Origin: a virus | Taxonomy: Duplodnaviria > Caudoviricetes | Strand: one strand, 5' to 3' | Length of the DNA stretch: 64,000 nucleotides | Virus record (IMG/VR): IMGVR_UViG_3300021256_001754 | Span: 64,001-128,000 of that record | Shown here: piece after piece, positions 1 through 64,000 of the stretch | Numbering within the stretch: the first letter of the stretch is position 1 | Layout: each line of letters begins with the position of its first letter | Made by a program: the position numbers and the translations under genes | The notes under the pieces: generated by a model | What the model was told of the DNA's origin: nothing | Database searches by the model: none | What the model saw: only the letters and a program-made list of their open reading frames with translations

Positions 1-13
1 GCAATATCCACGT

Positions 14-406
14 GTGTTGTTAATGCCACCAAATAATCTTGGTGCTACAGATAGCTTTAGTTTTGATTTTCAATATATGCGATATGTTACCGAGACTGAT
101 AATGTATTTATAGAATTAATGAAGGTAATGATACCATTATATCAGAATACATCAGATGTATATCTTGTTATAGAAGATAGAGATGCGTGGAGTCTGGAAG
201 TTGTAGATTCATTAATGAAGCTTATACAACAACGATATGGTATAAATGGAGTATTTATTGAAACTAAAGAAGATTATCTCGAAGCAGTAGATGATTACTT
301 TGATCCATATAACGGAATACATATGATGGATATGGATATAGAGAGATATCAATCACTCTATTATCTATGGTATTGTAAAAGTGGAGGTCCGATACCAAAA
401 GAATGA
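14..406 (+). CDS. hypothetical protein (possibly 5'-truncated by the window edge)
   Basis: 130-aa ORF whose stop overlaps the start of the next gene (ATGA coupling at 403-406). Confidence 0.6.
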   Translation: MLLMPPNNLGATDSFSFDFQYMRYVTETDNVFIELMKVMIPLYQNTSDVYLVIEDRDAWSLEVVDSLMKLIQQRYGINGVFIETKEDYLEAVDDYFDPYNGIHMMDMDIERYQSLYYLWYCKSGGPIPKE

Positions 407-1230
407 ATGAGGCTTTAGAAAAAGAAAATTATCTTTCTGAAGCCAGAGCAGTATTCGGGGGTACAATATATGAATATGATATAAAGCAGGCTAATATAAA
501 TATACTGTACTCCTATAATCTTATATCAGATTTTGAATATCAATGGTTACAACTTGCACCAAAGAGTGATAGAAACTGGTATATTGGCAAGAAAGCTCAA
601 ATGGATATAGTCTATAATGGTAAAACAAAATCCGATATAAATAGAGCTATATCCGAAGGGGTATTAAAAGCACGTAGATTATTGGTTGAGTCTAATAATA
701 TTCAACTGGATCAAATATTAAGAGCTGCTAAAGATAGCGTATTTGTAAATAGAACGCTTCCTTTGGATACTTTGAAATTTGATCTGAATGGTAATAATAG
801 ACCTATTGTATTTACACTTAGAAATATCTATGATCATTATATAAGATTCGAAAATGGGATAATTATAATGATTGCAGATAAAAAATCATCCTTTGACGTT
901 GAAGTCAAAGGAATAGATGATAAATTATTACCATTACATCATGATTTTATTTCTGTTTTAGCAAAGCTTATTTATATAAGAAGCTATAATAAAGAAGCAT
1001 CATTAAAAGAGTTTAATCAATTCTACGAAGATTACGTGAGTTTAAAATGTCCAGTAAATATGTATAGAGAATTATCATCTGCTTCTGGATTCAGATATAA
1101 AAACAACTTACATCTTATGATACAACCAATGCCTTTGGTATTGCCGAATGATTTCGATAAGACGATACTTGATATATCTTGTAATTTATCGATATTACGA
1201 GAGTTATATGTATTGATTTATAATAATTAA
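403..1230 (+). CDS. hypothetical protein with DNA-polymerase-palm-like motifs
   Basis: 275-aa ORF; EYDIKQANINIL and AAKDSVFV loosely resemble polymerase motifs A and C; function uncertain. Confidence 0.5.
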   Translation: MNEALEKENYLSEARAVFGGTIYEYDIKQANINILYSYNLISDFEYQWLQLAPKSDRNWYIGKKAQMDIVYNGKTKSDINRAISEGVLKARRLLVESNNIQLDQILRAAKDSVFVNRTLPLDTLKFDLNGNNRPIVFTLRNIYDHYIRFENGIIIMIADKKSSFDVEVKGIDDKLLPLHHDFISVLAKLIYIRSYNKEASLKEFNQFYEDYVSLKCPVNMYRELSSASGFRYKNNLHLMIQPMPLVLPNDFDKTILDISCNLSILRELYVLIYNN

Positions 1231-1256
1231 CCGGCAGGGCTATTAAACCCTACCGG
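1231..1256. terminator. hairpin between convergent genes
   Basis: CCGGCAGGG...CCCTACCGG inverted repeat. Confidence 0.65.
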
Positions 1257-1295
1257 AAATTATTTTTTAAGGATGATATGAATTTATTATATTGT

Positions 1296-1835
1296 TTACA
1301 CGTTAATTTTATTCGCGTAATTAGTTACAGCCAGATTAACTTTAACAAATATAATCCATTCTAATGTAGAAGTATCTGAATTATCTGGTTTATAATTATC
1401 AAGATTAGTCTTACTTAAAAACTCCTCTATATTGAATGGTTTAAAGTAGTATATAATACTGAGCATCTTTACGATATCAGGAGTCATAGACTTCATGACT
1501 GTAAAGTACACATAAGGTAATAGCTGTTCTTCTATCTCTTTAGATGTAATATACTGGTAGTTTCCATCTATTGATGGAGTTTGTACTCTATAAAGATCTA
1601 TAGCGTTTTTTATTATATTCTCTATAATATCGTTTATCTTATCTACTATATTATCTGTAGATAGTATAAGCTCTGTTCTATCTTCTACTTTATCATTCTC
1701 AATTTTATCTTTTTCATTTTCAGATTCATTTATTTTTTTAAACTGTAAAAATAAAATAGTTGTACAAGTTATCAGATATACTATAATAAATAACAGTAAT
1801 ACTACCAATCCAAAAGTTAAATTAATCATTACCAA
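1296..1835 (-). CDS. membrane-anchored hypothetical protein
   Basis: N-terminal hydrophobic helix; coupled to upstream ORF. Confidence 0.7.
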   Translation of the reverse strand: MVMINLTFGLVVLLLFIIVYLITCTTILFLQFKKINESENEKDKIENDKVEDRTELILSTDNIVDKINDIIENIIKNAIDLYRVQTPSIDGNYQYITSKEIEEQLLPYVYFTVMKSMTPDIVKMLSIIYYFKPFNIEEFLSKTNLDNYKPDNSDTSTLEWIIFVKVNLAVTNYANKINV

Positions 1836-2548
1836 TACTCCTCCTGTTGTTCTATTCTTCTATAAGAATCTGGTACAATCTGTATTTGATCTGCCGGCAT
1901 TCCATATTGATTATAATATGCAAAATTCATTAATTCTTCTTGCATCTCTGGTCTTATACTTATAGGCATATCAGATTGATATAAATAACTATACTTGATA
2001 ATCTTTTGTGCTATCTCATAAGTGATTCCATATCTATATTTTGGTAATAATTCCCACCATCTACCAAATGTCATATTTGGTGGAATATATCCTTCCATAT
2101 CGCCTGTAAATAACTGATGCATTGTTGTAGAAAGCATCACTACACCAACTCTATTTTCTCTGTGTTCTTGTATTAATAATTGGATTAATTCGAATGTGTT
2201 TATATGTCCAATGGTGTTTAATACATGCTCACAGATTAGAATACATATATCAAATAATCCCAATACATTATGGTGTAATTCTATTTCTACTTTGTCTCCT
2301 GATTCTATATTACCCATTACCTGACAATGAGTAAATCCTAAACTCATGATATAATTTTTATACTGTTTATATTCTTTAGAACCTCTAAATCGTCGTTCAG
2401 CATTCTTTAAAAAAGATTTATATCTCTCTGGATCAGATAGAGTTTCTTTAGTTTGACTAAAGTATAAATCGTATTCAGCATCAGGAGAAGATAATTTTGG
2501 GTTTATATCATCTTGTGTTATTATACCAAAAATACCATTCTCTTCCAT
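1829..2548 (-). CDS. HNH-like nuclease-fold protein
   Basis: HCQVMGN...IELHH...LSTTMHQLF pattern; GGAGG RBS upstream. Confidence 0.55.
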   Translation of the reverse strand: MEENGIFGIITQDDINPKLSSPDAEYDLYFSQTKETLSDPERYKSFLKNAERRFRGSKEYKQYKNYIMSLGFTHCQVMGNIESGDKVEIELHHNVLGLFDICILICEHVLNTIGHINTFELIQLLIQEHRENRVGVVMLSTTMHQLFTGDMEGYIPPNMTFGRWWELLPKYRYGITYEIAQKIIKYSYLYQSDMPISIRPEMQEELMNFAYYNQYGMPADQIQIVPDSYRRIEQQEEYW

Positions 2549-2621
2549 TATAATCCCTCCTTAAATTAATAAAGTGTAAATCTGTATAAAATTTATTTTT
2601 AAAACTTATATAACTATCTAG

Positions 2622-2745
2622 TAATTGTGTGAGAATGATTCCCGTACTATTAATTTACGTACTTCCTTTCTATCGTTTTTGTACAATTAGTAATTCTTTC
2701 ATTTCATTACGAATTACCCGGTAGGATTGGCTCCTACTGGGCTTT
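2622..2745 (+). ncRNA. candidate small RNA (long stem, anti-SD-like loop, terminator)
   Basis: TAATTGTGTGAGAATGAT pairs (with G-U) to ATCGTTTTTGTACAATTA; loop contains TTCCTTTCT; ends in CCCGGTAGG/CCTACTGGG hairpin plus T-run; no ORF. Confidence 0.45.
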
Positions 2746-2766
2746 TCGTTATATATGTATACCCCG

Positions 2767-2778
2767 AACATGTTGATA
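2767..2778 (+). promoter_or_regulatory. putative phage late promoter AACA-N6-TA
   Basis: AACA-TGTTGA-TA upstream of the structural operon; same motif at 17817, 25005, 26027, 45021, variants at 21613, 34985, 39964, 62504. Confidence 0.55.
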
Positions 2779-2811
2779 ATGAAAACTTCAACAGAAGGAG
2801 GTGAATAAAAG

Positions 2812-5800
2812 GTGTCTTACAGTGTAAATGGCAAAATCTATACAGACCATGCTTTAATGGACGAGATAGTATATAATTGCAAACTTATTATGAAAGGTAT
2901 ACTATTAAAGAACCAAACTGCAGCTGATAATAACGAAACTGCTAGCTCGATTCTATTAGCACAAGATCTCAAAAATATAGTGGAAAACAATTATGTATTT
3001 ACACAGTTTCCATTTACTCATGCCGATTTTATCGAATATGGATACACCTCTACCGAAGCTTCTCAGTTCATAGACAATCCGTCATTAGTGCCGGAAGAAT
3101 ATAGAGCTGATATTCTAGAGATAGGTAAAAGAAATTTTATTAATAATTACGTAGAGCAAAATAACTACTATCGTAATTTGAATGGACTCCCAAATTATAC
3201 CACAGATAGCGATGAAGAAATTGAACGTGCTGAAAGAATATATACTTACGTTCCCAATGGTACAGTTCAAACTGCTAAATTCGCTGTCAATCAATATGGA
3301 TATGTTTATATCGGATATAAGAATCCACAGATTATGGCTAATCCAGATCTAACAACAGAACTTCCATTAGCTGCTCCTATACATACATGGAATAATTACG
3401 AATTAAGTGTATTGAAGCATCTTGGTATATTTGACGAGATTCTTGAAATTTATGGAAAGCAATCGTTATTCAAATATTTAAATTATATGGGTGACGATCC
3501 GCTTGATTATTATGAAGCTAGAAAAGCAGGAAAGTGGGATATATTACGAATACCTTCTTGTGAAAGCTTAGTACAGGATGAATTTAAAAGATTCTTTAAT
3601 ATTGAAAGACATGAATATCTGAGAAAGGCAGATCAGTTAGCTCTATCTTATGGATCAGATTATTATGACGAGATGATAATGATAGAAATACTTTGTCAGA
3701 CTTTTGCAGATATGATTGTAGATGTACCTGAGTGGTATATTCGTAGAGACATATTTGATTTAAGATCTGTACAGTATTTCTTGGAAGCTAACGATATAGC
3801 TTTTTATAAACAAATACCTTTACGATATCAGATAAGAATCGTAAAGAATATGAATAAGCTTATACGATATAAATCTACAAATCAGAATATTAAAGATATT
3901 CTGGAGATTTTTTCGCTTCAAGGTACAACCGTTTATAAGTATTATCTTATAAAGAAATTCTTATATAACGTAAACGGAAGAATATCGGATGAGGATATAG
4001 AAGATGAGTCGTATGATTTTGGATATGACGATGAAGACGAATGGTCTGCTGACTTATTGAATTTGGATTTCTTTACTGAGGAGAATAATAAATTCTATCC
4101 AGAGTATAAAGATCTAGCTGTATTTGATTTTTCAGTATGGTCTGAAGTTCCTGTAGACTTAGATGATTACGATTTTGGATATGAAGTAAACGATTCCACT
4201 ATACCATCTTATGATACAGATGTAGAAGAATTAGATTTCTATAACGATACTGTAGATAGTTTTGATCGTACAGTAAAACTTACAGTATACGATTTTGGAA
4301 ATATGGATGGTTCTTCTGCTGAATCTGTAGAAAGAGAAGAAGAGAGAGACAACTACAAAGAAAGTCAGAAGACTATTGTAGATGAAGATGGTAATGTATA
4401 TGAATTAGTATTTGCCAGATGTCCAGTAGATGAGAATTATGATAATTATATAAGAGATCCTTTCAATCAATACTCTTATGAATATATCACAGAACAGGAT
4501 AAATATTGGGATGGTGAAGATGTACACAACTACGTTAAGAACCAGCATATGATGTTGGATGTAAATGTAGATGCTACAAAATATATGAGTCTTGATTATA
4601 ATATATCTATGGAAGAATATATGTACCAAATGGAATATTTCTTAGGTATGATATTCAATTCCAGAATAGATACTTCTAATATCAAGATTCCTTTACCTAT
4701 AGTAAATGCAAATATATCATATGCTATTACAGATATATTCATGCTTATGTATATCTTATCATATGCATATAATGGAAGAACCTGCAATATCAAAATACCT
4801 ACAGTTTCCAATATAGAAGAGAAACCAGATTATTCTAGTTATAAACTGGTAGATGGTGGTTTCCCATGGAGTGGTGGAGAGGTCGATCCTGATTGGAAAC
4901 TAGAAGATATGGATTTTGGTTGTGAAGAGACTGATGTTATAATATGGTCTGGAGATGAAGAAGACAATTTAGACTTTGGATTCAATGTGGTTATAAACTA
5001 TAGAGGATACTATAGAGATTATGATTTCAGTAAAGGATACGAAGAAGAATATGATTTCATAATAGATGATTTTGGATGTGAAGAAACTGATAAGTTCTAC
5101 TTCCCTGCATCTATTGGAGGATTATTAGACTTCGGATATCATTGTGATGCAGGTTCAAATGTAGATGAATTTACATATGACTACAGAATTGAAATCAATA
5201 ATGATCCAGAACCAGAATCCGACGATTATGGATATGACGATAGTGATACATATGAGTATGACGAAGAAGATCCTGTATTAGATTTTGGAGACGATGATGT
5301 AGATGAATATCAAGCTTGGAGAAGAGAAGATTATGATTACTCTATTATGAATGCTGATAGTTATTCTAATGGAAATCTTTTATTAGCTCCATCTATGTAT
5401 ATCTCAGCATATAATAAGGCATATAAACCTAAATCTAAAAAGAATCTAATGCTTAAACCATTAATGGCTTCTAAGAATGCTATTAAGCAATTTGCTAAAT
5501 ATGTAACAGCAAATGAAGAAGAAGTTGAAGGTGTTATTTTAGGTTCAACCAATAAATGGGTATTTGGAGATTTGTACGATTTCTTAGACGAAGATCCAGA
5601 TTATATTGAGCCTAGAAATAATAAGACATATACAGATCCAAGTTATGACTTTAAGTTTGAAGACAGAGGAGATGTATATGCTAGATATCAACTTAGACGA
5701 TACGATTTCCAACCAGAAGAAGAAACTGATGTATGGGAGACTATAGACCCAGGTGTATATGCAGAAGCAGATGTATGTGATGCTGGAGATGTGTCTGATG

Positions 5801-7527
5801 GTCATCCACAGGATAAGTATCGTAAACGTATTGATGGTGGAGATAAGGAATTCTCTGTTGTTACAATAGATAATTTTTATAATTGGTTAAAGACAAAACA
5901 TCCTGATTTATGGGTTGATAAGACTTGTAAGATATATGGATATAATTTCAAAGCAGATTTAGAAGAAATAAAATCTAATATGGAGATTATGCATTCTAAG
6001 TTTGGTTTCCATGATTGTTTTGGAGCAGAATTAAATTTGTCTAAGAATATAATTACATTCCCTAAGTTACTTACAGATGAAGGAGCACCTATATCTTTCA
6101 TTAAACCATTAAATGGTGTAATACAAACTTATGAGGAGATGTATAATATCTATGAGATAAATACTGTTTGTTATAAGGTATTATCTAAGCTTATAAGTAA
6201 TGCTGCTACAAGAGATGAACAGGTAATTTATCAATATCTTTTTGATACATTATTTATAACTCCATTTGATTATACTTTATACTTGGATAAATCTGGAACT
6301 CCTTATAATACATATGACGAGGTTCTGAGAGATAGAAACTTTAGTCTCTACACGTTCTATCTGAGTATAATGGAAGAGAATGATATAGAGATAAGAAAAG
6401 ATAATATAAGACAAATATTGAATTCTATTGTAGATACTCTTGAGTATTATATTAAGGGAAATAATTTACAGTATATCTATTCATATCTGCCAATATTTGA
6501 TTTCCATTCTCTTATGAAGTATATGATGCTTTTATTGAATTTCTTCAAATCTTGGAAAGTACATTTCTTAGATCCAGTAACAGAATTTGTCATTGGTGGA
6601 GATATAGCAGGCAAGAGAAATAAAGGTATCAAGTCTGATATGTTGGCCGAACATCGCAAGATTCATCTATTACAGGATTTATATGGTATGAGAGATTCAG
6701 CGAGAGTTACTTATGGATTTAATCCTGTAGAGAGATATAAGGTTGGAGTTGCTACTAAGGAAGTCGTTGATACATATGTATACCATAGACCAGATATAAG
6801 AACTATATGTCTGTTTGATGGAATGACTCCTGATGTAGAAGTTGATCACCTTGAATCTGTAAGAGCTACAACTTTTGATCAATCACTTCTTGATGGTGGA
6901 GATGTAACACAATACGGTCCTAAATATAAGATTGATTGTGGAGTTGTAGGAGCTGGATTAGACATACATTATCTTGATGGTGGAGATCCTATTACATATC
7001 AATATTCTGCTGTAGCAGATGGTGGAGATATGAGTGAAGACCTAACACCAGAAGATTATTATTTCAAGAGAAATAGAATTGATGGTGGTGGTATGGGCGA
7101 TAGAATCTACCAGACTAATTCTATTTGGAATGAATTAGAGGATCAGACATTAAAGAGTGATGTTAAACTTAGTGGTAAGATTACTAATAGAATTGAATCT
7201 ACAGAAGATGGATTATATGTGAAAGATGATATGGTTCCTGTAGATAAATTTAACCGGTTTAAGTATGATATGTATCAGAGTAGAATGAGACACCATGAAA
7301 CATTCGATACACAATATACTTATCTTATAGCTGCTAGTGACGACGATGCGTTAAGACGGTTAGTATATAATACAACTGAAGATTTGTTGAAGAGTTCTAG
7401 AATAGCTATAGATGAAATTGGTGGTGGAACAGCTAAAGAAATACTTACCAATAAGGTAGATGGACCTATTAATGAATTTGAGAGATGGTTCCAAGAAACT
7501 AACCCATTCACTTGGGAATTTTTCTAA
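2812..7527 (+). CDS. large virion structural protein, baseplate wedge-like, with acidic DFG/DGG repeat regions
   Basis: 1571 aa, strong RBS GGAGGTG; first gene of a structural cluster; repeated [YLMD]DFG and [ILV]DGG motifs. Confidence 0.7.
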   Translation: MSYSVNGKIYTDHALMDEIVYNCKLIMKGILLKNQTAADNNETASSILLAQDLKNIVENNYVFTQFPFTHADFIEYGYTSTEASQFIDNPSLVPEEYRADILEIGKRNFINNYVEQNNYYRNLNGLPNYTTDSDEEIERAERIYTYVPNGTVQTAKFAVNQYGYVYIGYKNPQIMANPDLTTELPLAAPIHTWNNYELSVLKHLGIFDEILEIYGKQSLFKYLNYMGDDPLDYYEARKAGKWDILRIPSCESLVQDEFKRFFNIERHEYLRKADQLALSYGSDYYDEMIMIEILCQTFADMIVDVPEWYIRRDIFDLRSVQYFLEANDIAFYKQIPLRYQIRIVKNMNKLIRYKSTNQNIKDILEIFSLQGTTVYKYYLIKKFLYNVNGRISDEDIEDESYDFGYDDEDEWSADLLNLDFFTEENNKFYPEYKDLAVFDFSVWSEVPVDLDDYDFGYEVNDSTIPSYDTDVEELDFYNDTVDSFDRTVKLTVYDFGNMDGSSAESVEREEERDNYKESQKTIVDEDGNVYELVFARCPVDENYDNYIRDPFNQYSYEYITEQDKYWDGEDVHNYVKNQHMMLDVNVDATKYMSLDYNISMEEYMYQMEYFLGMIFNSRIDTSNIKIPLPIVNANISYAITDIFMLMYILSYAYNGRTCNIKIPTVSNIEEKPDYSSYKLVDGGFPWSGGEVDPDWKLEDMDFGCEETDVIIWSGDEEDNLDFGFNVVINYRGYYRDYDFSKGYEEEYDFIIDDFGCEETDKFYFPASIGGLLDFGYHCDAGSNVDEFTYDYRIEINNDPEPESDDYGYDDSDTYEYDEEDPVLDFGDDDVDEYQAWRREDYDYSIMNADSYSNGNLLLAPSMYISAYNKAYKPKSKKNLMLKPLMASKNAIKQFAKYVTANEEEVEGVILGSTNKWVFGDLYDFLDEDPDYIEPRNNKTYTDPSYDFKFEDRGDVYARYQLRRYDFQPEEETDVWETIDPGVYAEADVCDAGDVSDGHPQDKYRKRIDGGDKEFSVVTIDNFYNWLKTKHPDLWVDKTCKIYGYNFKADLEEIKSNMEIMHSKFGFHDCFGAELNLSKNIITFPKLLTDEGAPISFIKPLNGVIQTYEEMYNIYEINTVCYKVLSKLISNAATRDEQVIYQYLFDTLFITPFDYTLYLDKSGTPYNTYDEVLRDRNFSLYTFYLSIMEENDIEIRKDNIRQILNSIVDTLEYYIKGNNLQYIYSYLPIFDFHSLMKYMMLLLNFFKSWKVHFLDPVTEFVIGGDIAGKRNKGIKSDMLAEHRKIHLLQDLYGMRDSARVTYGFNPVERYKVGVATKEVVDTYVYHRPDIRTICLFDGMTPDVEVDHLESVRATTFDQSLLDGGDVTQYGPKYKIDCGVVGAGLDIHYLDGGDPITYQYSAVADGGDMSEDLTPEDYYFKRNRIDGGGMGDRIYQTNSIWNELEDQTLKSDVKLSGKITNRIESTEDGLYVKDDMVPVDKFNRFKYDMYQSRMRHHETFDTQYTYLIAASDDDALRRLVYNTTEDLLKSSRIAIDEIGGGTAKEILTNKVDGPINEFERWFQETNPFTWEFF

Positions 7528-8444
7528 AGGAGAAGGATATGAATTCTACATATAAACCTAATTCAAAGAAGATTGTCGACATAAAAGATGAAGGGAAAAT
7601 GGTTGACAAGCTTTCAATAAACAAAGTGATTGAAAAGCGTATGCAAGGTGGACCTAAAGGAACACATATAAAGATTATAAACAAAGCTACCGGTGAAGTT
7701 ATTGACGAAGGACATAATATGGTTATGCTTCCTGGTTCACAGCAGGCAGCTTGTAAGTTATTTGGATTGGATCAGGTAGTTCCTGTTCCTACATATAATT
7801 CAATGCTTGGACTTGATCATACTTTAGGATCTGATTGGAGTTATCAGCCTTACAATGATCCAATCGTTTGTTTATGGGCTGCAGGTAGAAATGGTTATAA
7901 TAATTCTGCTAACGAGGTTAATGCTTTATCTAATCTCGATTATATTACACCAGATACTATATTACCATTCAGATATGTACCAAAGTCAGAAGATCTTCCT
8001 CAGGAGTTAAGATCAGTATACTTTGGTCGTAAAACTATGCCTGATAGTGATTATATTGCTTATTACTTTAAGGCACCTGATACTAAACCTTTACTTCATA
8101 TAAGATACCTTGATGGTACAGAGGTTACTTCTAATCTCTATTCAGTAGATTCTTCTCAGATTGCAGAGATTTGGGTTGAGTCTAGATTATCTGTAACAAG
8201 AAATGATTTCAGAGATTACTTTGATTTGGTTCTTGGATGGGATAATGCAGATTTCAGTACTATATCATTGCTGATTGGATGGTATGATAATAGTATACCA
8301 GAAGATCCAGATGCTTCTGCTGCTGATGCTGTTTACTATAAATGGTACCAGGATGTAATTCCATATTCTAAATGGAATTTCAAAGCAATAGATCTTACTG
8401 ATCTTACAGAAGGTGTATCATTTATATATGAGGTATATTTCTAA
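7512..8444 (+). CDS. virion structural (baseplate-associated) protein
   Basis: 310-aa ORF (likely start 7539 after AGGAGAAGG) directly after the baseplate gene; GHNMVMLPG and YFGRK...IAYYFK pattern. Confidence 0.6.
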   Translation: MGIFLKEKDMNSTYKPNSKKIVDIKDEGKMVDKLSINKVIEKRMQGGPKGTHIKIINKATGEVIDEGHNMVMLPGSQQAACKLFGLDQVVPVPTYNSMLGLDHTLGSDWSYQPYNDPIVCLWAAGRNGYNNSANEVNALSNLDYITPDTILPFRYVPKSEDLPQELRSVYFGRKTMPDSDYIAYYFKAPDTKPLLHIRYLDGTEVTSNLYSVDSSQIAEIWVESRLSVTRNDFRDYFDLVLGWDNADFSTISLLIGWYDNSIPEDPDASAADAVYYKWYQDVIPYSKWNFKAIDLTDLTEGVSFIYEVYF

Positions 8445-8455
8445 ATAAAAGTAAT

Positions 8456-8480
8456 CGTCCAGTAGATATTCTACTGGACG
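8456..8480. terminator. CCAGTAG-family hairpin
   Basis: CGTCCAGTAG-ATATT-CTACTGGACG perfect inverted repeat. Confidence 0.7.
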
Positions 8481-8510
8481 AACTTTTTATTAATAAAGGA
8501 GGCTATAGAT

Positions 8511-9806
8511 ATGGCTGATAGAAAATCTACAACGTGGAAACCTACAGGTAAACCTGTTACGGTAGAAGAACCTATAACTAAAAATAATTTCGCTGATAAG
8601 ATTATCAATATGAAAGAACCAGAAATCAATTATGATTTCATGATGCAGACATTTGGTCAATTTGGTGGAGAACCATTTGCTCATCCATATGATTTATTGG
8701 TTGTACCAGCTGGAGCTTATTCTTTTATAGATGATAAAGGAAAAGAGGTAAAGAATAAAAACGAATTTACAACAACTCTTGGTATATGGATAATCAATAT
8801 GATAATGTCCAAATTCAAATTCAATAGATTATTTGGTGGATATTATAATCATACTATAAATAAGAAAGAGTATGGTAAGATAGAGAAAAGATTATCTTAT
8901 GCATTGATAGAAGATGAAATTACTGTAGATGATTTAAAAGGATGGGAGAATTATGTACAGTGGTTAATGCCATTTGAAGATGTTTTATCTCCTAATCATA
9001 CAGAGAAACTTCTTACTTGCTCTAAAGTTATTTCAAAGAAGAAGAAAGAATTACTTGAGAAGTATAAAGATGAGGTTGAATCAGGTGATCCTGCAATTAT
9101 AGAGAAAATTTCTAAAGAACTTATTGATTTTGCTACAGACTATCTTGGAGATGATCCTGCTATAGATACGATGCTATCTGGAGCTGGCGGATCTATTGGA
9201 AACAATTTTAAGAATACTTATATTATGAGAGGTGCGGTATTAAATCCTGATCCATATGCAAAGAAGAAATATAATATCGTAACCAGTAATCTTATAGATG
9301 GTGTATCTGCTAAAGAATATTCTACAATGGCTGGTACTGGTGTACAAGGAGCTTATTCTAGAGGTAAGAAAACTCGTACAGGTGGATATTGGGAGAAACT
9401 TATGATATCTGCTTATCAGCATATACAGTTAGATCCTAAAGGATCTGATTGTGGAACAAAGCATACAGTTACAGTTAATCTTACTGAAAAGAATATAGAT
9501 TTCTGGATGTATAACTATATTCTTAAATCAGATGGTTCTTATCAATTATTAGATTATAAGTCTAGAGATAAATATATTGGTAAAACTGTTAAATTTAGAT
9601 TCTCTAGTATGTGTAGTTCTAAGACTGGTATATGTAATATATGTGCTGGAGAATTGTTATATCAGATATCAGATAATATAGGAATGACAATGTCTCAGGT
9701 TGGTTCTACACTAAAGAATATCGCAATGAAAGCTTTCCATGATTCTGTAGTTACAATTACTAAATTTGATGCAATGGAAGCGTTTTATCAGGATGACAAA
9801 GAATAA
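8511..9806 (+). CDS. multisubunit RNA polymerase beta-prime subunit fragment (probably virion RNAP)
   Basis: bridge-helix-like GAYSRGKKTRTGGYWEKLM, Zn site DCGT...C...GICNICAG, trigger-loop-like TLKNIAMKAFH. Confidence 0.85.
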   Translation: MADRKSTTWKPTGKPVTVEEPITKNNFADKIINMKEPEINYDFMMQTFGQFGGEPFAHPYDLLVVPAGAYSFIDDKGKEVKNKNEFTTTLGIWIINMIMSKFKFNRLFGGYYNHTINKKEYGKIEKRLSYALIEDEITVDDLKGWENYVQWLMPFEDVLSPNHTEKLLTCSKVISKKKKELLEKYKDEVESGDPAIIEKISKELIDFATDYLGDDPAIDTMLSGAGGSIGNNFKNTYIMRGAVLNPDPYAKKKYNIVTSNLIDGVSAKEYSTMAGTGVQGAYSRGKKTRTGGYWEKLMISAYQHIQLDPKGSDCGTKHTVTVNLTEKNIDFWMYNYILKSDGSYQLLDYKSRDKYIGKTVKFRFSSMCSSKTGICNICAGELLYQISDNIGMTMSQVGSTLKNIAMKAFHDSVVTITKFDAMEAFYQDDKE

Positions 9807-9854
9807 ATATATTGAGGTGGGCATTAAATGCTCACCTCTAATTTCTCTTTAAAA

Positions 9855-9865
9855 TATATACTATA
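9855..9865 (+). promoter_or_regulatory. putative early promoter motif TATATACTATA
   Basis: exact 11-mer upstream of co-oriented non-structural genes: + at 9855, 23954, 55167; - at 32336, 43584, 52573, 58966, 59020. Confidence 0.6.
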
Positions 9866-9888
9866 TTTATGAAAGGAGGATTTAATCT

Positions 9889-10056
9889 ATGCTATTACCA
9901 TTTTTCAAAAATAGACATGAAGAATCTGTAAAGAAGGTATTTGGATTACCAGCATTTTTATTCATGCTAAAGAATGGATTCGAAAGACCCGATGAAAGAA
10001 AAGACGATAAAGAAGTTGTAAAACCTATCTACTTTTTCGAAGAGGACAAGAAATGA
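9889..10056 (+). CDS. small hypothetical protein (55 aa) ending VVKPIYFFEEDKK
   Basis: hand-translated; AAAGGAGG RBS; below ORF-track cutoff. Confidence 0.65.
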   Translation: MLLPFFKNRHEESVKKVFGLPAFLFMLKNGFERPDERKDDKEVVKPIYFFEEDKK

Positions 10057-10061
10057 TTAAA

Positions 10062-10159
10062 TCTCTACCATTATACTGGTAGTTGCCATATGTAAAATTA
10101 TACATATGCGGCAACTTAACTATAAATAGTTATTGAAAGGAAAAGTATAATGGTAGAGA
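10062..10159 (+). promoter_or_regulatory. structured 5' leader that sequesters the start codon at 10150
   Basis: perfect 16-bp IR 10062-10077/10144-10159 enclosing two internal hairpins. Confidence 0.5.
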
Positions 10160-10329
10160 ATGATTTTCTTGAAATACTAAGAAGAAATAACGAAGATGAA
10201 ATCAGGATGTTCATACTTCGATTTGGGAAGAAACCTAAACCTTTCTCACCCATTTATTTTTTCGATCCACAAAATGCTTCTATGAAAGGAGATAATGTAA
10301 ATGAAAGATGGCGAGTTAACAATGAATGA
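10150..10329 (+). CDS. small hypothetical protein (59 aa) containing FSPIYFFD
   Basis: hand-translated MVENDFLEILRR...; GAAAGGA RBS. Confidence 0.55.
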   Translation: MVENDFLEILRRNNEDEIRMFILRFGKKPKPFSPIYFFDPQNASMKGDNVNERWRVNNE

Positions 10330-10822
10330 GCTTATGGGTGAAATCCGTGAGACAACAAAGAAACAGAAGAGTGCTTCTAGAGTAGATGAGATCAGGGTAA
10401 TGAAGACAATGCTTAATGATCCCGACTTTAGTGTATCTATCTATGATAAGAATAAAGGTCTTATCGGTCAGCGTTGTCCACATGAGGAAGCAGTGAAGTT
10501 CTTAGCAAATACTACATCTGCTATTACAGGATTAGATGCAAAGAATGCAGCTGAGTTAGCATCAAAGTATGAGTTCACTAAGAAAGATGCAATCTTTATG
10601 GTTGAGAACAGTAGAGACTTTGTTCAGACATATCTTTCTACTGGACGTAAATTACCTATAGCTCAGACCGAAGACACAGAAGCCTCACTGTTCTACAGAG
10701 CAGTGCCATCTAAGGAGAAGGTTGTTCCTGGTGCTCAGAAGACAACAACCATTCCTTCATTCAATAAGGTCATCTGCAAAAGCAAGAGTCCTAAATATCA
10801 TAGTTTTGACAGTGAGAAGTAA
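10301..10822 (+). CDS. hypothetical phage protein
   Basis: 173-aa ORF with AAAGGAG RBS. Confidence 0.75.
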   Translation: MKDGELTMNELMGEIRETTKKQKSASRVDEIRVMKTMLNDPDFSVSIYDKNKGLIGQRCPHEEAVKFLANTTSAITGLDAKNAAELASKYEFTKKDAIFMVENSRDFVQTYLSTGRKLPIAQTEDTEASLFYRAVPSKEKVVPGAQKTTTIPSFNKVICKSKSPKYHSFDSEK

Positions 10823-10885
10823 AGATTCATGTGTGAGGTATATAAAACCTCACACATTTTATTAATATTTAAGGAGGCAATTATT

Positions 10886-11512
10886 ATGCAGTATATTAAT
10901 CGTGAAGATCCGCAGGTAGTAATGAAACGAGTTGAGTATATAAATTATATCGACGAGCATATTCAGAATGTAAATAGAGCATTTTCAAAATTATTTGGAA
11001 ATGTACCAGAAGGATTTACTATACCTGGATATGATGCTGTACAGACAGCAGAGATAATAGAGATATTATCTACAATTGTTCCGCACCATGATTCTTCTAA
11101 ATTTGGAGATATAGAATTCGATCCATATAGAAGACATTTCCATCCTACAGATATGGAAAAGAGTGCTGGAGAATCAAAAGAAGATACAGAGGCTTTTGAT
11201 AATGCTTGGCACCATCACTATACTAGTAATTCACATCATCCTCAGTTTTGGTGTTATACTGATATAAAACTTGTAGGAGCATATGGTGTTCCTAAGAAAT
11301 GGAAATTATCTCCAACCAAACATGATCCTATAGATATGGATATAATTTCTATATGTCATATGATATGTGATTGGGAAGGTATGAGTATGAAATTCGGTGG
11401 TACTACAGTAGATTGGTGGAATAATAAAGCTGATAAAGAAAAGAGTTTTATGAGTAAGAATACTTTAGATACAACAAATAAACTGATTGATCTGCTTTTT
11501 AAGGGAGAGTGA
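10886..11512 (+). CDS. HD-superfamily (DUF5662-like) protein
   Basis: EHIQNV...HHDSSKF...AWHHHYTSNSHHPQFW...MICDW; start placed at ATG after AAGGAGG. Confidence 0.7.
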   Translation: MQYINREDPQVVMKRVEYINYIDEHIQNVNRAFSKLFGNVPEGFTIPGYDAVQTAEIIEILSTIVPHHDSSKFGDIEFDPYRRHFHPTDMEKSAGESKEDTEAFDNAWHHHYTSNSHHPQFWCYTDIKLVGAYGVPKKWKLSPTKHDPIDMDIISICHMICDWEGMSMKFGGTTVDWWNNKADKEKSFMSKNTLDTTNKLIDLLFKGE

Positions 11513-11518
11513 TAATAA

Positions 11519-13129
11519 ATGGCAAGGCAGGCGTTTAAAGCACGAATACATCAATTTGATCTTATCAGAAAAGATGGGTCTGCCGTACAGATAGATCCAA
11601 TGCTTATAAAGTATATCTTGGTAGAATACAACTATCTTACAAGACATATGCCTGTAATATATCTGTCATTATCTGTAACAGAAGAAATGTATACGATGTT
11701 TATTACAGAACAGCAGACAAATGCAGGTGATGGAGAAAACGTTGATAATAAAGCTGGTCAAGTTGCATTGATTATAGAGAGATTTAATGCTAATAGATCC
11801 GAATCGTCATTATATCAAAATATGATATTCGGATATTTTCATTATATCCCTTCTACCAGTAATCCAAACTATACTCAAGTATTGAATGAAGATTCCAATT
11901 CACAGGATGTACCATTTAGAACTCTTACTTTAGCATTATTAAGCATGAATCTAATGAATAATAGTAAGACTTCTTTTAATGGTATATTAGGAGAAATAGA
12001 TCAAGAGACATTGATTGCTAAGGCTTTAGAGAATATGGTGGATGCTAAGGGTAAACCTATGGAATGTGTCATAATGAAGCCTAAGTATAATGCTAAATTC
12101 GATACATTCATAGTACCACCTCTTACATCTAGAAATGAACTCATTGATTATTTTTTCAAAAAGAACCCATTTTATGATACCAATTATGAGTTCTTTATGG
12201 ACTTCCAGAGGTGTTATTTGAGAGATTGGACAGGAGAAGCTGTAGATGCAGGGGATGGTGAACCAACACGCATTATAATATCTATACAACAAGTTACTGA
12301 TCCTAGAGCATACTATGAAGGAGTCGAGAAATTATCAGATTCTTATCTCATGTATTTAAACCCTGCTAATACTAATCTATCTCTAAATAAAACTTCAGAT
12401 AATGTAGCAAACCAAATGGTATTTGTAGATGATACTGGTACTGTAGAAAAAGTAGATCTAAATGTAAATAATGCTATAGGATCTTCTGTAAAACAAACCT
12501 TTAGACGTGGTGGTAGTGCTGCTTTATATAAGAATAACGCAGAGAATGATGCTGTAATTCTTGAGATTATGAAAGAGAATGTAAATGCAGAATTGTTTAA
12601 TCCTAATATGTCTATCAAATTAGAGAACTATGATGGTTATAGTGAATATAACGGAGATTATTGTATAATGTATAAGAAACAAGTTATAAGCAATAATAAC
12701 GGAGAATTCGGTATAGCTGTAATACTAGGATTAAGGAAGATAACACATATAGTTCCTATAGGTTCAGAACAGACAGCAAAAGCAGTACAGAGCAATCAAG
12801 GTGCTGCTGCTAGATATATGGGAGCTATAAGAGAACCATCTACAGAATCACATACATCCGCTTCGTCAAATTATTATGGTCCTTTAGGATCTAGTAAGAA
12901 TAAACAATCTGCTTCTGTAAATTCTAATAGAGAGAAATCTAGAGCTGCTGGTGTTATCAAATTAAATGCTGGTGATAAAGCAAAAGAATTTAAGAAGTCT
13001 AAAGATGTATTACCATTAACAGCACCTGAACGTATTCTACCTAAAGTAATACGTACCAAAGCTAAAAATGATACCAATGGATTTCAGATAGATCTAGAAG
13101 AATGTGACGTTACAAAGAAGAAGGACTAA
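11519..13129 (+). CDS. probable virion structural (tail/baseplate hub-like) protein
   Basis: 536-aa ORF in the structural cluster; no catalytic motifs recognised. Confidence 0.5.
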   Translation: MARQAFKARIHQFDLIRKDGSAVQIDPMLIKYILVEYNYLTRHMPVIYLSLSVTEEMYTMFITEQQTNAGDGENVDNKAGQVALIIERFNANRSESSLYQNMIFGYFHYIPSTSNPNYTQVLNEDSNSQDVPFRTLTLALLSMNLMNNSKTSFNGILGEIDQETLIAKALENMVDAKGKPMECVIMKPKYNAKFDTFIVPPLTSRNELIDYFFKKNPFYDTNYEFFMDFQRCYLRDWTGEAVDAGDGEPTRIIISIQQVTDPRAYYEGVEKLSDSYLMYLNPANTNLSLNKTSDNVANQMVFVDDTGTVEKVDLNVNNAIGSSVKQTFRRGGSAALYKNNAENDAVILEIMKENVNAELFNPNMSIKLENYDGYSEYNGDYCIMYKKQVISNNNGEFGIAVILGLRKITHIVPIGSEQTAKAVQSNQGAAARYMGAIREPSTESHTSASSNYYGPLGSSKNKQSASVNSNREKSRAAGVIKLNAGDKAKEFKKSKDVLPLTAPERILPKVIRTKAKNDTNGFQIDLEECDVTKKKD

Positions 13130-13221
13130 TTGTCCTTCTTCTTTTTTTTTTATGCCTTGTAAATACCTTGAGGATTAACTTCTATATAATGTAACAAAAT
13201 TAATAGGAAAGGAGAACTGTT

Positions 13222-13809
13222 ATGAGCAGTCTTATGACAATTTCATACGAAATTATCCAGAGTGCTAGAATCAATATGGGATTCGATGATGGTACTATCA
13301 AGAAGCTCTTGGTTAGTCCTGGTGATGTCGTAAATGTTATATACAACTATAATGGCGTTAGAACCGATCTTACCGGTAAAGTAACAAAGATTGTTTCCGA
13401 CAAACAGAATAGCTGTGAATGTTCATGTAGCAAATGGATTATGGTTATCGATGCATCAGCATATGGTGGATCAACGGTAAACAGAATCGATCTTGCCAAG
13501 ATATTAGATCTCACAATTATCACAAAGGCTGAAGACTACAACGAGATTACCTCTCCAACCGGAGAATACAATATTTCAAATCTTAGATTGGTTGGTAATT
13601 TGGTACAGCTTTCTGTAGATAATGGTGCAACGTGGCTCAATATGTGTGCTCTTCCAAGTGTAGATCCTGGATTGGATGACAGTGATGCTGTATATATCGA
13701 AAAGGTTAAAGCTATACTCCCGTCTAACCTAAGACCAGATGTATATGCTTCTATGCTTAAGAGTATGGTTGAATTGCTTAAAGCAGCTGATGCTGAGGCA
13801 GGTAATTAA
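13222..13809 (+). CDS. hypothetical protein
   Basis: 195-aa ORF, AAAGGAG RBS. Confidence 0.7.
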   Translation: MSSLMTISYEIIQSARINMGFDDGTIKKLLVSPGDVVNVIYNYNGVRTDLTGKVTKIVSDKQNSCECSCSKWIMVIDASAYGGSTVNRIDLAKILDLTIITKAEDYNEITSPTGEYNISNLRLVGNLVQLSVDNGATWLNMCALPSVDPGLDDSDAVYIEKVKAILPSNLRPDVYASMLKSMVELLKAADAEAGN

Positions 13810-13830
13810 TAAATAGAAAGGAAGATTATC

Positions 13831-14853
13831 ATGGCTAATATTATCAATGGATATACTAACGATTGGTACCCAAAGCAGGAACCTATAGTACCAAAGGCAT
13901 ATCATAAATATCTTAAATTAGATGATCTCAAGAACAGCTATCCGGATATCTTTTCAGATGACGAGGCTGCTACACTTCAGGATAGACTCGATAAAGTATC
14001 AAACGGTTCTACTGTAAGACTTGATAAGAATTACAAAGAGGATATCGTTATTAAGGCTGGTAGAATTATCAAGCTTGATCTTGCCGGATATACTCTTACA
14101 AATAAAGAGTCTGATACTATCACTGTTGAGTTTGGTGCTGCTCTTACAATTGTTGGTAAGGGTACTATCGACAACACAACTGCTGGTATGGCTGCTCTTT
14201 ATAATAATGGTATTGCTATTATCGATGGACCTACACTTACAAAGTCAGAAACCGAATACTACGCAGTGCTTAACCACGGCTCTCTCGTAGTAAATAGCGG
14301 TGTTATTAAGCTGGCTGAAGGAATGACATCTTCTGTACTGGTAAACGGCTACTATGACTTTGGAAGAGATAATCCTAAGTATGGATATGTACCTGGAGTA
14401 AATATGGAAGCTCCTACATTATATCTTGAGGGTGGTTCTGTTCTTGGTGGTCGTAATGCTGTTAAGAACGACGATAACGGATATGCTTATATCGATGGTG
14501 GAATTGTTAAGGGAACACAGTGCAACCTTTTCAATGTACATAAGATGAACGTCAAGGGTGGTTCTTTTATCACTCCAAATCTTGATGGATCTACAGTAGA
14601 AGCTTATGGAACACCTGGTTGGTGTGTATATTCCAAGTACTATGATGGTGGATGGGATGATGCCATTACAATTATCAATGGTGGAGAATTTGCCGGTGAT
14701 ATGTATGCTGATGGAGATGAGGCTCTTACATGGATTATGGGTGGCAAGTTTGATCGCGAAGTTGATTATCTCCCTGAAGGATATCATTGGGAAAAGATCG
14801 CTGGAAGCTATGTACCGGTTGTTGGAAATGCTACTGTCGATGAGGAAGGCTAA
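13831..14853 (+). CDS. beta-helix (pectin-lyase-fold-like) protein resembling Firmicutes surface-protein domains
   Basis: LDLAGYTLT, GKGTIDN, repeated I.GG.F/INGG strands. Confidence 0.55.
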   Translation: MANIINGYTNDWYPKQEPIVPKAYHKYLKLDDLKNSYPDIFSDDEAATLQDRLDKVSNGSTVRLDKNYKEDIVIKAGRIIKLDLAGYTLTNKESDTITVEFGAALTIVGKGTIDNTTAGMAALYNNGIAIIDGPTLTKSETEYYAVLNHGSLVVNSGVIKLAEGMTSSVLVNGYYDFGRDNPKYGYVPGVNMEAPTLYLEGGSVLGGRNAVKNDDNGYAYIDGGIVKGTQCNLFNVHKMNVKGGSFITPNLDGSTVEAYGTPGWCVYSKYYDGGWDDAITIINGGEFAGDMYADGDEALTWIMGGKFDREVDYLPEGYHWEKIAGSYVPVVGNATVDEEG

Positions 14854-14930
14854 TCATATAAAAGGTATGGGGAGGAGAAGAATTTCTTCTCTCCATATAA
14901 TATTTGAAACGATGAAAGGAGTAGGCTAAA

Positions 14931-16823
14931 ATGGCTACAACAACGTACGATCCAAATTTTACCTTTAAGTATGGTACAGAAGAAAATCTAGAGAATCTAG
15001 ACTATCAAACCGGTTCGATTATTTTTTGTAGTAATGGACAACAGTTCGTGGATGTGGCTGGTACTCGACATCGTATTACTAGCATAATTGCTGATTATAC
15101 CGAACAACAGATACATTCAGTTGATGGTAAATTTATTCCTCAAGAAGACGATACTCCAGATGAAGAAGATCCAACAGATAACACAAATACCACTACAGAA
15201 GATAATACTGGTGATACGAATACATCTACAGACGATGATTCAAGTACTGATAATAAAGAAAATTCTGGTACTCTATTAGGTGCTGGAGACAATGAATCCG
15301 GTGATAATTCAGATACCAATACAGACGAAAGTAATGGAAATGACAATACACCTTCAGATGATACACCAACAGAAGATGAAGAAGATACACCGGCATTTAG
15401 ACCTTATGGTCTCCCTGTAATATATATTGCATCCGATACTTATAATGTATTCTTCTATAATACAGAAACGTATAATATGGAAGAACTTACAATAACTCTT
15501 GCTAGAGCAGCAACAAATGATGGATTAGGTAATAATATTGCAGAGACTTATTGTACGAAAGAAACAGAGACTTCTGATTATAGAGAAGCATCTGATAAGA
15601 TTGAACAATTATTTGCCAGCATAGCAGCTCTGCCTAAATTCATTATCAGAGTTTGTGAAGATGGAAGTTTGCCTGTTGTTGGAGAAGAAGGAGTTCTTTA
15701 TTTTGTTCCTATATCTACTACAGCAGAGGAGACAATATATACTACATATATCTATTCAGTAGATGATGGATATTATATAAAGATTGGTTCTTCAAGTGCT
15801 GATCTTGATAATTATCCAACGAAAGTTGAAATGCAACAGTCGTTAGCAACTTTACAAGCAAATCTCGAAAATAAGATGAATAATGGAGATGCTATATTAC
15901 AAGCATCTATAGATAATTTATCATCTAGAGTAATATCTGCTGAATCGGCTGTTAATTCAGTAAACACAAGAGTTTCTTCATATGATTCTAAGATTAATAG
16001 CGTTACTGAAAAGGCAAATAATAACGAAGAGAATATAACAACTCTTAATAGGGCTTTAGCAAATGACGAAACTGCTATAGCTAAGCTTAGAACAGATGTA
16101 AATACCAATACTTCAAAGATTTCTACAGTTGAATCTGTATCTTCAACAAATACTTTAGATATAGAAGGTCTTACTGGTAGAATGAAAACAGCAGAGACAA
16201 ATATACAGCGTCTTGCTGAAGCTTCTTCTGGTAGTGGAGAAACCTTTGACCAGATATTCGGAATACTTGATACTGTAGAAGCAAATATAGATACTATTAG
16301 CGAGCAGTCGAATACTAATAGTGTAGATATAGCTGAGCTTAAACAGACAACAAAAGATAATTCTACTGCTATAGTAAACAACAAATCAAAGATCGAAACA
16401 AATACCGGCAATATTAGTTCATTGACATCAAGAATGAATACTGCTGAATCTGATATAAGAAATTTGAAAAATGTTGCAAAACAGGTATCAACTAATACTA
16501 ACAATATAGCTAGTATAACAAATACTCTTGATACAAAACTTACTTATAGTAGTGGAGAATTAAGTAACGTTGATTTTAACAATTATACTACAGCAGGTTG
16601 TTATGAGATAACAGATCTATCTGGAGCAGCAAATTATCCTGTAAATGAAATTGGTACCTTAAGTATTACTGCTAACCAGTATAGCTTAATCCAGGAATAC
16701 GTTACCAAGACTAATATTTATATTAGATCTTATGTAGATGGAGATTGGACACAATGGATACCCATTCAGAGATGGACAGTGGATGGTTCTAAACTTGTAG
16801 AGGATTTTGGATATGAAGGATAA
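14931..16823 (+). CDS. tail fibre with acidic linker, long coiled coil and knob-like C-terminal domain
   Basis: heptad repeats (NTxxIxxL), DFNNYTTAGCY...QEY...YIRSY...WTQW knob pattern, ends DFGYEG. Confidence 0.75.
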   Translation: MATTTYDPNFTFKYGTEENLENLDYQTGSIIFCSNGQQFVDVAGTRHRITSIIADYTEQQIHSVDGKFIPQEDDTPDEEDPTDNTNTTTEDNTGDTNTSTDDDSSTDNKENSGTLLGAGDNESGDNSDTNTDESNGNDNTPSDDTPTEDEEDTPAFRPYGLPVIYIASDTYNVFFYNTETYNMEELTITLARAATNDGLGNNIAETYCTKETETSDYREASDKIEQLFASIAALPKFIIRVCEDGSLPVVGEEGVLYFVPISTTAEETIYTTYIYSVDDGYYIKIGSSSADLDNYPTKVEMQQSLATLQANLENKMNNGDAILQASIDNLSSRVISAESAVNSVNTRVSSYDSKINSVTEKANNNEENITTLNRALANDETAIAKLRTDVNTNTSKISTVESVSSTNTLDIEGLTGRMKTAETNIQRLAEASSGSGETFDQIFGILDTVEANIDTISEQSNTNSVDIAELKQTTKDNSTAIVNNKSKIETNTGNISSLTSRMNTAESDIRNLKNVAKQVSTNTNNIASITNTLDTKLTYSSGELSNVDFNNYTTAGCYEITDLSGAANYPVNEIGTLSITANQYSLIQEYVTKTNIYIRSYVDGDWTQWIPIQRWTVDGSKLVEDFGYEG

Positions 16824-16834
16824 GGAGGTATAAG

Positions 16835-17809
16835 ATGTATAATTTTGTAATATGTAATACCGAAGATCTCCCTATTTCTTTTGAACGAGACGATAATACT
16901 TTCTACTATGTATACGATAAACTTATCCTGTTTAAAGGAAGAATATTATATACAGATCCATTCGCTATAGTTTCGTCCGTACCAACAGATGAAGATGTGC
17001 TTCCTGATAACTATATGATTTATATCTATATGGAAGATGGTTCTATTTGGCAGAATAACGATTATGTAGTTGAACAGATAGCAACTTTATCTGATCAGTC
17101 TCAGTTAGAGTATCTTAAAGCATCTGGAGCAACTTATTTTGCCAAATCTGATTATAGATATTTGGACTTACAGACAAAGTCTATAATACTTCCATATCAT
17201 AATGGAAAATATCAGCTTGGATTATCTCTAGCTAACGATTTAGCTATAGATGAAAATCTTGTAGTAAAATTCGATCCTAAAAATTCTAGATTTATATTCG
17301 ATGGAAATCTACAAGAACCTGAATCTGGAGATTGGCATCGAATACAGGATTATAAAGGATATAGAAGTGATACAGTAGAGACTGTTATTGAAGATGGAGT
17401 TGTAAAATCCAATGTACGAGTTTCTACGGCGGCAGATAACCTTATAAAGACTTATGGAGATGGTCTTTTTGTATATACAGGAGATCGAGCCAAATTGTCA
17501 GATTTCAAAAAGCTTAAAGAATATTTTGAAGCATATAAAACTGATATAGACGCTTATCAGAGTATAGTTGCAGAGGCTGTAAAAAGTACAGCAGAGACTC
17601 TCAATACATTACCTGAGAAGATACTTGATGCTATGGAAGTATATGGGGATAATATACAAGAAGCATTGGAAAAATATGACGAGATAGTTGAAGAATATGA
17701 GCAGCTTAAGGTCGATATAGATACTTATATGACAGAGTCTACCGGAGAGTTATATGAGCAGGTAGAGTCATTTTTACAATCTATAAATGACCCATGGAGG
17801 TACTTCTGA
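16835..17809 (+). CDS. fibre-associated structural protein
   Basis: 324 aa, AAGGAGG RBS, C-terminal coiled coil, within the fibre cluster. Confidence 0.6.
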   Translation: MYNFVICNTEDLPISFERDDNTFYYVYDKLILFKGRILYTDPFAIVSSVPTDEDVLPDNYMIYIYMEDGSIWQNNDYVVEQIATLSDQSQLEYLKASGATYFAKSDYRYLDLQTKSIILPYHNGKYQLGLSLANDLAIDENLVVKFDPKNSRFIFDGNLQEPESGDWHRIQDYKGYRSDTVETVIEDGVVKSNVRVSTAADNLIKTYGDGLFVYTGDRAKLSDFKKLKEYFEAYKTDIDAYQSIVAEAVKSTAETLNTLPEKILDAMEVYGDNIQEALEKYDEIVEEYEQLKVDIDTYMTESTGELYEQVESFLQSINDPWRYF

Positions 17810-17856
17810 TAAGAATAACATCATGATAAATGCTGCCCATAGAAAGGAGAATTTTT

Positions 17857-18282
17857 ATGGCACTATCTACTATTTGCCCTAGAAGAGGAGACTCTTATTC
17901 ATGGCTTACAGTTGATCCTGTTTTACAATCAGGAGAACTTGCAATAGAATATCCATCTACCGGTGTTGGAACTGGATTATGTAAATTCAAAATCGGTGAT
18001 GGATCTACTAACTATAGTGGACTCCCATATGCATTTGATGGAGAGTCTGCAAATTCAATTGACGGAGGTACAGCTGATTCTTCACATTTAATTAGAATCA
18101 GAAGCGATAGCTCTTATAATTGGGATATAAATGATCCTATATTAGCTTTAGGAGAAATCGGTTATGATATCGACGTTAATTCTTTCAAAGTAGGTGATGG
18201 CAGATCCTTATGGTCAAGCCTTAACTATGTCAACTCTGTATCTGACGTTGAAGGTATTATCGACTGTGGATTCGAGGGTTGA
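17857..18282 (+). CDS. adaptor with two tandem Mtd-N/hyaluronidase-N-like domains
   Basis: two copies of (RRG/IRS)D...P.L..GE...K(I/V)GDG...L.Y; start after GAAAGGAG; ends DCGFEG. Confidence 0.7.
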   Translation: MALSTICPRRGDSYSWLTVDPVLQSGELAIEYPSTGVGTGLCKFKIGDGSTNYSGLPYAFDGESANSIDGGTADSSHLIRIRSDSSYNWDINDPILALGEIGYDIDVNSFKVGDGRSLWSSLNYVNSVSDVEGIIDCGFEG

Positions 18283-18365
18283 TTTATAAATTTAATCTCT
18301 TATAGCGCTGTAAAATTTCTAAATAAGTCAACAATTAAAAAATAAATTATACAAAGGAGACAATT

Positions 18366-20660
18366 ATGGCTAATTTACAGAAATATTTCGCTCCACGTCG
18401 TGGAACAAGTACTGTTATGGCTTCTAAGGGAACTATAGTTCTCAAGTCTGGTGAGCTTTTCATCGAGACTCCGGCAACTGGTACTGGTACCGGTCATTCC
18501 AAGATCAAGCTCGGTGATGGCGTAACTCAGTATAGCGCACTTCCTTATGCATTAGGCGATACTTCAAATGATGCTATCGATTTCACACCTGATTCTTCTG
18601 CTACTGTCGATGCGGCTTTAGCTAAGGTTGTTACTGGTGCTGCTCTTAAGACCGATATCGCTGCTATGAAGCAGGCTCTTTCACTCCTTGCTGCATCTCA
18701 GGCTGCTGCATATGCATTCGGTACTGTTAATGTAGATGGAACAAATGTTGCCGCTACAGCTGTTGGTGATACTGTATCTCTTGTATCTGGTGCTAATGTA
18801 TCTATGACTGTTGATGGTAAGTCAATTACTATCGCTGCTACAGATACTACATACGAGAATGCTACTTCTGCTGTTGCTGGTCTTATGTCTGAAACAGATA
18901 AGGCTAAGCTTGATGGTATCGAGGATGGTGCTGAAGCTAACCAGGCTGCAATTGCTTCTGTATCTGTTGGTGCTGTTGCTATCGAAGCTGACTCTGAGCA
19001 GACAGATATCAAGCTTGTTGCTGGTGATAATGTAACAATTACTCCTGATGCTTCAACAAAGACAATCACTGTTGCTGCTACAGATACAACTTATGAGAAT
19101 GCTACTTCTGCTGTTGCTGGTCTTATGTCTACATCTGACAAGGCTAAGCTTGATGGTATTGAGAGCGGTGCTCAGGTTAATACTGTAACTGGTGTTAAGG
19201 GTGATAACGAGGCTTCTTACCGTACAGGTCAGATCAATATCACAAAGGATAACATCGGTCTCGGAAACGTTGAAAATACAGCTGACGCTGATAAGGTAGT
19301 TGCATCTGCTGGTAAGCTTACAACTCCTATCACACTTTCTGTATCTGGTGGTGCTACCGGTTCTGCATCTTTCGATGGATCTGCTAATACAGATATCAAT
19401 ATCACATCTATCGATGCTACAAAGATTTCAGGTACTATCTCTATCGACAACCTTCCTCATTCTGCTATCGAGCGTTGCGTAGTTGTTGCTGACGAAGCAG
19501 CTCGTCTTGCTCTTACTATTGAAGACGTACAGACAGGTGATACTGTTAAGCAGAACGATACTGGAGTTATGTACTTCGTAGTTGATGATTCAGCTCTTGG
19601 TACAGCCGCTGCATTCGAAGAGTATACAGCCGGAACAGCTGCAGCTGTTGAGTGGAGTAACGTACTCAACAAGCCAACAGAGTTCCCTCCTGAGGAACAT
19701 ACACACCTTTATGCTGGTTCTGCTACAGCAGGTGGATCAGCTACACATGCACTTGCAGCTGATGCAGCTACAAATGCGACAAACGATGCTGCTGGAAATA
19801 ATATCCGGTCTACATATGTAAAGGGAATCGATGCAGTTGGAACAACTGTTACTGTAACATACGGTGATGGATCTACTACTACATTCGAGACACAGGATGA
19901 AAATACCACATACGAGAACGCTACAACAGCTGTTGCTGGTCTTATGTCTACAACTGACAAGGCTAAGCTCGATGGTATCGCTGAAGGTGCTGAGGTTAAC
20001 CAGAATGCAATTTCTTACGTTCAGGTTGGCGATACTCAGATCGCAGCTGGTGCTAAGCAGTCAACTCTTAATGTAGCTGCTGGTGCTAACGTTCAGGTTG
20101 CTGGAAACGCTGAAACAAATACTCTTACAATCTCTGCTACAGATACTACATATGAGAATGCTACAACAGCTGTTGCTGGTCTTATGTCTACATCTGACAA
20201 GGCTAAGCTCGATGGTATCTCTGCTGAAGCTAACAAGACAGTTGTAGCAGCTACTCTCACAGAGGGTGTTGCTATCGCTACAATCACAATTGATGGCGTT
20301 GCTACAACTCTTTACTGCGAAGAGGATACAGATACTCACTATGCAAGTACAACTGTTGTTGCTGGTACAGCTGCCGCTACTGATAATACAGATACCGCTC
20401 TTGCAAATGGTAACGTATATCTCAACCACGTTGAGAATGGCGTTGTTGTTGGTTCTCACAAGATTACTGGTGCTAACACAACAACTGTTACAACTGATGC
20501 ATCCGGAAATATTATCATTACAGGCTTAGGAACTGATCAAACGGCTTCGACAACTGAAAATGGTCTGATGTCTGCAGCTGATAAGCTTAAGCTTGACAGT
20601 ATGGCTGATGTATCTGGCAACGAGGTTCTCTACGACTTCGGTGAGGAAACTCTGTCCTAA
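18366..20660 (+). CDS. tail fibre protein, Mtd-N-like N-terminus, repeated DTTYENAT.AVAGLMS..DKAKLDGI modules
   Basis: 764 aa, Ala/Thr rich, 4-5 repeats, ends DFGEETLS. Confidence 0.8.
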   Translation: MANLQKYFAPRRGTSTVMASKGTIVLKSGELFIETPATGTGTGHSKIKLGDGVTQYSALPYALGDTSNDAIDFTPDSSATVDAALAKVVTGAALKTDIAAMKQALSLLAASQAAAYAFGTVNVDGTNVAATAVGDTVSLVSGANVSMTVDGKSITIAATDTTYENATSAVAGLMSETDKAKLDGIEDGAEANQAAIASVSVGAVAIEADSEQTDIKLVAGDNVTITPDASTKTITVAATDTTYENATSAVAGLMSTSDKAKLDGIESGAQVNTVTGVKGDNEASYRTGQINITKDNIGLGNVENTADADKVVASAGKLTTPITLSVSGGATGSASFDGSANTDINITSIDATKISGTISIDNLPHSAIERCVVVADEAARLALTIEDVQTGDTVKQNDTGVMYFVVDDSALGTAAAFEEYTAGTAAAVEWSNVLNKPTEFPPEEHTHLYAGSATAGGSATHALAADAATNATNDAAGNNIRSTYVKGIDAVGTTVTVTYGDGSTTTFETQDENTTYENATTAVAGLMSTTDKAKLDGIAEGAEVNQNAISYVQVGDTQIAAGAKQSTLNVAAGANVQVAGNAETNTLTISATDTTYENATTAVAGLMSTSDKAKLDGISAEANKTVVAATLTEGVAIATITIDGVATTLYCEEDTDTHYASTTVVAGTAAATDNTDTALANGNVYLNHVENGVVVGSHKITGANTTTVTTDASGNIIITGLGTDQTASTTENGLMSAADKLKLDSMADVSGNEVLYDFGEETLS

Positions 20661-20843
20661 TTATTAAGTAATACTTCTGTGTATTATTGGCTAAAAATAA
20701 ATTGTCCAGAGAGGTTAATCCTCTCTGGACTTTTTAATGTGTTGTAAAAGCACCTATTTAGATATTTATATATCACTATAAAATGCTAAAAACAAAAAAT
20801 AAAGTATTATCCCTGTGAGTACAGGGATAATAGTTTTAATGCC

Positions 20844-21482
20844 TTATATTACCGTCCAGTTATACCTTATACATGATACCATGTCTTCTATTAGTTCGTC
20901 CCAGTCGGTATATGCAGGATATCTATATCTTCTGAGCTTTGCTCTTATATATTCATCTCCATCTTTAAAATTAGATAAATTTGTGAAAATGAATTGTTTA
21001 TTTTTACCTTCAGATGCTCCATAAACATATTCTCCATTACGTTCTCTAAAACCTCCTCCAAAAACATATTCGTCGCTTTGCTCTCTGAATTTTGCTCTTG
21101 CTAATGCTTCTCCGAATTCTATTCTGGTAGTTCTAGCATACGATCTATCTACAGATGGAGTTTCTGTATATTTGGTAAAACCGAATACTATAATATCAGC
21201 ACATTCAAGTCTTCTCGTTTCCCACTCGAATTGAGTATCGAAATCAAACTCCATCGTTCTTTCCGGATTCCATCTTGGAGAGAATATTGTAATCCTGTCA
21301 AGCAGACAGTCAATCCATTTTTCTGTTTCAGAACTTTTTTCCTTCTTTGATAAAATAAAACTTTCTAATTTTTTAGCAAACTCAGATTGCCAATCGTAAA
21401 CATATGATACAGGTCCAGCTAAAAAGATTTTAATATCAGTTGGGTCAAATTCTATACTGTCATTTGGTCTAATAAATTTCAT
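20844..21482 (-). CDS. nucleoside 2-deoxyribosyltransferase-like protein
   Basis: KIFLAGPV...DWQ...FSPR...QFEWETRRLECADII...TTRIEFGE. Confidence 0.7.
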   Translation of the reverse strand: MKFIRPNDSIEFDPTDIKIFLAGPVSYVYDWQSEFAKKLESFILSKKEKSSETEKWIDCLLDRITIFSPRWNPERTMEFDFDTQFEWETRRLECADIIVFGFTKYTETPSVDRSYARTTRIEFGEALARAKFREQSDEYVFGGGFRERNGEYVYGASEGKNKQFIFTNLSNFKDGDEYIRAKLRRYRYPAYTDWDELIEDMVSCIRYNWTVI

Positions 21483-21704
21483 ATGTAACCTCCTATTTAT
21501 TTATTATTATAATAATAGTATATGATTTTATATATTTTTAATTGATGATATAGATATAAAAATGCAACTGTACACCTTTTTTATCTGATAAAAACTATGC
21601 ATTTAAATTACGTACATTTTAGTAATGCATTTTTGCAGTTACTCGAACCAGATAAAATGGTTCAAAATTTTATTTTTCATTTATCGATAGGAGGTAAATA
21701 GGTT

Positions 21705-22412
21705 ATGGCTGTAATTAGTAAGATATTTAAGCCCCGTAGAGGACTGGCAAGCACTATGCAAGGAAGTAAGGCTGGTACTGTACTGGCAGACGGTGAGATG
21801 TTCATAGAAGTACAGGGAACAACCGTAGGAAAGGCTAAATGTAAGATGAAAATGGGTGATGGAACCACTGCATACTCATCTCTTCCATATGCAATGGGTG
21901 ATACATCGTCTGATCCGATCACATTCACACCAAACTCTGCAACAACAGCAGAGACAGCACTTGCATCAGCAACATCCGGTGCTACACTTGCAACTATCGT
22001 TGCAGCAATGAAGAGAGCTATTTCTCTTAACGCTGAGTCAATCACTCAACTAAATGATGACCAAAAAGATTTATCAAATGTAATAGGTACAATGGTTATA
22101 CAACAATATTCTATAAATACTGTAAACTCAGCAGATTTTTTACTTTATAAAAATAACAAAATCGTGAATATCTTTAATGCTGGTTCAATACATTTTCTTA
22201 GTAATGTTGGTGCATATTCTACTGTTACCCTTTTCAATATTCCAGAAGCTTATAGACCGGTGGACGATGATATTTATATCCCTATAATTGGAGCAAACGG
22301 CAAAAGACACCTACTTACGATACACATAGACGGAATTGCGGCAATAGATTCTTGGGTGGACTCTATTGATGCAGGGACATATTTATCAGCTAATGGTGTT
22401 TACATACTCTAA
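21705..22412 (+). CDS. short tail fibre / receptor-binding protein; putative expression locus of the tip-cassette system
   Basis: GGAGGT RBS; residues 1-117 paralogous to N-termini of 18366 and 45089 fibres; junction CTAAA-TGATGAC-CAAAAA at 22055-22061 (LN-DD) followed by a tip domain (LFNIPEAYRP). Confidence 0.85.
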   Translation: MAVISKIFKPRRGLASTMQGSKAGTVLADGEMFIEVQGTTVGKAKCKMKMGDGTTAYSSLPYAMGDTSSDPITFTPNSATTAETALASATSGATLATIVAAMKRAISLNAESITQLNDDQKDLSNVIGTMVIQQYSINTVNSADFLLYKNNKIVNIFNAGSIHFLSNVGAYSTVTLFNIPEAYRPVDDDIYIPIIGANGKRHLLTIHIDGIAAIDSWVDSIDAGTYLSANGVYIL

Positions 22413-22435
22413 ACTATAAACGAATACACAACTGT

Positions 22436-22786
22436 GATGACGTAACTTCGCTAAATGACGCTATTACCCCTACAACACTATCTGGAGTTAATACACATGG
22501 TGCTAAATTTGATAATGGAATGCTATTTTTATGGGGTGAAACATCCCAACCCACAACAACTACAGGTGGGTATGTAAGTACTATAGATTTTCCGCATTCA
22601 TTTAAAGATCTTACTTATAGTGTAACTGCCACATTACAAGATGTAGGTCATGGATATTCAATAATTACAACAGCAGTTGCTGTTGGTATTAAATATACAA
22701 ATAAAATGACATTAAATGCAATTATTGAAAAAACGTATCCTGGTTATACATATATTTATTGGATAGCTATTGGTACTTGGAAATAA
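22436..22786 (+). other. silent fibre-tip cassette C2 (116 aa, gp53/H-lectin-like)
   Basis: starts at TGATGAC 22435; DDVTSLNDAI...KFDNGMLFLWG...YWIAIGTWK; in-frame TAA at 22391, no ATG before the site. Confidence 0.85.
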
Positions 22787-22790
22787 GTCT

Positions 22791-23156
22791 AATGACGCAA
22801 TAAATAAAAATTGGACTAAACTTGGAGATTATAATTTTCAAAATGGTACCAGAGTAGATATTTCTAATATTACTCTTGATGACAAAAATAAGAGATTTAG
22901 AAGGTATAGTATTAATCCTAATAGTTATATAGATATAAATCTTGAAGGTGGTTGGACTTATATTGTAAGCACATCTGGTAATGCATGGAGTGGTGTATAT
23001 ATTATCCAAATGAGAGAAACAGTTGGTTCTAATATGGAAATATATAATATTATAACTGCAGGTGGATGGTCTGTATCTTCTGTAAATAGTTTTACACTTC
23101 GTATTTCTAATACTGACCCAAATTATACTTGTTCGACATACCTTTCTCATATATAA
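22791..23156 (+). other. silent fibre-tip cassette C3 (121 aa, variant site TAATGAC)
   Basis: site 3 nt after C2 stop; NDAINKNWTKLG... echoes the LNDAI of C2. Confidence 0.7.
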
Positions 23157-23169
23157 ATATCAAAATATT

Positions 23170-23195
23170 CCCAGTAGGAGTTATATCCTACTGGG
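23170..23195. terminator. CCAGTAGG-family hairpin closing the expression-locus cassette array
   Basis: CCCAGTAGGA...TCCTACTGGG. Confidence 0.75.
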
Positions 23196-23203
23196 GTTAT
23201 TTA

Positions 23204-23617
23204 TTATTCTAATTTCTCTTTGATTGTATTCTCTACATCTTTGCTTATATTAAAATCCGGATTCTGCTGTCTTATAGTTAAAGATTCTTTTACAGCACCA
23301 TATATAGAACTTATTAGTGCTTCTGTGATAATCTTTGGTGCTAACTCTTTAACCAAAACATTGAGTCTGCCAGTTTTCAATAAGTTATAGACTTCATCTT
23401 TTACATACTCGTCTATATACTTCTCTGTAGATTTCTTAATCTGATTGTTTATAGCGAATCTCATAGCATTATCACCAGTCAATCCACTATCATTGATCTT
23501 TTCATTTACTCTAGATTTAATCTCGTCTTTTACAAGCTGTTCAAATTCATAGTCGTTGATATTATCAACAGCTTCCTTAACTGCTTCTTCTACAGCTACT
23601 TTATTTTCTTCATCCAT
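23204..23617 (-). CDS. hypothetical protein
   Basis: 137 aa, AGGAGGAG RBS. Confidence 0.7.
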   Translation of the reverse strand: MDEENKVAVEEAVKEAVDNINDYEFEQLVKDEIKSRVNEKINDSGLTGDNAMRFAINNQIKKSTEKYIDEYVKDEVYNLLKTGRLNVLVKELAPKIITEALISSIYGAVKESLTIRQQNPDFNISKDVENTIKEKLE

Positions 23618-23640
23618 AAGATATTCTCCTCCTAATAGAT

Positions 23641-23844
23641 TTATTTATTTTTATATTCCATTATTGTTGTATGGAAAGGTTCACTACACTGAGGACAATT
23701 TACAACTTTATATGTTTTATCTGTTTCTTTATCATAAACCTTTTCTGTATCCTCATTCTCATAAGTAAATACACAACCACAATTAGAACAAGTTGCTCTC
23801 TTTTTGGTACCAAATTTTATAATTGTTATCATAATAACCCCCAT
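23641..23844 (-). CDS. small zinc-ribbon protein
   Basis: CSNCGC...CPQC. Confidence 0.65.
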   Translation of the reverse strand: MGVIMITIIKFGTKKRATCSNCGCVFTYENEDTEKVYDKETDKTYKVVNCPQCSEPFHTTIMEYKNK

Positions 23845-23994
23845 CCCAATCTAATTTATTATAAATGTCGACTCTATAATATTTTTATATAATTGGAATC
23901 AATTTGATAATACCGATTTGATTATAAGTATTACCAATAAAATAATATTTGGATATATACTATAAAAATAGAATAATAAAGGAGGATAGTTTAT

Positions 23995-24609
23995 ATGGAA
24001 AACTATGTATTTGAAACTCAATTTGATACTTATGGTTATTTATCACATATAGAGTGTGACAACAAGATTGATATCTCTGATAAGAATGTCAAAATATTAC
24101 TTGACGTATTATCTAGATCTCTCGGTTCGATGATTAAGAGAAACTATAACATGCGTATACAGGTAAGAAATTATCAGGATTATCCAGATCATGATCTTTA
24201 TGTTCATGTAACGGTTGACAAGTTATGTAGAAAAGGTGTAGAGATAAAATTAATTCCACCAACTGATAAATGTACATATACCATGGTATGTACAAATCCT
24301 AAGATGATGTATCATTTTAACGACGAGGATGAAAACAAAGAAGAGTGTTTAGAGGACGATAATAACGACAACGCTAAACTTGATGCTAAATACGATGAGA
24401 TATTGTATGAGAAGTATGAGGCTAAAAAGAATATTAAAAATATAGCTGTTATCCTCCTTACAGACATATCATTATCAATACTGAAGCTTGGAATAATGTA
24501 TACAAAATTTGTCGGTTACGATGATACGATGTATGAAAAGGTTATAGGTGAATCTAGATATAATTTTAGTACAAATGAGTTTGTTATTGAAATCAAAAAG
24601 GAGATTTGA
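23995..24609 (+). CDS. hypothetical protein
   Basis: 204 aa, AAGGAGG RBS, TATATACTATA upstream. Confidence 0.7.
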   Translation: MENYVFETQFDTYGYLSHIECDNKIDISDKNVKILLDVLSRSLGSMIKRNYNMRIQVRNYQDYPDHDLYVHVTVDKLCRKGVEIKLIPPTDKCTYTMVCTNPKMMYHFNDEDENKEECLEDDNNDNAKLDAKYDEILYEKYEAKKNIKNIAVILLTDISLSILKLGIMYTKFVGYDDTMYEKVIGESRYNFSTNEFVIEIKKEI

Positions 24610-24692
24610 TAAAACAGTTAAATCACAATAAAAAGAAAAGTACCAATTAAGGTACTTTTCTTTTTTTTTTTTTATTTTATAATTCTGGATAT

Positions 24693-24974
24693 GATGACTT
24701 AATCAAAAGACAGACAGTAAAAACGGGTGTAACCGGAACAATAATACCTGCTAATGGGGCACAATTATATCACTTACCACCGACAATACCGAGTGGATAT
24801 ATCTATCTTTGCGTTAATATCCGACAAGTTGGAACCGCAAATGGCTGGTTGTATCACGAGTTTTGCCAAGATGAAAATTACTCTTTGGTAATATTTAATC
24901 GTTATTCGAGTGATATAAATCAACCGTATGCAATTGATTATTTCTTTATAAAGGCAAATGTATTGCCGTATTAA
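24693..24974 (+). other. silent fibre-tip cassette C4 (93 aa; absent from ORF track)
   Basis: TGATGAC at 24692; hand translation DDLIKRQTVKTGVTGTIIPANGAQLYHLPPTIPSGYIYL...IDYFFIKANVLPY*; in-frame TAA at 24648. Confidence 0.8.
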
Positions 24975-25015
24975 ATTAGAATAAACTAAAATTAAAGCTA
25001 CCACAACATTTTATT

Positions 25016-25144
25016 ATATGGTGGAGGAAAAGTGTAGACTCTAGTTTATATACTTTAACTTTCGAGTATACGAAGTACAAGGTTGTTTAAACGAGGTAGA
25101 AGCCGACCATGCAAGGTGACAGAAATTCAAATCCTTGCCCATAT
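25016..25144 (+). ncRNA. tRNA-like structured RNA, copy 1
   Basis: ATATGG/CCATAT closing stem, D-arm-like GAG-GAAAAGTGTAGA-CTC, T-arm-like GCAAGG...TTCAAAT-CCTTGC. Confidence 0.7.
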
Positions 25145-25170
25145 TAAATTTTTGAGGAGAGCATCAAGAA

Positions 25171-25272
25171 ATGAATAAATATCATTATGTAATTATTGCT
25201 TTGATATTTTTATTCGGTGTCGAAATCGGTTTTGCAATAGGTGCGTATGTTGCACAAAACTTTTTAAAATGA
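25171..25272 (+). CDS. 33-aa single-TM peptide
   Basis: MNKYHYVIIALIFLFGVEIGFAIGAYVAQNFLK after GAGGAGAGCATCAAGAA. Confidence 0.5.
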   Translation: MNKYHYVIIALIFLFGVEIGFAIGAYVAQNFLK

Positions 25273-25470
25273 AATATTAAAATCTTTGCAAGGAGATTAT
25301 CGAGAATGAAATATTTTAAATTACACCGATTCTTACATCCTTTAAGGTGGCAGGAAATGCAATTCTTTTTTGATTTTCCATATCATGATTTTGATTTCGG
25401 AAAATTTAGAAGATAACTATTTTAAAACGAAATATTAAAATCTTTATATAGAGCATCAAGAAATAAATGA

Positions 25471-25594
25471 ATGTGGTGGTGGAATAGAGTAGACACAAAT
25501 ATTAAATTGTATGGTTGAGTCTGTTGACCCCAGACAGTTATATTGGTACAAATTGACCGTGTAAGGTGACAGAGATTCAAATCCTTACCCACAT
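25471..25594 (+). ncRNA. tRNA-like structured RNA, copy 2
   Basis: ATGTGG/CCACAT, GTG/CAC D-stem, GTAAGG/CCTTAC T-stem; near-identical to copy 5. Confidence 0.7.
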
Positions 25595-25616
25595 TAATTT
25601 TTAGAAAGAGGTTGCT

Positions 25617-25793
25617 ATGTGGATATGTAAAATAGAACCTAATGTAGCTTTATTAAAGTTAGGTGTTTATGAATGTTCTAATTGTCATAAAACCTTGATT
25701 GCATTATCGGAAGACGAAGCAAATACAAAACAACCTAGTATTAGCAATTATATTTTTTGTCCATATTGTGGTAAAGAGCATAATAAGAAATAA
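25617..25793 (+). CDS. 58-aa zinc-ribbon protein
   Basis: YECSNCHK...FCPYCGK; GAAAGAGG RBS. Confidence 0.65.
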   Translation: MWICKIEPNVALLKLGVYECSNCHKTLIALSEDEANTKQPSISNYIFCPYCGKEHNKK

Positions 25794-25797
25794 ATGG

Positions 25798-25958
25798 ATG
25801 TGGTGGAGGAAAAGAGTAGACTCTATAAAGGTAGATGTTAGTGTGACGCTTGTTGGGAATGTAAGCCGAGATAAATCTAAGCTATGAGGAAACCCTAGGC
25901 TATGTACGACCTATATAACATCATGCAAGGTGACAGAAATTCAAATCCTTGCCCACAT
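25798..25958 (+). ncRNA. tRNA-like structured RNA, copy 3
   Basis: ATGTGG/CCACAT, GAG/CTC, GCAAGG/CCTTGC with longer central region. Confidence 0.7.
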
Positions 25959-25984
25959 TAACTAGACTTTTGAAATGATCCTTA

Positions 25985-26013
25985 ATACCAGTAGGATATT
26001 ATTCCTACTGGTA
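25985..26013. terminator. CCAGTAGG-family hairpin
   Basis: ATACCAGTAGGA...TCCTACTGGTAT. Confidence 0.75.
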
Positions 26014-26078
26014 TATTTATAGCCAAAACATTATTATAAATAAGGCCTATTTAATTTTAAAGATAAGGAGAAAATGCC

Positions 26079-27254
26079 ATGGATACTCCATTATTTGTTA
26101 TCAAAAATATTTTTGAACATGAACTTGTTCCTGCTTTTAGAGTTATGTCTGCTAGATATAATGAAAGCAATAACAATAGTATGCTGGATATTACTGATAA
26201 TTTATGTGATATCACAAATAAGATTGTTACCGATTGTGAGTGTAGTGCTGTAATAGCAACGTTTAACCCAGATAAACCAAAATTCGGTGTTTATGTAAGC
26301 CCTACAATAATCGATTCAGATCTTACAAAATTTATCTTTGATAAAGAGGATATGAAATTAACACGATATTCTGCAGAGATAGATTTAGGAATGTTTGATC
26401 TTCTTACTCCTGAAGAAGTAGCAGCTGTATATATTGAGGAAATAACTACAGTAATGAGTAAGGTTACTATCGATAAGGTAAGAGGTATATTTGAAACTAT
26501 TATGACTGATAGAGATCTTACGATTAATTTTAGAGAATCAGTAAATTTCTCTCAGCTATTAATATTTGGTATAAAGGATACAATTCGTAAAGTTGCATCT
26601 TGCATATACAAACCAGAAGATGAACTTGGTACAAATGAATATGCTATAGAGTTTGGTTATAACGAGGCTTTGAAAACTATTATAGCAAAACTACATACAT
26701 TTATTTGCGATGGTATGGCTGTGGAAGTTAATCCTAAACTTAGTGTATTAAGCTGGGTTCTTTCTGTATATAACGAGCCAAGTATCAATTACAGACTTAT
26801 GCTTGAAGATCTTAATGCTGCTTTAGCATTAACAGGTTCTAAACTTGAACAGGATGAAGTATCTAAAACTATAACAAGTCTTAGAAGAGCAACAAATGAA
26901 ACTCTTGTAGAGACGGTTATTAAAGAAGATAGTTTATTTAAGAATCTTAAGCAGAATGGTTTACGTTCTATAGAAGACGATCTTTATGAATATAAGATAA
27001 GGGTTAAGACTTGCGAAACAGAAGACGATGCAATGTATATTCTACATCAGGTATCTACAAGAATAAATATTCTTGAAGATTACTTATATAATACACCAAA
27101 TTTATCTGAATATGAAATTCAGAGATGGACAAATGTAATTAATGCCTATAAACAGTTAAGACTCGAAATCAGCAAGAAACCTATAGTTGATAAGAAACGT
27201 TATGGTATATTTGTTGATTATGATTATCTTGATAGGCTTGATAATAAAGACTGA
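26079..27254 (+). CDS. probable virion structural protein
   Basis: 391 aa, AAGGAG RBS, AACA-N6-TA at 26027. Confidence 0.55.
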   Translation: MDTPLFVIKNIFEHELVPAFRVMSARYNESNNNSMLDITDNLCDITNKIVTDCECSAVIATFNPDKPKFGVYVSPTIIDSDLTKFIFDKEDMKLTRYSAEIDLGMFDLLTPEEVAAVYIEEITTVMSKVTIDKVRGIFETIMTDRDLTINFRESVNFSQLLIFGIKDTIRKVASCIYKPEDELGTNEYAIEFGYNEALKTIIAKLHTFICDGMAVEVNPKLSVLSWVLSVYNEPSINYRLMLEDLNAALALTGSKLEQDEVSKTITSLRRATNETLVETVIKEDSLFKNLKQNGLRSIEDDLYEYKIRVKTCETEDDAMYILHQVSTRINILEDYLYNTPNLSEYEIQRWTNVINAYKQLRLEISKKPIVDKKRYGIFVDYDYLDRLDNKD

Positions 27255-27269
27255 TAAGGTGGTATAGAA

Positions 27270-28163
27270 ATGGTTAACAAATTTGACCTAGTCGATTTAG
27301 ACGAAGAATATTGTGAACTTGTCGGGCTAAACAACGGAATTCCTGAGTGGTGTTTGGAAGCCGCTAGAATGAATTTTAATGATTATTCTGTAGATCGTAT
27401 CAATAGTCTATTTAGATCAATAAATAGTATTTCTGGATTAACAGAGGATGCCATTGCGGGAGCTGCTAAAATAGATACTATGAAAGATCTACGTGATATT
27501 GCTTCTAAACTGCATGTATCTATAGATCCTCAAGCAGGAAAACGTATTAATCGTGCTGCTACAGAAATAGCAATCACTATAAAGAAATACGGTTTATCTG
27601 ATACTTCCAAGAATTCTATTGCTCATATATACAATAAGAATCTAAATGATATTGTTAAATTCTCAAATGATTATTTTCATTTTAGTGAATTAGAGTTTGA
27701 GGGATATGATGCAAATAAGATTTCAAAATCAGTAATGCTGGTTATTGCGGTTATTTATTGTAATACACTATTTCATATTGTTGCAAATATGTTATTTGGC
27801 CCAATTATGGGATACATATTAACAGCTGTTATTGCTGCACCATTTTTTGAAGAGGGAGCTAAAGCCATTGCAACTCGCGATGAATATCCATTAGAGTTTG
27901 GTGTTGTATTCAATGTATGTGAAGCATCAATGTATATACGCAGATATGCTCCGCTTGTTGGATTGAAAAGGATCGTCGGTGCAAGATTATTCTGTGCTGG
28001 ATTCCATTTTATTACTATAGCTATTCATGTGCTTGGAGATATGCCTGAGGTTCGTAAGTTGCTTAATCTTGATACAGAAGAGGGACAAGAGAAACTTGCG
28101 TTTATAGCACATGTAGTTTCGATGCTTGTTCATGGATTATGGAATGCTAATGCTATCTTTTAA
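27270..28163 (+). CDS. PrsW/CPBP-like glutamic intramembrane protease domain protein
   Basis: APFFEEGAK, F...E, H and HGLWN motifs in hydrophobic helices. Confidence 0.6.
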   Translation: MVNKFDLVDLDEEYCELVGLNNGIPEWCLEAARMNFNDYSVDRINSLFRSINSISGLTEDAIAGAAKIDTMKDLRDIASKLHVSIDPQAGKRINRAATEIAITIKKYGLSDTSKNSIAHIYNKNLNDIVKFSNDYFHFSELEFEGYDANKISKSVMLVIAVIYCNTLFHIVANMLFGPIMGYILTAVIAAPFFEEGAKAIATRDEYPLEFGVVFNVCEASMYIRRYAPLVGLKRIVGARLFCAGFHFITIAIHVLGDMPEVRKLLNLDTEEGQEKLAFIAHVVSMLVHGLWNANAIF

Positions 28164-28257
28164 ATAACACGATAAGTTGCTGTAGGATATCTATTATCTA
28201 TAATAAAAATATCCAGTAGGTTATTAAACCTACTGGATTTCTTAAAAGGAGGTATAT

Positions 28258-28728
28258 ATGAATCTTGTTTATATAAAAGCAAAAGTAATAAATGGTACTG
28301 TTGCATATCCATCTAGAGTAATTCAGTTTAATAATATTATACCTATAAAAGCAGAATTAGATTCTACAAATCATACTATTATTACATTGAATTATGAATG
28401 TAAGTGTCTATATACAAAACCTAAATGTATAGATATATACATGAATAAGAATCCATATGTAATGGATTATTTCTATAAAGCATTACATGGAGAAAGACAT
28501 ATAAAGACAGATTATATAGAACACATATACATTACAAACGTTGATTCAGCAGATGCTATATTAACCAACAGATATAGGCTTTTTAACGCAATTACACAAA
28601 GTTTCTCACCAGATGGTAAAGAATTCGATATAAATCCATTACAGCTTCGTATAGCTCCATATAAGTACCATAATAGGAACATCTACGAAGAGGTTATTGA
28701 ATGGATTGCATCTATAAACAGAAAATAA
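28258..28728 (+). CDS. hypothetical protein
   Basis: 156 aa, AGGAGGT RBS. Confidence 0.7.
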   Translation: MNLVYIKAKVINGTVAYPSRVIQFNNIIPIKAELDSTNHTIITLNYECKCLYTKPKCIDIYMNKNPYVMDYFYKALHGERHIKTDYIEHIYITNVDSADAILTNRYRLFNAITQSFSPDGKEFDINPLQLRIAPYKYHNRNIYEEVIEWIASINRK

Positions 28729-28763
28729 ATTATTCCAGTACTCTTATAGAGTACTGGATATTT

Positions 28764-29060
28764 TTATAATGTATTTATTGTACTATCTGCTTTATTTCTA
28801 AGATCGATAAGCTTATCTGTTTCATGATACATACCATTATTTTTAAGAATAGATTCTATATTCTTAGCATGCCCATATTCATCTTTAGCCATACCAACAA
28901 GTATATCTTTTTCATTTTGATTGGTTGTTACAAATGATAAACGAGCATAATCTAAAGCACCTTTATACTCGTCATATAATTCTTCGTCTAATTCTTTAAA
29001 ATATACTCCGGTAGGAGTTTCATTGAAAGCTTCGTTTAGAAATTTTATACCATAACCCAT
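28764..29060 (-). CDS. ferritin-like four-helix protein
   Basis: EELYDEYKGALDY...DEYGHA; start set at MGYGIK after AGGAGG. Confidence 0.6.
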   Translation of the reverse strand: MGYGIKFLNEAFNETPTGVYFKELDEELYDEYKGALDYARLSFVTTNQNEKDILVGMAKDEYGHAKNIESILKNNGMYHETDKLIDLRNKADSTINTL

Positions 29061-29114
29061 AATATAATACCTCCTGTATAAATTATATAAATGTCTATAT
29101 AAAATTATACTACT

Positions 29115-29480
29115 GATGATTTTACTCTTTTGTGGACAAATCCTAATATAATTGCAGAATTTGCTGCACAAAAACTTTCAATTAATTTATCGAATTATAA
29201 AGGTGTTTTTATTGATTTTTTAGAGTATATTGGTGAATCTGTTCGTCAGAATATTGTAAATATTATTGCAATGGTGGGCACACCATATAATTATATTATA
29301 TTTGCTCCATTTTTTCAAAAAATGGACGAATCTGAAACTCCTTTAACACAAAATATGTCAGGTAGAGAATTTAAAATTTTAGATAACACAGGAATTACTT
29401 TTTATAACACTTATACTATAAAAGGTATAAATAATAAATTATGTATACCTTATAGAATTTATGGTATTAAACATAATTAA
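29115..29480 (+). other. silent fibre-tip cassette C5 (121 aa)
   Basis: TGATGAT at 29114; DDFTLLWTNPN...FAAQKLSINLSNY...IPYRIYGIK typical Firmicutes-phage tip; in-frame TAA at 29100. Confidence 0.85.
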
Positions 29481-29552
29481 TCAAAATAATATTTCTTGTA
29501 CTGATCTTTGATTATTCTATATAAAAGTTTATTATATCTTCTAGAGATATCT

Positions 29553-29954
29553 CTAGAAGATATATTTTGGGTTTATACTTCTAATTTTATCATAAACAGC
29601 TTTCGTTATTGGTATTTGATCATAATCTTCTACACTCCAAATTTTTTCTAATATATCTTCTCCTACTCTATATAAAGTACAAAGACTTCCATCCATACCA
29701 GTAACTTTTTCCGGAATATTTTCTATATTATCAATAATCTCTTTATCTATAGTAACCAAATTATCAGGTACATAATCAATTTTTAACGATCTTTTTGCAA
29801 TTATATTTTTATTATTGATTATTTCTTTTGGTAAATAATTTCTTCTACAAGCACCTTTAATAAAATTTATAATACCATTTTCAGTAATTAAAAATGCATG
29901 ATCTGTAATACCCCATCCAGATTCTCCGATATAAACAAGATATTTATAATTCAT
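29553..29954 (-). CDS. hypothetical protein
   Basis: 133 aa, AAGGAGG RBS. Confidence 0.65.
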   Translation of the reverse strand: MNYKYLVYIGESGWGITDHAFLITENGIINFIKGACRRNYLPKEIINNKNIIAKRSLKIDYVPDNLVTIDKEIIDNIENIPEKVTGMDGSLCTLYRVGEDILEKIWSVEDYDQIPITKAVYDKIRSINPKYIF

Positions 29955-30014
29955 ATTAAACCTCCTTTTAATTATAAAAAAGTTTTATAACTATTAATCG
30001 TTTATTATACTGCT

Positions 30015-30353
30015 GATGACGTAACTTCGCTAAATGACACTAAACTAAATAATACTGCTTATGTTATATCAGAGCATTTTGTTGCTAATACAATATCAAT
30101 ACAATATACTATGCCTTCACAACCAACATGTGGATTATTAATAATATCTGCATTTTATGATGGACAAGATCAATATGGATCAATTTGTATATCAGTCCCA
30201 TATAATGGAGGAGCTATTTCATGCATATCACCTGGTATTGAATCATATAGTCCTATAATAACTTATATTGATATTATTAATAACCAGGTTAATATATCTC
30301 TTGAACATCAGCAGTCTTGGGGAGGCTCGACAAAACTTATATACATTAAATAA
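30015..30353 (+). other. silent fibre-tip cassette C6 (112 aa)
   Basis: TGATGACGTAACTTCGCTAAATGAC identical to start of C2; in-frame TAA at 29988. Confidence 0.85.
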
Positions 30354-30360
30354 TATAAAT

Positions 30361-30678
30361 GATGATTGCGTTGAGCTTGCATCGTATTCTAATACCACTC
30401 GAACAACCATTAATTTAGCTGATAATATTACTAATTATAAATTTTTAATGTTGAATTTATATACAGGTGGACAGCTCAATACTACAGTAATAACAACTGT
30501 ACAGGATTTTATAAATAATTCTGGAGTTTTAAGACCAATTGTGGTTAATTTAGCCGCAGGAGCTTATCGATATTGGCAAACTATTGCTATTTACAATACA
30601 AATACATCAATTTTAGGAGAATGTGTGACAGATTTTCCTTCAAATGTACCATCAGCAAAACTTTTTGGAATTAAATAA
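30361..30678 (+). other. silent fibre-tip cassette C7 (105 aa)
   Basis: TGATGAT at 30360, 6 nt after C6 stop; TINLADNITNYKFL...KLFGIK tip pattern. Confidence 0.85.
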
Positions 30679-30705
30679 CTTTGGAGAGTATTAAAAACAA
30701 AATTA

Positions 30706-30883
30706 ATGTGGTGGCGGAATAGACATCAAGGAAGATGGTAAAAATTGTGTGCTGTGATTACAACAGAGTCAATTAATAGTAGACGCTTTATCGAAAATGT
30801 ATACCTACGGCAAAATGGAACATTGTTAGAAAGACAAGTAGTCCGTTAAACTTGTCATGTAAGGTGCAAATCCTTACACACAT
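30706..30883 (+). ncRNA. tRNA-like structured RNA, copy 4
   Basis: TTAATGTG/CACATTAA, GCGGAATAG...GTAGACGC with insertion, 7-nt T-loop GTAAGG-TGCAAAT-CCTTAC. Confidence 0.65.
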
Positions 30884-30895
30884 TAAATTTGGAGT

Positions 30896-31019
30896 ATGTG
30901 GTGGCGGAAAAGTGTAGACGCAAATATTAAATTGTATGGTTGAGCCAGTTGACCCCAAACAGTTATATTGGTACAAGTTGACCATGTAAGGTGACAGAAA
31001 TTCAAATCCTTACCCACAT
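30896..31019 (+). ncRNA. tRNA-like structured RNA, copy 5
   Basis: GCG/CGC D-stem, GTAAGG/CCTTAC; near-duplicate of copy 2. Confidence 0.7.
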
Positions 31020-31153
31020 TAATTTCGTGAAAACCTCGTGATTTTGGAGAACATAATGAGTACATGGTTAGAATGTTTATTCGGAATATGGCTTGTATTG
31101 AATATCTTTAAAACCATTAAAGACCTTGCATCATAATTGGAGAGCATCAAGAA

Positions 31154-31303
31154 ATGACCGTTAAAGAATTAATTGAACTACTCAAAAAGCAAAATCAAGA
31201 TGCCGTTGTTTACCATGATTATGACGGTGAATTGGCTTTGATAGTTACCGACGTCTCAGCAAATGCAGTAGGGAGTCAAGAGGAAACGGTTTTGCTGTCT
31301 TAA
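31154..31303 (+). CDS. 49-aa phage protein (MTVKELIELLKK...)
   Basis: hand-translated; preceded by GGAGAGCATCAAGAA. Confidence 0.6.
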   Translation: MTVKELIELLKKQNQDAVVYHDYDGELALIVTDVSANAVGSQEETVLLS

Positions 31304-31320
31304 TTAAGGAGCATCAAGAA

Positions 31321-31641
31321 ATGAATATCATAGAAACAATCATAGCTATTTTATTTAGCTTAATATATATCGGAGCTAACATTCTTGTTATGCTTGATGA
31401 CAAAATTAGTAATTTTGGTAATGTAGATGGATTTAAAAAGACTTATCTGTCAGATATCGGAAATAAGTTTGAAGTAGTAAATGATTCTTCGAATTGTCTC
31501 ATACCTATTTCAGAACTTCCGGAAGGAGGAAATGGTAATATTGTGGCCATTTGGATTGGATATGTACAAAATGTTGGAAATAGATTATATGTCAAAGATA
31601 ATGAAGGAGCAGTTAGATACATCCTTTTAACAGAACCTTAA
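31321..31641 (+). CDS. chimeric ORF: 25-aa TM N-terminus fused at TGATGAC to cassette C8 (31396..31641)
   Basis: hydrophobic MNIIETIIAILFSLIYIGANILVML then DDKISN...; site at 31395. Confidence 0.65.
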   Translation: MNIIETIIAILFSLIYIGANILVMLDDKISNFGNVDGFKKTYLSDIGNKFEVVNDSSNCLIPISELPEGGNGNIVAIWIGYVQNVGNRLYVKDNEGAVRYILLTEP

Positions 31642-31680
31642 ATTTAAAATAGTCAACAAAGTAAACTACCATCGTGAACT

Positions 31681-31887
31681 GATGACATAAATAGTAAATT
31701 TGGATTTATTGATAGTTCTAAAGTTGAGTTTGAATTATTCGAGGGTAGATTTTTGATCACTATATATCAAAATGATACTTATAGAAAGCGTATAGATTTT
31801 AACCCAGTAAATAATACTATCAATCTTTGTGATACTGTTAATGGGAAGTATGTTATAACAAATAGATTAGATTTCCCAAGAGTATAA
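31681..31887 (+). other. silent cassette C9 (68 aa; absent from ORF track)
   Basis: TGATGAC at 31680, in-frame TGA at 31675; DDINSKFGFIDSSKVEFELFEGRFLITIYQ...RLDFPRV*. Confidence 0.75.
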
Positions 31888-31925
31888 AAAATAAATTGAG
31901 GTGGAGATAAACTCCACCTCAATAG

Positions 31926-32291
31926 TTAAATTTTTGCATAAAAATATTTGTTGTATTTATTTTCTAATCTTATGAATTCATTTATTTTGTCAATACTATA
32001 ACGATCATGATTTTTTCTAAACATATTTAGTTTTATCCAATATTCAATACAGTTCCTAAAATATCTCTTAGTACTATATAATACTATAATAGATACAGCA
32101 ATATAAGTAGCACCAACGAGAAACGATCCAAAATAGATTGCTGAACTTATAGGATATTCTGTTAGTGTCATTATACCAATAATAATAGATACTGTTACAA
32201 ATGCAAGTATTGGTAAAATAATAATAAATGAAGCTTTAAAACTATCTTCGTAAACTTTTTTAAGTAAGTTAACCTTTTTTCTTCTATTCAT
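31926..32291 (-). CDS. two-TM membrane protein
   Basis: two hydrophobic helices; AAGGAG RBS. Confidence 0.65.
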   Translation of the reverse strand: MNRRKKVNLLKKVYEDSFKASFIIILPILAFVTVSIIIGIMTLTEYPISSAIYFGSFLVGATYIAVSIIVLYSTKRYFRNCIEYWIKLNMFRKNHDRYSIDKINEFIRLENKYNKYFYAKI

Positions 32292-32398
32292 ACTAATATT
32301 CTCCTTTTAAATAAAAGATCTACATTTTACAAGAATATAGTATATAATTTTAATATAAATTAAAACCCGAGGAGTTAATATCTCCTCGGGTAATTATA

Positions 32399-33694
32399 TT
32401 ACAGTAATTTAGCAGCTAATTTACTGAGTAGACTTCTTACACATTCATCTTCTGTAAATGTAAGTTGTCCAACCATAGTCTGATTCCTCATCTTTTCTGC
32501 AGTATAGATCAATCCATTACTTGTATAATCAAGTCTAGGATTATCTATCTGATTTGGATCTCCACAGAGAACAATCTTTGTTCTTTCACCGGCTCTCGTT
32601 ACAAGAGTCTTAGCCTGTATTCTTGTCATATTCTGAGCTTCATCTACAACGATAAAAGCATCCTTAATACTACGACCTCTTATATAAGCCATAGAACAAA
32701 TCTCTATAATTCCTTGATCAATAAGATCCTGTGCTTTCTCACTTAATACAGAGAGATTATCATAGAATGGATATAATAATGGTCCCATCTTTTCTTCAAG
32801 ATCTCCTGGTAAGAATCCTAAGTCTTCTCCATCAGGTATAGTATTTGTTCTGGTTATATACATCTTACTATATTCACATTTATCCTGAATAAGATATAAC
32901 CCAACAGCTAATGCTAAGAATGTCTTTCCACAACCAGCTGGTCCAATCATTAAGTTTAAAGCAATATCAGGATTAAGCAGCATCTCTATAGCATACTCCT
33001 GAGCAGCATTACGAGCTTTACAACCAATCTTCTTATTACCAGATATAAGATTAAGTTGTCCATTCTGGTATATAGTTAATGCAGAATGTCTGTTACCACT
33101 TAGAGTTTCATAATCCTCAACTCTGACAAATTGGTTCTCTTCAAATGGTTCGTGATTTTCTATTTTATTTGCATCTACAGATTTATTACTATAGATTTCA
33201 TTAACAATATCTGCTGAGGTTAAAATCACTTGTCTTCCTGTATATAACTTCTCACTTGATACATGATCGTTCTTATAGTTCTGAACTTCAACTCCTAATG
33301 CTAAAGCATCTATAGTTAAATTTGTATCGTTTGTAATAAGAATTACTTTGTTCTTTGGATGGAGTTTTGCCAACTTCATAGTTGACATGATAATTCTATT
33401 ATCAGGTTTACTCCGATCAAATCCTGATGGTGTATCGACATCTTCGAAGTCATCCATAAAGAGGAAAAGTGTACCTTTATTTTCCATCTTTACACCTTTT
33501 ACAAGGTTCCCTTTAAGTGAGACTATTTCTCTCAATATTCTAAAAGTTTCTCTGGCGGCAAACTCATGCTTATGCCTGTCTAATTCTTCCTTTACCACAT
33601 ATGGAAGAATTACGTAGTTGTCATCGAATCCTCTTAAAGCATTTCCACAAGTTTGGAATAGAATATTGGTGTCGAGAACGTAATATTTCTTCAT
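32399..33694 (-). CDS. phoH: PIN-PhoH family protein (PhoH2/YlaK-like)
   Basis: YVLDTNIL PIN domain, GPAGCGKT Walker A, GFLPGDLEEK, YIRGRS, DEAQN, GDPNQID. Confidence 0.9.
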   Translation of the reverse strand: MKKYYVLDTNILFQTCGNALRGFDDNYVILPYVVKEELDRHKHEFAARETFRILREIVSLKGNLVKGVKMENKGTLFLFMDDFEDVDTPSGFDRSKPDNRIIMSTMKLAKLHPKNKVILITNDTNLTIDALALGVEVQNYKNDHVSSEKLYTGRQVILTSADIVNEIYSNKSVDANKIENHEPFEENQFVRVEDYETLSGNRHSALTIYQNGQLNLISGNKKIGCKARNAAQEYAIEMLLNPDIALNLMIGPAGCGKTFLALAVGLYLIQDKCEYSKMYITRTNTIPDGEDLGFLPGDLEEKMGPLLYPFYDNLSVLSEKAQDLIDQGIIEICSMAYIRGRSIKDAFIVVDEAQNMTRIQAKTLVTRAGERTKIVLCGDPNQIDNPRLDYTSNGLIYTAEKMRNQTMVGQLTFTEDECVRSLLSKLAAKLL

Positions 33695-33815
33695 ACGATT
33701 TCCTCCAGTCCTTTAATATATAGCAGATATTATTAAGATGTATCAGCATTAAAAAGAAAGCCCCGGTGGAAATTTTATCCCACCGGGTGAAAGGACATAT
33801 AAACACTTATGGTGA

Positions 33816-34016
33816 TTACTGATTACTTAAATGTTGATGTTTGGGACGCACAATGATTTTCTCTATATTATCAATTTTCTTAATGATATCGTAATTACTG
33901 TTATGAATATGGAATTGATCTATTTCCATCTTATATAGTTTCTTAGTGATATGCAATTGATTTATAATTATAATAATACAAAAAATAATAATTGCTATTC
34001 CTAATATCAAATACAT
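33816..34016 (-). CDS. small membrane protein
   Basis: N-terminal TM helix. Confidence 0.55.
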   Translation of the reverse strand: MYLILGIAIIIFCIIIIINQLHITKKLYKMEIDQFHIHNSNYDIIKKIDNIEKIIVRPKHQHLSNQ

Positions 34017-34019
34017 AAT

Positions 34020-34898
34020 TTACTCCTTTGGAAATAACCATTCGGGTGCTTCTGAGGTATTAAATCCACTAGCACCTTTATGACCACCTCCATTGTATTG
34101 ATTGGAGATAATGGTTGTATCTATAGTATTACTATAGAGAGAATATTTAAATTTATGTGTTGAACCATCATATCTCCACAGGCAACACACATCGTATTTA
34201 TCAATCAAATCTCCAAATACAAAAGAGTTACCTATACCATTAACTACAATTGCCTTATAACCATTTATAGTTGTCTCGTATGCTCTTCTTCTCTGATACT
34301 TATTTTGCTTTCTCTCATAAGATCCAACAAGATTTCCTATTTCTATAATCTTTTTAGTAAGCTCATACGATTCTGTGGATTTTGATCTAATAAGCATTCT
34401 CCATAAGTCGGCTGTAGGAGAATCATCTTCTATAGCATCAACTCCCATTTTAAAGCTATCACTATCTTTTAGCTTCTTTTGCCAACAATCATAATCACTT
34501 ACTAGCTGTATCCACAACGGGCAATTTTTGATATTATATTCTCTTTCACAGTAGAAATATAGATAAGCTAAAGCACAACCAGAAATACCTTCTAATCTTA
34601 TACCATTCACATGGTTTAACTCAGGATGCATCTGAGTTATCTCTATAGAAGTTTTATGATGGTCTATCCAAATAATATTAGCAGCTTTTTGTCTTATCTT
34701 TTTAAATTCGTCATAATTAGATTCTTGTAAAGAAAAGTCAACTATAACAACAGTCTCATTTCTTTTTATCTGCTCTACAGGCCAAGCCATTTCATAATTC
34801 ATTTCGTAATAATGATTAGGATTATAATCATTATAATAACTAGCTGCAATGGCTGCTGCAGACTTACCATCCATGTCGTCATGATGTATACAGAACAT
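34020..34898 (-). CDS. DHH/DHHA1 phosphoesterase
   Basis: HHDDMDG, VDFS, IDHH, GGGHKGASGF. Confidence 0.9.
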   Translation of the reverse strand: MFCIHHDDMDGKSAAAIAASYYNDYNPNHYYEMNYEMAWPVEQIKRNETVVIVDFSLQESNYDEFKKIRQKAANIIWIDHHKTSIEITQMHPELNHVNGIRLEGISGCALAYLYFYCEREYNIKNCPLWIQLVSDYDCWQKKLKDSDSFKMGVDAIEDDSPTADLWRMLIRSKSTESYELTKKIIEIGNLVGSYERKQNKYQRRRAYETTINGYKAIVVNGIGNSFVFGDLIDKYDVCCLWRYDGSTHKFKYSLYSNTIDTTIISNQYNGGGHKGASGFNTSEAPEWLFPKE

Positions 34899-35028
34899 AT
34901 TATATTCCTCCCATAATATTCAAATTAGATATTATCAGTTAGTTTGTTGTTTTAATAATTTTTGTTAAAATTATTTATCATTTAGACATGTTGATAATCA
35001 ATATTAACATTTTAGGAGGAATAAAATT

Positions 35029-35418
35029 ATGTCAAATTCAGTTGATCATCCCGATCATTATAATCAAGGAGGATATGAATGTATAGAGGTAATGCTTTCT
35101 ATATATGGCCCAGAAGTAGTAAAGAATTTTTGTATCGGTAATGCTTTTAAATATCTATTTCGTTGCCAGCACAAAAATAATAAAAACGAAGATATTAAAA
35201 AAGCAGCCTGGTATTTAAATAAATACGACGAGATAGATACTAGATTTTCTAAATCAGATTCAGAGTCAACTTCTGGTACGAGTAAATTCCTCAAAGGAAA
35301 TGGTTCTTGGGATGACGTTGATATACCATCCATCACGATCCCTGGTCTTCCTAAATACACCAATACTATAGTTGCAACTCCTGAAGAACGTAAGAATATT
35401 GCTACACTACATAGTTAA
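35029..35418 (+). CDS. DUF3310-like protein with C-terminal extension
   Basis: VDHPDHYNQGGYECIEV...GNAFKYLFR...EDIKKAAWYL. Confidence 0.8.
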   Translation: MSNSVDHPDHYNQGGYECIEVMLSIYGPEVVKNFCIGNAFKYLFRCQHKNNKNEDIKKAAWYLNKYDEIDTRFSKSDSESTSGTSKFLKGNGSWDDVDIPSITIPGLPKYTNTIVATPEERKNIATLHS

Positions 35419-35467
35419 CCAGATTACAGAAAAAAATCCAGTAGGTGAATAACCTACTGGAAATTTA

Positions 35468-35962
35468 TTATTCTTCTGTATCTGTATTAGCCTCATTAAC
35501 CATCTGCTTCATATACTCCGGATGGAATTTCTCTATGAGTTCTCTCAGCTCCAATAATTCATCTTTATTGTCATTTCCAGCTTCTACATTTGCCCCTATT
35601 TCATTTACAAGTGTAGTATAGAAGTTATAGGTAAATACTTCATCCGGAATAAGAGGCTTAAAGTGTGCATTCTGCATTCCTCCCATCATTCCCATAAGAC
35701 CACCAAGTGCACCTAAATCCGGATTAACCGTATCTACAACATCCTGTTTAGGGGCTTCTACAACAGGTGTAGACTCAGAAAGCTCGTTTGGAGCCTTAAT
35801 CGTTATTTCTATAGGGTTTCCGTCTTTATCGCATATAAATGGTGTTTTATCCGGATGTGTAACACCATCTCCAACACGCATTCTAAACAGTTTCTTATCC
35901 CCATTTACATCAACGTAGTAGATTCCTTCAGGATATGGATTTTTCTTCTTGTTAAAAAACAT
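35468..35962 (-). CDS. hypothetical protein with partial Mtd-N-like motif (RMRVGDGVT)
   Basis: 164 aa, AAGGAG RBS. Confidence 0.6.
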   Translation of the reverse strand: MFFNKKKNPYPEGIYYVDVNGDKKLFRMRVGDGVTHPDKTPFICDKDGNPIEITIKAPNELSESTPVVEAPKQDVVDTVNPDLGALGGLMGMMGGMQNAHFKPLIPDEVFTYNFYTTLVNEIGANVEAGNDNKDELLELRELIEKFHPEYMKQMVNEANTDTEE

Positions 35963-35994
35963 ACTTCTTCTCCTTTGATTATTTTAATTTTCTA

Positions 35995-37641
35995 TTAACT
36001 CGCAAACCATTCAAATGGATCTATAGGATGAGATATATCAGGTTTACGATTTAATTCAGCATCTTCTTTAGAATAATCGAAAAATCTTTCATCTCTAAAA
36101 TAAATAGGAGTTATTATTCTAGGAGCAAGAGTTTCTATATTCTTATTCTGACGTTTCTCTATTATTTTTTCATTACGTCTAGCAAGTTCATATGCTTCAA
36201 GAGTTGTATCAGAAGTAGAAGAAGCATATGTATTGAATACAGGTAATTTATAATAATAGTATTTTCTTATAGCATTAAATCCCATATCTACAAGTTCGAT
36301 ATATAACGTATTAGGATCTCGTGTTCTTCCTAAAGTTTGTCTTGCCAATACTTCAGATTTAAATGGTTCTGCTAATACTACAGTAACTTTAAGTCCACCA
36401 ATATCTTCACCAGCACCAGCAGATTTGGTTGTACTAAGTATTATTCCTTTATTACGTTCTACATTTACTTTATCTTCTTTAGATACCAAAGAAGTAAATA
36501 TTCCAATATTACCAATATATTCAGGGAAATTTGTACATATCCATTTGTAGACTCTCAATATTCCATCATTAGTACCAATGTATATAAGAGTCTTTCCCTT
36601 AAACCCTTTTATCATATCCATTATAATTCTCAATGCCATATAGAAATTTTCATTTTGAGTTATATAATCTACATATTTATTTCTATCCAACCCATAAGCA
36701 TTTCTAAATGCTGATATGTATTCTGGTCTTGGTCTACTATTAAACTTTATAGCAAGATAATCAGTATGAGGATCATTATCTTTATCAAATAGATCTATAA
36801 ATGGTACATTCTTAAAAGCAGTCTTATATATAATCTTCTCCCTGAAATCGGATCTCAAAGGAGTAGCAGTTACATAATACGTTTTAAATACATTGGTAAA
36901 GAAATCTATTTTACACATATTCTCGAAATTCTGATGTGCTTCATCGAAGAATTTCATACCTATGCCTAATTGACGAAATGCTTGGTTTAATAATGCCCAT
37001 CCATTTTCGTCTGCAAAAGAACGTATAGCACCATGAGTACATAAAAAAATACTACCTGATTGTGCTAATCTACTCTTACCGGTTAATGCTAATTTCAGCA
37101 TTGCTGCTGATACAAACACAATATCTCTATCTGTTAAATTTGTATACTCTTTTATATCTTTTGCCCACTGTGCTAATAGAGAATTAGAACCAGTTATTAC
37201 AATAGACTTGATTTGATAATATGCCATTGTAGCAATAGATACATAAGTTTTACCAGCTCCAGTATTTAGATTTATAGATAACTGTGGCAGATATTCGTTC
37301 TCTTCATATTCTTGACCAATTCCACAAGTAAACTTCAATGCTTCATATTGTCGTTCATCTCTAGGTGGATATTTCATAAGTATATTTGTTTTTGTTTTCT
37401 TATATGGATTTGGTCTATCCATAATATGCTCTTTACATCCTACTTGCTTTTTAGCATACCATATATCTATTCCTCTAGGTATATATAAGATTCTCTCTTC
37501 TTTATCGTAATACATACCTACAGGATCATAGTTATGTCTTATAGGATCCCATATAGAAAAGCATCTCTCTAATTTTTGAGATTGATTAATAGTATAATCC
37601 GTTATAAGTATACAGGAATTTCTTACTATAACTTGGCTCAT
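35995..37641 (-). CDS. superfamily 2 helicase (UvsW-like)
   Basis: TGAGKT, FDEAH, TATP, QTLGRTR. Confidence 0.85.
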   Translation of the reverse strand: MSQVIVRNSCILITDYTINQSQKLERCFSIWDPIRHNYDPVGMYYDKEERILYIPRGIDIWYAKKQVGCKEHIMDRPNPYKKTKTNILMKYPPRDERQYEALKFTCGIGQEYEENEYLPQLSINLNTGAGKTYVSIATMAYYQIKSIVITGSNSLLAQWAKDIKEYTNLTDRDIVFVSAAMLKLALTGKSRLAQSGSIFLCTHGAIRSFADENGWALLNQAFRQLGIGMKFFDEAHQNFENMCKIDFFTNVFKTYYVTATPLRSDFREKIIYKTAFKNVPFIDLFDKDNDPHTDYLAIKFNSRPRPEYISAFRNAYGLDRNKYVDYITQNENFYMALRIIMDMIKGFKGKTLIYIGTNDGILRVYKWICTNFPEYIGNIGIFTSLVSKEDKVNVERNKGIILSTTKSAGAGEDIGGLKVTVVLAEPFKSEVLARQTLGRTRDPNTLYIELVDMGFNAIRKYYYYKLPVFNTYASSTSDTTLEAYELARRNEKIIEKRQNKNIETLAPRIITPIYFRDERFFDYSKEDAELNRKPDISHPIDPFEWFAS

Positions 37642-37696
37642 AAGTATTCCTTTCGAATAATTTAGGGAGACTTTAATTTAAGTCTCCCTAAGTTTA

Positions 37697-39871
37697 TTAT
37701 CTTTTTGGTGTTAATTGTGCTTTTACTGTAGCTTTGATATCATCCATAGTTACAGTTTCTTTATTAGTACTATTTATACCGGTGTCGTTATCCATAAAGT
37801 ATATAGGCTTTATAATCTTTCTCTCAGGAATATCATTAGACCTATCAACCAGTTTTGGATTAATAAAGTCTTGTGGTCTTTCCATAGCAAATGGATCAAG
37901 ATTTGATGGTTTATATAATACATGATTAGCCGCACTGGTTAATGTCTTCTTCAACTTACTTCCCTGAAGTCTTACACTAATTCTAGGAGAATTTGTTATA
38001 GCGTCTTCAAGAGTTATAAGCTGATATCCAGCATTAGACTGTTCCCAATCAGGCTCTAATAATATATCATCCGGATGTCTAATCTGATTAGAGATAAGAA
38101 CCTCAAAATGTACAGAATTGATCTTTATACCACCCTGCAGATTATATGCAATGAAATCCTGAAGTAATGTATTTCTGTCATGCATCTTGATAGAAGACTT
38201 ATTATCTATAAGATTCTTAATCTGCTTCATGGTTTTAGATAACTCATTGTTTTGAATATCTATATAGAATAGATTCAATCCAATCATTCTTGTAAGAGGA
38301 AGTACATAAACACCATCATCGTTTACATCTTCTTTTTCAAGTTCTGATATAAGGTCGTCATCTAAATAAATAGGATCGGACTCATTGGTATAAATAGATT
38401 CTATTCTACCATCAGGATATTGAATCTGGAAGTTGTATACATAATCATTGTTATCCTCATCTACATCTGTAGCACCCTCTACATCATCGTCTCCACTGTC
38501 AGATTCATCTATAATATTATCAGGATCAATAATAAGATTATATCTTCTATAATCTACATTATCTTTTAAGATGATTCTGTCATATTCTACATTAAACAAA
38601 TCGTAGAATGATTGAACCCATGTCATTTTGATAATAGACGCTTCAAGAAGATGTTTAGCAGACAATAATCGCTGAGTATATTTTGAAGATAATTGTTCCG
38701 AAGCAATCTGTCCAACGTTGATATCGTTATTAAGATAAGCCAATAAACCATAGCATCTATAACAGATACCAAATCCTTTAGCCGCAGATGCACATGTAAT
38801 AGGAGATCTAAATAATAATGTCTTACCGATAAGATGTTTATCAATCTCAGCGTTTAGAATATGCTCTACACCATCATATGATAACTTATAATATCGCATG
38901 TCAAACATGCTGAGCATGCTATTATCTTTGATATATACTTCTTCAAAGTTCTTTGTATCACATGAATACTGTGGATCAGGATTAAGGAAAGTATCCATAT
39001 TATTTAATCCTAATCTACGAGCAAATGCACCAGATTGTCCTACATTCTGTTTTGATATAATCTGTGCTATACGTCCTATAGAACTATCGATAACGATATC
39101 TTCTATACTCTTTAAACCACCATTGATAAAACTATGGTTTATAGGATGTGTAAATAGACCACCTTGACCATTAGGTTTAGGACCTATACATACATTAACT
39201 TCAGCAAACTGTTTAGGGTTTGTACCCTCTCCAGTCTGAAATGCATATTTCTGATTATGAGTAGATTCTGGTGCTGTAATATATTTCTGCTGAATCTTCT
39301 CATTTTTCATAATAAGCTCTTTAGCATCCTGCATTGGTACACCTGTTAAATCCAAATGCATTGTCTCATTAAATTCAGGATACTTTCTCATAAGCTCTAC
39401 AGTATCGTCAAAATCGACACTATTAGCAAAAAACATTTGATAGTTCTGTAGAGGTATAAACTTACTTATGCATCTATCTATGGACTGATTGATAGTTATT
39501 CTATCCATAGTCCTTAGATTTTTTCTTATGAAAAACTTATTTATATAATTAACCATCCAGTCTGTTTTTATGACCGGTTCAAATACAATATGCTTTGTAT
39601 CAATCTCTTTTCCAGATCTAGTAATCAAAGTCCAAAACATTAGATTGTATAAATACTGCTCTATATACAAACTACAATCTCCATGTCTGAAATGAATATT
39701 TATCTTAAATCTCTGCACTTCAGGATCTTCTATTCCATCATCTAAGATAGAAAGGATATTCTTGAAGTGATCATCGATGTTATCGTCGTTAATATCTTTG
39801 GTGTAAATATCTTGTACACCATTCTGTGCTAATTCTTTGTAATATCCGTAATTTTCAAAGTGTGGTAACAT
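37697..39871 (-). CDS. multisubunit RNA polymerase beta-prime C-terminal subunit (probably non-virion RNAP)
   Basis: GRIAQIISKQNVGQSGAFARRL, CDT...RSPITC...GICYRCYG, NVGQIASEQLSSKYTQRLLSAKH, VHFEVLISNQ. Confidence 0.9.
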   Translation of the reverse strand: MLPHFENYGYYKELAQNGVQDIYTKDINDDNIDDHFKNILSILDDGIEDPEVQRFKINIHFRHGDCSLYIEQYLYNLMFWTLITRSGKEIDTKHIVFEPVIKTDWMVNYINKFFIRKNLRTMDRITINQSIDRCISKFIPLQNYQMFFANSVDFDDTVELMRKYPEFNETMHLDLTGVPMQDAKELIMKNEKIQQKYITAPESTHNQKYAFQTGEGTNPKQFAEVNVCIGPKPNGQGGLFTHPINHSFINGGLKSIEDIVIDSSIGRIAQIISKQNVGQSGAFARRLGLNNMDTFLNPDPQYSCDTKNFEEVYIKDNSMLSMFDMRYYKLSYDGVEHILNAEIDKHLIGKTLLFRSPITCASAAKGFGICYRCYGLLAYLNNDINVGQIASEQLSSKYTQRLLSAKHLLEASIIKMTWVQSFYDLFNVEYDRIILKDNVDYRRYNLIIDPDNIIDESDSGDDDVEGATDVDEDNNDYVYNFQIQYPDGRIESIYTNESDPIYLDDDLISELEKEDVNDDGVYVLPLTRMIGLNLFYIDIQNNELSKTMKQIKNLIDNKSSIKMHDRNTLLQDFIAYNLQGGIKINSVHFEVLISNQIRHPDDILLEPDWEQSNAGYQLITLEDAITNSPRISVRLQGSKLKKTLTSAANHVLYKPSNLDPFAMERPQDFINPKLVDRSNDIPERKIIKPIYFMDNDTGINSTNKETVTMDDIKATVKAQLTPKR

Positions 39872-39991
39872 TTAATACCTCCATAATTCACTGCTGTTAT
39901 ACTATTGTAATAGCATTGCTAACTTTTTACCTCAATATTATAGTATCTAATTTAATCCAGATTTACATCTTTATAAAGGAGGATTATACCT

Positions 39992-40438
39992 ATGGCTGTA
40001 TTGAATTCTAAGACTTTACCAGAACAGACTTTTAATTATAACGATTTTATTAGTTCTGGAGAAAACAATGACTTTACATTCGATAACTTTGAAATCAGTA
40101 TGCTGATAAATGGAATTTCTATTGGTGATTGTAACGTAATGGAATTTTATATACCAGAGATAATTGAGAATTGTGTCAAAGTTACTGAATTTACCAAAGA
40201 CGAAATATTAAGATATAAATATAATCCGGATCTTTTGGCTTGGGATGTATATAAGAATACTCAGTTAGATTATCTTATTCTTTTATGCAATGACATGTGT
40301 GATCCAAAAGAGTTTGATTTTAAAAAGGGATATTTATATCTTCCTAAATCTTCTATATTAAAGAACTTATTGTCTTTAATACATAATTCAGAATCTCGTT
40401 GGATAAAAAATTCTAAAGGTAAATCGTGGTTGTTATAA
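39992..40438 (+). CDS. baseplate wedge gp53-like / LysM-like protein
   Basis: KYNPDLLAWDVYKNTQLDYLILLCN. Confidence 0.6.
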   Translation: MAVLNSKTLPEQTFNYNDFISSGENNDFTFDNFEISMLINGISIGDCNVMEFYIPEIIENCVKVTEFTKDEILRYKYNPDLLAWDVYKNTQLDYLILLCNDMCDPKEFDFKKGYLYLPKSSILKNLLSLIHNSESRWIKNSKGKSWLL

Positions 40439-40461
40439 AAATATGGGATAGGCTATATAGC

Positions 40462-42342
40462 CTATCCCGATTTTTGTCCAAGTGCTGCTCTTATAGATTC
40501 CAAATCATTTAGATCCAATTTATTCTGTGGTTCATTCATAAAGAATATTGGAACTATTACATTTGGTTTTGTTATCTGAGGATTTGGATCATTCATACTA
40601 TCAAGCTCATCTACAGAATCATCCATAACTACAGGTTCGTTAAGTGTATATACACTATTTGAATCTGAGAAAGTATTATCTTTCTTAGAAGTACCGGTAG
40701 ATATAATATCATTAATAGTAGACAATACATTAGAAGAAGTTGTTCTAACTGATGGCTGTCTACCATTTATCATCTTATTCATATGGAGATAAGTCTTATA
40801 CATTGGAGGAGTATCTAAATCTTCCAATAGTCTAATACCGCTTCCATATACAAATGGTTGAGCTATATAAGTAAGATCGGTTTTAACTCTTTTCTTGGTT
40901 AAGTTAAATACCATATATTTATTTCCCTCATCGTCGTAATCTAGATTTATAATAATTCCTAAATCCAAATTATCCAGCATAAGGAATGATTCACCTGTAT
41001 TAGACATACCAAGTTGCATTGTTATATCTGTAGGTGTTGCTCTTGCTTTATCTTGCTCTACAGCTCTAGCGGCTTCTCTATTAAGATGAGATACTGTGAT
41101 AAACGGAATATCTTTTTCAACTGCAAATGACTTAAATTCATTTACGACATTACCAAGTTCAATTCTAAGATCGGGAGTATATTCAGAAGATCTTATTCTC
41201 TTTACATGGTCCTGTATTACACATATAACTTCATATCCATCATCTTCCATATCTTCACACATATCGTATAGAAAAGTTGTATCAACTGTTCTATTGGCTT
41301 TATACCTAATTACCATATCGATAGGTGAATCATTTGTAAGTTTCAATTCTCCATCTACACGGAGTTTTCTAATAACTTCTTCCTTAGTAAAATTTTCCAT
41401 ACCAGAAGATGAGGTTATAAGATCAAATAGTCTATCTATAGTTTCTACTACAGAGTTCTCCATGGTAAGCATTACTACACATGGTTGTTTAGTTGGATCT
41501 TTTGGTTTATAATGCTTATTGTATTTTCTAATCTGATACATCAGGTTTAACAAAGTAACAGATTTTCCTATGTTTGTTATACCTAAAAGCATATATACAC
41601 GACCGGATTCAAATCCACCATTAATCATTTCATTGAATCCTTGCATACCAGTTACAAGTTTTCTAGATGGATTTGTAAGTAGATCGTAAGTTTCACCCAC
41701 TACATCTTCAAATATACCATCTCTCAAACTAAATACCATGTCTACGTTATTTGTAGATACTCTTGATTTTCTAAATTTAGAATGTGTATCGTTTACCAAT
41801 ACTTCAAAGTCATCTATCAAATGACCTTTACCTTCATATTCAGTTTTTGTTATAGCCGTACATACAGTCAAAAAATCTGGTGCCGCCATATAAGCAAATG
41901 CGAATTTGATATTATGCTCTATCATCTCATTTGCCCATTTTATCTCATTTGTAGTTAATAAGAATCTATCGATATTATTTGGATCTATAAAATCAGGTTT
42001 AAAATCCAAAGTTCCAAGTATATGATCTATCATTATATCCTGATCTGTAATCTTATAATCCATTCTAACTTCTAGAGCTTTTTTAATAAATTCTACATAA
42101 TGAGTTTTATTAAGATCATTAATATATACTTGAGGATTCAATAAATTTAAAAACTTCTTTAGATTATTTAAGTGATTCAAACGAATCAAATTGGATACAG
42201 TTACAGAATATCGTGCTAATATTCTAAAAGATCTTAAAGGTAGATTTAGAGATACAGTCTTTTTTACCTTAGGGGTCTTTATCTTTTTTGTATCATTAAT
42301 ATCAAATTTATCAATTACCATAATAAGATTACCCTCTTCCAA
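40462..42342 (-). CDS. DnaB-like replicative helicase
   Basis: GGFESGRVYMLLGITNIGKS, LTMEN, IQDHVKRI, TVSHLNR. Confidence 0.85.
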   Translation of the reverse strand: MEEGNLIMVIDKFDINDTKKIKTPKVKKTVSLNLPLRSFRILARYSVTVSNLIRLNHLNNLKKFLNLLNPQVYINDLNKTHYVEFIKKALEVRMDYKITDQDIMIDHILGTLDFKPDFIDPNNIDRFLLTTNEIKWANEMIEHNIKFAFAYMAAPDFLTVCTAITKTEYEGKGHLIDDFEVLVNDTHSKFRKSRVSTNNVDMVFSLRDGIFEDVVGETYDLLTNPSRKLVTGMQGFNEMINGGFESGRVYMLLGITNIGKSVTLLNLMYQIRKYNKHYKPKDPTKQPCVVMLTMENSVVETIDRLFDLITSSSGMENFTKEEVIRKLRVDGELKLTNDSPIDMVIRYKANRTVDTTFLYDMCEDMEDDGYEVICVIQDHVKRIRSSEYTPDLRIELGNVVNEFKSFAVEKDIPFITVSHLNREAARAVEQDKARATPTDITMQLGMSNTGESFLMLDNLDLGIIINLDYDDEGNKYMVFNLTKKRVKTDLTYIAQPFVYGSGIRLLEDLDTPPMYKTYLHMNKMINGRQPSVRTTSSNVLSTINDIISTGTSKKDNTFSDSNSVYTLNEPVVMDDSVDELDSMNDPNPQITKPNVIVPIFFMNEPQNKLDLNDLESIRAALGQKSG

Positions 42343-42422
42343 TAACCAGTATTATATTTCTGTTTAAAGATTTTTATTATTATAAATATTGCATTTTACT
42401 ACCATTGTACTGGTAGTTATAT

Positions 42423-43538
42423 TTATAAATTGCTTGATAAAATCTCTCTTAATTTATCTACAGAAATTATATTTCTTCCTTCTTTCATATTGACATACAT
42501 AACAAACTTTTCTTCGTCTGATATATTATTGTCTAATATAAAACTATACTGGTCATCTATTACACTGATCCCTTCTTTTCTATCGTTATATTCTCTTTCT
42601 TCCATTGCTGATAAGAACTCAACTACTACTGTTGGATTAGTTCTATAGTAATTCTGTATTATTACTTTATCAGAACCGATAATTGGAAAATCAAATTTAA
42701 CCTTCAAGAAGTCTATACCATTCTCTCTCTTAGTAGTATTTATTTTTTCTATTATAGCTTTAGGATTTTTATCTACTACATGGCTTAAATGTATGGTCAC
42801 GTATTTATCAGATATAATATTCTGGAAATGAGTATAATGCATATTAGAATCCAAATCATGAATCGTTATAAGGAATCCTTTATCTTCTTCCTCATTGAAT
42901 TTATATCTATAAGGAGTACCACAATAATAGAAATACTTTTCAAAACATTCTGGTTTATGTACATGACCTGCAATCATAAATCCAGTACAATTAGAAAAGT
43001 CTTTCATAGTAAATAATCTACCTTGTCCGACATTATTACCATATACAGAACCTTCAAATGTACCATGCATTAAAGCTTCATCGTATAGACCAGATTTATG
43101 AAGATATTTATCATATACACTTTCATCTAATCCATATAATTCTGGTATACATAATATTCTTGCATTTCCAACTTGTTCTATAGATAATTGTGTTCTTATT
43201 CTTACATCTACATCTGATTTTTCTTGTAAATGATAAAAAAGTTTTAATTGGTCTGCATCATGTGAGAATGTACCATGAATCATGATAATTGTAGAGTTGT
43301 GTCTTCTAGCAACTGCTACAATATCATCTATTAGCTTTATAGCATAATATATACCACTACTATTTCCCATTAATTTATGGTCAAATAGATCACCATCTAT
43401 AGATATCATGTCTAATTTTGGCAAACTATCTATAACTGGTATAAATTGTTTTATTAAAATCTCATACTGGGCTTTAGCATCAAAAGCCGCAAAATGAATA
43501 TCGGCAATATGTGCCGATATAAATAATCCACGTCCCAT
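42423..43538 (-). CDS. SbcD/Mre11-like metallophosphoesterase nuclease
   Basis: ADIH, GDLFD, GTFSHD, GHVH, YCGTP. Confidence 0.85.
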   Translation of the reverse strand: MGRGLFISAHIADIHFAAFDAKAQYEILIKQFIPVIDSLPKLDMISIDGDLFDHKLMGNSSGIYYAIKLIDDIVAVARRHNSTIIMIHGTFSHDADQLKLFYHLQEKSDVDVRIRTQLSIEQVGNARILCIPELYGLDESVYDKYLHKSGLYDEALMHGTFEGSVYGNNVGQGRLFTMKDFSNCTGFMIAGHVHKPECFEKYFYYCGTPYRYKFNEEEDKGFLITIHDLDSNMHYTHFQNIISDKYVTIHLSHVVDKNPKAIIEKINTTKRENGIDFLKVKFDFPIIGSDKVIIQNYYRTNPTVVVEFLSAMEEREYNDRKEGISVIDDQYSFILDNNISDEEKFVMYVNMKEGRNIISVDKLREILSSNL

Positions 43539-43599
43539 TATTCTTACCCCTATTTATTTTTAATCAATTATGATTATCATTTTTATAGTATATATTCGA

Positions 43600-44172
43600 T
43601 TATCCATTTAGCAGAGATTTTAAATCGTTTATATTCTTTCTGAGTTCTTCTATCATATCATCTTTTAATATTTTACCAAAGGTTGTAGCAACAGTCATAA
43701 ATTGTTCTGTATATTTAGCTTCAACCTTTGGAGTTTCTAATGATGGTATCTCACGTACATTATCTACGGTATGATTCATTGTAATTTGTCCACGTTCATT
43801 TATATATGTATACCGTATAGTATAATTAGAAGAAACAATTACATTAGCTTCGGCTTTACCTAGATTATATTTGAAATATGCTATTATACTATCATCCGGA
43901 TTTACAGTACATTTAATACAATGCTGTACTGGATATAATGAATTAACAAGTACAGTTGTATGAGCAATATAATTAAGATACTCAATTACCTGATCATATG
44001 GAATTATATTTATACTTGACTCATATTTATCGATAATAGATTCTACCTTTTCTATATGCTTTAAGCACTTTCTTTTCTTTAATATTCTAGCTATTTTATT
44101 TGATTTCAAATATTCAATTATTTCTTCTCTAAGACTTGCTAGTGTATATAGTGTCAATTCAAAAAATCCCAT
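43600..44172 (-). CDS. hypothetical protein
   Basis: 190-aa ORF in operon. Confidence 0.65.
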   Translation of the reverse strand: MGFFELTLYTLASLREEIIEYLKSNKIARILKKRKCLKHIEKVESIIDKYESSINIIPYDQVIEYLNYIAHTTVLVNSLYPVQHCIKCTVNPDDSIIAYFKYNLGKAEANVIVSSNYTIRYTYINERGQITMNHTVDNVREIPSLETPKVEAKYTEQFMTVATTFGKILKDDMIEELRKNINDLKSLLNG

Positions 44173-44173
44173 A

Positions 44174-44938
44174 TCATATTATCCTCTTATATGAATAAAA
44201 CCAGTCTATCATGGCTTTGAATGTATGATGTAAATTTTCTGTATCGTTACGACATTGAGGATTATTAAACTCGATTGTTTTGAAATCGAATTTACCTTTC
44301 ACATCTTTATCGACTCTTAAAATGGCTAATCCATTAATATCTGGAATAGAGTTATCTCCCATACAATATTTATTATACATTAATCCCCAATAGTATGCAT
44401 AAGTCTGGAGATAGTAATTAGCTGATATTATTTTAGAGGTTTTAAAATCCAATACATAAACAGTTTCTACTCCATTCTGTTCTAATCCAATAATACAATC
44501 TGCTGTTCCACCAAACCAAGGACAAGTAATCTCTTTCTCTATAGCGTATATATGAAGATTTATATTTTTATCTCTCATATAATTATACCAATTCATAAAC
44601 CCAGAGAAAGAATTCTCTATTTTTCTAGCAATCTTATAGCTATCTTGATATTCATCTGAGAATCTAATTCCTTTTCCATATAAAAGAAAATTTTCTATCT
44701 TCTCATGAACAGCTGTTCCTATAGTAAGAGCGGTATCTTTTATAGATTTATAATTCGATCCCATAGCAGCAGCCCATCCAATAAGATGCGAACTATCTGT
44801 AGTTACCTCCAATATTTCACTAACTCTAGGAATAGGTTTACCATTAAATGTATATGTCTTCCACATATTTGATTCTGTTAGCTCAATATCATTAAGCATA
44901 TTGAGCTCGAAATCATAAAAATAAATTGGATTAATCAT
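44174..44938 (-). CDS. PD-(D/E)XK exonuclease
   Basis: PRVSEIL, GTAVHEKIE, GGTADC, LDFKTS, QTYAY. Confidence 0.85.
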   Translation of the reverse strand: MINPIYFYDFELNMLNDIELTESNMWKTYTFNGKPIPRVSEILEVTTDSSHLIGWAAAMGSNYKSIKDTALTIGTAVHEKIENFLLYGKGIRFSDEYQDSYKIARKIENSFSGFMNWYNYMRDKNINLHIYAIEKEITCPWFGGTADCIIGLEQNGVETVYVLDFKTSKIISANYYLQTYAYYWGLMYNKYCMGDNSIPDINGLAILRVDKDVKGKFDFKTIEFNNPQCRNDTENLHHTFKAMIDWFYSYKRII

Positions 44939-45088
44939 CTTAAATTCTCCCTAATAATATAATTATGGGTATGTCTTATATAAAGTAAAAATTAATGTTA
45001 AATATGAAATTCGTAGGGGGAACATTCAATTAATAAGTGAGCTTTTCCACTTTAGAGAACTATAAATTTTCAACAAAAGGAGACGAAA

Positions 45089-48000
45089 ATGGCTACAATA
45101 AATAAAATTCTTATGCCGCATCGTGGAACTGTTACCGTGATGGAAGCTAAGCCGACACTCGTTCTTCAGGAAGGTGAACTGTTTGTAGAAGGCCCAGCTG
45201 CTGGTATTGGTAAAGGCCATCATAAGATAAAAATAGGTGATGGTGTTACTCCATATTCCAGTCTGCCGTATGCACTCGGTGATACCGATAATGAAGTTAC
45301 AAACGCTTTAGTTACATTTGTAGAAGATACAAGTGAATCTATATCGGAAGCATTAGGTAATGTCGCTAGTGGGTATAGACTATCTGTTCAGATTGCTGCC
45401 CTTAAAAAGGCTATAGATCTTACTGCTAGTCAAGATCTTCCAACAGCAGCTTTCACGACGATTACTGATGGAACAACTGATATCGATGCAGGTTCTACAT
45501 CTGATACCCTTACAATATCTGCGGGAGAGAATGTATCTCTCGATGTAGATGCAGTAAATAAATCTATAACGATAAATTCTACAGATAATAATACCACATA
45601 TGCTAATGCTACAACAGCCGATGCTGGTCTTATGTCTGCAACAGATAAAGCTAAGCTTGATGGTGTAGCAGCAAACGCTACAAATGTATCAGTAACAGCA
45701 GCTCTTAGCTCTGGTGTTGAGATTGGTACTATTACTGTAAATGGTGTACCAATTACAATTTACTGTGAGGAGAATACCGATACTCACTATATAGCAAAGA
45801 ATGTAGTTGGTTCTGCATCAGCAACAACAGATACATCTGTTCCTCTTTCTAATGGTGCTGTTAATCTTAATCTTATCGAAAATGGAGAAATCCGTTCTTC
45901 TCATAATATCAGAGGTGATGGTGCAACAGAAGTTACATCTGATGCAAATGGTAATATTATTATATCTTCTACAGATAATAATACTACATATGCGACAGGT
46001 AATAGTACAACTGCTGGTTTAACAAAGCTGTATTCAACAACCGGTTCAAATTCAGATGGTACTATGACTCAGGCTGCAATCAATAATGCTCTTGGACTTA
46101 AACTTGGTACTAATGATACAGCTGCAGCAGCTAATAAAGACTCTGATAATCAGCAGATTAATACTACTTATGTCAAAGGAGTAACTTACTCTGGCCATAC
46201 AGTAACTGTAACTAAGGGTGATGGTAGTACGACAACGTTCAATACTGCTGATAATAATACCACATATGCAGCATTTACAGGTGCTACATCTGAAGCTGCT
46301 GGCACAGCTGGATTAGTTCCTGCTCCTGCTGCTGGAGAACAGAATACTGTTCTTTCTGGTAGTGGTGTTTGGGTATCTCCAAACAACATGTCTGTTGGTA
46401 ATGCATCTACAGCTCAGTATGCAGTAAATGCAAATCATGCTACATCAGCAACAAGTGCTGGATCTGCTCAGAATGCTGATACAGCTACATATGCAAACAA
46501 TGCTGGTACTGCATCTTATGCTGCTAGTGCTAATTCTGCTACCAATGCAAGTTCAGCTACATATGCAACTAATGCTGGTACAGCAACACATGCTACATCA
46601 GCAACACGTTCAACCAATGCAACATCAGCAGACTATGCTACTAATGCTAACGAATCAGTATTTGCTACAAGAACTCTTAATGATAATGCAGGACATAATA
46701 TTCAGCAGACATATGTTTCCGGAATATCAGCAACTGGTCATACAGTAACAGTTACAAAGGGTGATGGCTCTACAACAACCTTTGAAACTGCAGATGATAA
46801 TACCACATATGCTGCATTTACAGGTGCTACATCTTCAGCAGCTGGTAAAGCTGGACTTGTTCCTGCTCCTTCTGCTGCAGATAGGAATAAAGTTCTTAAG
46901 GGTGATGGTTCTTGGACAAATATTTCCGCTGTAAAGGTAGATGAAGCTGTTAATGCGGATAGTGCTACTTATGCAACTAATGCTGGTACAGCAACACATG
47001 CTACAAAGGCTGATAGTGCTTCTACAGCTACAAGTGATGTAAATGGTGCTGCTATTACATCTTACATTAAGGGAATCTCATATTCTGGTCATACTGTTAC
47101 TATCACATCGGGTGATGGATCAACAACATCTTTCGATACAGCTGATAACAATACCACATATGCTGCTGGTACTGCTAATGTCGCTGGACTTACAAAGTTG
47201 TATGGTTCTAGTGGTACAGGAACAGATGGTACAATGACTCGTACAGCAATAACAAACTTTGTTAATGATGTAAAAAATGATCTTGAACAGCAGATTGGCA
47301 ATATATCAAGTTTCGAAATCGTTATACTTACAAGTACTTCTGATTTGCCTGTAGTTGGTGCATCAAATACTGTATACTTTGTTCCTGAAGATGGTGGTTC
47401 TGGAGATCATAGGTATGCTGAGTATATGTGGATACCAGATCCTGGTTATTATGAGAAGATCGGTCTTACAACAGCAGATCTATCTAATTACTACACGAAA
47501 TCTCAAACAAATTCAGCTATTACAAATGCTACAAACGAATTAGTTAAGACTATTAGTTATAGCGGACATACTGTAACTATTACCAAAGCTGATGGTACAA
47601 CTTCATCTTTTAATACTGCAGATAATAACACCACTTATACTACAGGTAATAGTACAAATGCAGGTTTAACAAAACTCTACAGTGGTACTGGTAATAATAC
47701 TGATGGTAGTATGACTCAGGCTGCTATCACAACAGCTCTTGGTGGAAAACTTGGTACAAGTGATACAGCTGCAGCAGCAATAAATGATTCTGCAAATCAG
47801 CAGATTAATACCACTTATATCAAAGGAGTAACTTACTCTGGTCATACAGTAACTGTGACTAAGGGTGATGGTTCTACAACAACCTTTAATACTGCTGATA
47901 ACAACACGACTTATAGTGAGTTCGCTGGTACAACTGCTGGTCTTGTTCCTGCATCTTCTGCATCTGATACAAATAAGTATCTTAAGTCTGATGGTACATG

Positions 48001-50041
48001 GGCAACTATTACTGGTGTTAAGGTAAATAATGCTGGTACAGCAGATTATGCAACCAACGCTGGTACTGCAACACATGCTGGTAAGGCTGATAATGCAACA
48101 TCTGCAACCAATGCTTCTAGTGCTACGTACGCAACTAACGCAGGAACAGCTACACATGCTACAAAGGCGGCTAGTGCAACAAGTGCTACTAATGCATCTT
48201 CAGCTACATATGCCACAAATGCAGGTACCGCTACATATGCAACCAATGCTGGAACAGCTACATATGCTAATTCTGCGGCTTCTGCTACAAAGGCAACAAA
48301 TGATTCTGCAAATCAGCAGATTAACACCACTTACATTAAAGGAGTAACTTACTCTGGTCATACAGTAACAGTTACAAAGGGTGATGGATCAACAACAACC
48401 TTTAATACTGCTGATAACAATACAACCTATACAACATTCTCTACAGGAAATAATGGTCTTGTTCCTGGACCTACTTCTTCTGATACAGGTAAATTCCTTA
48501 AGGGTAATGGTTCTTGGGTTGATATTGCTACAGTTAAGTCAAATAATGCTGGTACAGCAGATTATGCTACAAAGGCTGGTAGTGCAACATCTGCAACAAA
48601 TGCATCTTCTGCTACATATGCAACTAATGCAGGAACTGCTACACATGCTGGTACAGCTGGTTCAGCAACAAGTGCTACAAACGCAACGTCTGCAACTAAT
48701 GCTTCTAGTGCTACGTATGCAACTAATGCTGGCACTGCAACTTATGCTAATTCTGCAGATTCTGCTACAAAGGCTACTAAGGATTCCGCAAATCAGCAGA
48801 TTAACACCACTTACGTTAAGAGTGTAACTTACTCTGGACATACAGTAACAGTTACAAAGGGTGATGGTAGTACGACAACCTTTAATACTGCCGACAGTAA
48901 TACTACATATGCAGCATTTACAGGTGCTACATCTTCAGCTGCTGGTAAAGCTGGACTGGTTCCTGCTCCTGCAACCTCTGATACAGGTAAATTCCTTAGA
49001 GGAAATGGTTCTTGGGTTGACATTGCTGGCGTTAAGGTTAATAATGCTGCTACAGCAGATTACGCAACTAATGCCGGTACAGCAACACATGCTACAAGTG
49101 CTAATAGTGCATCATCTGCAACCAATGCAACTTCGGCTGCATATGCAACTAATGCAGGTACTGCTACATATGGAACTAATTCTGGTACAGCTACATATGC
49201 TACATCAGCTGGTAAGGCTACTAAGGATTCTGCAAACCAGCAAATCAATACTACCTATGTCAAGGGTGTAACTTACTCTGGTCATACAGTAACTGTAACT
49301 AAGGGTGACGGATCAACTACAACTTTCAACACTGCTGATAGCAATACTACATATGCAGCATTTACAGGTGCTACATCTTCAGCTGCTGGTAAAGCTGGAC
49401 TGGTTCCTGCTCCTGCAACTTCGGACGTAAATAAATTCCTTAGAGGAAATGGTTCTTGGGTTGACATTGCTGGCGTTAAGGTTAATAATGCCGCTACAGC
49501 AGATTACGCAACTAATGCCGGTACAGCAACACATGCTACAAGTGCTAATAGTGCATCATCTGCAACCAATGCAACTTCGGCTGCATATGCTACATCAGCT
49601 GGTAAGGCTACTAAGGATTCTGCAAATCAGCAGATTAACACCACTTACGTTAAGGGAGTAACCTATAGTGGTCATACAGTAACTGTAACCAAGGGTGATG
49701 GTAGTACAACAACGTTTGCCACTGCAGATAATAATACCACATACGCAAACTTTACAGGTGCTACATCTTCAGCTGCCGGTAAAGCTGGACTTGTTCCTGC
49801 TCCTACAACAGCTACAAGAAACTATTTCCTTAGAGGAACTGGTGCTTGGGTTGATATTGCTACAGTTAAGTCAAATAATGCTGGTACAGCAGATTATGCA
49901 ACCAATGCTGGTACTGCATCATACGCTTCAAAGGCTGCTAATGTAAACAGTGCTACATCTGCTACATATCTGTCTGGTGCTGGTGCAACTACAAATATCA
50001 TTGTTGGTAATACCCTTGTCGACTTTGGATATGAAGGTTAA
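45089..50041 (+). CDS. long repetitive tail fibre (1650 aa)
   Basis: Mtd-N-like N-terminus; about 9 GHTVT(V/I)TKGDGSTTTF.TADNNTTY modules, AGLVPAP/FLRGNGSW and ATNAGTAT repeats; ends DFGYEG. Confidence 0.85.
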   Translation: MATINKILMPHRGTVTVMEAKPTLVLQEGELFVEGPAAGIGKGHHKIKIGDGVTPYSSLPYALGDTDNEVTNALVTFVEDTSESISEALGNVASGYRLSVQIAALKKAIDLTASQDLPTAAFTTITDGTTDIDAGSTSDTLTISAGENVSLDVDAVNKSITINSTDNNTTYANATTADAGLMSATDKAKLDGVAANATNVSVTAALSSGVEIGTITVNGVPITIYCEENTDTHYIAKNVVGSASATTDTSVPLSNGAVNLNLIENGEIRSSHNIRGDGATEVTSDANGNIIISSTDNNTTYATGNSTTAGLTKLYSTTGSNSDGTMTQAAINNALGLKLGTNDTAAAANKDSDNQQINTTYVKGVTYSGHTVTVTKGDGSTTTFNTADNNTTYAAFTGATSEAAGTAGLVPAPAAGEQNTVLSGSGVWVSPNNMSVGNASTAQYAVNANHATSATSAGSAQNADTATYANNAGTASYAASANSATNASSATYATNAGTATHATSATRSTNATSADYATNANESVFATRTLNDNAGHNIQQTYVSGISATGHTVTVTKGDGSTTTFETADDNTTYAAFTGATSSAAGKAGLVPAPSAADRNKVLKGDGSWTNISAVKVDEAVNADSATYATNAGTATHATKADSASTATSDVNGAAITSYIKGISYSGHTVTITSGDGSTTSFDTADNNTTYAAGTANVAGLTKLYGSSGTGTDGTMTRTAITNFVNDVKNDLEQQIGNISSFEIVILTSTSDLPVVGASNTVYFVPEDGGSGDHRYAEYMWIPDPGYYEKIGLTTADLSNYYTKSQTNSAITNATNELVKTISYSGHTVTITKADGTTSSFNTADNNTTYTTGNSTNAGLTKLYSGTGNNTDGSMTQAAITTALGGKLGTSDTAAAAINDSANQQINTTYIKGVTYSGHTVTVTKGDGSTTTFNTADNNTTYSEFAGTTAGLVPASSASDTNKYLKSDGTWATITGVKVNNAGTADYATNAGTATHAGKADNATSATNASSATYATNAGTATHATKAASATSATNASSATYATNAGTATYATNAGTATYANSAASATKATNDSANQQINTTYIKGVTYSGHTVTVTKGDGSTTTFNTADNNTTYTTFSTGNNGLVPGPTSSDTGKFLKGNGSWVDIATVKSNNAGTADYATKAGSATSATNASSATYATNAGTATHAGTAGSATSATNATSATNASSATYATNAGTATYANSADSATKATKDSANQQINTTYVKSVTYSGHTVTVTKGDGSTTTFNTADSNTTYAAFTGATSSAAGKAGLVPAPATSDTGKFLRGNGSWVDIAGVKVNNAATADYATNAGTATHATSANSASSATNATSAAYATNAGTATYGTNSGTATYATSAGKATKDSANQQINTTYVKGVTYSGHTVTVTKGDGSTTTFNTADSNTTYAAFTGATSSAAGKAGLVPAPATSDVNKFLRGNGSWVDIAGVKVNNAATADYATNAGTATHATSANSASSATNATSAAYATSAGKATKDSANQQINTTYVKGVTYSGHTVTVTKGDGSTTTFATADNNTTYANFTGATSSAAGKAGLVPAPTTATRNYFLRGTGAWVDIATVKSNNAGTADYATNAGTASYASKAANVNSATSATYLSGAGATTNIIVGNTLVDFGYEG
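46140..49930 (+). repeat. intragenic tandem modules of the long fibre
   Basis: near-identical DNA blocks, e.g. about 48780-49200 versus 49220-49620. Confidence 0.85.
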
Positions 50042-50145
50042 TCTATAAATATTATCAATTCTCCGTTGAAAATTTATAAGTGGTAGGTGTTATTTTACTA
50101 CACCTACCACAATTTAATAATTTTTATATAAGGAGAGAAATCTAT

Positions 50146-51351
50146 ATGTCTAACAGTGTTGTATATGATGGTAAACCATCAATTGAACTAAATCACAGGC
50201 CTTTCTTCTCTATCGTTATTGCATGCTATAATGCTAAAAAGTATTTAAGTACAGTATTGCAATCTATTGTAGATCAGCATATGAATGACGATATAGAAGT
50301 TATCTTATCAGACGATCATTCTACTGAAGATTATACAGAAGTAGTAGATTTATTTAAGAACACTTTATGTATCAAAAGAGTTCAAACAGATTATAATTTT
50401 GCTCCAGGTAATACAAGAGAACGTGGAGCACAATATGCAACCGGAGAATGGCTTGCATTTGCAGATCAGGATGATAAATATGTAGCTGATACTTTACCTT
50501 ATATCAAACAGGAGATATTAAAAAATAACGAGAAGTATTATGTAGTATCTAGTTTCTTAGAGGTAAATATTAATACAGATGAAGTTATAAGAGCTTTTAA
50601 ATTTCCTCTTGGATGGAACCATGCTAAGTTCTATAACTTAGATAATACATGGAAAGCATATGATATCCATTTCAAGAAAGATTTAAGATCTCATGAAGAT
50701 ATTTATATCAGTTCTACCATGAATAGCTTCATGAATTTTATGAATCGTCAACCATTATATCTGGATATTTATACTTATATATGGTATTGCAATCCTGAGT
50801 CTATAACACATACTGTATATGATGTGAAATCAGGTGGTCATACATTCTTAGAGGTATTCTTTAATGATTATCTCAGATCTACAGGATACGTATATATTGA
50901 GCAATATCTTAAAGGTAAGATATCAAAAGAATATGCTATTAGACAGGCTATCAATATAACAGCTTATGCATACTTCTATAATCAAGGATTTTTATTCCAT
51001 AATCCTAAGAATTTCTTACGCGAAAATATCGAGTATGCTAGAGGATATCTTGTAATTATAAAACGTCTATATGGATTAACGAATGAAGATATATGGAATG
51101 GTCTTGCTGCTAATGATGCTGAAGAATTTACTTCTGTAGAAAATAGTGCACATGTAGGAGCTGGTCCATTTATTCCTTTAATGACATTAATGGAATTCTT
51201 AAATTTATTACATAAAGATGGTGATCAATATCCTATAGAAAATGTAAGATATTGTGTTGATACTTGTACTACTTCTGGGTGGAGTGTAGACGATGGAGCA
51301 GGACGAGTGCAAGTATCTGGAACTACAGCTACTATATCAAAAAATAATTAG
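50146..51351 (+). CDS. GT2-family glycosyltransferase
   Basis: FSIVIACYN, EVILSDDHSTE, PGNTRERG, FADQDD, HED; start set after AAGGAG. Confidence 0.85.
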   Translation: MSNSVVYDGKPSIELNHRPFFSIVIACYNAKKYLSTVLQSIVDQHMNDDIEVILSDDHSTEDYTEVVDLFKNTLCIKRVQTDYNFAPGNTRERGAQYATGEWLAFADQDDKYVADTLPYIKQEILKNNEKYYVVSSFLEVNINTDEVIRAFKFPLGWNHAKFYNLDNTWKAYDIHFKKDLRSHEDIYISSTMNSFMNFMNRQPLYLDIYTYIWYCNPESITHTVYDVKSGGHTFLEVFFNDYLRSTGYVYIEQYLKGKISKEYAIRQAINITAYAYFYNQGFLFHNPKNFLRENIEYARGYLVIIKRLYGLTNEDIWNGLAANDAEEFTSVENSAHVGAGPFIPLMTLMEFLNLLHKDGDQYPIENVRYCVDTCTTSGWSVDDGAGRVQVSGTTATISKNN

Positions 51352-51375
51352 AATTCTGATAATAATACGATAAAA

Positions 51376-51413
51376 AATATTACCGGTAGGATATAACTCC
51401 TACCGGTAATATT
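51376..51413. terminator. bidirectional hairpin
   Basis: AATATTACCGGTAGGA...TCCTACCGGTAATATT. Confidence 0.75.
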
Positions 51414-52363
51414 TAATCAAAACTACTTGTTGAATTCGAATATGCTTTAGATATATCTTTTATATTGTACATTTTAAATTCTCCTAGATCATTTGATATC
51501 TTCGACAATCCTACAAATAGTCCATATCTGTCTGTATTTATACCATTTATTACATATTTGTCTATCTTTTCTCTATAAATATTCCATATAGTATCAAAAG
51601 ACAAGCTTATATGTAGTTCTGGATATGGTAGAGTCTTTCTATCTTCAGTATACTGATATATCTTTAATGCATATACAGCATTACTAGACATGATAGCATC
51701 AAGATCTCCATATACATATACTTTACCATAAAACATTAATAAATTATTTATAAATTCATTCTCCTTTAAATTCTTTCTAGGAAACGAATCAAATATAACC
51801 TGCTTACAATACTCATTAGTTTCATAATTATAATGAAAGAATGCTAGATTTATTTTATGATCAAAGCAAACTTTAGTTATAGATCCTAATGCAGATTGTA
51901 ATCCTGTTACGTATACATATAAAGTTTTATCAGCTACATTATCGTTAAATTCAATATTATTCAAAATAAAATTTTCACAAATCTCATATTGTTTTTCATA
52001 ATCAAACATCAAACTAGATGAAAATGACTCTTCGAATATAAAAGAATCTACCGGCATGTCATGTCTGTTTGATATAAGTCCAACAGCTTTTATTGGATTC
52101 TTATATAATACAGGATTATTTCTATTTTCTATTATTTGTTCTTTTATAAATAATTCTGATAATATAACATTTGCTGCAGCATTAGCTACATTATTCAAAC
52201 CATATTCTCTAGCAGTATTATTTATAAATTCCAATCCTATTTTATATTTTTGAGCCATCTCTTTTTTTGTCATCTTACTGTCTGGATTTTTCATTGCATC
52301 TTTGATTTCTTTAATAACTACTTCTTTCATCTTTTTCCATGGAATTTGTCTCTTCACTTTCAT
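51413..52363 (-). CDS. HTH plus Rossmann-like (CARF-like?) domain protein
   Basis: N-terminal HTH-like TKKEMAQKYKIG; GLISNRHDMPV...LYVYVTGL...FFHYN. Confidence 0.5.
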   Translation of the reverse strand: MKVKRQIPWKKMKEVVIKEIKDAMKNPDSKMTKKEMAQKYKIGLEFINNTAREYGLNNVANAAANVILSELFIKEQIIENRNNPVLYKNPIKAVGLISNRHDMPVDSFIFEESFSSSLMFDYEKQYEICENFILNNIEFNDNVADKTLYVYVTGLQSALGSITKVCFDHKINLAFFHYNYETNEYCKQVIFDSFPRKNLKENEFINNLLMFYGKVYVYGDLDAIMSSNAVYALKIYQYTEDRKTLPYPELHISLSFDTIWNIYREKIDKYVINGINTDRYGLFVGLSKISNDLGEFKMYNIKDISKAYSNSTSSFD

Positions 52364-52535
52364 TTATTCTCCTCTCATTAGTATTTAAATAATTAATTGC
52401 TATATAGGAATAATCTACTGTCAATATAAAAAATACAATAGCTAATATGAATTTTCCTATAATTGCAGCATACCAGGCAATTCCCCCAAGAATAATACCA
52501 GTTATAACAATAATAATTTTACCAATTTTTCTCAT
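52311..52535 (-). CDS. small two-TM protein
   Basis: hydrophobic helices; TATATACTATA upstream. Confidence 0.55.
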   Translation of the reverse strand: MRKIGKIIIVITGIILGGIAWYAAIIGKFILAIVFFILTVDYSYIAINYLNTNERRINESEETNSMEKDERSSY

Positions 52536-52649
52536 TCCTTTAAATTATGTCTCCTCTCATTTATGTCATATTTATAGTATATATTCAAAATATATTTTTA
52601 TAAAACTATTTAAAATCCTAGAGGAACAATATCCTCTAGGAATATTTAT

Positions 52650-53036
52650 TTATATAGTAGCAGGTATACATATATAAGGCAAATCATTAAAACATGTCTT
52701 ACCATTACCCATTTTCATGTATACATCATGTCCATCTTTTACAAGTATAAGTTCTCTATCATGTAAAATTGGATTTAATTCTCTTAAATTTTTCAAAGTA
52801 TCAGTACGAAGTTTTACATAGTATCTTGATTGAGAATAATCTTCATACTGTTCATAAGTTATCAATCCTCGTTCATAATTATTCTTCAATTCTTCTTTTG
52901 TGAAATCAGAATCTTTATTAGTATATATGACATCACTTTTAAAAGATCTATTAAGCATCTTATCTCTATCACGAAGATATACGATCCATAATATCATATT
53001 AACAATAACAACCACAGCAATAATACAATTAAACAT
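52650..53036 (-). CDS. membrane-anchored protein with C-terminal Mtd-N-like domain
   Basis: TM N-terminus; LRTDT...NPILHDRELI...MKMGNGKTCFNDLPYI. Confidence 0.6.
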   Translation of the reverse strand: MFNCIIAVVVIVNMILWIVYLRDRDKMLNRSFKSDVIYTNKDSDFTKEELKNNYERGLITYEQYEDYSQSRYYVKLRTDTLKNLRELNPILHDRELILVKDGHDVYMKMGNGKTCFNDLPYICIPATI

Positions 53037-53112
53037 TTATTCTACCTCCGATTATTAAAATTGTTAAAGAGTTCTGTATAAAATATATTTTTGATAATTC
53101 TCTTAACCGCTT

Positions 53113-53343
53113 GATGACAAACCAAAAATATTACGCATTACACAAATAACTAATGAGGTTGGTAGTTTTACAATACCACGCACAGAAATCCCTAGTGATT
53201 TACATTATATTATCGGAATTTATGGTTCATCTAATGGAAACTATTATGTTGTTCAATATAATAATATTATATATGGTGTATTTAATTATACTCATACACC
53301 ATATAGCGAACAAACCTTAACAATAGATTTTGTATATATTTAA
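53113..53343 (+). other. silent cassette C10 (76 aa; absent from ORF track)
   Basis: TGATGAC at 53112, in-frame TAA at 53104; DDKPKILRITQITNEVGSFTIP...QTLTIDFVYI*. Confidence 0.8.
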
Positions 53344-53528
53344 AGGAGAATCATATTCATTAGTTAAAGTTACATCTAAGAAACAACTATTTGAAAATTA
53401 TTCTCCAACTTTATTATATTTATTATAAAAAGAAAATCCCTGGAGAATCATTCTCCAGGGATAATGTTTTGTTTCAAAAGTCCACATTCGATAACAAACT
53501 GTGTACTATAATAAATATAGTTAGCAGT

Positions 53529-53897
53529 CTACGGTTCTACATCCGGCTCTTTCATTGGATTATCATTTATAATTATTTCAAAATGACTATAGGTGCCATC
53601 ACCGTTATTATCGTCATATCTTATCTTTTTATGTAGATCAAAACTACATAAATAGTACATATTACTTAACCATATTTGAGCTGATTCACCATTAGTAAAC
53701 TCTACATTTAATTTTATTTCTGAATCTTCATATTGAATAACAGAGAATGTTTTTATTATACCGGTATATTTATTATAATATCTAGCACCAGAAAAAGAAC
53801 AATCATGATCATCTATCAAAGTAACATTGAGTTTTCTATTAGTGATATATTTTAAAGTCTTGACAAGTTTTCTTCTAGAAATATAATCTTCTTTCAT
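53529..53897 (-). CDS. hypothetical protein
   Basis: 122 aa, AGGAGG RBS. Confidence 0.65.
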   Translation of the reverse strand: MKEDYISRRKLVKTLKYITNRKLNVTLIDDHDCSFSGARYYNKYTGIIKTFSVIQYEDSEIKLNVEFTNGESAQIWLSNMYYLCSFDLHKKIRYDDNNGDGTYSHFEIIINDNPMKEPDVEP

Positions 53898-53966
53898 AAT
53901 ATAACCTCCTAATTTATTTTAAAGTTTTCGTTATTGTAATTATTTATTAAAATAAATTATACTACT

Positions 53967-54287
53967 GATGACCAAAAATATAAATTTTACGGTATGTACC
54001 AAATAACTGTAGAAATCGTGTCTATTTCTGCACCAGCATCTTTTAATGAATTATTATTTGAAATAGGTATAACTAATAATACTCAATTGTATGGTTGTAA
54101 ATCATTTATAATACCAAAACTAGAAGATGATCAAAATATTATATCGACAGGATCAATTTATAACGGAAGCGGAGATCTCTGTAGTAGTAGTGGTGCATAT
54201 ATATTTTGTGTAGTTGGAACAATAAAAATGCATTTATTCGAAACTCCTATAAAAGGAACAATATCAACTAGAATTTATTATAGATAA
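53967..54287 (+). other. silent cassette C11 (106 aa)
   Basis: TGATGACCAAAAA identical to expressed junction; in-frame TAA at 53937. Confidence 0.8.
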
Positions 54288-54298
54288 ATTATATTGCT

Positions 54299-54637
54299 GA
54301 TGATTTGGTGAATATTCGTAACTCTATAGCACGTTTCCAGTTTGGTACAGCTCAGACTTATAATGCTAGATATATAAAAGCACCTCTTGCAGAAAGAATA
54401 ATAACATCTGGTGGGTGGCCATGTATAGCTATTGCAACCGGCAAATCTGGTGCCGATCCATACTTAGCTTTAGGAACAATAGATTGGCTTGGAGGTATTG
54501 GTGAAACTGTTATTACTAAAGGTTGGTCTAGTGCAGTTAAATTTACTGTAACTGATAATAAAACTACTGTTACATTTGATGCTTTATCTTCTGCTTCATA
54601 TATCAAACTTACAGTATTCCAATTTTTCACCGACTAG
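54299..54637 (+). other. silent cassette C12 (112 aa)
   Basis: TGATGAT at 54298, 10 nt after C11 stop. Confidence 0.8.
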
Positions 54638-54643
54638 CAAGCT

Positions 54644-55033
54644 GATGACGTAAATAATATATTTCAAGGTCCAACTATAATGGATGCAAATGCTGCTCCG
54701 GTTGGTATAAGTTTCTTACCAATCGAAGCAGCAAATAACCCTTTAAATTCTTGGGCAACACTTATCACTACTTGTCCACAAGCTAATTATAAACAGCAAA
54801 TATGTACACCATGGTTTAATAATTTTAGAGAAATATGTTTTAGAGTTTATGATTATGATGGTTGGAAATCGTGGTCATTAATTCCATCAACAAGTCTTGG
54901 CGACCCTTTGAATGTAACTAATACAAATTTGTCTTGGACCGCTGCAAGTGGACGACAAAATGATTGTACCCCTGTACATTATGATGGTAGAGCATTTATT
55001 TATGTAGATGGTAATAAATTATACCTTACATAA
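54644..55033 (+). other. silent cassette C13 (129 aa, knob-like)
   Basis: TGATGAC at 54643, 5 nt after C12 stop; DANAAP...QQIC...FRVY...WKSW. Confidence 0.85.
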
Positions 55034-55216
55034 TATCATATTGATAATCTAAAAAGAAATTATCCCTAGGATTAATACCCTAGGGACAATTTATAATTTT
55101 CATAAATAAATTGGGAGATTTATTTTATGACATTATTTTATAGTTGTAAATTAAATCTTTTACAAATATATACTATAATTGTAGAAACATAAAAACCTAT
55201 ATGGAGGAAATTAAAA

Positions 55217-55804
55217 ATGAGCAATTTAATGATGTGCCCACATTGTGGGAAAGTTTATTTAAAAGAAACACTATCGGCTGATATTCAGGGTAGATATTTT
55301 TGTCCAGATTACGAGGATAGAAATAATGAGCTATTCGAAGTAGATGAGCAGATGGTTGTTGTTTTAAGACGTTTATGGGATTTAGGTTATTGGACAGAAT
55401 TCTGCTGTAGTGGTCATTATTCAGATACCAATCTTCCTTATATTCTGTTTGCTGATAGAGATCTTGCACCATGTACTCATCCTAAGAACTGGTTTATTCA
55501 GGATATAGAGTATTTGGATGATAATGACAAACTTGTTCAGAGTAAAACCGGAATATATGGAATTGTATCTAGTAAGAAAATAACAACACCAGAAGAAAGA
55601 CAGATCCGTAACAATAAGCTTATGAATGAACTGGTTAAGTGGGTTATGGATCTTGAACCTAATCCTATACCAGAAGCTCATGATGCAACAAAATGCTTTA
55701 GAGATGGTGATTCCACATATTATGGAGAAGATGGTTATAATATCTTTCCAGATAAATGGATAACAAAGAGTACACATTGTAGATATAAGAGAAGACCAGA
55801 ATAA
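55217..55804 (+). CDS. zinc-binding hypothetical protein
   Basis: CPHCG, GYWTEFCCSGH; GGAGG RBS. Confidence 0.65.
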   Translation: MSNLMMCPHCGKVYLKETLSADIQGRYFCPDYEDRNNELFEVDEQMVVVLRRLWDLGYWTEFCCSGHYSDTNLPYILFADRDLAPCTHPKNWFIQDIEYLDDNDKLVQSKTGIYGIVSSKKITTPEERQIRNNKLMNELVKWVMDLEPNPIPEAHDATKCFRDGDSTYYGEDGYNIFPDKWITKSTHCRYKRRPE

Positions 55805-56019
55805 ATGTATTTATAAAGCTGAGGATAATTCCTCAGCTTTCTTTTTCGCATCTTCGACAGATTTACAAGCAAATACTCGTTGTCCGGCAGGATTATTCAT
55901 TATAAGAGTATAACTACCAGCTTCATATTTTATAACAAATTTCAAATCTACTGTATGGTAACAATTACCGCAACTAATCCATTTAATCATAAGAAATATT
56001 TCCTTTCGTATTTTATTTT

Positions 56020-56439
56020 TTATTCTTTTATAAACCATTCATAGAATAATTCAGGTTCTATACCTTCTTTAAAGCAGGATAATAATTTCTCTGCTGATAT
56101 TTCTATAACTTTTTTTCCAATACACATATTTATTATATATGCATCATGATACTTGTTCAATTTCACTTTTTTATCATTTTTAAGTGTTGGTACAGTTAAA
56201 AAACAAGCATCAATGCCTATACAATTTGTAGTTATAAAAATCATTAATCGATGTAACCAATCGAGATAATTTATATATTCTTTTTCACATTCCGATCTAT
56301 ATTCGTTATCTTCTTTATTGTCTTTTAATGGCAGTATGGTCAAATGATTTTCACATATAAAAATACCAATAAAGAATAAGATAACCATAACCAAGAAAAT
56401 ACCAATAGCCACAATAATACTATAATATAATAACTCCAT
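56020..56439 (-). CDS. membrane-anchored hypothetical protein
   Basis: N-terminal TM helix. Confidence 0.6.
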   Translation of the reverse strand: MELLYYSIIVAIGIFLVMVILFFIGIFICENHLTILPLKDNKEDNEYRSECEKEYINYLDWLHRLMIFITTNCIGIDACFLTVPTLKNDKKVKLNKYHDAYIINMCIGKKVIEISAEKLLSCFKEGIEPELFYEWFIKE

Positions 56440-56552
56440 ACTTATACCCCCATAAATATTGATTTATAAGAATGTAATAGTGATGCTTATTTTATATATT
56501 TTATTTATATTTCACTTTGAAATAATATAATAATCTATAAGGAGGAAAGTGT

Positions 56553-56729
56553 ATGACATCTTGTAGAGATTGTTCTAGTAGAGTTGTATGGTATCATGGT
56601 ATTGGGAATATGGATAAATGTAAGTTTATACTATGTGGATTTAGACCTAAATTGAGAATGAAACCAAAGACAGTTCCAAAATGGTGTCCACGTATAGATG
56701 AATTGGAAAAGAAAGGAGATAAAGAATGA
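56553..56729 (+). CDS. 58-aa Cys-rich protein
   Basis: MTSCRDC...KWCP; AAGGAGG RBS. Confidence 0.55.
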   Translation: MTSCRDCSSRVVWYHGIGNMDKCKFILCGFRPKLRMKPKTVPKWCPRIDELEKKGDKE

Positions 56730-56902
56730 ATCCGGTTATATATTTTTTGATAACATATTCAATCGCTATAATATTTAGCTTGTTTATATTTATTATTGTT
56801 AAACTTTATAAAAAATATGGATTGTATGTAGCTGTACCTGTTATTCTTGAAATCGTTATTATAATTCTTATTGCTCTATTGATTCATGAATTAATGTATT
56901 GA
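56726..56902 (+). CDS. 58-aa two-TM protein
   Basis: hand-translated, ATGA-coupled, AAAGGAG RBS. Confidence 0.5.
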   Translation: MNPVIYFLITYSIAIIFSLFIFIIVKLYKKYGLYVAVPVILEIVIIILIALLIHELMY

Positions 56903-56936
56903 ATAAATATAATATCCATTCTTTTGGATTGCTTTT

Positions 56937-57254
56937 GATGACTTAAAATTCAGGATAAACGATGTTGCTAGAATATATGGTTTTTATAACAAGTTGTATG
57001 TTTATGTCAAAGATCTTTCGGCACAATATTTTTATGGAGCTGCAAAAGTTATTACTGAATATGGTGAAAATACAATTGGATTAATGGGCTACGATGGAAC
57101 ACAAACAGATACAAGTAGCCCTATAAAAACATATAAGCATAATAACAATGGTATGCTCGATATTCAATTTGTTTTCCCAAATACATATACACATGGAGTT
57201 TTATTATTAGGTGGTTCTGTAGTGAGAGGAAAAATAATAGATGGAACAGATTGA
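56937..57254 (+). other. silent cassette C14 (105 aa)
   Basis: TGATGAC at 56936, in-frame TAA at 56910. Confidence 0.8.
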
Positions 57255-57342
57255 TTAAAAGAGAATAAAATACAACATAATCAAACTCGTAAGAAATACA
57301 GTAAATATATCCCAGTAGGATACATTTCCTACTGGGATTATA

Positions 57343-58224
57343 CTATCTCATAGCATTTGTCATTCTCTTTTCCTCATACATTCTTTTATCAGCCAATTCT
57401 ATTAATTCGGACACTATTTTAGTTTCTGACGAGCTAGCCGCACCAATACTGGTAGATACTTTTATTTTTCGCATTCCAACATACTCTATGTTGTTAAACG
57501 CCCCTAATATGCGGTTCTTAATAGCATCTATATCTAACTTTGATTCAATTTGTGCTACAATACAGAATTCATCTCCACCTATTCTAGCTACTATATTATT
57601 CTCCCCAAATTCACTTCCTAATTCTATAGCAACTTTAATAAGCACGTCATCCCCAAATCCGTGACCATATGTATCGTTTATAATTTTGAATTTATTTATA
57701 TCCAAAAAGAATACTGCATAATCTATATGATTTATCTCATGCATTTTCTCATATTCTTCAATATAAACATCTAATCCTCTTCTATTAAGCAATCCTGTTA
57801 ATGGATCTTTTAATACGAGATCTTCAAGTTGATGTGTATGTCTATCTACTTCAGTTACATCAATAAAGTATCCCCATAGTCCAATAATTTCATTGGTTTT
57901 CTTATCATAAACAGGGAACTTATTAGCAACGATATTTCTATTCTCTCCTCGGATAATGCAATTTCCCCTAGCATTACATATAACTTCCCCATCTTTAATA
58001 ACTTTAATCTCGTCTGATTTAAAAGGTTTAGGATTTACATGCCATTTCATTTCCTCGTCGTTTTTGCCCACAACTTCATCCAAAGTAATTCCATAGTAAT
58101 CTAAAAAGAATTTATTTACCCCCAAAAACTTCCTATCCTTATCCTTCCAAAATATCCCAACATCAATATTATTTAAAATTGAGTCTAATAAAACTTCTGA
58201 GGTAAAAGGTATTAAATTACTCAT
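57343..58224 (-). CDS. PAS-GGDEF diguanylate cyclase
   Basis: PAS (IFWKDKDRKFLGVN), DPLTGLLNRR, DINKFKIINDTYGH..GD, ARIGGDEF, ADKRMYEEK. Confidence 0.9.
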   Translation of the reverse strand: MSNLIPFTSEVLLDSILNNIDVGIFWKDKDRKFLGVNKFFLDYYGITLDEVVGKNDEEMKWHVNPKPFKSDEIKVIKDGEVICNARGNCIIRGENRNIVANKFPVYDKKTNEIIGLWGYFIDVTEVDRHTHQLEDLVLKDPLTGLLNRRGLDVYIEEYEKMHEINHIDYAVFFLDINKFKIINDTYGHGFGDDVLIKVAIELGSEFGENNIVARIGGDEFCIVAQIESKLDIDAIKNRILGAFNNIEYVGMRKIKVSTSIGAASSSETKIVSELIELADKRMYEEKRMTNAMR

Positions 58225-58317
58225 AAATAACCACCTCTAATCTCATATGGATAATTTAATAAAATGTTTTAGTACAATAAAAAATAAAAGGCAGGTTGAA
58301 TTTCCTGCCTTTTATAT

Positions 58318-58956
58318 TTATCCGTGTGTCCAATTAGTAGCAATATCGAATGTGACACCACTACCATTATGTGTAAAATCTCCAGTATCGGCTACTATAC
58401 CTTTACCGAGAGATGTGTCTACTATACTACCATATGGATATATGTCCCAATCAGCAGCGACCATTATATAGTCTCCAAACATCTTGGCACCATCTTCGCG
58501 AATCCAGTAGTCTCCCTCATATCCCTTCTCTCTGAGGGTGCGTAATACGCCTTTCATATTAAGGTCGTAATACGTCTCTTTTCCACACGGACCATTGAAT
58601 ACACCAAGTTGTTTGGTAAGCTTAGGACCATCTGGAACAGGATTTAATATCTTTATTTTTTCGTCAGATACCAAATCTGCTCTGACATACCCACCACCTT
58701 CAACTGCTAACCATGCAGTATCAGTGATTGAATATTCTATCTGGGTGTTGATTCTGAATGTATCCAGTATCTCTGACTCAGTGTTAGGTTCTGCTCTTAA
58801 CCTAACACCATCCTTTGTGTAACCTGTTGCTGCACAACTACTTAGATTACTAAAAGCAATAACGTAAAATATCGCCATAACTAAAACAACAGCAGCAATT
58901 TTGATAACGTTCTTTTTCATTTTCTCGTCCTCCTTTAAATGAATTTCACGTTTCAA
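58318..58956 (-). CDS. secreted SH3-domain / 3D-like cell-wall protein
   Basis: signal-like N-terminus, VRLRAEPNTESEIL, GSIVDTSLGKGIVADTG...FDIAT. Confidence 0.65.
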   Translation of the reverse strand: MKREIHLKEDEKMKKNVIKIAAVVLVMAIFYVIAFSNLSSCAATGYTKDGVRLRAEPNTESEILDTFRINTQIEYSITDTAWLAVEGGGYVRADLVSDEKIKILNPVPDGPKLTKQLGVFNGPCGKETYYDLNMKGVLRTLREKGYEGDYWIREDGAKMFGDYIMVAADWDIYPYGSIVDTSLGKGIVADTGDFTHNGSGVTFDIATNWTHG

Positions 58957-59058
58957 CTACATTAATATAGTATATAATTTTAATCCTTCAAAATTACATA
59001 CTATACGTTATATTATTTTTATAGTATATAACCAAAGTAAAAAATACCCAGTAGGAGT

Positions 59059-59520
59059 TTATCCTACTGGGTTATAAAATTTATTACCGTTTAAAATCGC
59101 TAAAGCATATTGTACATGAACCCATCCTAAGCCATTTCTATAAAAATCTGTTTTTACAAAATGTCTTTCTATCTCATCGTCATAGTCTCTAAATCTTTCA
59201 TCGTCTATTACACACCACGCGTCTATGTTTTGGTGTTCGTTCAAATATTTATGGATAGCTGTACCACGTTTACCACCTAGATGATCAACCTGATCAAATA
59301 TAAACAGTTTATGTTCTGCTAATCTACGTTCAAGATATAATAAGTTCTCTTCTATATTCATCCAACTAGAAGTCAAAACTAAGTATGCATTAGATTGTTC
59401 TACAATAGACTGTAATACTTCTATCTTTTCGTCATCTAGTCCAATTATAAATTTACTTAGTCTATCTTGTGTATCTTGACAGTTTAAAACCCCATCTATA
59501 TCAAGAAAAATAACTTTCAT
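59059..59520 (-). CDS. HAD-domain protein (Swiss-army-knife RNA-repair type)
   Basis: FLDIDGVLN, LTSSW, VIDDE. Confidence 0.8.
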   Translation of the reverse strand: MKVIFLDIDGVLNCQDTQDRLSKFIIGLDDEKIEVLQSIVEQSNAYLVLTSSWMNIEENLLYLERRLAEHKLFIFDQVDHLGGKRGTAIHKYLNEHQNIDAWCVIDDERFRDYDDEIERHFVKTDFYRNGLGWVHVQYALAILNGNKFYNPVG

Positions 59521-59546
59521 ATTACCACCCCCTTATTATATTCATA

Positions 59547-60944
59547 TTAATCTTTATGCTGATTCTTGATTCTAGAATCGTTAATATTATTCATTGTAAT
59601 AATTGTCTCATTTACATATTTCATATCTGCATAGAATACCAAGTTGAGCATTAACTCTTCATCTACAGGGTTCTCAAGACATATTATCTTCTTACCATAA
59701 TCAACTCGTATATCAACGCATCTAGCTTGATCAAATTGTTGTGACAGATACACTTTAGTATCGATAAACATTCTTGGATCTAATCCCATCTTTATAGTAT
59801 AATCTATAACCTGAGTTATATTACCACCACCATTCAGTATAGAAGATATATCGATAGTCTTTTCATTTCTATCTGTCATATAACTTGTAAGAGCAAACTG
59901 AGCCCATCCCTTTTCATTAACAGGTGGAATCTGGAATGGATTGACAGTATATAGAGAAACAGAAGTTTCTGGATCTTTATCATACACAGTAAGTTCATTA
60001 CCAATATACTCTTCTTCAAATAGCACAAAGAAATGAGGTATTGGTATTGTCAATACCGCTTCCATTTCTATATCATAGTTATCGTATAATTTTCCAACCT
60101 GATCCCCATCATTAGGTTGTAATTTATTCAGACAAGATATATGAGTATAGAGATCATCTATTCTCATAAAATAAGCCGGTTGTTGGTTTATTCCTCTCAT
60201 CTTACATATGATAGGAAGATGACTATGTCTATTAAGATAATTTGTCAAATCGCATATATCTTTCTTCTGTATCAGCATCTTTCCAGTCTCTGGATTCTTT
60301 ACTAATTCAAATCCAGCTTTACATGCTAATCCAATAATACATGATTCTGGTATATGAAAATCTATACTGCATCTATCATGCCATGTAGAACCAATCTTAA
60401 AACATAACTCCATTCTATTTAAAGCATCTAATTGTTCAGATCTAGTATTAAATCTAGCTCTAAAAGCAAATGTCATCTTTAAAGCTCTCATACGACAATA
60501 GAGATATTGTTTTGATTCAAAGTCTTTTAAAAATGATTGCTCATAGTCTGAAGTTTTTAAAAAGAGATGCTCGTTACCTTGATATAAATCAATATTCTCT
60601 CTATTGAAATCATACTCTATAGTGGGCACTATAGATAACATTGGTTTTTCTCTTTTGATATTATAATTATTAAACTTTTTCCAGTCTGATAATACATGTT
60701 TACCGTTGATATATACTGTTTTAAAATACTCTTTAGGAAATTTAGCAAGAAACCAATCTCTCATATATTCTATAGCTAAACTATATCCATGTACATATGA
60801 CGGTAAAGATAATTGTTTATATAATTTAGGACGATATAAGAAAAAGTCTATAGGGAGATTTGTAATATGTGTCTGTGCACCATTCTTACGTTTTTCATTT
60901 ACTATCTCTCTAATACTAACTGGTTTAAATCTATTCTCGTTCAT
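59547..60944 (-). CDS. probable virion structural protein
   Basis: 465 aa; AAGGAGG RBS; TACA-N6-TA upstream on - strand. Confidence 0.5.
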   Translation of the reverse strand: MNENRFKPVSIREIVNEKRKNGAQTHITNLPIDFFLYRPKLYKQLSLPSYVHGYSLAIEYMRDWFLAKFPKEYFKTVYINGKHVLSDWKKFNNYNIKREKPMLSIVPTIEYDFNRENIDLYQGNEHLFLKTSDYEQSFLKDFESKQYLYCRMRALKMTFAFRARFNTRSEQLDALNRMELCFKIGSTWHDRCSIDFHIPESCIIGLACKAGFELVKNPETGKMLIQKKDICDLTNYLNRHSHLPIICKMRGINQQPAYFMRIDDLYTHISCLNKLQPNDGDQVGKLYDNYDIEMEAVLTIPIPHFFVLFEEEYIGNELTVYDKDPETSVSLYTVNPFQIPPVNEKGWAQFALTSYMTDRNEKTIDISSILNGGGNITQVIDYTIKMGLDPRMFIDTKVYLSQQFDQARCVDIRVDYGKKIICLENPVDEELMLNLVFYADMKYVNETIITMNNINDSRIKNQHKD

Positions 60945-61033
60945 AAAGGTTTCCCTCCTTTGTTATATAGATGTAATTCTTAGGATAAATTATGAGGTTG
61001 GGAATTATATCCCAACCTCGTTATATTATACAT

Positions 61034-62074
61034 TTATGACAATGGTTTTATTTCTACAGTCTGAACGTAGTTTTCATTCCAAACTCCATTAGAATCAAGC
61101 CAGCAATATCCTCTACCCTTACTATCCTTGATATAGCAATTCTTAGCCATTGCACCATCACTCTTAAGATAATACCACTGACCCTTATACTTAATCCACT
61201 GATTAGCAAGCATCTTTCCATCAGCACCGAGATAATACCACTCTCCCTTATACTGAAGCCATCTGTTAGTATAAGCAGCACCATCAGAACCAACATAGTA
61301 CCAATCATTTCCGGTCTGAACCCAAGTATTTGCAGCCATTGCACCACTCTTTCCAAGATAATACATCTTACCTTCGTCGGTAATCCATCCAGTCTGCATA
61401 ACACCATTATTATCAAAATAGTACCATACTTCTTTGATTTTATACCAACCATGTGCATTCTGACCAGGAGCTATTCTATAATACCATACTGATCCAGTAT
61501 CTATCCATGTAGGATAATCTGCAGTATCAACATTTGTTGTATTAGGCTGAGCTTTCTTACCTGTAGTAAGATTTGTTGCTGCATGATGGTTCTCATACAA
61601 TAAAATATCTCCAGGGAGAAGATAATCGTCACTTGTGAGATATTTAGAAGCTGTCAATACCTGGAATCCAGCTTTCTTAAATGCTTCTTTCATATTACCG
61701 GAATAGATATCTTTTGAGAGTGATTTAAGTTTAGCTATATTATATTTATATCCGGTAGCCTTTACACATGCAGTAACACCAGCAGTACAATCAGCATCAC
61801 ACTTATTAACGATCTTGCTAGGATCATAATTAGCATACTGAAGCTGAGTCCAGAATGAAGTACGCTTATACTGATTGTACCCAACGTTATCATTCATTGC
61901 TGCTTTATAAGCATTCTCTGCTATAGTATAAGCAACTGTTGGATCTGGATATCTTAATACTACAGTCCAAGGACGATTATACCATCCTATAACAGCCCAC
62001 TCTGTTTTAGTCTGGTCTCCGGCAACTCCACCATGATACTTTCCATTTTCGTCATGTCCACTATTGGAAATCAT
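61034..62074 (-). CDS. endolysin: NlpC/P60-CHAP-like catalytic domain plus cell-wall (choline-type) binding repeats
   Basis: DCTAGV...GDILL...HH; repeated WYYxxxxGxMxxxW. Confidence 0.8.
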   Translation of the reverse strand: MISNSGHDENGKYHGGVAGDQTKTEWAVIGWYNRPWTVVLRYPDPTVAYTIAENAYKAAMNDNVGYNQYKRTSFWTQLQYANYDPSKIVNKCDADCTAGVTACVKATGYKYNIAKLKSLSKDIYSGNMKEAFKKAGFQVLTASKYLTSDDYLLPGDILLYENHHAATNLTTGKKAQPNTTNVDTADYPTWIDTGSVWYYRIAPGQNAHGWYKIKEVWYYFDNNGVMQTGWITDEGKMYYLGKSGAMAANTWVQTGNDWYYVGSDGAAYTNRWLQYKGEWYYLGADGKMLANQWIKYKGQWYYLKSDGAMAKNCYIKDSKGRGYCWLDSNGVWNENYVQTVEIKPLS

Positions 62075-62129
62075 AAGTCTATCCTCCTTTATAGATGATC
62101 ACTAAATTATTATCTTCATGTGAAAGGAT

Positions 62130-62423
62130 ATGATAAATTACCAAGAATATATAGCATTTTTCTCACCTTTTGATGAAAAACATTATGGAGAAAAATATAT
62201 GAGTGTATATACTGATACAAATGGTAATATAAATTTAACTCAAGAAACAGGTGTTTATCCTACCAATTTTATATCTATTACGGCAGACAACACAGCAAAT
62301 TCATTATTTATATACCCTTATACTTACTATGAAAATTTATATTGTAGAGTAAAGCATGGATTTATAGTTGAAGATTATATCAATCAACGAGCCGATTTTC
62401 ATATAATCTATATAATAGATTAG
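62130..62423 (+). CDS. ORF with 14-aa leader fused at variant site TGATGAA to tip-like cassette C15 (62172..62423)
   Basis: site in frame at 62171; TDTNGNINL... tip-like segment. Confidence 0.55.
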   Translation: MINYQEYIAFFSPFDEKHYGEKYMSVYTDTNGNINLTQETGVYPTNFISITADNTANSLFIYPYTYYENLYCRVKHGFIVEDYINQRADFHIIYIID

Positions 62424-62513
62424 TGTGCCTGATTTGAGTTATGAATAAGAAAGAGAACTAATACATAGCCAAGATATAAATTATTTTTTTTTAATACGAT
62501 ACATACATATTAT

Positions 62514-62651
62514 TAGAAAGATTGCTGTGGTTACGTTTTGGTTCCTTTCTGTTGTTCATTTCCAGATTAATTTTCAGCAATCTTTCTAAAGCCGTTAAAA
62601 ACTGTGTCATTCGGAAATCCCAGTAGGAATTTCTTCCTACTGGGATTTTTC
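62514..62651 (+). ncRNA. candidate small RNA (15-bp stem, anti-SD-like loop, terminator)
   Basis: TTAGAAAGATTGCTG/CAGCAATCTTTCTAA perfect IR; loop contains TTCCTTTCT; TACA-N6-TA just upstream; CCAGTAGG hairpin downstream. Confidence 0.5.
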
Positions 62652-62654
62652 GTT

Positions 62655-62993
62655 TTACATAAAATATATTGGTTCAATAATCTTCTTTATAGTAACGTGA
62701 GGTGTAGATAAAGCATCGTCATCTTTATTGGCTATCATATCTTCATATCGACTATAGAATCTCTTTCTTTTCCTTTCGATCTGTTCTTCATCCGGAACTA
62801 GATTAAATTCTCTAGCACACTGTATAAGATCAGAATATTCTTCTTTTATATTAGCATCTATCTCTTCCTCTATTTTAGGAGTAGGATTTTCTCCTCTTAA
62901 TTTTCTAACCTTTTTCATACACGCTTGTATTAATTCACTAGCCTCTTCTGCAAGTTGTTCGTACATAGCGGCCTCACCAATACACTCTATCAT
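62655..62993 (-). CDS. MazG-like NTP pyrophosphohydrolase
   Basis: QLAEEASELIQA...EEYSDL. Confidence 0.7.
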   Translation of the reverse strand: MIECIGEAAMYEQLAEEASELIQACMKKVRKLRGENPTPKIEEEIDANIKEEYSDLIQCAREFNLVPDEEQIERKRKRFYSRYEDMIANKDDDALSTPHVTIKKIIEPIYFM

Positions 62994-63107
62994 AATTACG
63001 ATCTCCTTTACGTAAAATATATTAATATAGCGTTATTATGTAATAATCTTACATCTTATTAATTGTATGAAATATTAACCTATCTTATTAAAGGAGGATA
63101 AATTAAA

Positions 63108-63467
63108 ATGAATAATTCAACGTGGACAATTGGCGATTTAACCACAGAGCAGCGTAAAGTTATTGGAAGTGATAAAAACCTTGGGTCTATTATAGAGAAG
63201 GTAATTCTTCCTTCTGCTAAATCTATAGCAGATAAAGCAATTTCTTTTAATAGAGAGATTGTTAAGGTTGTTCCTGTAGATACTACAAATTTCCAGATTC
63301 GTCCAATTATATCCAAGAAGCCAACAGATGAAAAGTACTCGGTTGTTATTTATATTACAAAGGATAGCATTGATGGTGAAAAGGTTGCTGAGTTTACAGG
63401 TGCATTTGCTGATTATGCTTCAGCTGAGAAAGATCTTGCAGAGTTCAACAAAGAATTACTTAAATAA
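63108..63467 (+). CDS. hypothetical protein
   Basis: 119 aa, AAGGAGG RBS. Confidence 0.7.
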   Translation: MNNSTWTIGDLTTEQRKVIGSDKNLGSIIEKVILPSAKSIADKAISFNREIVKVVPVDTTNFQIRPIISKKPTDEKYSVVIYITKDSIDGEKVAEFTGAFADYASAEKDLAEFNKELLK

Positions 63468-63545
63468 TAATTATAGGGGATAGGAAATATCCTATCCCTG
63501 TTTAACTTTCTATTAAATACAAATACCCCGGAAAGGAGACTAATT

Positions 63546-64000
63546 ATGTCTACAAACGTCAGAACTAAAACGTATGCTGATACGTTTATTTTTTCTGTTG
63601 CAGATGGTTCTACTGATCATGAATTACAAAAAGCTATAGTAGAATTTGTACATGAAGCAGATAGAATCATTCCAGTAGATCCTTCATTTAAGGCTGTTGC
63701 TGATCAGATTAAACTTAGACAGACTACAACTGTTCTCTATAAGATTCTTATGAGAAGGGATATTGTTCTTTGCTCTTATAAAAAAGAAATGCCTGCTACA
63801 ATGAAAGTATTTGCTGCAAAGGATATCAAACTTGATAAGAAGAGAAGAATCTTTATAGACTGTACTAATTTAATCCATATGGAGAATGGATACTGGGTAT
63901 GTAATGAGATAGATAAACTCTGCTCGTATCTATTCGGTGCAATGATCAATCTCTTATACCATGCAAATACCGATAAGATTACATCTAATTCATCTATAGT
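63546..64000 (+). CDS. hypothetical protein, runs off the window end
   Basis: MSTNVRTKTYADTFIF... open to 64000; GAAAGGAG RBS. Confidence 0.65.
   Translation, partial: MSTNVRTKTYADTFIFSVADGSTDHELQKAIVEFVHEADRIIPVDPSFKAVADQIKLRQTTTVLYKILMRRDIVLCSYKKEMPATMKVFAAKDIKLDKKRRIFIDCTNLIHMENGYWVCNEIDKLCSYLFGAMINLLYHANTDKITSNSSI

Follow-up and report, generated by a model that had tools for sequence, protein, structure and literature searches.

The window analysed here is a 64,000-nucleotide stretch from the genome (249,585 bp, ~250 kb) of an uncultured jumbo phage. Seven ORFs in it carry a short peptide of the form ...I-I-x-P-I-Y-F..., hereafter the tag (Table 1). The first-pass annotation had listed these peptides as a motif shared by seven unrelated proteins. 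All seven exist, each peptide is in frame at the named ORF, and the window coordinates were verified, but the number was too low: genome-wide, ~20 proteins of DNA copying, repair and transcription have the tag on their flexible ends.

Table 1. ORFs of the window that carry the tag (all positions are window coordinates)
Feature	Coordinates	Strand	Tag and its place	Motif	Profile matches
55-aa ORF	9889..10056	+	VVKPIYFFEE, near C-terminus	10024-10035	no Pfam family
59-aa ORF	10150..10329	+	PFSPIYFFD	10249-10260	
SF2 (ResIII/DEAD) helicase	35995..37641	-	RIITPIYFRD, C-terminal tail	36097-36108	Pfam ResIII 1.3e-9; PHROG DNA helicase
Non-virion RNAP beta' C-terminal half	37697..39871	-	KIIKPIYFMD, C-terminal tail	37796-37807	PHROG RNAP subunit
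DnaB-like replicative helicase	40462..42342	-	NVIVPIFFMN, C-terminal tail	40540-40551	Pfam divDNAB 3.9e-21
Exonuclease	44174..44938	-	MINPIYFYD, N-terminal	44918-44929	PHROG exonuclease 1.7e-14
Small MazG-like nucleoside triphosphate pyrophosphohydrolase	62655..62993	-	KIIEPIYFM, protein end	62661-62672	PHROG, weak, 5.4e-5; Pfam MazG only E 0.3

The comparison set consisted of this phage (G000) and six related metagenomic phages, with AR9, Staphylococcus phage S6 and G003 as tail-less AR9-like genomes. A single-protein search of IMG/VR gave no close relatives, and an alignment query yielded 16 loci. The SF2 helicase is a homolog of AR9 gp155; its orthologs bear the tag version of their own genome in 6/6 genomes, often in 2-3 copies. 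The RNAP protein, whose best AR9 match is annotated as 'non-virion RNAP, beta' C-terminus', is tagged in 6/6 genomes as well. Among database homologs, P-hydrophobic-x-[FY] was found in the last 70 aa of 74/120 beta' sequences and the core in the last 70 aa of 111/120 DnaB sequences; internal control windows gave 0 in both cases. In an alignment of 24 DnaB sequences P598 is invariant and F601 at least 90% conserved, while the rest of the tail is variable. The exonuclease is tagged in 1/7 genomes, in this phage's copy alone, and is thus a lineage-specific carrier. The 59-aa ORF has a 65-aa ortholog in G001 that keeps the tag (PVSPIYFFFD); for the 55-aa ORF and the MazG-like protein no ortholog was found among the relatives examined. 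The first-pass annotation had suggested that the two tiny proteins (55 and 59 aa) might be competitive regulators.

The first-pass annotation had proposed a proteome-wide count of the motif against a shuffled background, and this count revealed strong enrichment. Among the 273 ORFs called across the genome with a simple in-house ORF caller, PIYF occurs 15 times against 0.48 expected from residue-shuffled proteomes, [IV].P[IL][YF]F 20 times against 0.22, and [IV][IV].P[IL][YF]F 14 times against 0.06. P[IL][YF]F was seen 24 times against 1.85. For each of these four patterns, 0/300 shuffles attained the observed count. Nineteen of the 24 P[IL][YF]F matches lie at most 60 residues from a protein end, a zone comprising 38% of the proteome. 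The core can be written as hydrophobic-hydrophobic-x-P-hydrophobic-x-F, a portable element of variable, non-domain regions within the 3-10 residues of a short linear motif (SLiM).

The codons for P (CCT/CCC/CCA), I (ATC/ATT/ATA) and Y (TAC/TAT) vary among the sites, so conservation is at the protein level, and a DNA-level signal was ruled out. Additional PI[YF]F matches in the window, at 3977, 17636 and 43549, are in non-genic frames and resemble AT-rich background. One of them (43549..43560, + strand) reads PIYF and then a stop. Its frame has 21 codons and runs antisense to the start of an SbcD-like gene (5′ end), and the match was judged to be due to chance; other non-genic frames of this AT-rich genome give similar matches. 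Outside the window, the virion RNAP beta' subunit has NPVFF close to its N-terminus; this is a conserved fold element and not a tag, because AR9 and S6 have it too.

Nearly all carriers belong to the DNA/RNA metabolism category. The replisome is represented by DnaB, both halves of the split family-B DNA polymerase, NAD ligase and RNase H (237 aa here, with a possible tag and no clamp domain), and the nucleases of recombination and repair by RusA and exonuclease, with SbcD in some lineages. Further carriers are the SF2 helicase, most non-virion (late) RNAP subunits and assorted small DNA-binding-type proteins. Awkward for a replisome hub are the MazG-like enzyme, a Bro-N protein and a NUMOD4 (homing-endonuclease-type) protein. 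In none of the genomes is the tag present on topoisomerase II, UvsX, Dda helicase, primase or SbcC, hence it is not a general 'go to DNA' requirement. The earlier statement that the motif is absent from virion proteins held: virion RNAP is untagged, and so are all proteins with a virion-type annotation, a class defined by annotation. It had also been placed outside catalytic cores, in agreement with its location in tails that are missing from the AR9, S6 and G003 orthologs. These tails are 40-170 aa extensions. The N-terminal half of the DNA polymerase (DNAP-N) has 727 aa, compared with 554/573/552 in AR9/S6/G003, and beta' has 724, compared with 631/637/634.

The six related phages have the tag on the same proteins, in versions of their own (PIYF, PIYY, PIEF, CVTF, LFxKI, AFSxI, GMxY), which suggests that one partner protein probably reads the peptide. 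Conservation in orthologous tails, a further check named at the outset, was likewise confirmed, with lineage-specific versions on the same orthologs: DnaB is tagged in 7/7 genomes, DNAP-N in 6/7, the C-terminal part of non-virion RNAP beta in 5/6 and RusA in 3/3. The observed and expected numbers were 24 and 1.6 for P[IL][YF]F in G000, 15 and 1.3 for PI[EST]F in G004, 14 and 1.7 for LF.KI in G002, 17 and 2.4 for [KRN]AF[ST] in G006, 31 and 3.4 for GM.Y in G007, and 4 and 0.1 for CV[TR]F in G008; the patterns were set after inspection of the tails, so the diagonal of the version cross-table is partly favoured by construction. Off the diagonal, and in AR9 and S6, counts were at background, apart from an overlap of the similar G000 and G001 patterns. 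In the seven genomes 79-100% of the own-version matches lie at most 60 aa from a terminus (~40% of residues). AR9 and S6 have only 3 and 6 matches to a loose pattern, scattered and non-terminal, and G003 has no tails.

The tag does not depend on a particular end of the protein. In RusA it is C-terminal in G000 and G001 and N-terminal in G004; in the 246430 family it is C-terminal in G000, G004 and G006 and N-terminal in G002. It also forms tandem arrays of 2-4 copies, 5-14 residues apart, implying a multivalent or oligomeric receptor. The shift between versions tracks phage divergence gradually, and radically different motifs (PIYF, GMxY, AFSxI, CVTF) occur among phages whose DnaB is 43-48% identical to that of this phage. 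G002 and G004, which have different versions, come from one metagenome (3300029305).

The concerted change of the motif across all carriers between lineages is the strongest support for a docking peptide. We lean towards the view that the motif is a portable docking ('address') peptide read by one co-evolving, phage-encoded receptor, which gathers replication and late transcription. According to this model the tag, located in flexible extensions at either end of intracellular DNA-handling proteins or in their internal linkers, would be bound by the receptor, and single or tandem tags would tether the carriers to a common hub or scaffold on replicating phage DNA. Tethering would couple replication, repair and late transcription at one site, and co-evolution of receptor and peptide would lead to a private version in each lineage. 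We infer that the receptor exists, that it is encoded by the phage and that it serves co-localisation. A docking peptide for one hub had been suggested by the first-pass annotation; enrichment, placement at protein ends, portability, arrays, ortholog conservation and concerted change speak for the docking peptide, while the hub was not found.

As suggested, the hub may be a clamp or SSB analogue or a compartment-targeting factor; the searches detected no canonical clamp, loader, SSB or chimallin. Profiles of beta-clamp, gp45, PCNA and clamp loader (PF00712, PF09116, PF00705, PF13177) had no match at E<=1 in the six-frame translated genome, whereas control genomes matched, and Pfam SSB had no match in the genome. 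A Foldseek search of the PDB listed one chimallin chain, only at E 2.8 (noise). Ten uncharacterised proteins are confined to the motif-bearing genomes. One of these clade-specific proteins, a Zn-ribbon protein encoded at genome positions 8744-9709, is present in all seven motif-bearing genomes and has a 100-130 aa uncharged region rich in Q/N/G/Y/P; it is our top candidate for a scaffold receptor. No functional names emerged when 15 clade-specific proteins were scanned with Pfam and PHROGs. Six candidate families, compared as profiles with PDB sequences, yielded nothing significant, and ESM Atlas searches with the 8744-9709 protein and a 374-aa protein adjoining DNAP-N were uninformative. The 374-aa protein, considered as a hub, is more likely a carrier because its G006 ortholog bears the tag. 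Two acidic hub candidates have predicted folds: a tandem HU/IHF-like pseudo-dimer for the 210-aa protein (high confidence), and a beta domain plus XRE-like helix-turn-helix for the 240-aa protein. Complex prediction of these two with the beta' tail, run without controls, returned 'no answer' (score 0.00), which speaks neither for nor against binding. As to its nature, the receptor might be a non-ring scaffold of a replication factory, which is possible though doubtful; a highly divergent clamp-like processivity hub is unlikely, and another phage-encoded protein less likely again. It is rather doubtful, too, that the tag acts as a 'password' for a phage scaffold that builds a selective, chimallin-free factory for replication and late transcription, possibly a condensate of the Q/N/G/Y-rich protein. 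The fast, concerted drift of the code would then mean that a factory is open only to the enzymes of its own lineage, with the nucleases of co-infecting relatives excluded.

Clamp-binding motifs include the PIP-box Qxx[ILM]xx[FY][FY], the bacterial QL[SD]LF and the gp45-binding C-terminal tails of T4 gp43, gp33 and gp55. The phage tag resembles them as a short hydrophobic/aromatic terminal peptide with many bearers, among them polymerase, ligase, RNase H-type nuclease and resolvase. As in the T4 gp45 system, the late-transcription machinery carries it too, and as in clamp networks the typical non-partners (topoisomerase, recombinase, primase) do not. In contrast to clamp motifs, the phage sites, all of which were inspected, have no conserved Q, have Pro before the hydrophobic residue and match neither QL[SD]LF nor the PIP-box; in contrast to clamp networks, DnaB, SSB-like and small DNA-binding proteins are among the carriers, with neither clamp nor loader detected. 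Clamp motifs stay conserved from one domain of life to another, whereas the phage motif diverges radically among related phages. The bacterial SSB C-terminal tip (DDDIPF) is similar in that one short terminal peptide organises many genome-maintenance proteins, but there the hub bears the peptide and the partners the pockets, whereas here ~20 partners bear the peptide. AR9 DnaB ends in ...GIPF, an unrelated resemblance to this tip. Bacterial microcompartment encapsulation peptides, encapsulin cargo-loading peptides and the pyrenoid Rubisco-binding motif likewise occur at either terminus, joined by linkers and sometimes repeated, on functionally linked proteins destined for one scaffold or shell. 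They differ in that the carriers here are viral DNA enzymes and the scaffold is a candidate only. To our knowledge, peptide versions private to a lineage have not been described for an entire viral proteome. The PhiKZ replisome shares with this phage a split family-B polymerase, a DnaB-like helicase, the lack of a canonical clamp and an RNase H tethered to the polymerase. In phiKZ the tether is Rhc, in which RNase H is joined to a domain derived from a clamp; it contacts the split DNA polymerase through a large folded interface (~1,800 square angstroms) rather than a linear motif (bioRxiv 10.64898/2026.09.30.755723).

Several other readings of the tag were weighed. It could be an import or retention signal, similar to an NLS, for a closed, non-chimallin 'phage nucleus' whose shell or pore receptor admits tagged proteins only. 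Tagging of the non-virion RNAP fits this, as does the untagged virion RNAP, which would enter with the DNA, and so does a carrier set broad enough to include the NUMOD4 and Bro-N proteins. Chimallivirus import (PicA/Imp) selects the same protein classes (non-virion RNAP, polymerase, helicase, nucleases). The one review of nucleus-forming phages that was searched predicts that import specificity diverges between related phages, in line with private versions in related phages of one sample; the same review ascribes import to surface residues of folded cargo (GFPmut1) and to the importer PicA and mentions no linear signal, unlike the linear tag found here (PMC12908238). Several DNA enzymes are untagged in our phage, and topoisomerase II, UvsX, Dda, primase and SbcC would have to ride on tagged partners. 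PhiKZ chimallin (gp54) had no match in five genomes (G000-G004) in a low-sensitivity single-sequence search without a positive control, and chimallin is reported to be missing from AR9-like phages (PMC13282480). On this evidence an import signal is unlikely. Loading of enzymes into the virion, comparable to the T4 capsid-targeting sequence and encapsulin cargo peptides, is very improbable: HK97-fold shells do load cargo by short terminal peptides on linkers, but the virion RNAP, the enzyme expected to be packaged, is untagged, and by annotation alone none of the tagged proteins is of virion type.

Docking onto a host hub (beta sliding clamp, SSB, chaperone or membrane factor), with versions reflecting different hosts, would agree with the failure to detect a phage-encoded clamp or SSB and with the tagged polymerase, ligase, RNase H and resolvase, which are classic clamp partners; by eye, the G002 version x-[IL]-[KR]-L-F also resembles bacterial QL[SD]LF. 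Host hubs and their motifs are, however, strongly conserved across bacteria, whereas the tag changes radically among phages whose DnaB shares 43-48% identity with that of this phage, and it does so gradually with phage divergence. The main version, moreover, lacks Q, and Pro stands at the Leu position of the clamp motif; two versions occur in one metagenome, though the hosts may differ. We regard a host hub as somewhat less likely than an import signal. That the tag is a handling signal, either a degron for timed proteolysis or a peptide recognised by the phage GroEL-like chaperonin or another chaperone, is improbable. Its hydrophobicity and terminal position, often at the very C-terminus with a free carboxylate, speak for this, and the phage encodes a GroEL homolog, yet AR9 and S6 encode GroEL and are tagless, and carriers restricted to DNA handling, arrays and private versions are unexpected for a general folding or degradation signal.

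One-peptide/one-hub networks organise cellular replication (PCNA, beta-clamp, SSB), and protein organelles take up their contents by targeting peptides. Our literature search for a linear motif or tail motif in jumbo phages found no report, nor did we find one of a virus whose entire machinery for replication and late transcription bears a single peptide, re-coded in concert by lineage. If the docking model is true, the tag would provide a handle on the organisation of the DNA factory in non-chimallin jumbo phages, on the tie between late transcription and replication, and on how related phages keep their machineries separate. The receptor would be predicted among the approximately ten conserved uncharacterised proteins. 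The lineages would offer natural 'orthogonal' tag/receptor pairs, one per lineage, for which the peptides alone would suffice even though the phages are uncultured.

The window covers bases 64,001-128,000 of one IMG/VR virus record (249,585 bp, 32% G+C, estimated complete by CheckV). Compared with Bacillus phages AR9/PBS1 and Staphylococcus phage S6, protein identity is 25-35% for the subunits of the split multisubunit RNA polymerase (RNAP), the DnaB-like helicase and the split family-B DNA polymerase, which places the phage, itself uncultured, among the distant relatives of AR9-like jumbo phages. AR9-like phages encode a virion and a non-virion RNAP (nvRNAP). The first-pass annotation had listed seven peptides with the core PI[YF]F, here called the tag, on the ends of replication and transcription proteins; all seven were in frame in the ORFs named. 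A simple ORF finder run over the whole genome gave 273 ORFs (76,598 residues), in which the motif was counted against a background of shuffled residues. PIYF was observed 15 times against 0.48 expected, P[IL][YF]F 24 times against 1.85, [IV].P[IL][YF]F 20 times against 0.22 and [IV][IV].P[IL][YF]F 14 times against 0.06; no shuffle matched the observed counts. PIYF was among the top four over-represented tetrapeptides of the proteome. The consensus comprises a basic residue, two I/V, any residue and P-[IL]-[YF]-F; next comes, in most cases, M/F plus an acidic residue, or the stop codon. Of the 24 P[IL][YF]F matches, 19 lay at most 60 residues from a protein end. The codons for P, I and Y varied from site to site, which argues for selection on the peptide, not on a DNA element. 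Matches in the window at 3977, 17636 and 43549 were discarded as AT-rich background in non-genic frames, and NPVFF near the N-terminus of virion RNAP beta′, shared by AR9 and S6, was classed as a fold element.

The original observation held and extended beyond the seven proteins. Carriers in the window were the SF2 helicase, the C-terminal half of nvRNAP beta′, the DnaB-like helicase, the exonuclease (tag at the N-terminus), a small MazG-like protein and two tiny ORFs. Outside the window the tag was found in the C-terminal half of nvRNAP beta (three copies in the tail), the N-terminal half of the same subunit (a looser copy), the NAD-dependent ligase (in the linker that follows an N-terminal extension) and both halves of the DNA polymerase: the exonuclease-bearing half in its C-terminal tail, the catalytic half in an internal loop. 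It was also found in a RusA-like resolvase, a Bro-N protein, a zinc-ribbon protein, an acidic 138-aa protein and several proteins of unknown function, and RNase H has a weaker site. The core of the 138-aa protein (…LRKTQW…FEIRKW…) had no match in a Pfam scan; by eye it resembles the PC4/YdbC fold, which binds single-stranded DNA, a likeness to be taken as a lead only. An acidic tail comes after the core. A further carrier has a NUMOD4 motif, which is typical of homing endonucleases; it would be a mobile-element-type protein bearing the phage's address peptide. In this genome (G000) and its relatives both topoisomerase II subunits, the Dda-like helicase, the UvsX-like recombinase, primase, SbcC, the three recognisable virion RNAP subunits, GroEL and terminase were untagged. 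The absence of the motif from virion proteins, noted in the first pass, extended to all proteins with virion-type annotation in these genomes.

Homology searches found more than 1,400 metagenome homologs of the DnaB-like helicase, many on contigs of 210-267 kb, and more than 1,300 of nvRNAP beta′. The core P-hydrophobic-x-[FY] was present in the last 70 residues of 111 of the 120 best DnaB homologs, and a longer form with two upstream hydrophobic residues in 87; internal control windows of the same 120 proteins contained none. For nvRNAP beta′ the core occurred in the last 70 residues of 74 of 120 homologs. The tag is conserved in orthologous tails, with a lineage-dependent residue (Y, F, R, K, E, I, H or S) before the final F.

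Six related IMG/VR genomes or fragments (G001, G002, G004, G006, G007 and G008; three of the relatives are incomplete contigs), whose DnaB is 39-48% identical to that of G000, were compared together with AR9, S6 and a third AR9-like genome, G003. G000 and each of the six relatives G001-G008 tag the same orthologs, each genome with its own version of the peptide: hydrophobic-hydrophobic-x-PIYF in G000, CPIYY/PAIYY in G001, CPI(E/S/T)F in G004, (E/Q)CV(T/R)F in G008, (P)(I/L)(K/R)LF(H/Q)KI(E/D) in G002, (K/R/N)AF(S/T)x(I/Y) in G006 and (R/P)GM(V/I/M)Y(D/E) in G007. With patterns set only after the tails had been inspected, each version was 7 to 40 times as frequent in its own genome as expected (the looser G001 pattern only about twofold). 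Foreign patterns stayed at background in the other genomes, AR9 and S6, except for the overlap of the similar G000 and G001 patterns, and 77-100% of own-version matches were terminal. Tags were present in DnaB (7/7), the SF2 helicase (6/6), nvRNAP beta′ (6/6), the exonuclease-bearing polymerase half (6/7), nvRNAP beta-C (5/6) and beta-N (3/6), the 6909 family (4/4), RusA (3/3) and the 246430 family (4/5). In RusA and the 246430 family the tag switches terminus between genomes. Often 2-4 copies stand in tandem, with a spacing of 5-14 residues. The G002 nvRNAP beta-C tail is a separate ORF; such a tail can thus exist as a free-standing multi-tag protein. The G006 ortholog of a G000 protein with a microbial-type poly(ADP-ribose) glycohydrolase domain ends in the G006 tag. 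G002 and G004, whose versions are very different, come from one metagenome.

The orthologs in AR9, S6 and G003 lack these tails, and their lengths fall 40-170 residues below those of the tagged proteins. The AR9 DnaB-like helicase ends in ...DSGIPF, which resembles the bacterial SSB tip DDDIPF; S6 DnaB ends in ...QIFDDF and S6 beta′ in ...DPLFDFDI. In these cultured phages another kind of terminal signal, acidic and aromatic, may be in use.

The same set of carriers, the mobile ends, the tandem copies and the concerted, proteome-wide re-coding point to many ligands co-evolving with one putative receptor, and the 'one hub' interpretation of the first-pass annotation is the best available. The version drifts gradually with phage divergence and differs radically among related phages, which argues for a phage-encoded receptor rather than a conserved host hub. 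The tandem arrays imply that the putative receptor is multivalent or oligomeric.

The working principle is similar to that of clamp/PIP-box networks and of organelle-targeting peptides. The division into carriers (polymerase, ligase, RNase H, resolvase, helicases, late RNAP) and non-carriers (topoisomerase, recombinase, primase) is like that of sliding-clamp partners, and the tagged late RNAP has an analogy in the clamp-coupled late transcription of T4. A canonical clamp network was nevertheless rejected: clamp and clamp loader had no Pfam match in the G000 genome, and the consensus is different. SSB had no Pfam match there either. Membership in an SSB-tip network failed on polarity, which is reversed relative to the tag system, and capsid loading failed because the virion RNAP is untagged. 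The division into carriers and non-carriers also argues against the tag as a signal that every protein would need for import into a closed compartment. Chimallivirus import selects the same class of proteins, with a specificity that differs between related phages, but the review searched describes it in terms of cargo surface residues and mentions no linear signal (PMC12908238). A single-sequence search with phiKZ chimallin found no match in G000-G004. Full-text literature searches turned up no account of jumbo phages with a shared linear motif. An unconventional hub in G000 would not be surprising, because phiKZ, which has a replisome of the same type (split polymerase, DnaB, no clamp), relies there on a clamp-derived partner that is not a ring and is itself unconventional (bioRxiv 10.64898/2026.09.30.755723).

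Ten proteins of unknown function occurred in the motif-bearing genomes but not in AR9, S6 or G003. Two of them, both acidic and with predicted folds of high confidence, are always encoded between the ligase and nvRNAP beta-N genes. The predicted fold of the first resembles engineered single-chain IHF (Z 6.2, rmsd 3.5 over 119 residues); the top rows of the fold search (Z 8-9.5) were small subunits of large assemblies. One strand of this protein, NWxYxWTF, is aromatic and conserved; the net charge of about -18 makes a plain DNA binder unlikely. The second had only a weak best structural match (Z 5.2 over 66 residues), and its family has 481 representatives in a 50%-clustered library. Another clade-specific protein has an SSB-like layout, with a folded core, an N/S/G-rich disordered stretch ending in SFFN and an acidic tip ...DDLE; it had no sequence match to known SSBs.

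Coordinates of tag carriers, receptor candidates and related features (G000 unless stated)
Feature	Local coordinates	Genome coordinates	Remarks
8744-9709 family	L001:8744-9709	8744-9709	candidate; outside window
NUMOD4-motif protein, 190 aa	L001:12497-13069	12497-13069	ends in VIEPIYFM; NUMOD4 Pfam E 0.001, below cut-off
Acidic protein, 205-210 aa	L002:6715-7347	24715-25347	candidate; tandem HU/IHF-like pseudo-dimer in one chain, pLDDT 93
Acidic protein, 240 aa	L002:7425-8147	25425-26147	candidate; variable beta-rich N-terminal domain, conserved XRE-like helix-turn-helix
PARG_cat_microb protein	L004:776-1576	54776-55576	Pfam 7e-24
Second family with uncharged region		59266-60657
Clade-specific protein		60660-62717	candidate
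Clade-specific protein		75519-77129	candidate
21-codon frame ...RPIILTPIYF-stop	window 43498-43563, +		full consensus; antisense to start of SbcD-like gene; most likely chance in AT-rich DNA
Clade-specific protein		123547-124944	candidate
Clade-specific protein		173997-174950	candidate
SSB-like architecture, 274 aa	L008:11805-12629	191805-192629	candidate
Clade-specific protein		192633-193388	candidate
Clade-specific protein		218405-219454	candidate
Acidic protein, 138 aa	L010:4624-5040	220624-221040	tag carrier; outside window
nvRNAP beta-C tail ORF of G002, 143 aa	locus L081	222434-222865 (G002)	three or four tag copies
AR9 DnaB-like helicase gp007	L012:2827-4512

Of the candidates, only the 8744-9709 family is shared by all seven motif-bearing genomes, and no protein of this type exists in AR9 or G003. 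It combines a zinc-ribbon core (C-x-H...C-x2-C) between Y/G/Q/N-rich ends with a C-terminal region of 100-130 uncharged, Q/N/G/Y/P/M-rich residues (prion-like, partly FG-like), and the family at 59266-60657 has a similar uncharged region. Regions of this composition are typical of condensate scaffolds, and on their account a scaffold-and-partner factory is the favoured variant of the putative hub: a scaffold, for which the 8744-9709 family is the top candidate, would gather the tagged partners into a replication factory. The short linear motif system is real, strongly non-random and evolutionarily maintained, and it is confined to one large clade of uncultured AR9-like jumbo phages.

Follow-up and report, generated by a model that had tools for sequence, protein, structure and literature searches.

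In the ~250-kb genome of a gut jumbo phage, about twenty modules encoding tail-fibre tips have no start codon, and every one of them starts at the hexamer TGATGA. The window, the 64,000-nt stretch of DNA analysed here, is part of a 249,585-bp virus record. On the evidence of its sequence, the start-less frames form a library of cassettes for the receptor-binding tips of tail fibres. Strain comparison shows that recombination within the 6-bp core puts a different cassette behind a conserved anchor, and that the same recombination reshuffles the DNA blocks between cores. On balance we lean towards an exchange of tip cassettes at the DNA level, at a core of 6-7 bp, for which an Xer/XerA-like tyrosine recombinase would be the candidate enzyme. 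The start-less cassettes reported in the initial annotation are thus confirmed, more strongly than first described, and comparison with relatives partly supports its interpretation.

Counted on both strands, TGATGA occurs 28 times in the genome where an order-2 Markov model predicts ~163, a ~6-fold depletion. The sites are split 26 to 2 between the + and - strands (12 to 0 for TGATGAC), and nearly all of the 26 start an open frame in the T/GAT/GAN register, with the T preceding GAT invariant (21/21 sites). A site was scored as strictly start-less if at least 60 codons were open and a stop lay at most 20 codons upstream with no start between. A random + strand position passes with P = 0.013, and a random frame is open for at least 60 codons with P ~0.2; by comparison, 10 of the 17 window sites (P = 2e-15) and 12 of the 26 + strand sites genome-wide (P = 1.6e-16) passed. 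Over the whole record, about six sites lie away from any cassette or junction. The purging of TGATGA elsewhere, on both strands, implies that something acts on double-stranded DNA containing it, and TCATCA is virtually missing from the + strand irrespective of gene orientation, which points to recognition of DNA rather than mRNA. Palindromes and AACAT words are depleted too; the latter counts against our preferred reading, since signal avoidance here can have transcriptional causes. The arrangement is not an assembly artefact, because two independent SRA assemblies contain the anchor together with tip A and cassettes B and C, all at 99.9% identity.

Table 1. Fibre genes, cores, cassettes and hairpins (window positions unless marked genome).
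Feature	Position	Strand	Remarks
764-aa tail fibre	18366..20660	+	PHROG tail-fibre hits; N-terminus paralogous to anchor (54%); in-frame TGATGAT (V-DD) at 19583-19589
Orphan TGATGAT	21543..21549	+	14 open codons only; left edge of anchor module
Expressed fibre gene, 235 aa	21705..22412	+	anchor 21705-22055, tip A 22056-22412
Junction core TGATGAC, read N/DD	22055..22061	+	recombination breakpoint by strain homology
Cassette B, start-less, 116 codons	22435..22786	+	Gp53-like tail-fibre C-terminal domain
Cassette C	22790..23156	+	variant core TAATGAC; nested in-frame TGATGAC at 22877
Terminator-type hairpin	23170..23195	+	closes array anchor-A-B-C
Start-less cassette, 93 codons	24692..24974	+	
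Promoter-like AATTATACTAC immediately adjoining TGATGAT, start-less cassette, 121 codons	29103..29480	+	LLWTNPN...IYGIK domain
Palindromic hairpin after 29103..29480 cassette	29534..29563	.	L118 homology restarts here
Promoter-like motif, TGATGAC, start-less cassette, 112 codons	30002..30353	+	
Tandem cassette, 105 codons	30360..30678	+	upstream only TTG codons, within preceding cassette
Second in-frame fusion gene	31321..31641	+	SD and ATG; TGATGAC at 31395, read LDD
Start-less cassette, 68 codons	31680..31887	+	then hairpin 31898-31920
Start-less cassette, 76 codons	53112..53343	+	L120: anchor module at equivalent position
Promoter-like motif, TGATGAC, start-less cassette, 106 codons	53955..54287	+	first of three-cassette array
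Promoter-like motif, TGATGAT, start-less cassette, 112 codons	54287..54637	+	
Start-less pyocin-knob-like cassette, 129 codons	54643..55033	+	hairpin 55063-55086 closes three-cassette array
Start-less cassette, 105 codons	56936..57254	+	
TGATGAA frame, 83 codons	62171..62423	+	ATG 13 codons upstream
Extra cassettes outside window	genome 129005, 133124, 134514, 135937, 142440	+	
Extra cassette outside window	genome 53007	-	

The sites listed in the initial annotation are all present at its coordinates, each opening a frame of 68-129 codons in the GAT-GAY register. In ten of these frames (22435, 24692, 29114, 30014, 31680, 53112, 53966, 54298, 54643 and 56936) an in-frame stop lies 1-14 codons upstream, with ATG, GTG and TTG all absent between. 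Of the fourteen further frames listed, 31395 lies in a normal gene. The frames at 62171 and 30360 are open as reported, and the former may have its own start; at 22790 the variant core was correctly read, and the nested site is an addition. Sites that the list lacked are 19583, 21543 and the cassettes outside the window.

Each cassette encodes a complete C-terminal domain with its stop; the normal genes of this phage use GGAG and ATG, whereas the cassettes have neither a ribosome-binding site nor a start codon, and the frame of the core's own ATG is closed. The cassette ORFs are undisrupted, their indels coming in multiples of three, although dN/dS is 0.97-2.8. Cassette B matches Pfam PF21882 (Gp53-like_C; 38.4 bits, cut-off 24.9), the LLWTNPN...IYGIK domain is present as three repeats in P0183, and the cassette at 54643 has an ESM Atlas feature score of 0.94 to 'pyocin knob' clusters together with structure matches to the C-termini of fibre proteins. 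The first 25 nt of cassette 30002..30353 are those of cassette B, and the two diverge just past a nested CTAAATGAC. All cassettes but one are downstream of the anchor on the same strand, at distances of up to 57 kb with opposite-strand gene blocks between, and their total spread is ~90 kb. A motif resembling the phage early-promoter consensus adjoins the core at four window cassettes and at genome 53007 (-); with this motif at the core and terminator hairpins, the arrays look like transcription units. A DNA-level donor model alone does not need either element, which counts against our preferred reading.

The expressed fibre gene (21705..22412) has a GGAGG SD and an ATG. Its 62 homologues conserve the 117-aa anchor up to LNDD, which an AF2 model places within a long, confident helix. 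The genome holds four anchor paralogues, where two had been proposed, and the view that one gene is expressed proved too narrow: the 764-aa fibre contains the motif in frame, and gene 31321..31641 (~25 hydrophobic N-terminal residues, LDD, then a tip-like domain) is a second expressed fusion rather than a silent cassette.

We compared these loci with relatives from human-gut metagenomes. Homology with L118, L119, L120 and L216 begins at 21536-21538, the left boundary of the anchor module, where L118 and L120 have TAATGAT in place of the orphan TGATGAT; homology with L118, L120, L121 and L216 stops at 22060-22065, the seventh base of the core going with the tip. The breakpoints in close strains coincide with the cores at 21543, 22055-22061 and 30014-20, and at the last of these the L118 block stops exactly at 30020. 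The same anchor in close strains is joined to flanks located 7.5 kb, 33 kb and -33 kb away here. Blocks are rearranged between strains that are 89-97% identical in the sequence they share. Right-hand homology restarts at conserved hairpins and genes. Fused genes are present as DNA in several metagenome assemblies, and in public contigs anchors that are 96-100% identical are joined exactly at ...LNDD/TGATGA to different tips. Where anchors are at least 95% identical, the tips are unrelated in most pairs and the break falls exactly past LNDD. The proposal that whole tip domains are swapped onto one anchor from a pool of start-less frames is supported by three pairs in which a cassette silent in one genome has an expressed homologue in another. 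P0021, a protein missing its N-terminal part, has an anchor that is 100% identical across the 70 residues aligned, and its tip and the silent cassette at genome 53007 are homologues. The anchors of P0009 and P0031 are identical, and the P0009 tip is 96.5% identical to a cassette silent in the genome of P0031. The L118 tip shares 45% identity with a cassette that is silent in L120. An Mtd_N domain is present in neighbouring fibre genes of the relatives.

The pattern recurs in G001, where TGATGA occurs 29 times (69 expected), all on one strand. Every site in this whole record is at a junction or a start-less frame, none lying elsewhere, and 27/29 are open for 66-152 codons. Other words strongly depleted in the present genome (G000) are not shared by G001 in the same ranking. 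L213 has the junction and 13 cassettes. More distant relatives have just 2-4 cassettes and an unpurged hexamer, and the distant G002 has 407 sites and no cassettes. L211 and L212 carry start-less cassettes behind the same junction with the hexamer not purged; the sequence shared at the junction is longer in L212 (TAAATGATGA), and in L217 it comprises 12 nt plus a 96-nt common 5' region.

A search for recombinases and RTs, which the initial annotation had called for, gave one conserved Xer/XerA-like tyrosine recombinase, the single PF00589 protein of the genome, with all catalytic residues; no serine recombinase, RT, Y1 transposase, TnpB or IS110 transposase was found in this genome. Homologues at 62-64% identity are putatively on the same ~255-kb contigs as fibre genes, and in the distant relative L217 the gene lies directly downstream of the fibre gene, between start-less cassettes at 6507(+), 7517(+) and 11397(-). 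Against its involvement, the gene is ~136 kb from the fibre gene here, and it is conserved in relatives with 2-4 cassettes and no purge, so that its function may be a different one, for example dimer resolution. Tyrosine recombinases typically have a 6-8-bp asymmetric overlap region, and a conserved core of 6-7 bp without arms is atypical for them; around the cores, no recombinase-binding arms were found. Scores against NCBIfam integron-integrase models were far below cut-offs. The reaction would be site-specific and catalysed by this enzyme, the only recognisable recombinase of the phage. With almost all cores pointing the same way, three outcomes would be productive: the DNA between two cores could leave as a circle, such a circle could insert again at a different core, or copies of the genome could exchange DNA within the replicating pool. 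As direct repeats, the cores would make simple recombination deletional, and the inter-cassette blocks carry many genes, which weighs against this scheme.

We regard as doubtful the alternative that general or illegitimate recombination among co-infecting relatives built the pattern over evolutionary time with no dedicated machinery. The conserved anchor and junction would then be the left homology and conserved downstream genes or terminators the right, consistent with where right-hand homology restarts and with the longer shared sequences of L212 and L217. However, this does not readily explain blocks rearranged between such similar strains, nor the invariant T, which is beyond protein selection. 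The start-less frames would be displaced former tips kept as spare parts, but 20-29 intact cassettes per genome are hard to keep as relics when AT-rich DNA closes frames fast. The purge would then stem from something else, for instance host restriction or a transcription signal. The unpurged L211 and L212, the depletion of palindromes and AACAT and the missing arms all speak for this alternative; the near-complete clearance of stray sites from both G000 and G001, and the other strongly depleted words of G000 not being shared by G001 in the same ranking, speak against it.

Use of the cassettes as RNA or as protein, with the DNA fusions of other strains secondary, is improbable. Arrays transcribed from their promoter-like motifs, as those motifs, the hairpins at array ends and the shared strand downstream of the anchor would allow, might yield RNAs joined to the anchor mRNA at UGAUGA by cleavage-ligation, template switching or primed initiation, but an mRNA signal would not need TCATCA to be purged from sense strands as strongly as TGATGA, and the intervening opposite-strand genes and the fusions existing as DNA also argue against it. 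Alternatively, tips might be translated via an unknown initiation route and attached non-covalently, a possibility opposed by the absence of any near-cognate start codon or SD, by the closed frame of the core's ATG and by the single tRNA gene of the genome (Thr), hence no special initiator tRNA. Finally, the idea that these are ordinary small genes with unrecognised starts and a motif arising from codon usage, to which the possible upstream starts at 62171, 31395 and 30360 lend something, is refuted by the start-less statistics (P ~1e-16), the recurrence in G001 and L213, the GGAG and ATG of normal genes and the same domains found fused to anchors elsewhere.

The differences from invertible fibre systems, shufflons and DGRs that had been pointed out all hold. 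The R64/IncI1 shufflon likewise supplies one constant N-terminal part with alternative C-terminal receptor-binding segments by DNA recombination at short repeated sites, and its tyrosine recombinase Rci, which selects PilV C-termini, belongs with the present candidate to the Xer/integrase superfamily. Its sfx sites, however, are 31-bp inverted repeats (a 7-bp core and a conserved arm) whose segments invert in a compact ~2 kb block beside rci, whereas here conservation is limited to 6-7 bp and the sites point the same way (25 to 1). The 20-29 cassettes span ~90 kb, far from the recombinase gene, and the whole genome is purged of the word. Mu Gin, P1 Cin and p15B Min also alter phage host range by swapping the 3' portion of a tail-fibre gene, but do so with serine invertases of the Din family acting at 26-bp inverted crossover sites, among 2-6 alternatives; here the sites are direct repeats and a serine recombinase is not encoded. 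In Neisseria pilE/pilS and Borrelia vlsE/vls, as in the present reading, promoterless, start-less partial copies with variable parts under diversifying selection feed one expression site. They do so through RecA-dependent gene conversion, using conserved blocks that flank the variable segments at either end, whereas here 6-7 bp are shared on the 5' side only, and the rearranged flanks point to reciprocal or deletional events rather than gene conversion. A DGR such as that of Bordetella phage BPP-1 (Mtd) also diversifies a phage receptor-binding tip, but by RT-driven mutation of adenines within one variable repeat; the unit replaced here is an entire domain, and the genome has no detectable RT.

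The exchange logic would resemble that of the integron (IntI, attI, attC), in which cassettes are co-oriented, promoterless and expressed at one site only, the integrase is related to XerC/D, and the chemistry, as predicted here, is circle excision and re-integration. Integron cassettes carry their own start codons and a 3' attC hairpin, are not fused in frame, and have the integrase beside attI; the phage has no inverse core or attC, and its fusion is translational. Tip exchange at TGATGA has the look of a new type of host-range system based on cassette swapping, which would give rise to a population of phages, or of fibres, with differing receptor specificities.

The hexamer TGATGA is depleted across the whole genome: the two strands together hold 28 copies against the 163 expected from an order-2 Markov model, 26 of them on the + strand and two on the - strand. 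As TGATGAY it occurs 16 times in the window, and as TGATGAC 12 times genome-wide (11 of the 12 within the window), in every case on the + strand. Neither TGATG nor GATGA is depleted in this genome, and a distant relative of similar composition carries 407 copies of TGATGA, indicating that the depletion is particular to the hexamer and to this lineage. Almost all of the remaining copies open a frame in the register T/GAT/GAN, encoding DD or DE and then continuing for 36-247 codons. A frame was scored as start-less when a stop lay no more than 20 codons upstream without ATG, GTG or TTG in between. Ten window sites passed, which bears out the claim of the initial annotation that these frames have no start at the junction, and the two-strand scan of the full genome that it proposed raised the number to 12. 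Since a random position passes this test at P = 0.013, the probability for the sites is approximately 1e-15 to 1e-16.

Ordinary genes of the phage have a GGAG-type Shine-Dalgarno sequence and an ATG, and the cassettes have neither. Stop read-through or an alternative genetic code was ruled out as a route to their translation, the upstream stops being a mixture of TAA, TAG and TGA; neighbouring cassettes, which in tandem are spaced by 3-22 nt, are also mostly out of frame with each other, and this counts against read-through. The ATG within the core is excluded as a start because its frame closes within 2-11 codons, as is a special initiator tRNA, the sole tRNA of the whole genome being for Thr.

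Across 21 sites the conserved sequence consists of TGATGA and a Y-biased seventh base and nothing more. No recombinase arms or dyad symmetry are conserved around the core at these sites, and the cassettes have no 3' boundary motif, the last cassette of an array being followed only by an ordinary hairpin. The leading T of the core, which no codon uses except as its third base, is invariant, and the conserved signal is thus one of nucleic acid. On the + strand the core's reverse complement is close to missing (2 copies in 250 kb) despite the genes being split half and half between the strands, which argues that selection targets the DNA duplex, or either of its single strands, rather than the mRNA sense. 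Avoidance of a type III restriction site was ruled out as a full explanation of the strand bias, as + strand sites outside cassettes number approximately 6 against approximately 80 expected.

The expressed gene (21705-22412) begins with a 117-aa anchor that is common to four other fibre-like genes of the genome. The anchor itself has weak PHROG tail matches, its paralogues have strong matches to tail fibre and hyaluronidase N-terminal regions, and the upstream neighbour genes of relatives carry PF18454. A search of 5.8 billion proteins retrieved 62 anchor homologues, which can be aligned as far as ...IT(Q/K)LND(D/E) and at once become unalignable. In the AlphaFold model LNDD lies inside a long, confident helix (residues 95-136), and this predicted helix could serve as a neck where domains are exchanged without disturbing either side; tip A, the part that follows the core in the expressed gene, is of low confidence in the AF2 model.

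One of the 17 cassettes scanned with Pfam tip models passed, namely 22435 with the tail-fibre C-terminal domain Gp53-like_C (PF21882); one more, 54643, has pyocin-knob features and structure matches, and the rest match no family. In the ESM Atlas, 54643 is similar to pyocin-knob domains and to C-terminal regions of BppU, XkdV and Phage_fiber_2 proteins, a resemblance that is a lead and not a test, and the domain of cassette 29114 occurs as a threefold repeat within another protein. Paralogous or allelic cassettes gave dN/dS values of 0.97, 1.0 and 2.8, so that no purifying selection was detected, and yet their frames are open and their indels are solely multiples of three. Ratios of approximately 1 or higher in intact ORFs point to coding sequence under diversifying selection, and not to relics. 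Cassettes 22435 and 30014 share their first 25 nt (DDVTSLND) and split immediately past a nested CTAAATGAC similar to the main junction, which suggests, on the sequence, recombination at a second junction-like point. A further start-less cassette outside the window is 247 codons long with TGATGA at both ends; it has no Pfam match, and a match to RVT_1 is absent from the whole genome.

Comparison with related genomes, which had been proposed as a check for other tips at this locus, revealed near-identical anchors carrying different tips, with the break at LNDD and the core. The anchor of database protein P0002 is 100% and that of P0003 96% identical to the one studied here, and both tips are unrelated; P0021, with 100% anchor identity over 70 aligned residues, has a tip homologous to the minus-strand silent cassette at genome position 53007. 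In a second species, the anchors of P0009 and P0031 are identical through LNDD. The P0031 tip is the one expressed in the related IMG/VR record G001, and the P0009 tip matches, at 96.5% identity, a silent cassette of G001. The expressed tip of the related contig L118 and a silent cassette of contig L120 are 45% identical, and most pairs of database proteins with anchors at least 95% identical have tips without detectable similarity. DNA homology to five related contigs likewise ends at the core, and comparison of strains assigns the seventh base of the core to the incoming tip.

The rearrangements continue beyond the tip. In L118 the new tip is followed by the flank from behind cassette 29114, in a block that stops exactly at the next core (30014-30020). 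In L120 it is followed by an array that takes the position of 53966/54298/54643, its promoter-like motifs being the same and its cassette bodies unrelated, and then by 55058-56237, and in contig L121 by the flank of the genome 53007 cassette. The anchor gene stays behind an Mtd_N-type fibre gene in all relatives, and so what changes is the DNA on the downstream side of the core. Shared sequence of the block-rearranged strains is 89-97% identical, on contigs too short to tell deletion from permutation. The minus-strand genes that occupy the slot separating the large fibre gene from the anchor gene are unrelated from strain to strain: a 212-aa ORF here, and in L118 and L120 a Cys-rich, homing-endonuclease-like zinc-ribbon protein, the two copies of which are 41% identical.

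Large libraries recur in relatives. In G001, a 119-kb record that is 48% complete and whose anchor shows 60% identity, TGATGA is present 29 times, on a single strand. One copy forms the junction, and among the 28 others 27 open start-less frames that run for 66-152 codons; it has no copy away from these, against 69 expected. On contig L213, part of a 296-kb scaffold, the junction is accompanied by 13 start-less cassettes inside 10 kb, with none upstream or on the opposite strand. Contigs L212 and L211 have the same junction followed by 2-4 start-less cassettes, share a longer word and have no purge, and in L217, which has the most distant of the anchor homologues, three start-less cassettes, two direct and one inverted, open at a TAATGAT variant. 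Large libraries thus accompany the minimal 6-bp core and its genome-wide avoidance. A PIN-PhoH fusion protein encoded in the window has a homologue within the cassette cluster of G001.

The 249,585-bp IMG/VR record that holds the window has approximately 31% G+C and encodes a long structural module as well as a multisubunit RNA polymerase beta-like subunit, and this subunit groups the phage with jumbo phages that have phiKZ/AR9-like transcription. Its relatives are human-gut metagenome contigs of 255-296 kb. The GenBank phage collection (megablast and tblastn) and IMG/VR searched with the anchor as a single-protein query gave no match, and scanning IMG/VR and JGI metagenomes for exact 16-mers and 20-mers gave only chance matches to unrelated DNA. 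The stretch comprising the anchor, tip A and the two cassettes directly after it (B and C) is 99.9% identical in two independent SRA assemblies.

Five related non-coding elements lie behind cassettes, each with a conserved 5' part (ATRTGGTGG.GGAA.AG.GTAGAC), a variable centre and a tRNA-like 3' part (…TTCAAATCCTT.CCCACAT); ARAGORN and Rfam returned no match for them, nor did an Rfam search of the window. A near-identical translation-initiation region precedes several small ORFs. A perfect 16-nt palindrome, present in exactly two copies in 250 kb and on that count ruled out as a general site, flanks a 263-bp spacer with an orphan TGATGAT, beside the sole minus-strand cassette. In L121 the 3' flank of that cassette stands on both sides of the palindrome unit, inverted; the unit may be a further site of recombination, or else an artefact of assembly.

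Coordinates of features in the window (window positions unless marked genome or preceded by a contig name)
Feature	Coordinates	Remark
RNA polymerase beta-like subunit	8511-9806	phiKZ/AR9-type; phrog_2962, E 3e-72
Examples of the early-promoter consensus	9857, 23956, 32349(-), 55169, 58979(-)	
Slot between large fibre gene and anchor gene	20844-21482 (-)	
Same slot in related contigs	L118:3-554; L120:2-175	
DNA homology to L118, L119, L120, L121 and L216	21536-22065	
Cassettes identical over their first 25 nt	22435-22470; 30014-30049	
Related non-coding elements	25016-25150; 25471-25590; 25798-25960; 30706-30880; 30896-31020	
GGAG.GCATCAAGAA-ATG repeats	25150-25175; 25448-25470; 31136-31156; 31305-31323	
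PIN-PhoH fusion protein	32399-33694 (-)	
16-nt palindrome	L123:2296-2311; L123:2575-2590	genome 52295, 52574
247-codon start-less cassette	genome 142440-143188	L124:14440-15190

Because the sites are direct repeats, recombination between cores would excise circles able to re-integrate at any other core; alternatively, segments would be exchanged between genome copies. Either route fits the block rearrangements seen between strains. We also propose, tentatively, that TGATGA may be the substrate of programmed, frequent recombination in the replicating genome pool, so that each burst would yield virions displaying or encoding many tips on one anchor. Such recombination might excise cassette circles and re-integrate them in the manner of an integron, or might be a deletional joining resembling immunoglobulin class switching, and sterile transcription from the promoter-like motifs could assist it.

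The genome scan for a recombinase or reverse transcriptase that the initial annotation had advised turned up one tyrosine recombinase (PF00589, 344 aa, with the catalytic R, K, HxxR, H and Y all present) and no reverse transcriptase (PF00078). The enzyme is XerA/XerC/XerD-like, with an XerA-like best model. Serine recombinase (PF00239) gave nothing in the whole genome, a family matched in 13 of 14 control genomes, nor were a Y1 transposase, TnpB or an IS110 transposase found; the genes between cassettes, searched with Pfam and PHROG for a hidden nuclease or recombinase, gave nothing informative. Tyrosine recombinases exchange a 6-8-bp asymmetric overlap region, and the Xer-like enzyme is for this reason taken as the best, if doubtful, candidate for the switching enzyme. 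In L217 its gene, 1.5 kb behind the fibre gene, has the direct cassettes to one side and the inverted cassette to the other, and homologues 62-64% identical are found, putatively, on the ~255-kb contigs that carry the relatives' fibre genes; none was found in G001, a record 48% complete. Against this candidate are the lack of conserved binding arms, the ~136 kb that separate its gene from the fibre gene in G000 (the present genome), and its presence also in relatives without the purge.

A minority reading holds that the mechanism acts at the RNA level or is assisted by transcription. The arrays resemble transcription units, since at the first cassette of several arrays an early-promoter-like motif abuts the core and a hairpin stands after each last cassette, and a pure DNA-donor model does not explain this. 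The early-promoter consensus AAATTATATACTAT-N5-TG precedes at least 30 genes, and its layout (AT-rich box, 6 nt, G) is like that of AR9 and phiKZ virion-RNAP early promoters. Hexamers containing AACAT are depleted 2- to 4-fold genome-wide, which is reminiscent of the AACA element in AR9 late promoters (PMC5312081) and indicates that avoidance of a signal in this genome can have a transcriptional origin. Together these two features keep the minority reading alive beside recombination between DNA cores.

The logic of the system is that of shufflons and of the Gin/Cin/Min (Din-family) tail-fibre switches, but it lacks their inverted sites, long conserved sites and serine invertase. Shufflons of the Rci type share an element-encoded tyrosine recombinase; however, they need inverted crossover sites flanking invertible segments, whereas the cores here are split 26 to 2 between strands in G000 and 29 to 0 in G001, and their conserved site is ~19-31 bp (core and arm), whereas here only TGATGA(Y) is informative over 21 sites. 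Gin/Cin/Min switches use a serine recombinase (Resolvase domain), which is missing here. The distinction from inversion switches drawn at the outset, that the sites are co-oriented, therefore stands. So does that from diversity-generating retroelements: these require a reverse transcriptase, none is detected here, and whole tips change. Integrons share co-orientation, promoterless cassettes expressed from one site and an Xer-related enzyme, but have attC sites (inverse core and core, imperfect hairpin) at cassette 3' ends and IntI adjacent to attI. Here there is no attC, attI or IntI, the recombinase gene is not adjacent to the expression site, and NCBIfam integron-integrase models score 74 and 52 bits on the enzyme against cut-offs of 265 and 435; integrons for their part lack the in-frame fusion of cassettes. 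Silent donors are shared with pilE/pilS and vls, where homology blocks lie on both sides of the exchanged segment, in contrast to the 6-7 bp at the 5' side, and no common 3' motif, found here.

No description of such a system was found in the literature, and we rank it with cassette-based receptor switching, as a variant that is new, with a considerable likelihood that its mechanism represents a new kind. If the cassettes serve as proposed, the in-frame joining of co-oriented, start-less cassettes at a minimal core would be a third principle of phage host-range variation, alongside inversion switches and diversity-generating retroelements, and the avoided core, at 6 bp, would be exceptionally small for a natural recombination site. 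The helical LNDD junction offers a natural, portable splice point for fibre engineering of laboratory phages. Were recombination programmed, the phage would hold a receptor repertoire of in-frame cassettes at a 6-bp site purged elsewhere in the genome, a kind of system so far not described for viruses. If the cassettes are used as proposed, a clade of uncultured human-gut jumbo phages would carry 20-29 ready receptor-binding domains per genome, redeployable on one fibre, which would explain how these phages track diverse or changing hosts.

Follow-up and report, generated by a model that had tools for sequence, protein, structure and literature searches.

Silent tail-fibre tips behind a six-base core point to a genome-scale DNA shufflon in a rumen jumbo phage

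Our analysis of a 64-kb stretch (the window) of a 250-kb phage genome points, with a probability that we put at about 0.6, to a DNA shufflon that operates on the scale of the genome and exchanges tail-fibre tips, with crossover at TGATGA, a Xer-like recombinase and a route through inversion. In this system, the gene at 21705-22412 would provide the promoter, the ribosome-binding site and a constant N-terminal segment of 117 residues, and reciprocal site-specific recombination within the asymmetric 6-bp core TGATGA would attach this N-terminus to a different tip. The tips that would be drawn upon have no start codon of their own, and the core marks their beginning, always in one reading phase (Table 1). 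There are about 20 of them in the genome, 13-14 within the window, spread over about 90 kb.

Table 1. Features of the fibre-tip system, in positions of the window.
Feature	Positions	Strand	Remarks
Constant part of expressed fibre gene (anchor)	21705-22054	+	Strong SD (AGGAGGT), ATG, 117 codons, ends ...ITQL-N
Anchor crossover core TGATGAC	22055-22061	+	Phase xxT-GAT-GAC (Asn-Asp-Asp)
C0, tip presently joined to anchor	22056-22412	+	
In-phase TGATGAT within 764-aa fibre gene 18366-20660	19583-19589	+	Codon 406
Silent cassette C1, 116 aa	22435-22786	+	Gp53-like_C tail-fibre tip domain (Pfam PF21882, E = 1.8e-9)
Silent cassette	22793-23156	+	One-mismatch core TGATGC at 22793, perfect core at 22877
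Silent cassette, 93 aa	24692-24974	+	
Silent cassette, 121 aa	29114-29480	+	In strains L002 and L003, anchor N-terminus joined at this position
Silent cassette, 112 aa	30014-30353	+	
Silent cassette, 105 aa	30360-30678	+	
Cassette, 81 aa	31395-31641	+	25-codon hydrophobic in-frame leader with SD and ATG (ORF 31321-31641)
Silent cassette, 68 aa	31680-31887	+	
Silent cassette, 76 aa	53112-53343	+	
Silent cassette, 106 aa	53966-54287	+	
Silent cassette, 112 aa	54298-54637	+	
Silent cassette, 129 aa	54643-55033	+	In strain L001, its 3' flank 55058-56237 sits 2.6 kb behind anchor
Silent cassette, 105 aa	56936-57254	+	
Additional cassette, TGATGAA, 83 aa	62171-62423	+	Outside the range of the earlier sequence-only reading

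The constant part of the expressed gene (the anchor) has a family match to the tail protein phrog_19976, and its N-terminus is kept in 62 homologues, in which conservation mostly reaches the residues L-N-D-D and divergence follows. Two other fibres encoded in the window have N-termini 53% identical to that of the anchor. The heptamer at 22055 lies inside gene 21705-22412, in phase with the sites that head the cassettes, and homology of four sister-strain contigs (L001, L002, L003, and L006) to the studied genome stops at 22060-22065. The in-phase TGATGAT found in another fibre gene (Table 1) may be tolerated there or may act as a second anchor.

All 16 TGATGAY heptamers of the window lie on the + strand (34.6 expected over both strands) and none was found on its minus strand, in agreement with a sequence-only reading of this DNA, which had described every site as a direct repeat. 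Thirteen of these sites, from 22435 to 56936, head open frames of 68-129 codons in phase xxT-GAT-GAY, with an upstream stop mostly 1-14 codons away (37, 33, and 55 codons for the sites at 22877, 30360, and 31395). At none of the 13 is there an SD-led start, which 76% of long ORFs do have; the one exception to silence is the site at 31395, located 25 codons inside an SD-led ORF that is possibly a second expressed fusion. In tandem arrays, the gaps between a stop and the next site measure 22, 6, 38, 10, and 5 nt, which fits the 3-40 nt given by the same reading, whereas the step from 22786 to 22877 measures 90 nt and comes down to 7 nt only if taken to the one-mismatch TGATGC at 22793. The terminal cassettes do run into terminator-like hairpins, as had been claimed for most of them, and we located six of these (at 23169, 29533, 31895, 53436, 55057, and 57309); no attC-like sites were found at cassette 3' ends, and behind the terminal cassettes there are ordinary terminator hairpins only. 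The cassettes are dissimilar to one another.

Across the genome, no hexamer is as strongly depleted on both strands as TGATGA, with 28 occurrences of TGATGA/TCATCA against 170.5 expected (z = -10.9), 26 of them on the + and 2 on the - strand. The sense strands of genes carry 8 copies (125 expected) and the antisense strands a single one (25 expected). This avoidance works through synonymous codon choice: in Asp-Asp/Glu pairs the GAT:GAC ratio is 7:115 after a T-ending codon and 466:146 otherwise (p = 3e-51). Codon-level avoidance is also present (p = 1e-21) in a second genome (G001, a 119-kb fragment that is 48% complete), where the 29 copies of TGATGA are all on the same strand as the anchor and correspond to the anchor and 28 downstream heads of start-less frames, with none elsewhere. 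A stop at most 20 codons upstream together with at least 60 open codons downstream accompanies 15 of the 28 genomic TGATGA, compared with 1-6% for eight control hexamers, confirming that the cassette arrangement at TGATGA is far beyond chance. The cassettes of both genomes (20 here and 28 in G001) stay open for 36-250 codons, two much shorter ones excepted, in DNA in which a stop would be due about once per 13 codons. Conservation at the sites is limited to six bases, and there is no common downstream homology. The base preceding GAT is invariably T, in codons that differ (N, C, A, T, L, Y), indicating that the constraint acts at the nucleotide level and not at the protein level.

These properties bear on an explanation that involves no programmed switching, in which TGATGA would be a domain boundary tolerating recombination during co-infection, the frames would be stored or decaying pieces, and the purge and strand bias would reflect avoidance of a Type III-like host restriction enzyme, which cuts only if its sites stand in inverse orientation. 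Strand-biased survival of a non-palindromic site has a precedent in T7 and EcoP15I, and the alternative junctions described below come exclusively from diverged strains, with no isomers seen. We nevertheless consider this explanation quite improbable, since restriction avoidance would have recoded the cassette sites too, the sites surviving in G001 all belong to the anchor or to a cassette head, and neither the invariant T nor the long open frames of 20 and 28 cassettes would be expected from it.

Fusions of the anchor to other tips are found in DNA assemblies of other strains. In L002 and L003 (two samples, 93.6% nucleotide identity), the anchor (21537-22065) is followed by a new tip and then by 29519-30020, the flank behind the cassette at 29114, and in L001 the anchor up to 22060 is followed by tips and then by 55058-56237. 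In L006 (96.6% identical), the anchor up to 22060 continues into a homologue of the minus-strand cassette at genome positions 53007->52574 plus its flank, the final 86 nt of the joined cassette and flank being identical to the studied genome. Since this cassette lies on the minus strand in the studied genome, the L006 junction requires an inversion. L006 also shows an odd inverted duplication downstream of the cassette, at a palindrome of 16 bp, the cassette 3' flank being apparently present twice, inverted. The protein P0009, encoded by a sister strain of G001 with conserved upstream genes, has an N-terminus identical to the G001 anchor (119/119) and a C-terminus 96.5% identical to the silent G001 cassette at 60022. 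As read from these sequences, the L002 and P0009 junctions would fit deletion, excision-reintegration or double inversion equally well. All alternative junctions derive from diverged strains (79-97% nucleotide identity), and no rearranged isomers of the studied genome itself were seen among the assembled contigs.

The presence of anchor-cassette fusions in DNA assemblies places the joining at the DNA level and not at the RNA level. Joining of transcripts at UGAUGA, through trans-splicing or template switching by the phage RNA polymerase, had been listed as an option in the sequence-only reading, and it suits a window without a recombinase in which the cassettes lie downstream of the anchor and are co-oriented. 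It is now close to refuted by the fused genes in DNA and by the purge of the hexamer from antisense gene strands as well, and no intron or ribozyme family was found in the window at the Rfam gathering score (a permissive scan of 24950-26050 gave one chance-level match). Non-reciprocal gene conversion of a silent tip into the anchor, with the donor left intact, is modelled on Neisseria pilS-to-pilE and Borrelia vls and would agree with a silent, start-less and dispersed library as well as with the apparently doubled, inverted flank of L006. This route is very unlikely in our view, given that the genes flanking the cassette in L002 and L001 are unrelated, which means that the entire downstream context moved, and that upstream homology amounts to only 6 bp and shared downstream homology to none.

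A genome-wide search for opposite-strand cassettes and recombinases, as the sequence-only reading had proposed, returned one true opposite-strand cassette (genome 53007->52668, to the left of both the window, by 11 kb, and the anchor, by 33 kb), one tyrosine recombinase and no serine recombinase. The tyrosine recombinase, the only one of the genome (genome 222219-223253), lies outside the window and about 136 kb from the anchor. It is a XerA/XerC/XerD-like protein (PF00589, E = 1e-36 in a profile search) whose best solved relative is XerA, with alignment of the stretches that carry the catalytic Arg, Lys, His-x-x-Arg, His, and Tyr motifs. Its homologues are 56-80% identical, and the longest contigs carrying them match in size those carrying anchor homologues (255006, 255984, 256798, 14365, and 23057 bp), suggesting that both genes share contigs, as is confirmed for the 14365-bp contig L014, which belongs to a distant relative. 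In L014, the recombinase is located 1.5 kb behind the anchor, between + cassettes and one - cassette, which have in common a 97-nt perfect inverted repeat. The G001 fragment, which is 48% complete, yielded no counterpart of it. The enzyme could instead serve to resolve dimers or to maintain the genome in a plasmid-like way. Six conserved bases are unusually little for a tyrosine recombinase.

Other candidate systems were rejected. A serine-invertase switch of the Gin/Cin/Min type was discarded on the absence of PF00239 from the whole genome, and a diversity-generating retroelement on the absence of reverse transcriptase (PF00078) from the genome at E <= 1 and the mutual dissimilarity of the cassettes; the window is free of both recombinase and reverse transcriptase, as first reported. 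Joining by a self-splicing intron or ribozyme was dismissed on the Rfam result, and an integron because the integron-integrase models reach 74 and 52 bits where 265 and 435, respectively, are the cut-offs, and only terminator hairpins stand behind terminal cassettes. Searches of the genome for IS110, Y1 and TnpB were negative.

In the shufflon that we favor, the Xer-like tyrosine recombinase would be the likely enzyme, acting in trans, and TGATGA would be the overlap region required in both recombining partners. Since little is conserved beyond the core, any stray TGATGA would be a potential pseudo-site, which would account for the purge of the hexamer from both strands. Most likely, the 33-kb block of structural genes between the genome 53007 cassette and the anchor core would invert, a first inversion joining the N-terminus to the left cassette and orienting it toward the right-hand library, and a second one then linking it to any + cassette. 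Such inversions would always leave right-hand cassettes + and left-hand cassettes -, and this is the arrangement found here and in L009 and L010, where the cassettes on the left side of the anchor are - and those on its right side are +. The earlier argument that the cassette geometry speaks against inversion therefore fails for a block with the N-terminus at its right end, and the option of double giant inversions through opposite-strand sites outside the window has become the best supported one, given the 53007->52668 cassette, the L006 junction and the recombinase. We infer frequent switching; however, free inversion should spread cassettes to both sides, and the near-total co-orientation (26 + and 2 - sites; no - site in G001) implies either rare switching or another route. 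The distance of the recombinase from the locus likewise speaks against its role. The mechanism, described at first as unexplained, is with the DNA junctions and the recombinase explained in part, though not fully.

Another route would have direct repeats recombine, through this enzyme or a different one: a segment with a TGATGA core at each end would leave as a circle and be reinserted in frame at the anchor core, as in integrons, or the DNA between anchor and cassette would be deleted in part of the replicating pool, a variant that has been likened to class-switch recombination. In two independent genomes (26:2 and 29:0), every silent cassette to the right of the anchor points the same way as the anchor, the L002/L003 and P0009 junctions are as expected from a 7-kb deletion or reinsertion, and an asymmetric core alone does not forbid excision. 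We still hold this route to be unlikely, as L006 requires inversion, relatives with an adjacent recombinase carry inverted cassettes, attC-like 3' sites are lacking and the integron-integrase score is 74 bits where 265 would be needed. In addition, a deletion reaching the cluster at 53-57 kb would take out the RNAP beta-like (37697-39871) and DnaB-like (40462-42342) genes located between the cassette clusters, a loss rightly anticipated in the sequence-only reading. That the phage switches tips between direct 6-bp repeats without DNA loss, using circles reinserted at the anchor or sub-genomic deletion derivatives, is doubtful. The circle version would be an in-frame, genome-wide integron, and in the other version the derivatives could be used only as late expression templates; the recombinase would have a specificity little above six bases, and all 250 kb of the genome would have been recoded to tolerate it.

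We classify the studied system as a genome-scale variant of Rin/Min-type shufflons, new in scale and dispersal. In the Rin shufflon of Bifidobacterium prophages, a XerD-like invertase acts on an asymmetric site of 11 bp (Mavrich et al., 2018; PMC6109161), and the two systems have in common a constant N-terminal segment of a receptor-binding protein, variable C-terminal cassettes that have no start and are each preceded by a short, asymmetric crossover site, and a phage-encoded XerD-like armless tyrosine recombinase (PMC6109161). The Rin locus is compact, with an adjacent recombinase and cassettes in both orientations (PMC6109161), whereas here at least 20 cassettes (28 in the relative) extend over about 90 kb between essential genes, nearly all in one orientation, the recombinase gene lies about 136 kb off, and the core measures 6 bp and has been purged from the remaining genome. 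Among Rin-type features, the single constant 5' segment with a start that ends at the core and several start-less cassettes in the same phase are present. A phage-encoded tyrosine recombinase is there too, but at about 136 kb from the locus, and next to it only in the relative L014; inverted sites amount to one true opposite-strand cassette in the genome, with none in the window or in the G001 fragment, and the junction that would speak for inversion isomers, in L006, belongs to a different strain and has an odd 3' end. Min of p15B, Cin of P1 and Gin of Mu also choose alternative fibre C-termini by rearrangement at short sites on the constant/variable boundary, but they are serine invertases with an enhancer and a small invertible segment, and the studied genome has no serine recombinase. 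The R64 shufflon (Rci) and the Mycoplasma single-expression-site switches Vpma (Xer1) and Vsa (HvsR) are compact loci for bacterial or plasmid surface proteins, with sites of 19-34 bp and silent genes in both orientations. With them the studied system shares the tyrosine recombinase, the single expression site with promoter and 5' end, and the large number of silent genes truncated at the 5' end. It resembles integrons in its tyrosine recombinase and its co-oriented promoter-less cassettes downstream of one expression point, and differs from them in having no attC hairpins, no IntI-type integrase and cassettes that are in-frame protein domains instead of whole genes.

If this reading is true, the library would be among the largest known for phage receptor-binding tips, with about 20 here and 28 in the relative, and it would be the first case in which a whole structural module, or segments with essential genes, join in the rearrangement. 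The two-strand purge of the 6-bp core (codon-level p = 3e-51) would be a clean genomic footprint of a self-inflicted recombination risk, and looking for the most depleted, strand-biased hexamer would serve as a search rule for similar systems. It would also raise the question of how a Xer-like enzyme gains specificity from so short a site, and would suggest that one rumen jumbo phage can display many host specificities.

Outside the constant N-terminus, the fibre gene of this phage appears to exchange its tip by reciprocal site-specific recombination at the hexamer TGATGA. The record (249,585 bp, approximately 31% G+C) encodes multisubunit-RNAP-like and DnaB-like proteins as well as very large virion proteins. 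Our analysis identified 16 copies of TGATGAY in the window, all on the + strand, versus 34.6 expected on both strands. One copy lies within the expressed fibre gene (the anchor) in the phase xxT-GAT-GAC (Asn-Asp-Asp), at the end of an N-terminal stretch of 117 residues whose identity to the N-termini of two other window fibre genes is 53%. Thirteen further copies, in the phase of the anchor copy, each begin an open frame of 68-129 codons; for most of these cassettes a stop lies 1-14 codons upstream, and none of the 13 has a start codon led by a Shine-Dalgarno (SD) sequence at the site, an SD-like motif being present in 76% of the genome's long ORFs. The first silent cassette (C1) encodes a Gp53-like tail-fibre C-terminal domain, and almost all cassette sequences are mutually unrelated. 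The short spacing in tandem arrays and the hairpins 3' of terminal cassettes, both described in the sequence-only reading, were borne out on re-check.

Coordinates of the features discussed (window, bases 64001-128000 of this single virus record; genome, whole record)
Feature	Position	Strand	Detail
Anchor gene	window 21705-22412	+	core at 22055
Heads of the 13 cassettes	window 22435 to 56936	+
Tail-fibre gene retaining TGATGA	window 18366-20660		site at 19583
ORF retaining TGATGA	genome 59266-60657		site at 60003
ORF with hydrophobic leader	window 31321-31641
Five-copy element	window 25000-25980 and 30690-31045
Conserved hairpin	window 23169, 25986, 51381, 57310
Opposite-strand cassette (M)	genome 53007 to 52668	-	113 codons
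16-bp palindrome	genome 52295-52310 and 52574-52589		about 11.5 kb left of window
Tyrosine recombinase gene	genome 222219-223253		344 aa

TGATGA also survives, in cassette phase, inside the two long genes listed; the copy at codon 406 of the 764-aa tail fibre could be a second anchor. In addition, one ORF with an SD sequence and ATG places a 25-residue hydrophobic leader in frame with a TGATGAC-headed cassette, and could represent another expressed fusion, or else a left arm with a chance start.

Two kinds of repeat were observed in the window. The first is an element of approximately 140-200 nt with a variable centre between a 5' block (ATGTGGTGGnGGAAnAG..GTAGAC) and a 3' block (AAGGTGACAGAAATTCAAATCCTTnCCCACAT); two of its five copies lie directly behind cassettes, and neither ARAGORN nor Rfam recognized it. 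The second, the conserved hairpin CCCAGTAGGA-N6-TCCTACTGGG, probably serves as the phage's usual terminator; with 57 copies versus 26.6 expected, CCCAGT/ACTGGG ranks third among the over-represented hexamers of the genome.

A search with the anchor protein retrieved 62 homologues which share the N-terminus, mostly up to L-N-D-D, and diverge beyond it. At the DNA level, two sister-strain contigs from two samples (L002 and L003; 93.6% nucleotide identity) match window 21537 to 22065 and continue into an unrelated tip; the match resumes over 29519-30020, the downstream flank of cassette 29114 with the next core included. A third (L001; 89%) matches to 22060, carries 2.6 kb of other cassettes, and resumes at 55058-56237, while a fourth (L006; 96.6%) matches to 22060 and continues into a homologue of the minus-strand cassette outside the window (genome 53007 to 52574), the final 86 nt of that cassette's flank being identical. 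In the lineage of G001, a second IMG/VR genome fragment, the contig that encodes the fused fibre protein P0009 shares its upstream genes with G001; the P0009 N-terminus matches that of the G001 anchor at 119/119 residues, and its C-terminus shows 96.5% identity over 115 residues to the silent cassette G001:60022. These alignments indicate that silent cassettes become the expressed tip, with breakpoints at the core and with the cassette's own neighbourhood moving along, which argues for reciprocal site-specific recombination and against RNA joining and short-tract gene conversion. RNA-level joining and one-ended gene conversion were both among the options of the sequence-only reading.

The homology of the present genome to its sister strains starts within approximately 6 nt of a TGATGAT at window 21537-21549, just upstream of the anchor promoter, where the sister strains have TAATGAT, preceded by a different gene that carries an HYW-x-CKC motif. 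A 512-bp module comprising promoter and N-terminus (21543-22055, flanked by two + cores) was considered as the mobile unit and rejected, because L001 and L002 share the same left gene and differ on the right, and because the left boundary in these two contigs is TAATGAT and not TGATGA. Separately, the genome contains the perfect 16-bp palindrome TTAAATAGCTATTTAA at two places only, on either side of a 263-bp segment immediately behind the minus-strand cassette. L006 has the palindrome at 685-700; there the 263-bp segment has the opposite orientation with respect to the cassette, whose 3' flank seems to be present twice, in inverted orientation.

The hexamer itself is purged from the genome. 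The + strand has 26 copies of TGATGA and the - strand two, versus a fourth-order Markov expectation of 170.5 for both strands (z = -10.9), a depletion more than twice as extreme as that of the next hexamer. Among 210 long ORFs, the sense strands contain 8 copies of TGATGA versus 125 expected, and its complement once versus 25. The avoidance works via synonymous codons: for the first Asp of Asp-Asp/Glu pairs, GAT:GAC is 7:115 where the preceding codon ends in T and 466:146 elsewhere (Fisher p = 3e-51). The purge extends to antisense strands, so that recognition is of DNA and not of mRNA; together with the DNA junctions at the core, this disfavours RNA-level joining. Hammerhead (CUGAUGA), box C/D, leaderless AUG, ribosomal bypass and stop-codon recoding were likewise rejected because of the reading frame, the lack of Rfam hits and the DNA-level junctions. 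The ATG frame at 22435 reads ATG-ACG-TAA, an immediate stop, and no hit came from tRNA or Rfam scans of the window. ATGTTA/TAACAT is also scarce in the whole genome (62 seen versus 361 expected from base composition and 107 by Markov-4), as are hexamers containing AACAT generally; it may serve the phage's own RNA polymerase as a short promoter or another signal.

The sequence-only reading held that the cassette geometry argues against simple inversion, and proposed a genome search for oppositely oriented cassettes. This search yielded a single true case, M, which is 33 kb to the left of the anchor and marks the far end of the structural-gene block. Inversion of genome 53008-86054 would join the N-terminus to M, as in L006, and would leave the N-terminus facing the right-hand library in inverted orientation; a second inversion could then join it to any + cassette, fitting the L002 and P0009 arrangements. 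Every such inversion would leave right-hand cassettes on + and left-hand ones on -, so that, on tracing the products, an all-direct window is what an inversion-only system would be expected to show. Two loci of more distant relatives (L009 and L010) conform to this rule, with cassettes on both strands, minus left of the anchor and plus right of it. Excision with reintegration, or deletion, between direct repeats would fit L002 and P0009 just as well as double inversion. Synteny between G000 and G001 (25-65% amino acid identity) is too diverged to tell inversion from transposition. The G001 contig stops approximately 2 kb before the expected place of M, a break that might perhaps reflect structural heterogeneity.

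A whole-genome recombinase search, also proposed earlier, detected one tyrosine recombinase (PF00589, E = 1e-36) and no serine recombinase, reverse transcriptase, IS110, Y1 (Y1-HUH) or TnpB. Its nearest matches are the XerA, XerC and XerD models and the solved Pyrococcus XerA, to which the stretches with the usual Arg, Lys, His-x-x-Arg, His and Tyr motifs were aligned; homologues are well conserved (56-80% identical). For five lengths, the longest contig with a recombinase homologue equals in size that with an anchor homologue (255006, 255984, 256798, 14365 and 23057 bp), suggesting that both genes share contigs. This was confirmed for the 14365-bp contig (L014): 1.5 kb behind the anchor comes the recombinase, with two + cassettes on one side and one - cassette on the other. 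These cassettes have in common a perfect inverted repeat of 97 nt, and the site in this contig is AATAATGATTTAG. L014 thus has a classical shufflon layout, which ties the recombinase family to the cassette system, and we infer the same link in the present genome.

G001 (118.9 kb; anchor N-terminus approximately 60% identical) has 29 of 29 TGATGA copies on the anchor strand, namely the anchor site and 28 downstream heads of start-less frames, with none elsewhere, and replicates the codon effect (p = 1e-21). The L012 locus (20.8 kb) has one TGATGA, the anchor site. L009 and L010 are without the purge, and their cassettes share the longer site TCTATTAG-TGATGAT. An alignment-based IMG/VR scan provided three usable relatives, of which G002 and G003 are unpurged; in these two no recombinase homologue was found, and repeats of the junction sequence were not convincing. 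GenBank phages gave no match to the locus at DNA or protein level, the IMG/VR single-protein scan and the metagenome scan with the C0 domain (the tip now fused to the anchor) no relative, and the metagenome scan with a 20-nt junction pattern unrelated contigs only.

The nearest described system is the Rin shufflon, in which a XerD-like invertase acts with an 11-bp asymmetric site, a constant N-terminus and variable C-termini (PMC6109161); further analogues are Min/Cin/Gin, R64-Rci and the Mycoplasma Xer1 and HvsR switches. New here are a core of only six bases, a genome purged of its own core, and a large library scattered among essential genes, with cassettes nearly all co-oriented and the recombinase distant. 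The extreme co-orientation (26:2 in the present genome and 29:0 in G001) means that switching is rare or constrained.

Follow-up and report, generated by a model that had tools for sequence, protein, structure and literature searches.

Five tRNA-Leu-shaped RNA loci of a jumbo phage belong to a large phage RNA family that may display variable cargo domains on a non-decoding chassis

The window analysed here is a stretch of 64,000 nucleotides from a jumbo phage (positions 64,001 to 128,000 of IMG/VR record IMGVR_UViG_3300021256_001754), and its + strand carries five loci shaped like tRNA-Leu in which the anticodon arm is replaced by 64 to 101 unrelated nucleotides. Copy 1 (25015..25145) consists of a 5′ acceptor strand at 25015-25021, the dinucleotide UG at 25022-23, a D arm at 25024-25041 (GAG/CTC), a centre of 69 nt at 25042-25110, a T arm at 25111-25138 (GCAAGG, a loop of 16 nt, CCTTGC) and a 3′ acceptor strand at 25139-25145. 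Copy 2 (25470..25595) has its D arm at 25479-25496 (GTG/CAC), a centre of 64 nt at 25497-25560, its T arm at 25561-25588 (GTAAGG, a 16-nt loop, CCTTAC) and the 3′ acceptor strand at 25589-25595, and the corresponding parts of copy 3 (25797..25959) lie at 25806-25823 (GAG/CTC), 25824-25924 (101 nt), 25925-25952 and 25953-25959. In copy 4 (30705..30884) the D stem is split between 30714-16 and 30784-86 (GCG/CGC), and is followed by a centre of 72 nt at 30787-30858, a T arm at 30859-30877 with the short loop TGCAAAT and the 3′ acceptor strand at 30878-30884. Copy 5 (30895..31020) has a D arm at 30904-30921 (GCG/CGC), a centre of 64 nt at 30922-30985, a T arm at 30986-31013 and a 3′ acceptor strand at 31014-31020.

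The closing stem reads ATATGG/CCATAT in copy 1 and ATGTGG/CCACAT in copies 2 to 5; its pair 7 is A-U in copies 2 and 4 and G-U in copy 3, whereas copies 1 and 5 have mismatched U-U there, and copy 4 has a G-A mismatch at the pair adjoining the T stem. All five copies share U8 G9, a D stem of 3 bp that covaries (GAG/CTC, GTG/CAC, GCG/CGC) and a T stem of 6 bp (GCAAGG/CCTTGC or GTAAGG/CCTTAC). The D loop, GAAWAG-N-GTAGA, has one extra base between the two G's relative to the Leu type, and it is at this site that copy 4 carries an insertion of about 55 nt (approximately 30723-30778), so that its D loop (30717-30783) measures 67 nt compared to 12 in its sister copies. The 16-nt T loop of copies 1, 2, 3 and 5, TGAC-AGARATT-CAAAT, corresponds to the TGCAAAT found across the family (below) with nine added bases. 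No copy encodes CCA, and in the 7-bp reading of the acceptor stem the discriminator place is occupied by A in all five. These observations confirm an earlier sequence-only reading of this DNA, which had described five copies with a covarying closing stem, a Leu-like D arm and a covarying T arm, no CCA, and roughly 60-100 nt in place of the anticodon arm.

The copies sit among small ORFs on the same strand, with a ribosome-binding site and ATG within 20-30 nt downstream of each, and copies 4 and 5 follow one another directly. Upstream lie two start-less reading frames, of which 24651-24974 stops 41 nt short of copy 1 and 30262-30678 stops 27 nt short of copy 4. Behind copy 3, a hairpin of 12 bp read from the sequence (25985..26014, + strand; ATACCAGTAGGA / TCCTACTGGTAT, loop TATTAT) is a putative terminator that probably ends a unit of about 1 kb running from copy 1 through small ORFs, copy 2 and another ORF to copy 3.

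A covariance model, R1, was built from 41 seed sequences, 38 of them from other phages, with copies 3 and 4 left out of the seed; its helices are a closing stem of 7 bp, a D stem of 3 bp capped by a Leu-type loop and a T stem of 6 bp whose loop is of the UGCAAAU type. Run against the whole phage genome (249.6 kb), R1 matched exactly the five copies, each at full length (model positions 1-109) and with E values of 5.6e-19 to 1.1e-11: 73 bits for copy 5 (E 5.6e-19), 71.6 for copy 2 (E 1.4e-18), 64.8 for copy 1 (E 1.3e-16) and, for the two outside the seed, 49.1 for copy 3 (E 4.8e-12) and 47.8 for copy 4 (E 1.1e-11). Motif scans of the whole genome returned the same five and no others. The Rfam and ARAGORN scans that had been proposed with the sequence-only reading gave no match of the copies to any Rfam family at the gathering score, nor at E<=10 over 24900-31100, and no ARAGORN gene in the window. 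Among 18 loci of family members only true tRNAs match Rfam at E<=0.1, and ARAGORN made one call on 108 members, three doubtful ones when introns were allowed and none in its tmRNA mode (-m).

More than 100 members of the family were gathered from IMG/VR contigs, and R1 also finds it in the phages SPP1, Grass and phi3T and in Listeria phage LP-101 (E 6e-22 to 8e-16); the family occurs, too, in prophage-like loci, mostly of Bacillota genomes. The element is unannotated in every sequence record examined, and we found no description of the family in Rfam or in the literature searched. A true tRNA lies within 300 nt of the element in 25 of 112 loci, and the nearest tRNA is on the same strand in all 32 cases in which the examined locus contains one; the Grass element lies between tRNA-Asn and tRNA-Gln. 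No obligate partner gene emerged from the 112 loci, the commonest neighbour being the terminase small subunit (12/112).

Pairing was quantified in 93 unique members, in whose definition only loop motifs were used. Pairs 1-6 of the acceptor stem were formed in 96-100% of them and pair 7 in 81%, and the four free T-stem pairs in 95-100%, with up to five pair types per position, compared to 34-43% when the register was slid. Over the stems in general the slid registers gave 34-48%, and compensatory changes were many. In alignment A2, 98% of the cells were paired and double changes occurred at 10 of 16 pairs, which was matched by none of 500 shuffles. The D loop, the T loop and the junction bases YAU ahead of the T stem are the most conserved parts, although retrieval of the members by exact chassis patterns accounts for some of the conservation of the chassis; acceptor sequence and centre are free to vary. 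About a quarter of the members have insertions in the elbow, and in L077, the minimal member, the D arm is separated from the T arm by only about 8 nt. Most members have TGC or TGT in the T loop. Two of 108 encode CCA, and no base is conserved at the discriminator (A45 T33 G17 C13); in three loci in which true tRNAs do encode CCA (5/5 in L098, 21/22 in L069 and 12/12 in L084) the element is without it. Because CCA is rarely encoded and the discriminator is unconserved, the RNAs as a family are probably not charged, although CCA could be added by the host.

Grouping of 109 centres by sequence gave 100 groups, with lengths of 9-200 nt. The centres of copies 2 and 5 are 93.5% identical, and that of copy 2 recurs in three other family members (L010, L036 and L152). 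Across the family the centres fold somewhat more stably than control DNA (mean z -0.81 vs -0.34, p 6e-4); no clear structure is seen in those of the window copies (z -0.36, -0.78, +0.77 and -1.3). SPP1 is a siphovirus and Grass belongs to the Herelleviridae, and the host of both is B. subtilis. Their cargo domains are about 90% identical, whereas their acceptor stems are wholly different, with compensation. Conservation of the cargo while the acceptor stems diverge means that it is not pure filler, and these comparisons mark the cargo as the variable and selected part of the RNA.

Close to the family among known systems is class II tRNA-Leu of bacteria and phages (Rfam RF00005), especially phage tRNA-Leu(UAA), with which it shares U8 G9, the 3-bp D stem, a paired acceptor stem, a T arm and an invariant U before the T stem, and a D loop, GAAUAGGUAGA, near-identical to that of phage tRNA-Leu genes fetched with the same pattern. 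The window copies have this Leu-type D arm (GAAUUGGUAGA-like loop) with one extra base between the G's. In contrast to tRNA-Leu, the phage RNAs have neither the 5-bp anticodon stem with its 7-nt Leu-anticodon loop nor the long variable arm; their T stem is of 6 bp instead of 5, their T loop reads UGCAAAU, with G at 55, or is enlarged to 16 nt, CCA is not encoded, the discriminator is unconserved, and both ARAGORN and the Rfam tRNA model miss them. Taken together, the T-loop, Rfam and ARAGORN evidence indicates that these RNAs cannot decode. The earlier proposal of tRNA-mimic RNAs of tRNA-Leu descent, with covariation but without an anticodon arm or CCA, is borne out.

In the engineered tRNA scaffold of Ponchon and Dardel (PMC3753655), the acceptor, T and D arms are likewise kept and an insert replaces the anticodon stem-loop; the tRNA enzymes of the cell recognise and process this construct, which shields its insert (PMC3753655). 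That scaffold is man-made, on human tRNA-Lys3 or E. coli tRNA bodies, whereas the phage RNAs occur naturally, are of the Leu type and have a modified T loop, and by analogy they would be its natural counterpart. The non-proteogenic tRNA-Gly of Staphylococcus, also of the Bacillota, has TGC/TGT instead of TTC in the T loop (PMC7826273), as do most of the phage RNAs, so that there is no pseudouridine-55 site; in S. aureus these tRNAs bind neither EF-Tu nor the ribosome and serve outside translation (PMC7826273). They are, however, complete, anticodon-bearing, glycine-charged and used by Fem transferases, whereas the phage RNAs have no anticodon. The species 1 and species 2 stable RNAs of phage T4 (rnaC and rnaD) are also small, lack an assigned role and lie at the end of a tRNA cluster, and rnaC ends in a T-arm-like hairpin with a closing strand, but on reading the T4 sequence we saw no sequence similarity, Leu-type D arm or UGCAAAU loop, and the two are not homologous as far as seen. 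tmRNA and YrlA both join a tRNA-like domain to a non-tRNA module, and in tmRNA, too, a large insert is enclosed by an acceptor stem made of the 5′ and 3′ ends. The D arm of tmRNA is reduced, and the molecule has the G3-U70 alanine identity, CCA, pseudoknots and a reading frame for the tag. The phage RNAs differ from it in drawing neither a tmRNA-mode ARAGORN call nor an Rfam match, and the Rfam result likewise separates them from YrlA, for which Chen and co-workers are said to have described in 2014 a permuted topology.

We favour, with moderate confidence, the interpretation that the five loci are genes for non-decoding, tRNA-Leu-derived scaffold RNAs that display a variable cargo domain, and of the roles suggested in the sequence-only reading it is that of a scaffold presenting a variable region that best fits the family-wide pattern. 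The chassis would consist of the acceptor-like closing stem stacked on the 6-bp T stem, with an elbow formed by the Leu-type D arm and the T loop, and the anticodon and variable arms would have been swapped for a cargo domain varying among the copies. The transcript would resemble a pre-tRNA and be excised from a polycistronic RNA by host RNase P and RNase Z (a processing signal of this kind, also raised by the sequence-only reading, is possible), although copy 1 may instead begin at a late promoter, and the tRNA fold would then stabilise the excised RNA. Exclusion from translation would rest on the lack of an anticodon, on a T loop of the UGC type and on an acceptor/T stack that is non-canonical at 7/6 (or 6/6), and the specific function would lie with the cargo, which would most likely bind a factor of the host or the phage. 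Against this scaffold interpretation, four of the five copies have extra bases in the elbow, in the D loop as well as the T loop, and RNase P could be hindered in recognising them. If the chassis served only processing and stability, any tRNA body would do; the strict Leu-type D arm and UGCAAAU loop therefore suggest that the chassis itself is read by some factor.

A more tentative extension is that Bacillota phages share a universal tRNA-Leu display chassis on which diverse, host-tuned small RNA effectors evolve and are exchanged, with cargo moving between unrelated phages of the same host. If so, the effectors might be, for example, RNA inhibitors or baits for targets of host defence or takeover, SPP1 and Grass would exemplify cargo exchange between unrelated phages of one host, and the five paralogues of the jumbo phage would be five different effectors.

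The conserved elbow also suits a reading centred on the chassis, in which the RNA imitates the upper half and elbow of the host's tRNA-Leu and sequesters a host factor that reads them, with the centre free to vary; the factor might be, for example, LeuRS, a modification enzyme, a T-box platform, or a defence nuclease or toxin that targets tRNAs. The conservation of the D loop, T loop and YAU junction while acceptor sequence and centre are free, the concentration of the family in phages and prophage-like loci of Bacillota, and the discriminator A of the window copies are consistent with such a decoy or sponge. However, it does not account for cargo that is kept between SPP1 and Grass while the acceptor stems diverge, nor for a discriminator and CCA that are not maintained across the family or for the elbow insertions, and we regard it as unlikely. 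The particular version in the sequence-only reading, decoys for anticodon nucleases, is unsupported because there is no anticodon loop to cleave.

It is improbable, in our view, that the elements are simply processing punctuation or mRNA-end stabilisers, that is, a tRNA-like fold serving as an RNase P and RNase Z cleavage signal or as a protective end that separates neighbouring mRNAs. Their position between same-strand small ORFs with closely following start sites would agree with this, as would the SPP1 element, which lies at the end of a late unit directly before a predicted terminator (6780-6824), and the 12 of 112 loci in which the element is about 1.4 kb upstream of a terminase gene. Punctuation leaves unexplained, however, why the phages keep a Leu chassis that lacks an anticodon and has a UGC T loop rather than an ordinary tRNA, and why cargo is conserved across unrelated phages, and between copies 4 and 5 there is nothing to separate.

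That the loci are intron-interrupted tRNA-Leu genes spliced to a decoding tRNA is very improbable. The D arm is near-identical to that of true phage tRNA-Leu(UAA) genes, and insertions at three places (anticodon region, D loop and T loop) recall the multi-intron tRNAs of archaea, but no anticodon stem is left at either edge of the centre, the centres are below the size of group I introns and span only about 8 nt in L077, the intron-permitting ARAGORN calls are few and doubtful, and no gene for RtcB, a T4-type RNA ligase (Rnl1; its control was uninformative) or a CCA enzyme was found in the genome. RNA-library contigs also argue against splicing: one from the same sample is unbroken over 25568-25921, and another, of a copy-4 variant with nine differences, is unspliced over 30701-30876 (both are of low depth, and DNA carry-over is possible), and no joint skipping the centre occurs in the contigs over copy 3 and the copy-4 variant. 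Two of the nine differences fall in a predicted hairpin at 30833-30856, and both change a Watson-Crick pair to G-U.

We give equally little credence to guide or recombination RNAs that switch the neighbouring start-less tip cassettes, or to decaying, functionless tRNA pseudogenes: the position of copies 1 and 4 behind start-less frames stands, but family members in other phages lie in tRNA arrays or precede genes for packaging and the head, and are not found beside such cassettes, the longest complementary runs between the centres and the phage genome (11-13 nt vs a shuffled mean of about 12.8) are not above chance, which also counts against a guide region, and the pseudogene version is excluded, since all three helices show compensatory changes and the family is conserved in hundreds of phages.

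Finally, the start of copy 1 had been predicted from an AACA-N6-TA motif, which is found as AACATTTTATTA at 25005..25016 (+ strand) and matches the AR9 late promoter consensus AACA-(6N)-TA/G, in which the start site is the last base (PMC5312081). The site is a candidate, and a plausible, AR9-type late promoter that would put +1 (A25016) on the first paired base of copy 1. The motif is depleted overall in the window (39 found vs 79 +/- 8 expected) and enriched about 3-fold in the genome just upstream of ATG starts led by a Shine-Dalgarno sequence (18 vs 5.7 on the + strand and 8 vs 2.8 on the - strand). The window also contains an RNA polymerase beta-like gene (37697-39871), and the next motif after copy 3, at 26027-26038, lies ahead of the gene at 26079.

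Five tRNA-Leu-shaped RNA loci without an anticodon arm, all on the plus strand, lie at 25015–25145 (copy 1), 25470–25595 (copy 2), 25797–25959 (copy 3), 30705–30884 (copy 4), and 30895–31020 (copy 5). This bears out the five copies placed here by the sequence-only reading: the coordinates of their parts could be parsed, and R1, a covariance model of the family, matches exactly these five. The parts follow in the order 6–7-bp closing stem, UG, D stem, centre of 64 to 101 nt, YAU, T stem, and closing 3′ strand. The 3-bp D stem (GAG/CTC, GTG/CAC, or GCG/CGC) encloses GAAWAG-N-GTAGA, and the T stem has 6 bp (GCAAGG/CCTTGC or GTAAGG/CCTTAC). Behind the closing-stem 3′ strand there is an A and then A/T-rich sequence, with CCA absent. 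The sequence-only reading described the shared D and T arms correctly and overlooked two loop features, namely about 55 additional nt in the D loop of copy 4, where the other copies hold one extra base between two conserved G's, and nine extra bases in the T loop of copies 1, 2, 3, and 5 (TGAC-AGARATT-CAAAT) relative to the plain 7-nt TGCAAAT of copy 4. Pair 7 of the closing stem is a U-U mismatch in copies 1 and 5, giving a 6 + 6 bp stack there.

Relatives were collected by exact-pattern scans of IMG/VR with D-arm or T-loop words, by which more than 140 loci were fetched. Thirteen of the D-arm-pattern loci were ordinary tRNA-Leu(UAA) genes, and most of the others share the architecture of the window copies. 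We parsed 117 elements (108 unique), in which the centre is 9 to 200 nt long (median 76) and the T loop is TGCAAAT in 76 and a 16-nt form in 21; 7 more have 46–73 nt inserted at that place in the loop. In loci L049, L054, L078, L093, and L094, this 46–73-nt insert is a stem-loop at TGAC[...]CAAAT, the site of the nine extra bases of the window copies. An insertion of the copy 4 type in the D loop was not seen at any other family locus examined. The one-base D-loop insertion and the enlarged T loop went together (8/12 versus 17/96, Fisher p = 8e-4) in a sample biased by search patterns and relatedness.

Membership was first set by loop motifs alone, which left the stems unselected. It was found that, in these members, acceptor pairs 1 to 6 were paired in 96–100% and pair 7 in 81%, the four free T-stem pairs were paired in 95–100% and showed as many as five pair types at a position, and the middle D-stem pair was C-G in 80 and U-A in 13, compared to 34–43% pairing in a slid-register control. 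Therefore, the acceptor and T-stem results give a stack of 7 + 6 bp. In the family alignment, 98% of cells pair versus 34–48% when slid, both sides change in 10 of the 16 pairs, and none of 500 shuffles reached the observed values. The family structure, as predicted from aligned sequences, is firmly supported, and the tRNA mimicry with covarying stems that had been claimed for the five copies holds across relatives, whose stems pair at 95–100% with double changes.

R1, built from a seed of 41 sequences (38 from other phages), found exactly copies 1–5 when the window and the whole genome were searched, and it found members in four cultured phages: the Bacillus phages SPP1, Grass, and phi3T and the Listeria phage LP-101. 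The SPP1 element is at 6647–6755 (NC_004166), between head genes, and that of Grass is located inside a phage tRNA array. BLAST with the SPP1 copy matched phages of Bacillus, Enterococcus, Listeria, Lactobacillus, Leuconostoc, and Weissella, most element matches being without annotation, and some matches (e.g., in Synechococcus phages) were true tRNA-Leu genes. A restricted pattern scan with one genome per species gave 21 matches, mostly in Bacillota. Weak BLAST matches of copy 5 to crAss001 were rejected, as R1 finds nothing there. A known Rfam family was likewise rejected: on copies 1–5 neither Rfam, at the gathering score and at E ≤ 10, nor ARAGORN, in plain, introns-allowed, and tmRNA modes, returned anything.

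Full-text literature searches found no description of the family, and a 2018 re-annotation of SPP1 mentions no tRNA-like RNA, calling a terminator alone just behind the element (PMC6316719). The family appears to be undescribed, a structured RNA in hundreds of phages that has neither annotation nor an Rfam entry; its loci are overlooked by tRNA finders and by gene callers, the latter sometimes placing spurious small ORFs on them. Because it is present in workhorse phages (SPP1, phi3T, SBSphiJ/Grass-type, Listeria and Enterococcus phages), its function is directly testable in B. subtilis. At 6770–6824 of SPP1, directly behind the element, is a second, mini tRNA-like helix with a closing stem ACGGAC/GTCCGT and a T arm CGGG-TTCAATT-CCCG, followed by TTTTT; the re-annotation gives it as a weak Rho-independent terminator (PMC6316719).

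In the T loop of the family, the triplet UGC or UGU stands in place of UUC. Non-proteogenic tRNA-Gly genes of S. aureus, whose products bind neither EF-Tu nor ribosomes, are set apart by their T-loop triplet (PMC7826273), which is the same as in this family. The parallel is not proof, and the UGC/UGU loop would fit an RNA kept out of translation.

The centres, or cargo, are diverse, as 109 of them fall into 100 groups, and they show modestly more structure than control DNA does. Between SPP1 and Grass, which are unrelated phages of the same host, the cargo is about 90% identical, whereas the acceptor stems are wholly different yet compensated. Similarly, the cargo of copies 2 and 5 is common to three loci from other DNA (L010, L036, and L152), whose arms and closing stems differ, and in a variant of copy 4 the two changes that fall within a predicted cargo hairpin both give G-U pairs. 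To judge from these comparisons, the centres are not neutral filler. In the centre shared by copies 2 and 5 and these three loci, a predicted pentaloop reads G-NNN-G with NNN being CCA, TCT, ACA, GTA, or GCG; this hypervariable, anticodon-like triplet is seen in five sequences, some of which lack the stem, and a further database scan yielded one more member only. Many cargos (L001, L032, L040, L042, L050, L069, L082, L114, and L104) hold a nested T-arm-like hairpin (GGTTCGAWTCC), and L104 holds nearly a whole second tRNA within the chassis; the cargo may reuse T-loop modules.

The T-loop triplet, the diversity together with the conservation of the cargo, the lack of a partner gene, and the likeness to tRNA scaffolds lead us to favour a non-decoding, tRNA-derived scaffold, in which the chassis (acceptor, T, and D arms) would present the cargo domain to a partner. 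This is the same design as that of engineered tRNA scaffolds, in which these arms lead to the processing and protection of whatever RNA is inserted (PMC3753655). The suggestion in the sequence-only reading of a variable region carried on a tRNA mimic is thus supported by the family pattern, and its interpretation as a whole is partly supported. If correct, the scaffold-plus-cargo arrangement would be a natural route to stable small RNAs out of polycistronic phage transcripts and would give access to a large and so far unexplored set of phage RNA effectors. Two alternatives are live: a decoy centred on the chassis, and a pure processing or stabilising signal.

Charging across the whole family is unlikely on the sequence evidence: CCA is encoded in 2 of the 108 members, the discriminator is not conserved, and at three loci with CCA in all or nearly all true tRNAs the element is without it. 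In the window, the A behind the 7-nt 3′ strand in all five copies means that leucylation of these may occur.

A spliced, intron-bearing tRNA is unsupported, as a group I intron would not fit in centres of this length. Also counting against splicing, member L077, the smallest, has about 8 nt between the D and T arms, and neither an RtcB gene nor one for a CCA-adding enzyme was found in the phage genome; a search for T4 Rnl1 gave none there or in control genomes, so that its answer is uninformative. Contigs of an RNA library made from this sample pass without a break through copy 3 and a copy 4 variant, which is weak evidence given their low depth and possible DNA carry-over; the 5′ half of copy 1 and 28419–30695 are among the uncovered parts, which carry no information. 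Low-depth DNA joints that skip the centres (30722>30854, 30921>30983) are probably from other family members in the sample.

A guide role, also proposed earlier, was rejected, since the longest sense or antisense matches that the centres and the D-loop insert have elsewhere in the 249.6-kb genome were 11–13 nt, and shuffled centres averaged about 12.8 nt and reached 14–17 nt at most. A decoy for anticodon nucleases is not supported, there being no anticodon loop to cut. A decoding tRNA (neither edge of the centre retains an anticodon arm; 3/108 doubtful ARAGORN calls with introns allowed) and a tmRNA (ARAGORN tmRNA mode) were also rejected.

No protein gene travels with the element: no neighbour protein is conserved, the best cluster occurring at 12/112 loci. 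Elements lie within 300 nt of a tRNA in 25/112 cases, with nearby tRNAs on the same strand. The tip cassettes to which the RNAs had been linked are start-less frames that do end just before copies 1 and 4; the link to them is not supported beyond position, as complementarity is not above chance and members in other phages show no such association. These stop-to-stop frames of 107–138 aa with no convincing start (24651–24974, 29991–30353, and 30262–30678) are directly upstream of both RNA clusters; two of the three open near a D-D motif, and a search with 30268–30678 gave no match in Pfam or PHROG.

The word GAGCAT(C/A)A..AGAAAT(G), at 25159–25172, 25450–25469, 25775–25796, and 31140–31156, precedes small ORFs, where it constitutes the ribosome-binding site and ATG, as well as copies 2 and 3. 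Thus, ORFs and RNA genes seem to occupy interchangeable slots, and this shared boundary may mark where a hyperplastic region recombines. In run X3, and in X1 from that sample, a copy 4-like element (30701–30876, 9 differences) has a different flank, with a loose end before 30701, and belongs to a second strain or related phage in the sample. Therefore, elements move between contexts.

The window is positions 64001–128000 of a single record of 249,585 bp (32% G+C) rated complete, in which ARAGORN calls one tRNA gene only (Thr); megablast of GenBank phages with 24900–31100 found no near-identical DNA. The tail-fibre, PhoH-like, helicase, and RNA polymerase beta-like (37697–39871) genes in the window indicate a jumbo phage that encodes a multisubunit RNA polymerase of its own. 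The late promoter consensus of jumbo phage AR9 is AACA-(6N)-TA/G, in which transcription begins at the last base (PMC5312081), and AACATTTTATTA at 25005–25016, a candidate late promoter, fits it. Other AACA-N6-T[AG] motifs are at 26027–26038 and 17817–17828. The motif occurs 39 times in the window versus 79 ± 8 expected, or half the expected frequency, and genome-wide its enrichment is about 3-fold in the 80 nt ahead of SD-led ATG starts, which, together with the beta-like gene, suggests an AR9/phiKZ-like transcription scheme. Scans for sigma-70 promoters and terminators gave matches at chance level. The proposed +1 of copy 1 agrees with the AR9 consensus, and use of A25016, the last base of the motif, is plausible as a start, which would make the primary 5′ end the first base of the 6-bp closing stem of copy 1. 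Given this predicted start, copy 1, two small ORFs, copy 2, a zinc-ribbon ORF, and copy 3 plausibly make up a single unit of about 1 kb that would end in a 12-bp hairpin (25985–26014), ahead of the next motif at 26027. Elsewhere, at 32399–33694 and 34020–34898, both on the minus strand, the PhoH-like ATPase (PHROG 2765, E 1e-96) adjoins a DHH phosphoesterase, and to judge from its sequence the ATPase may have a PIN-like N-terminal part.
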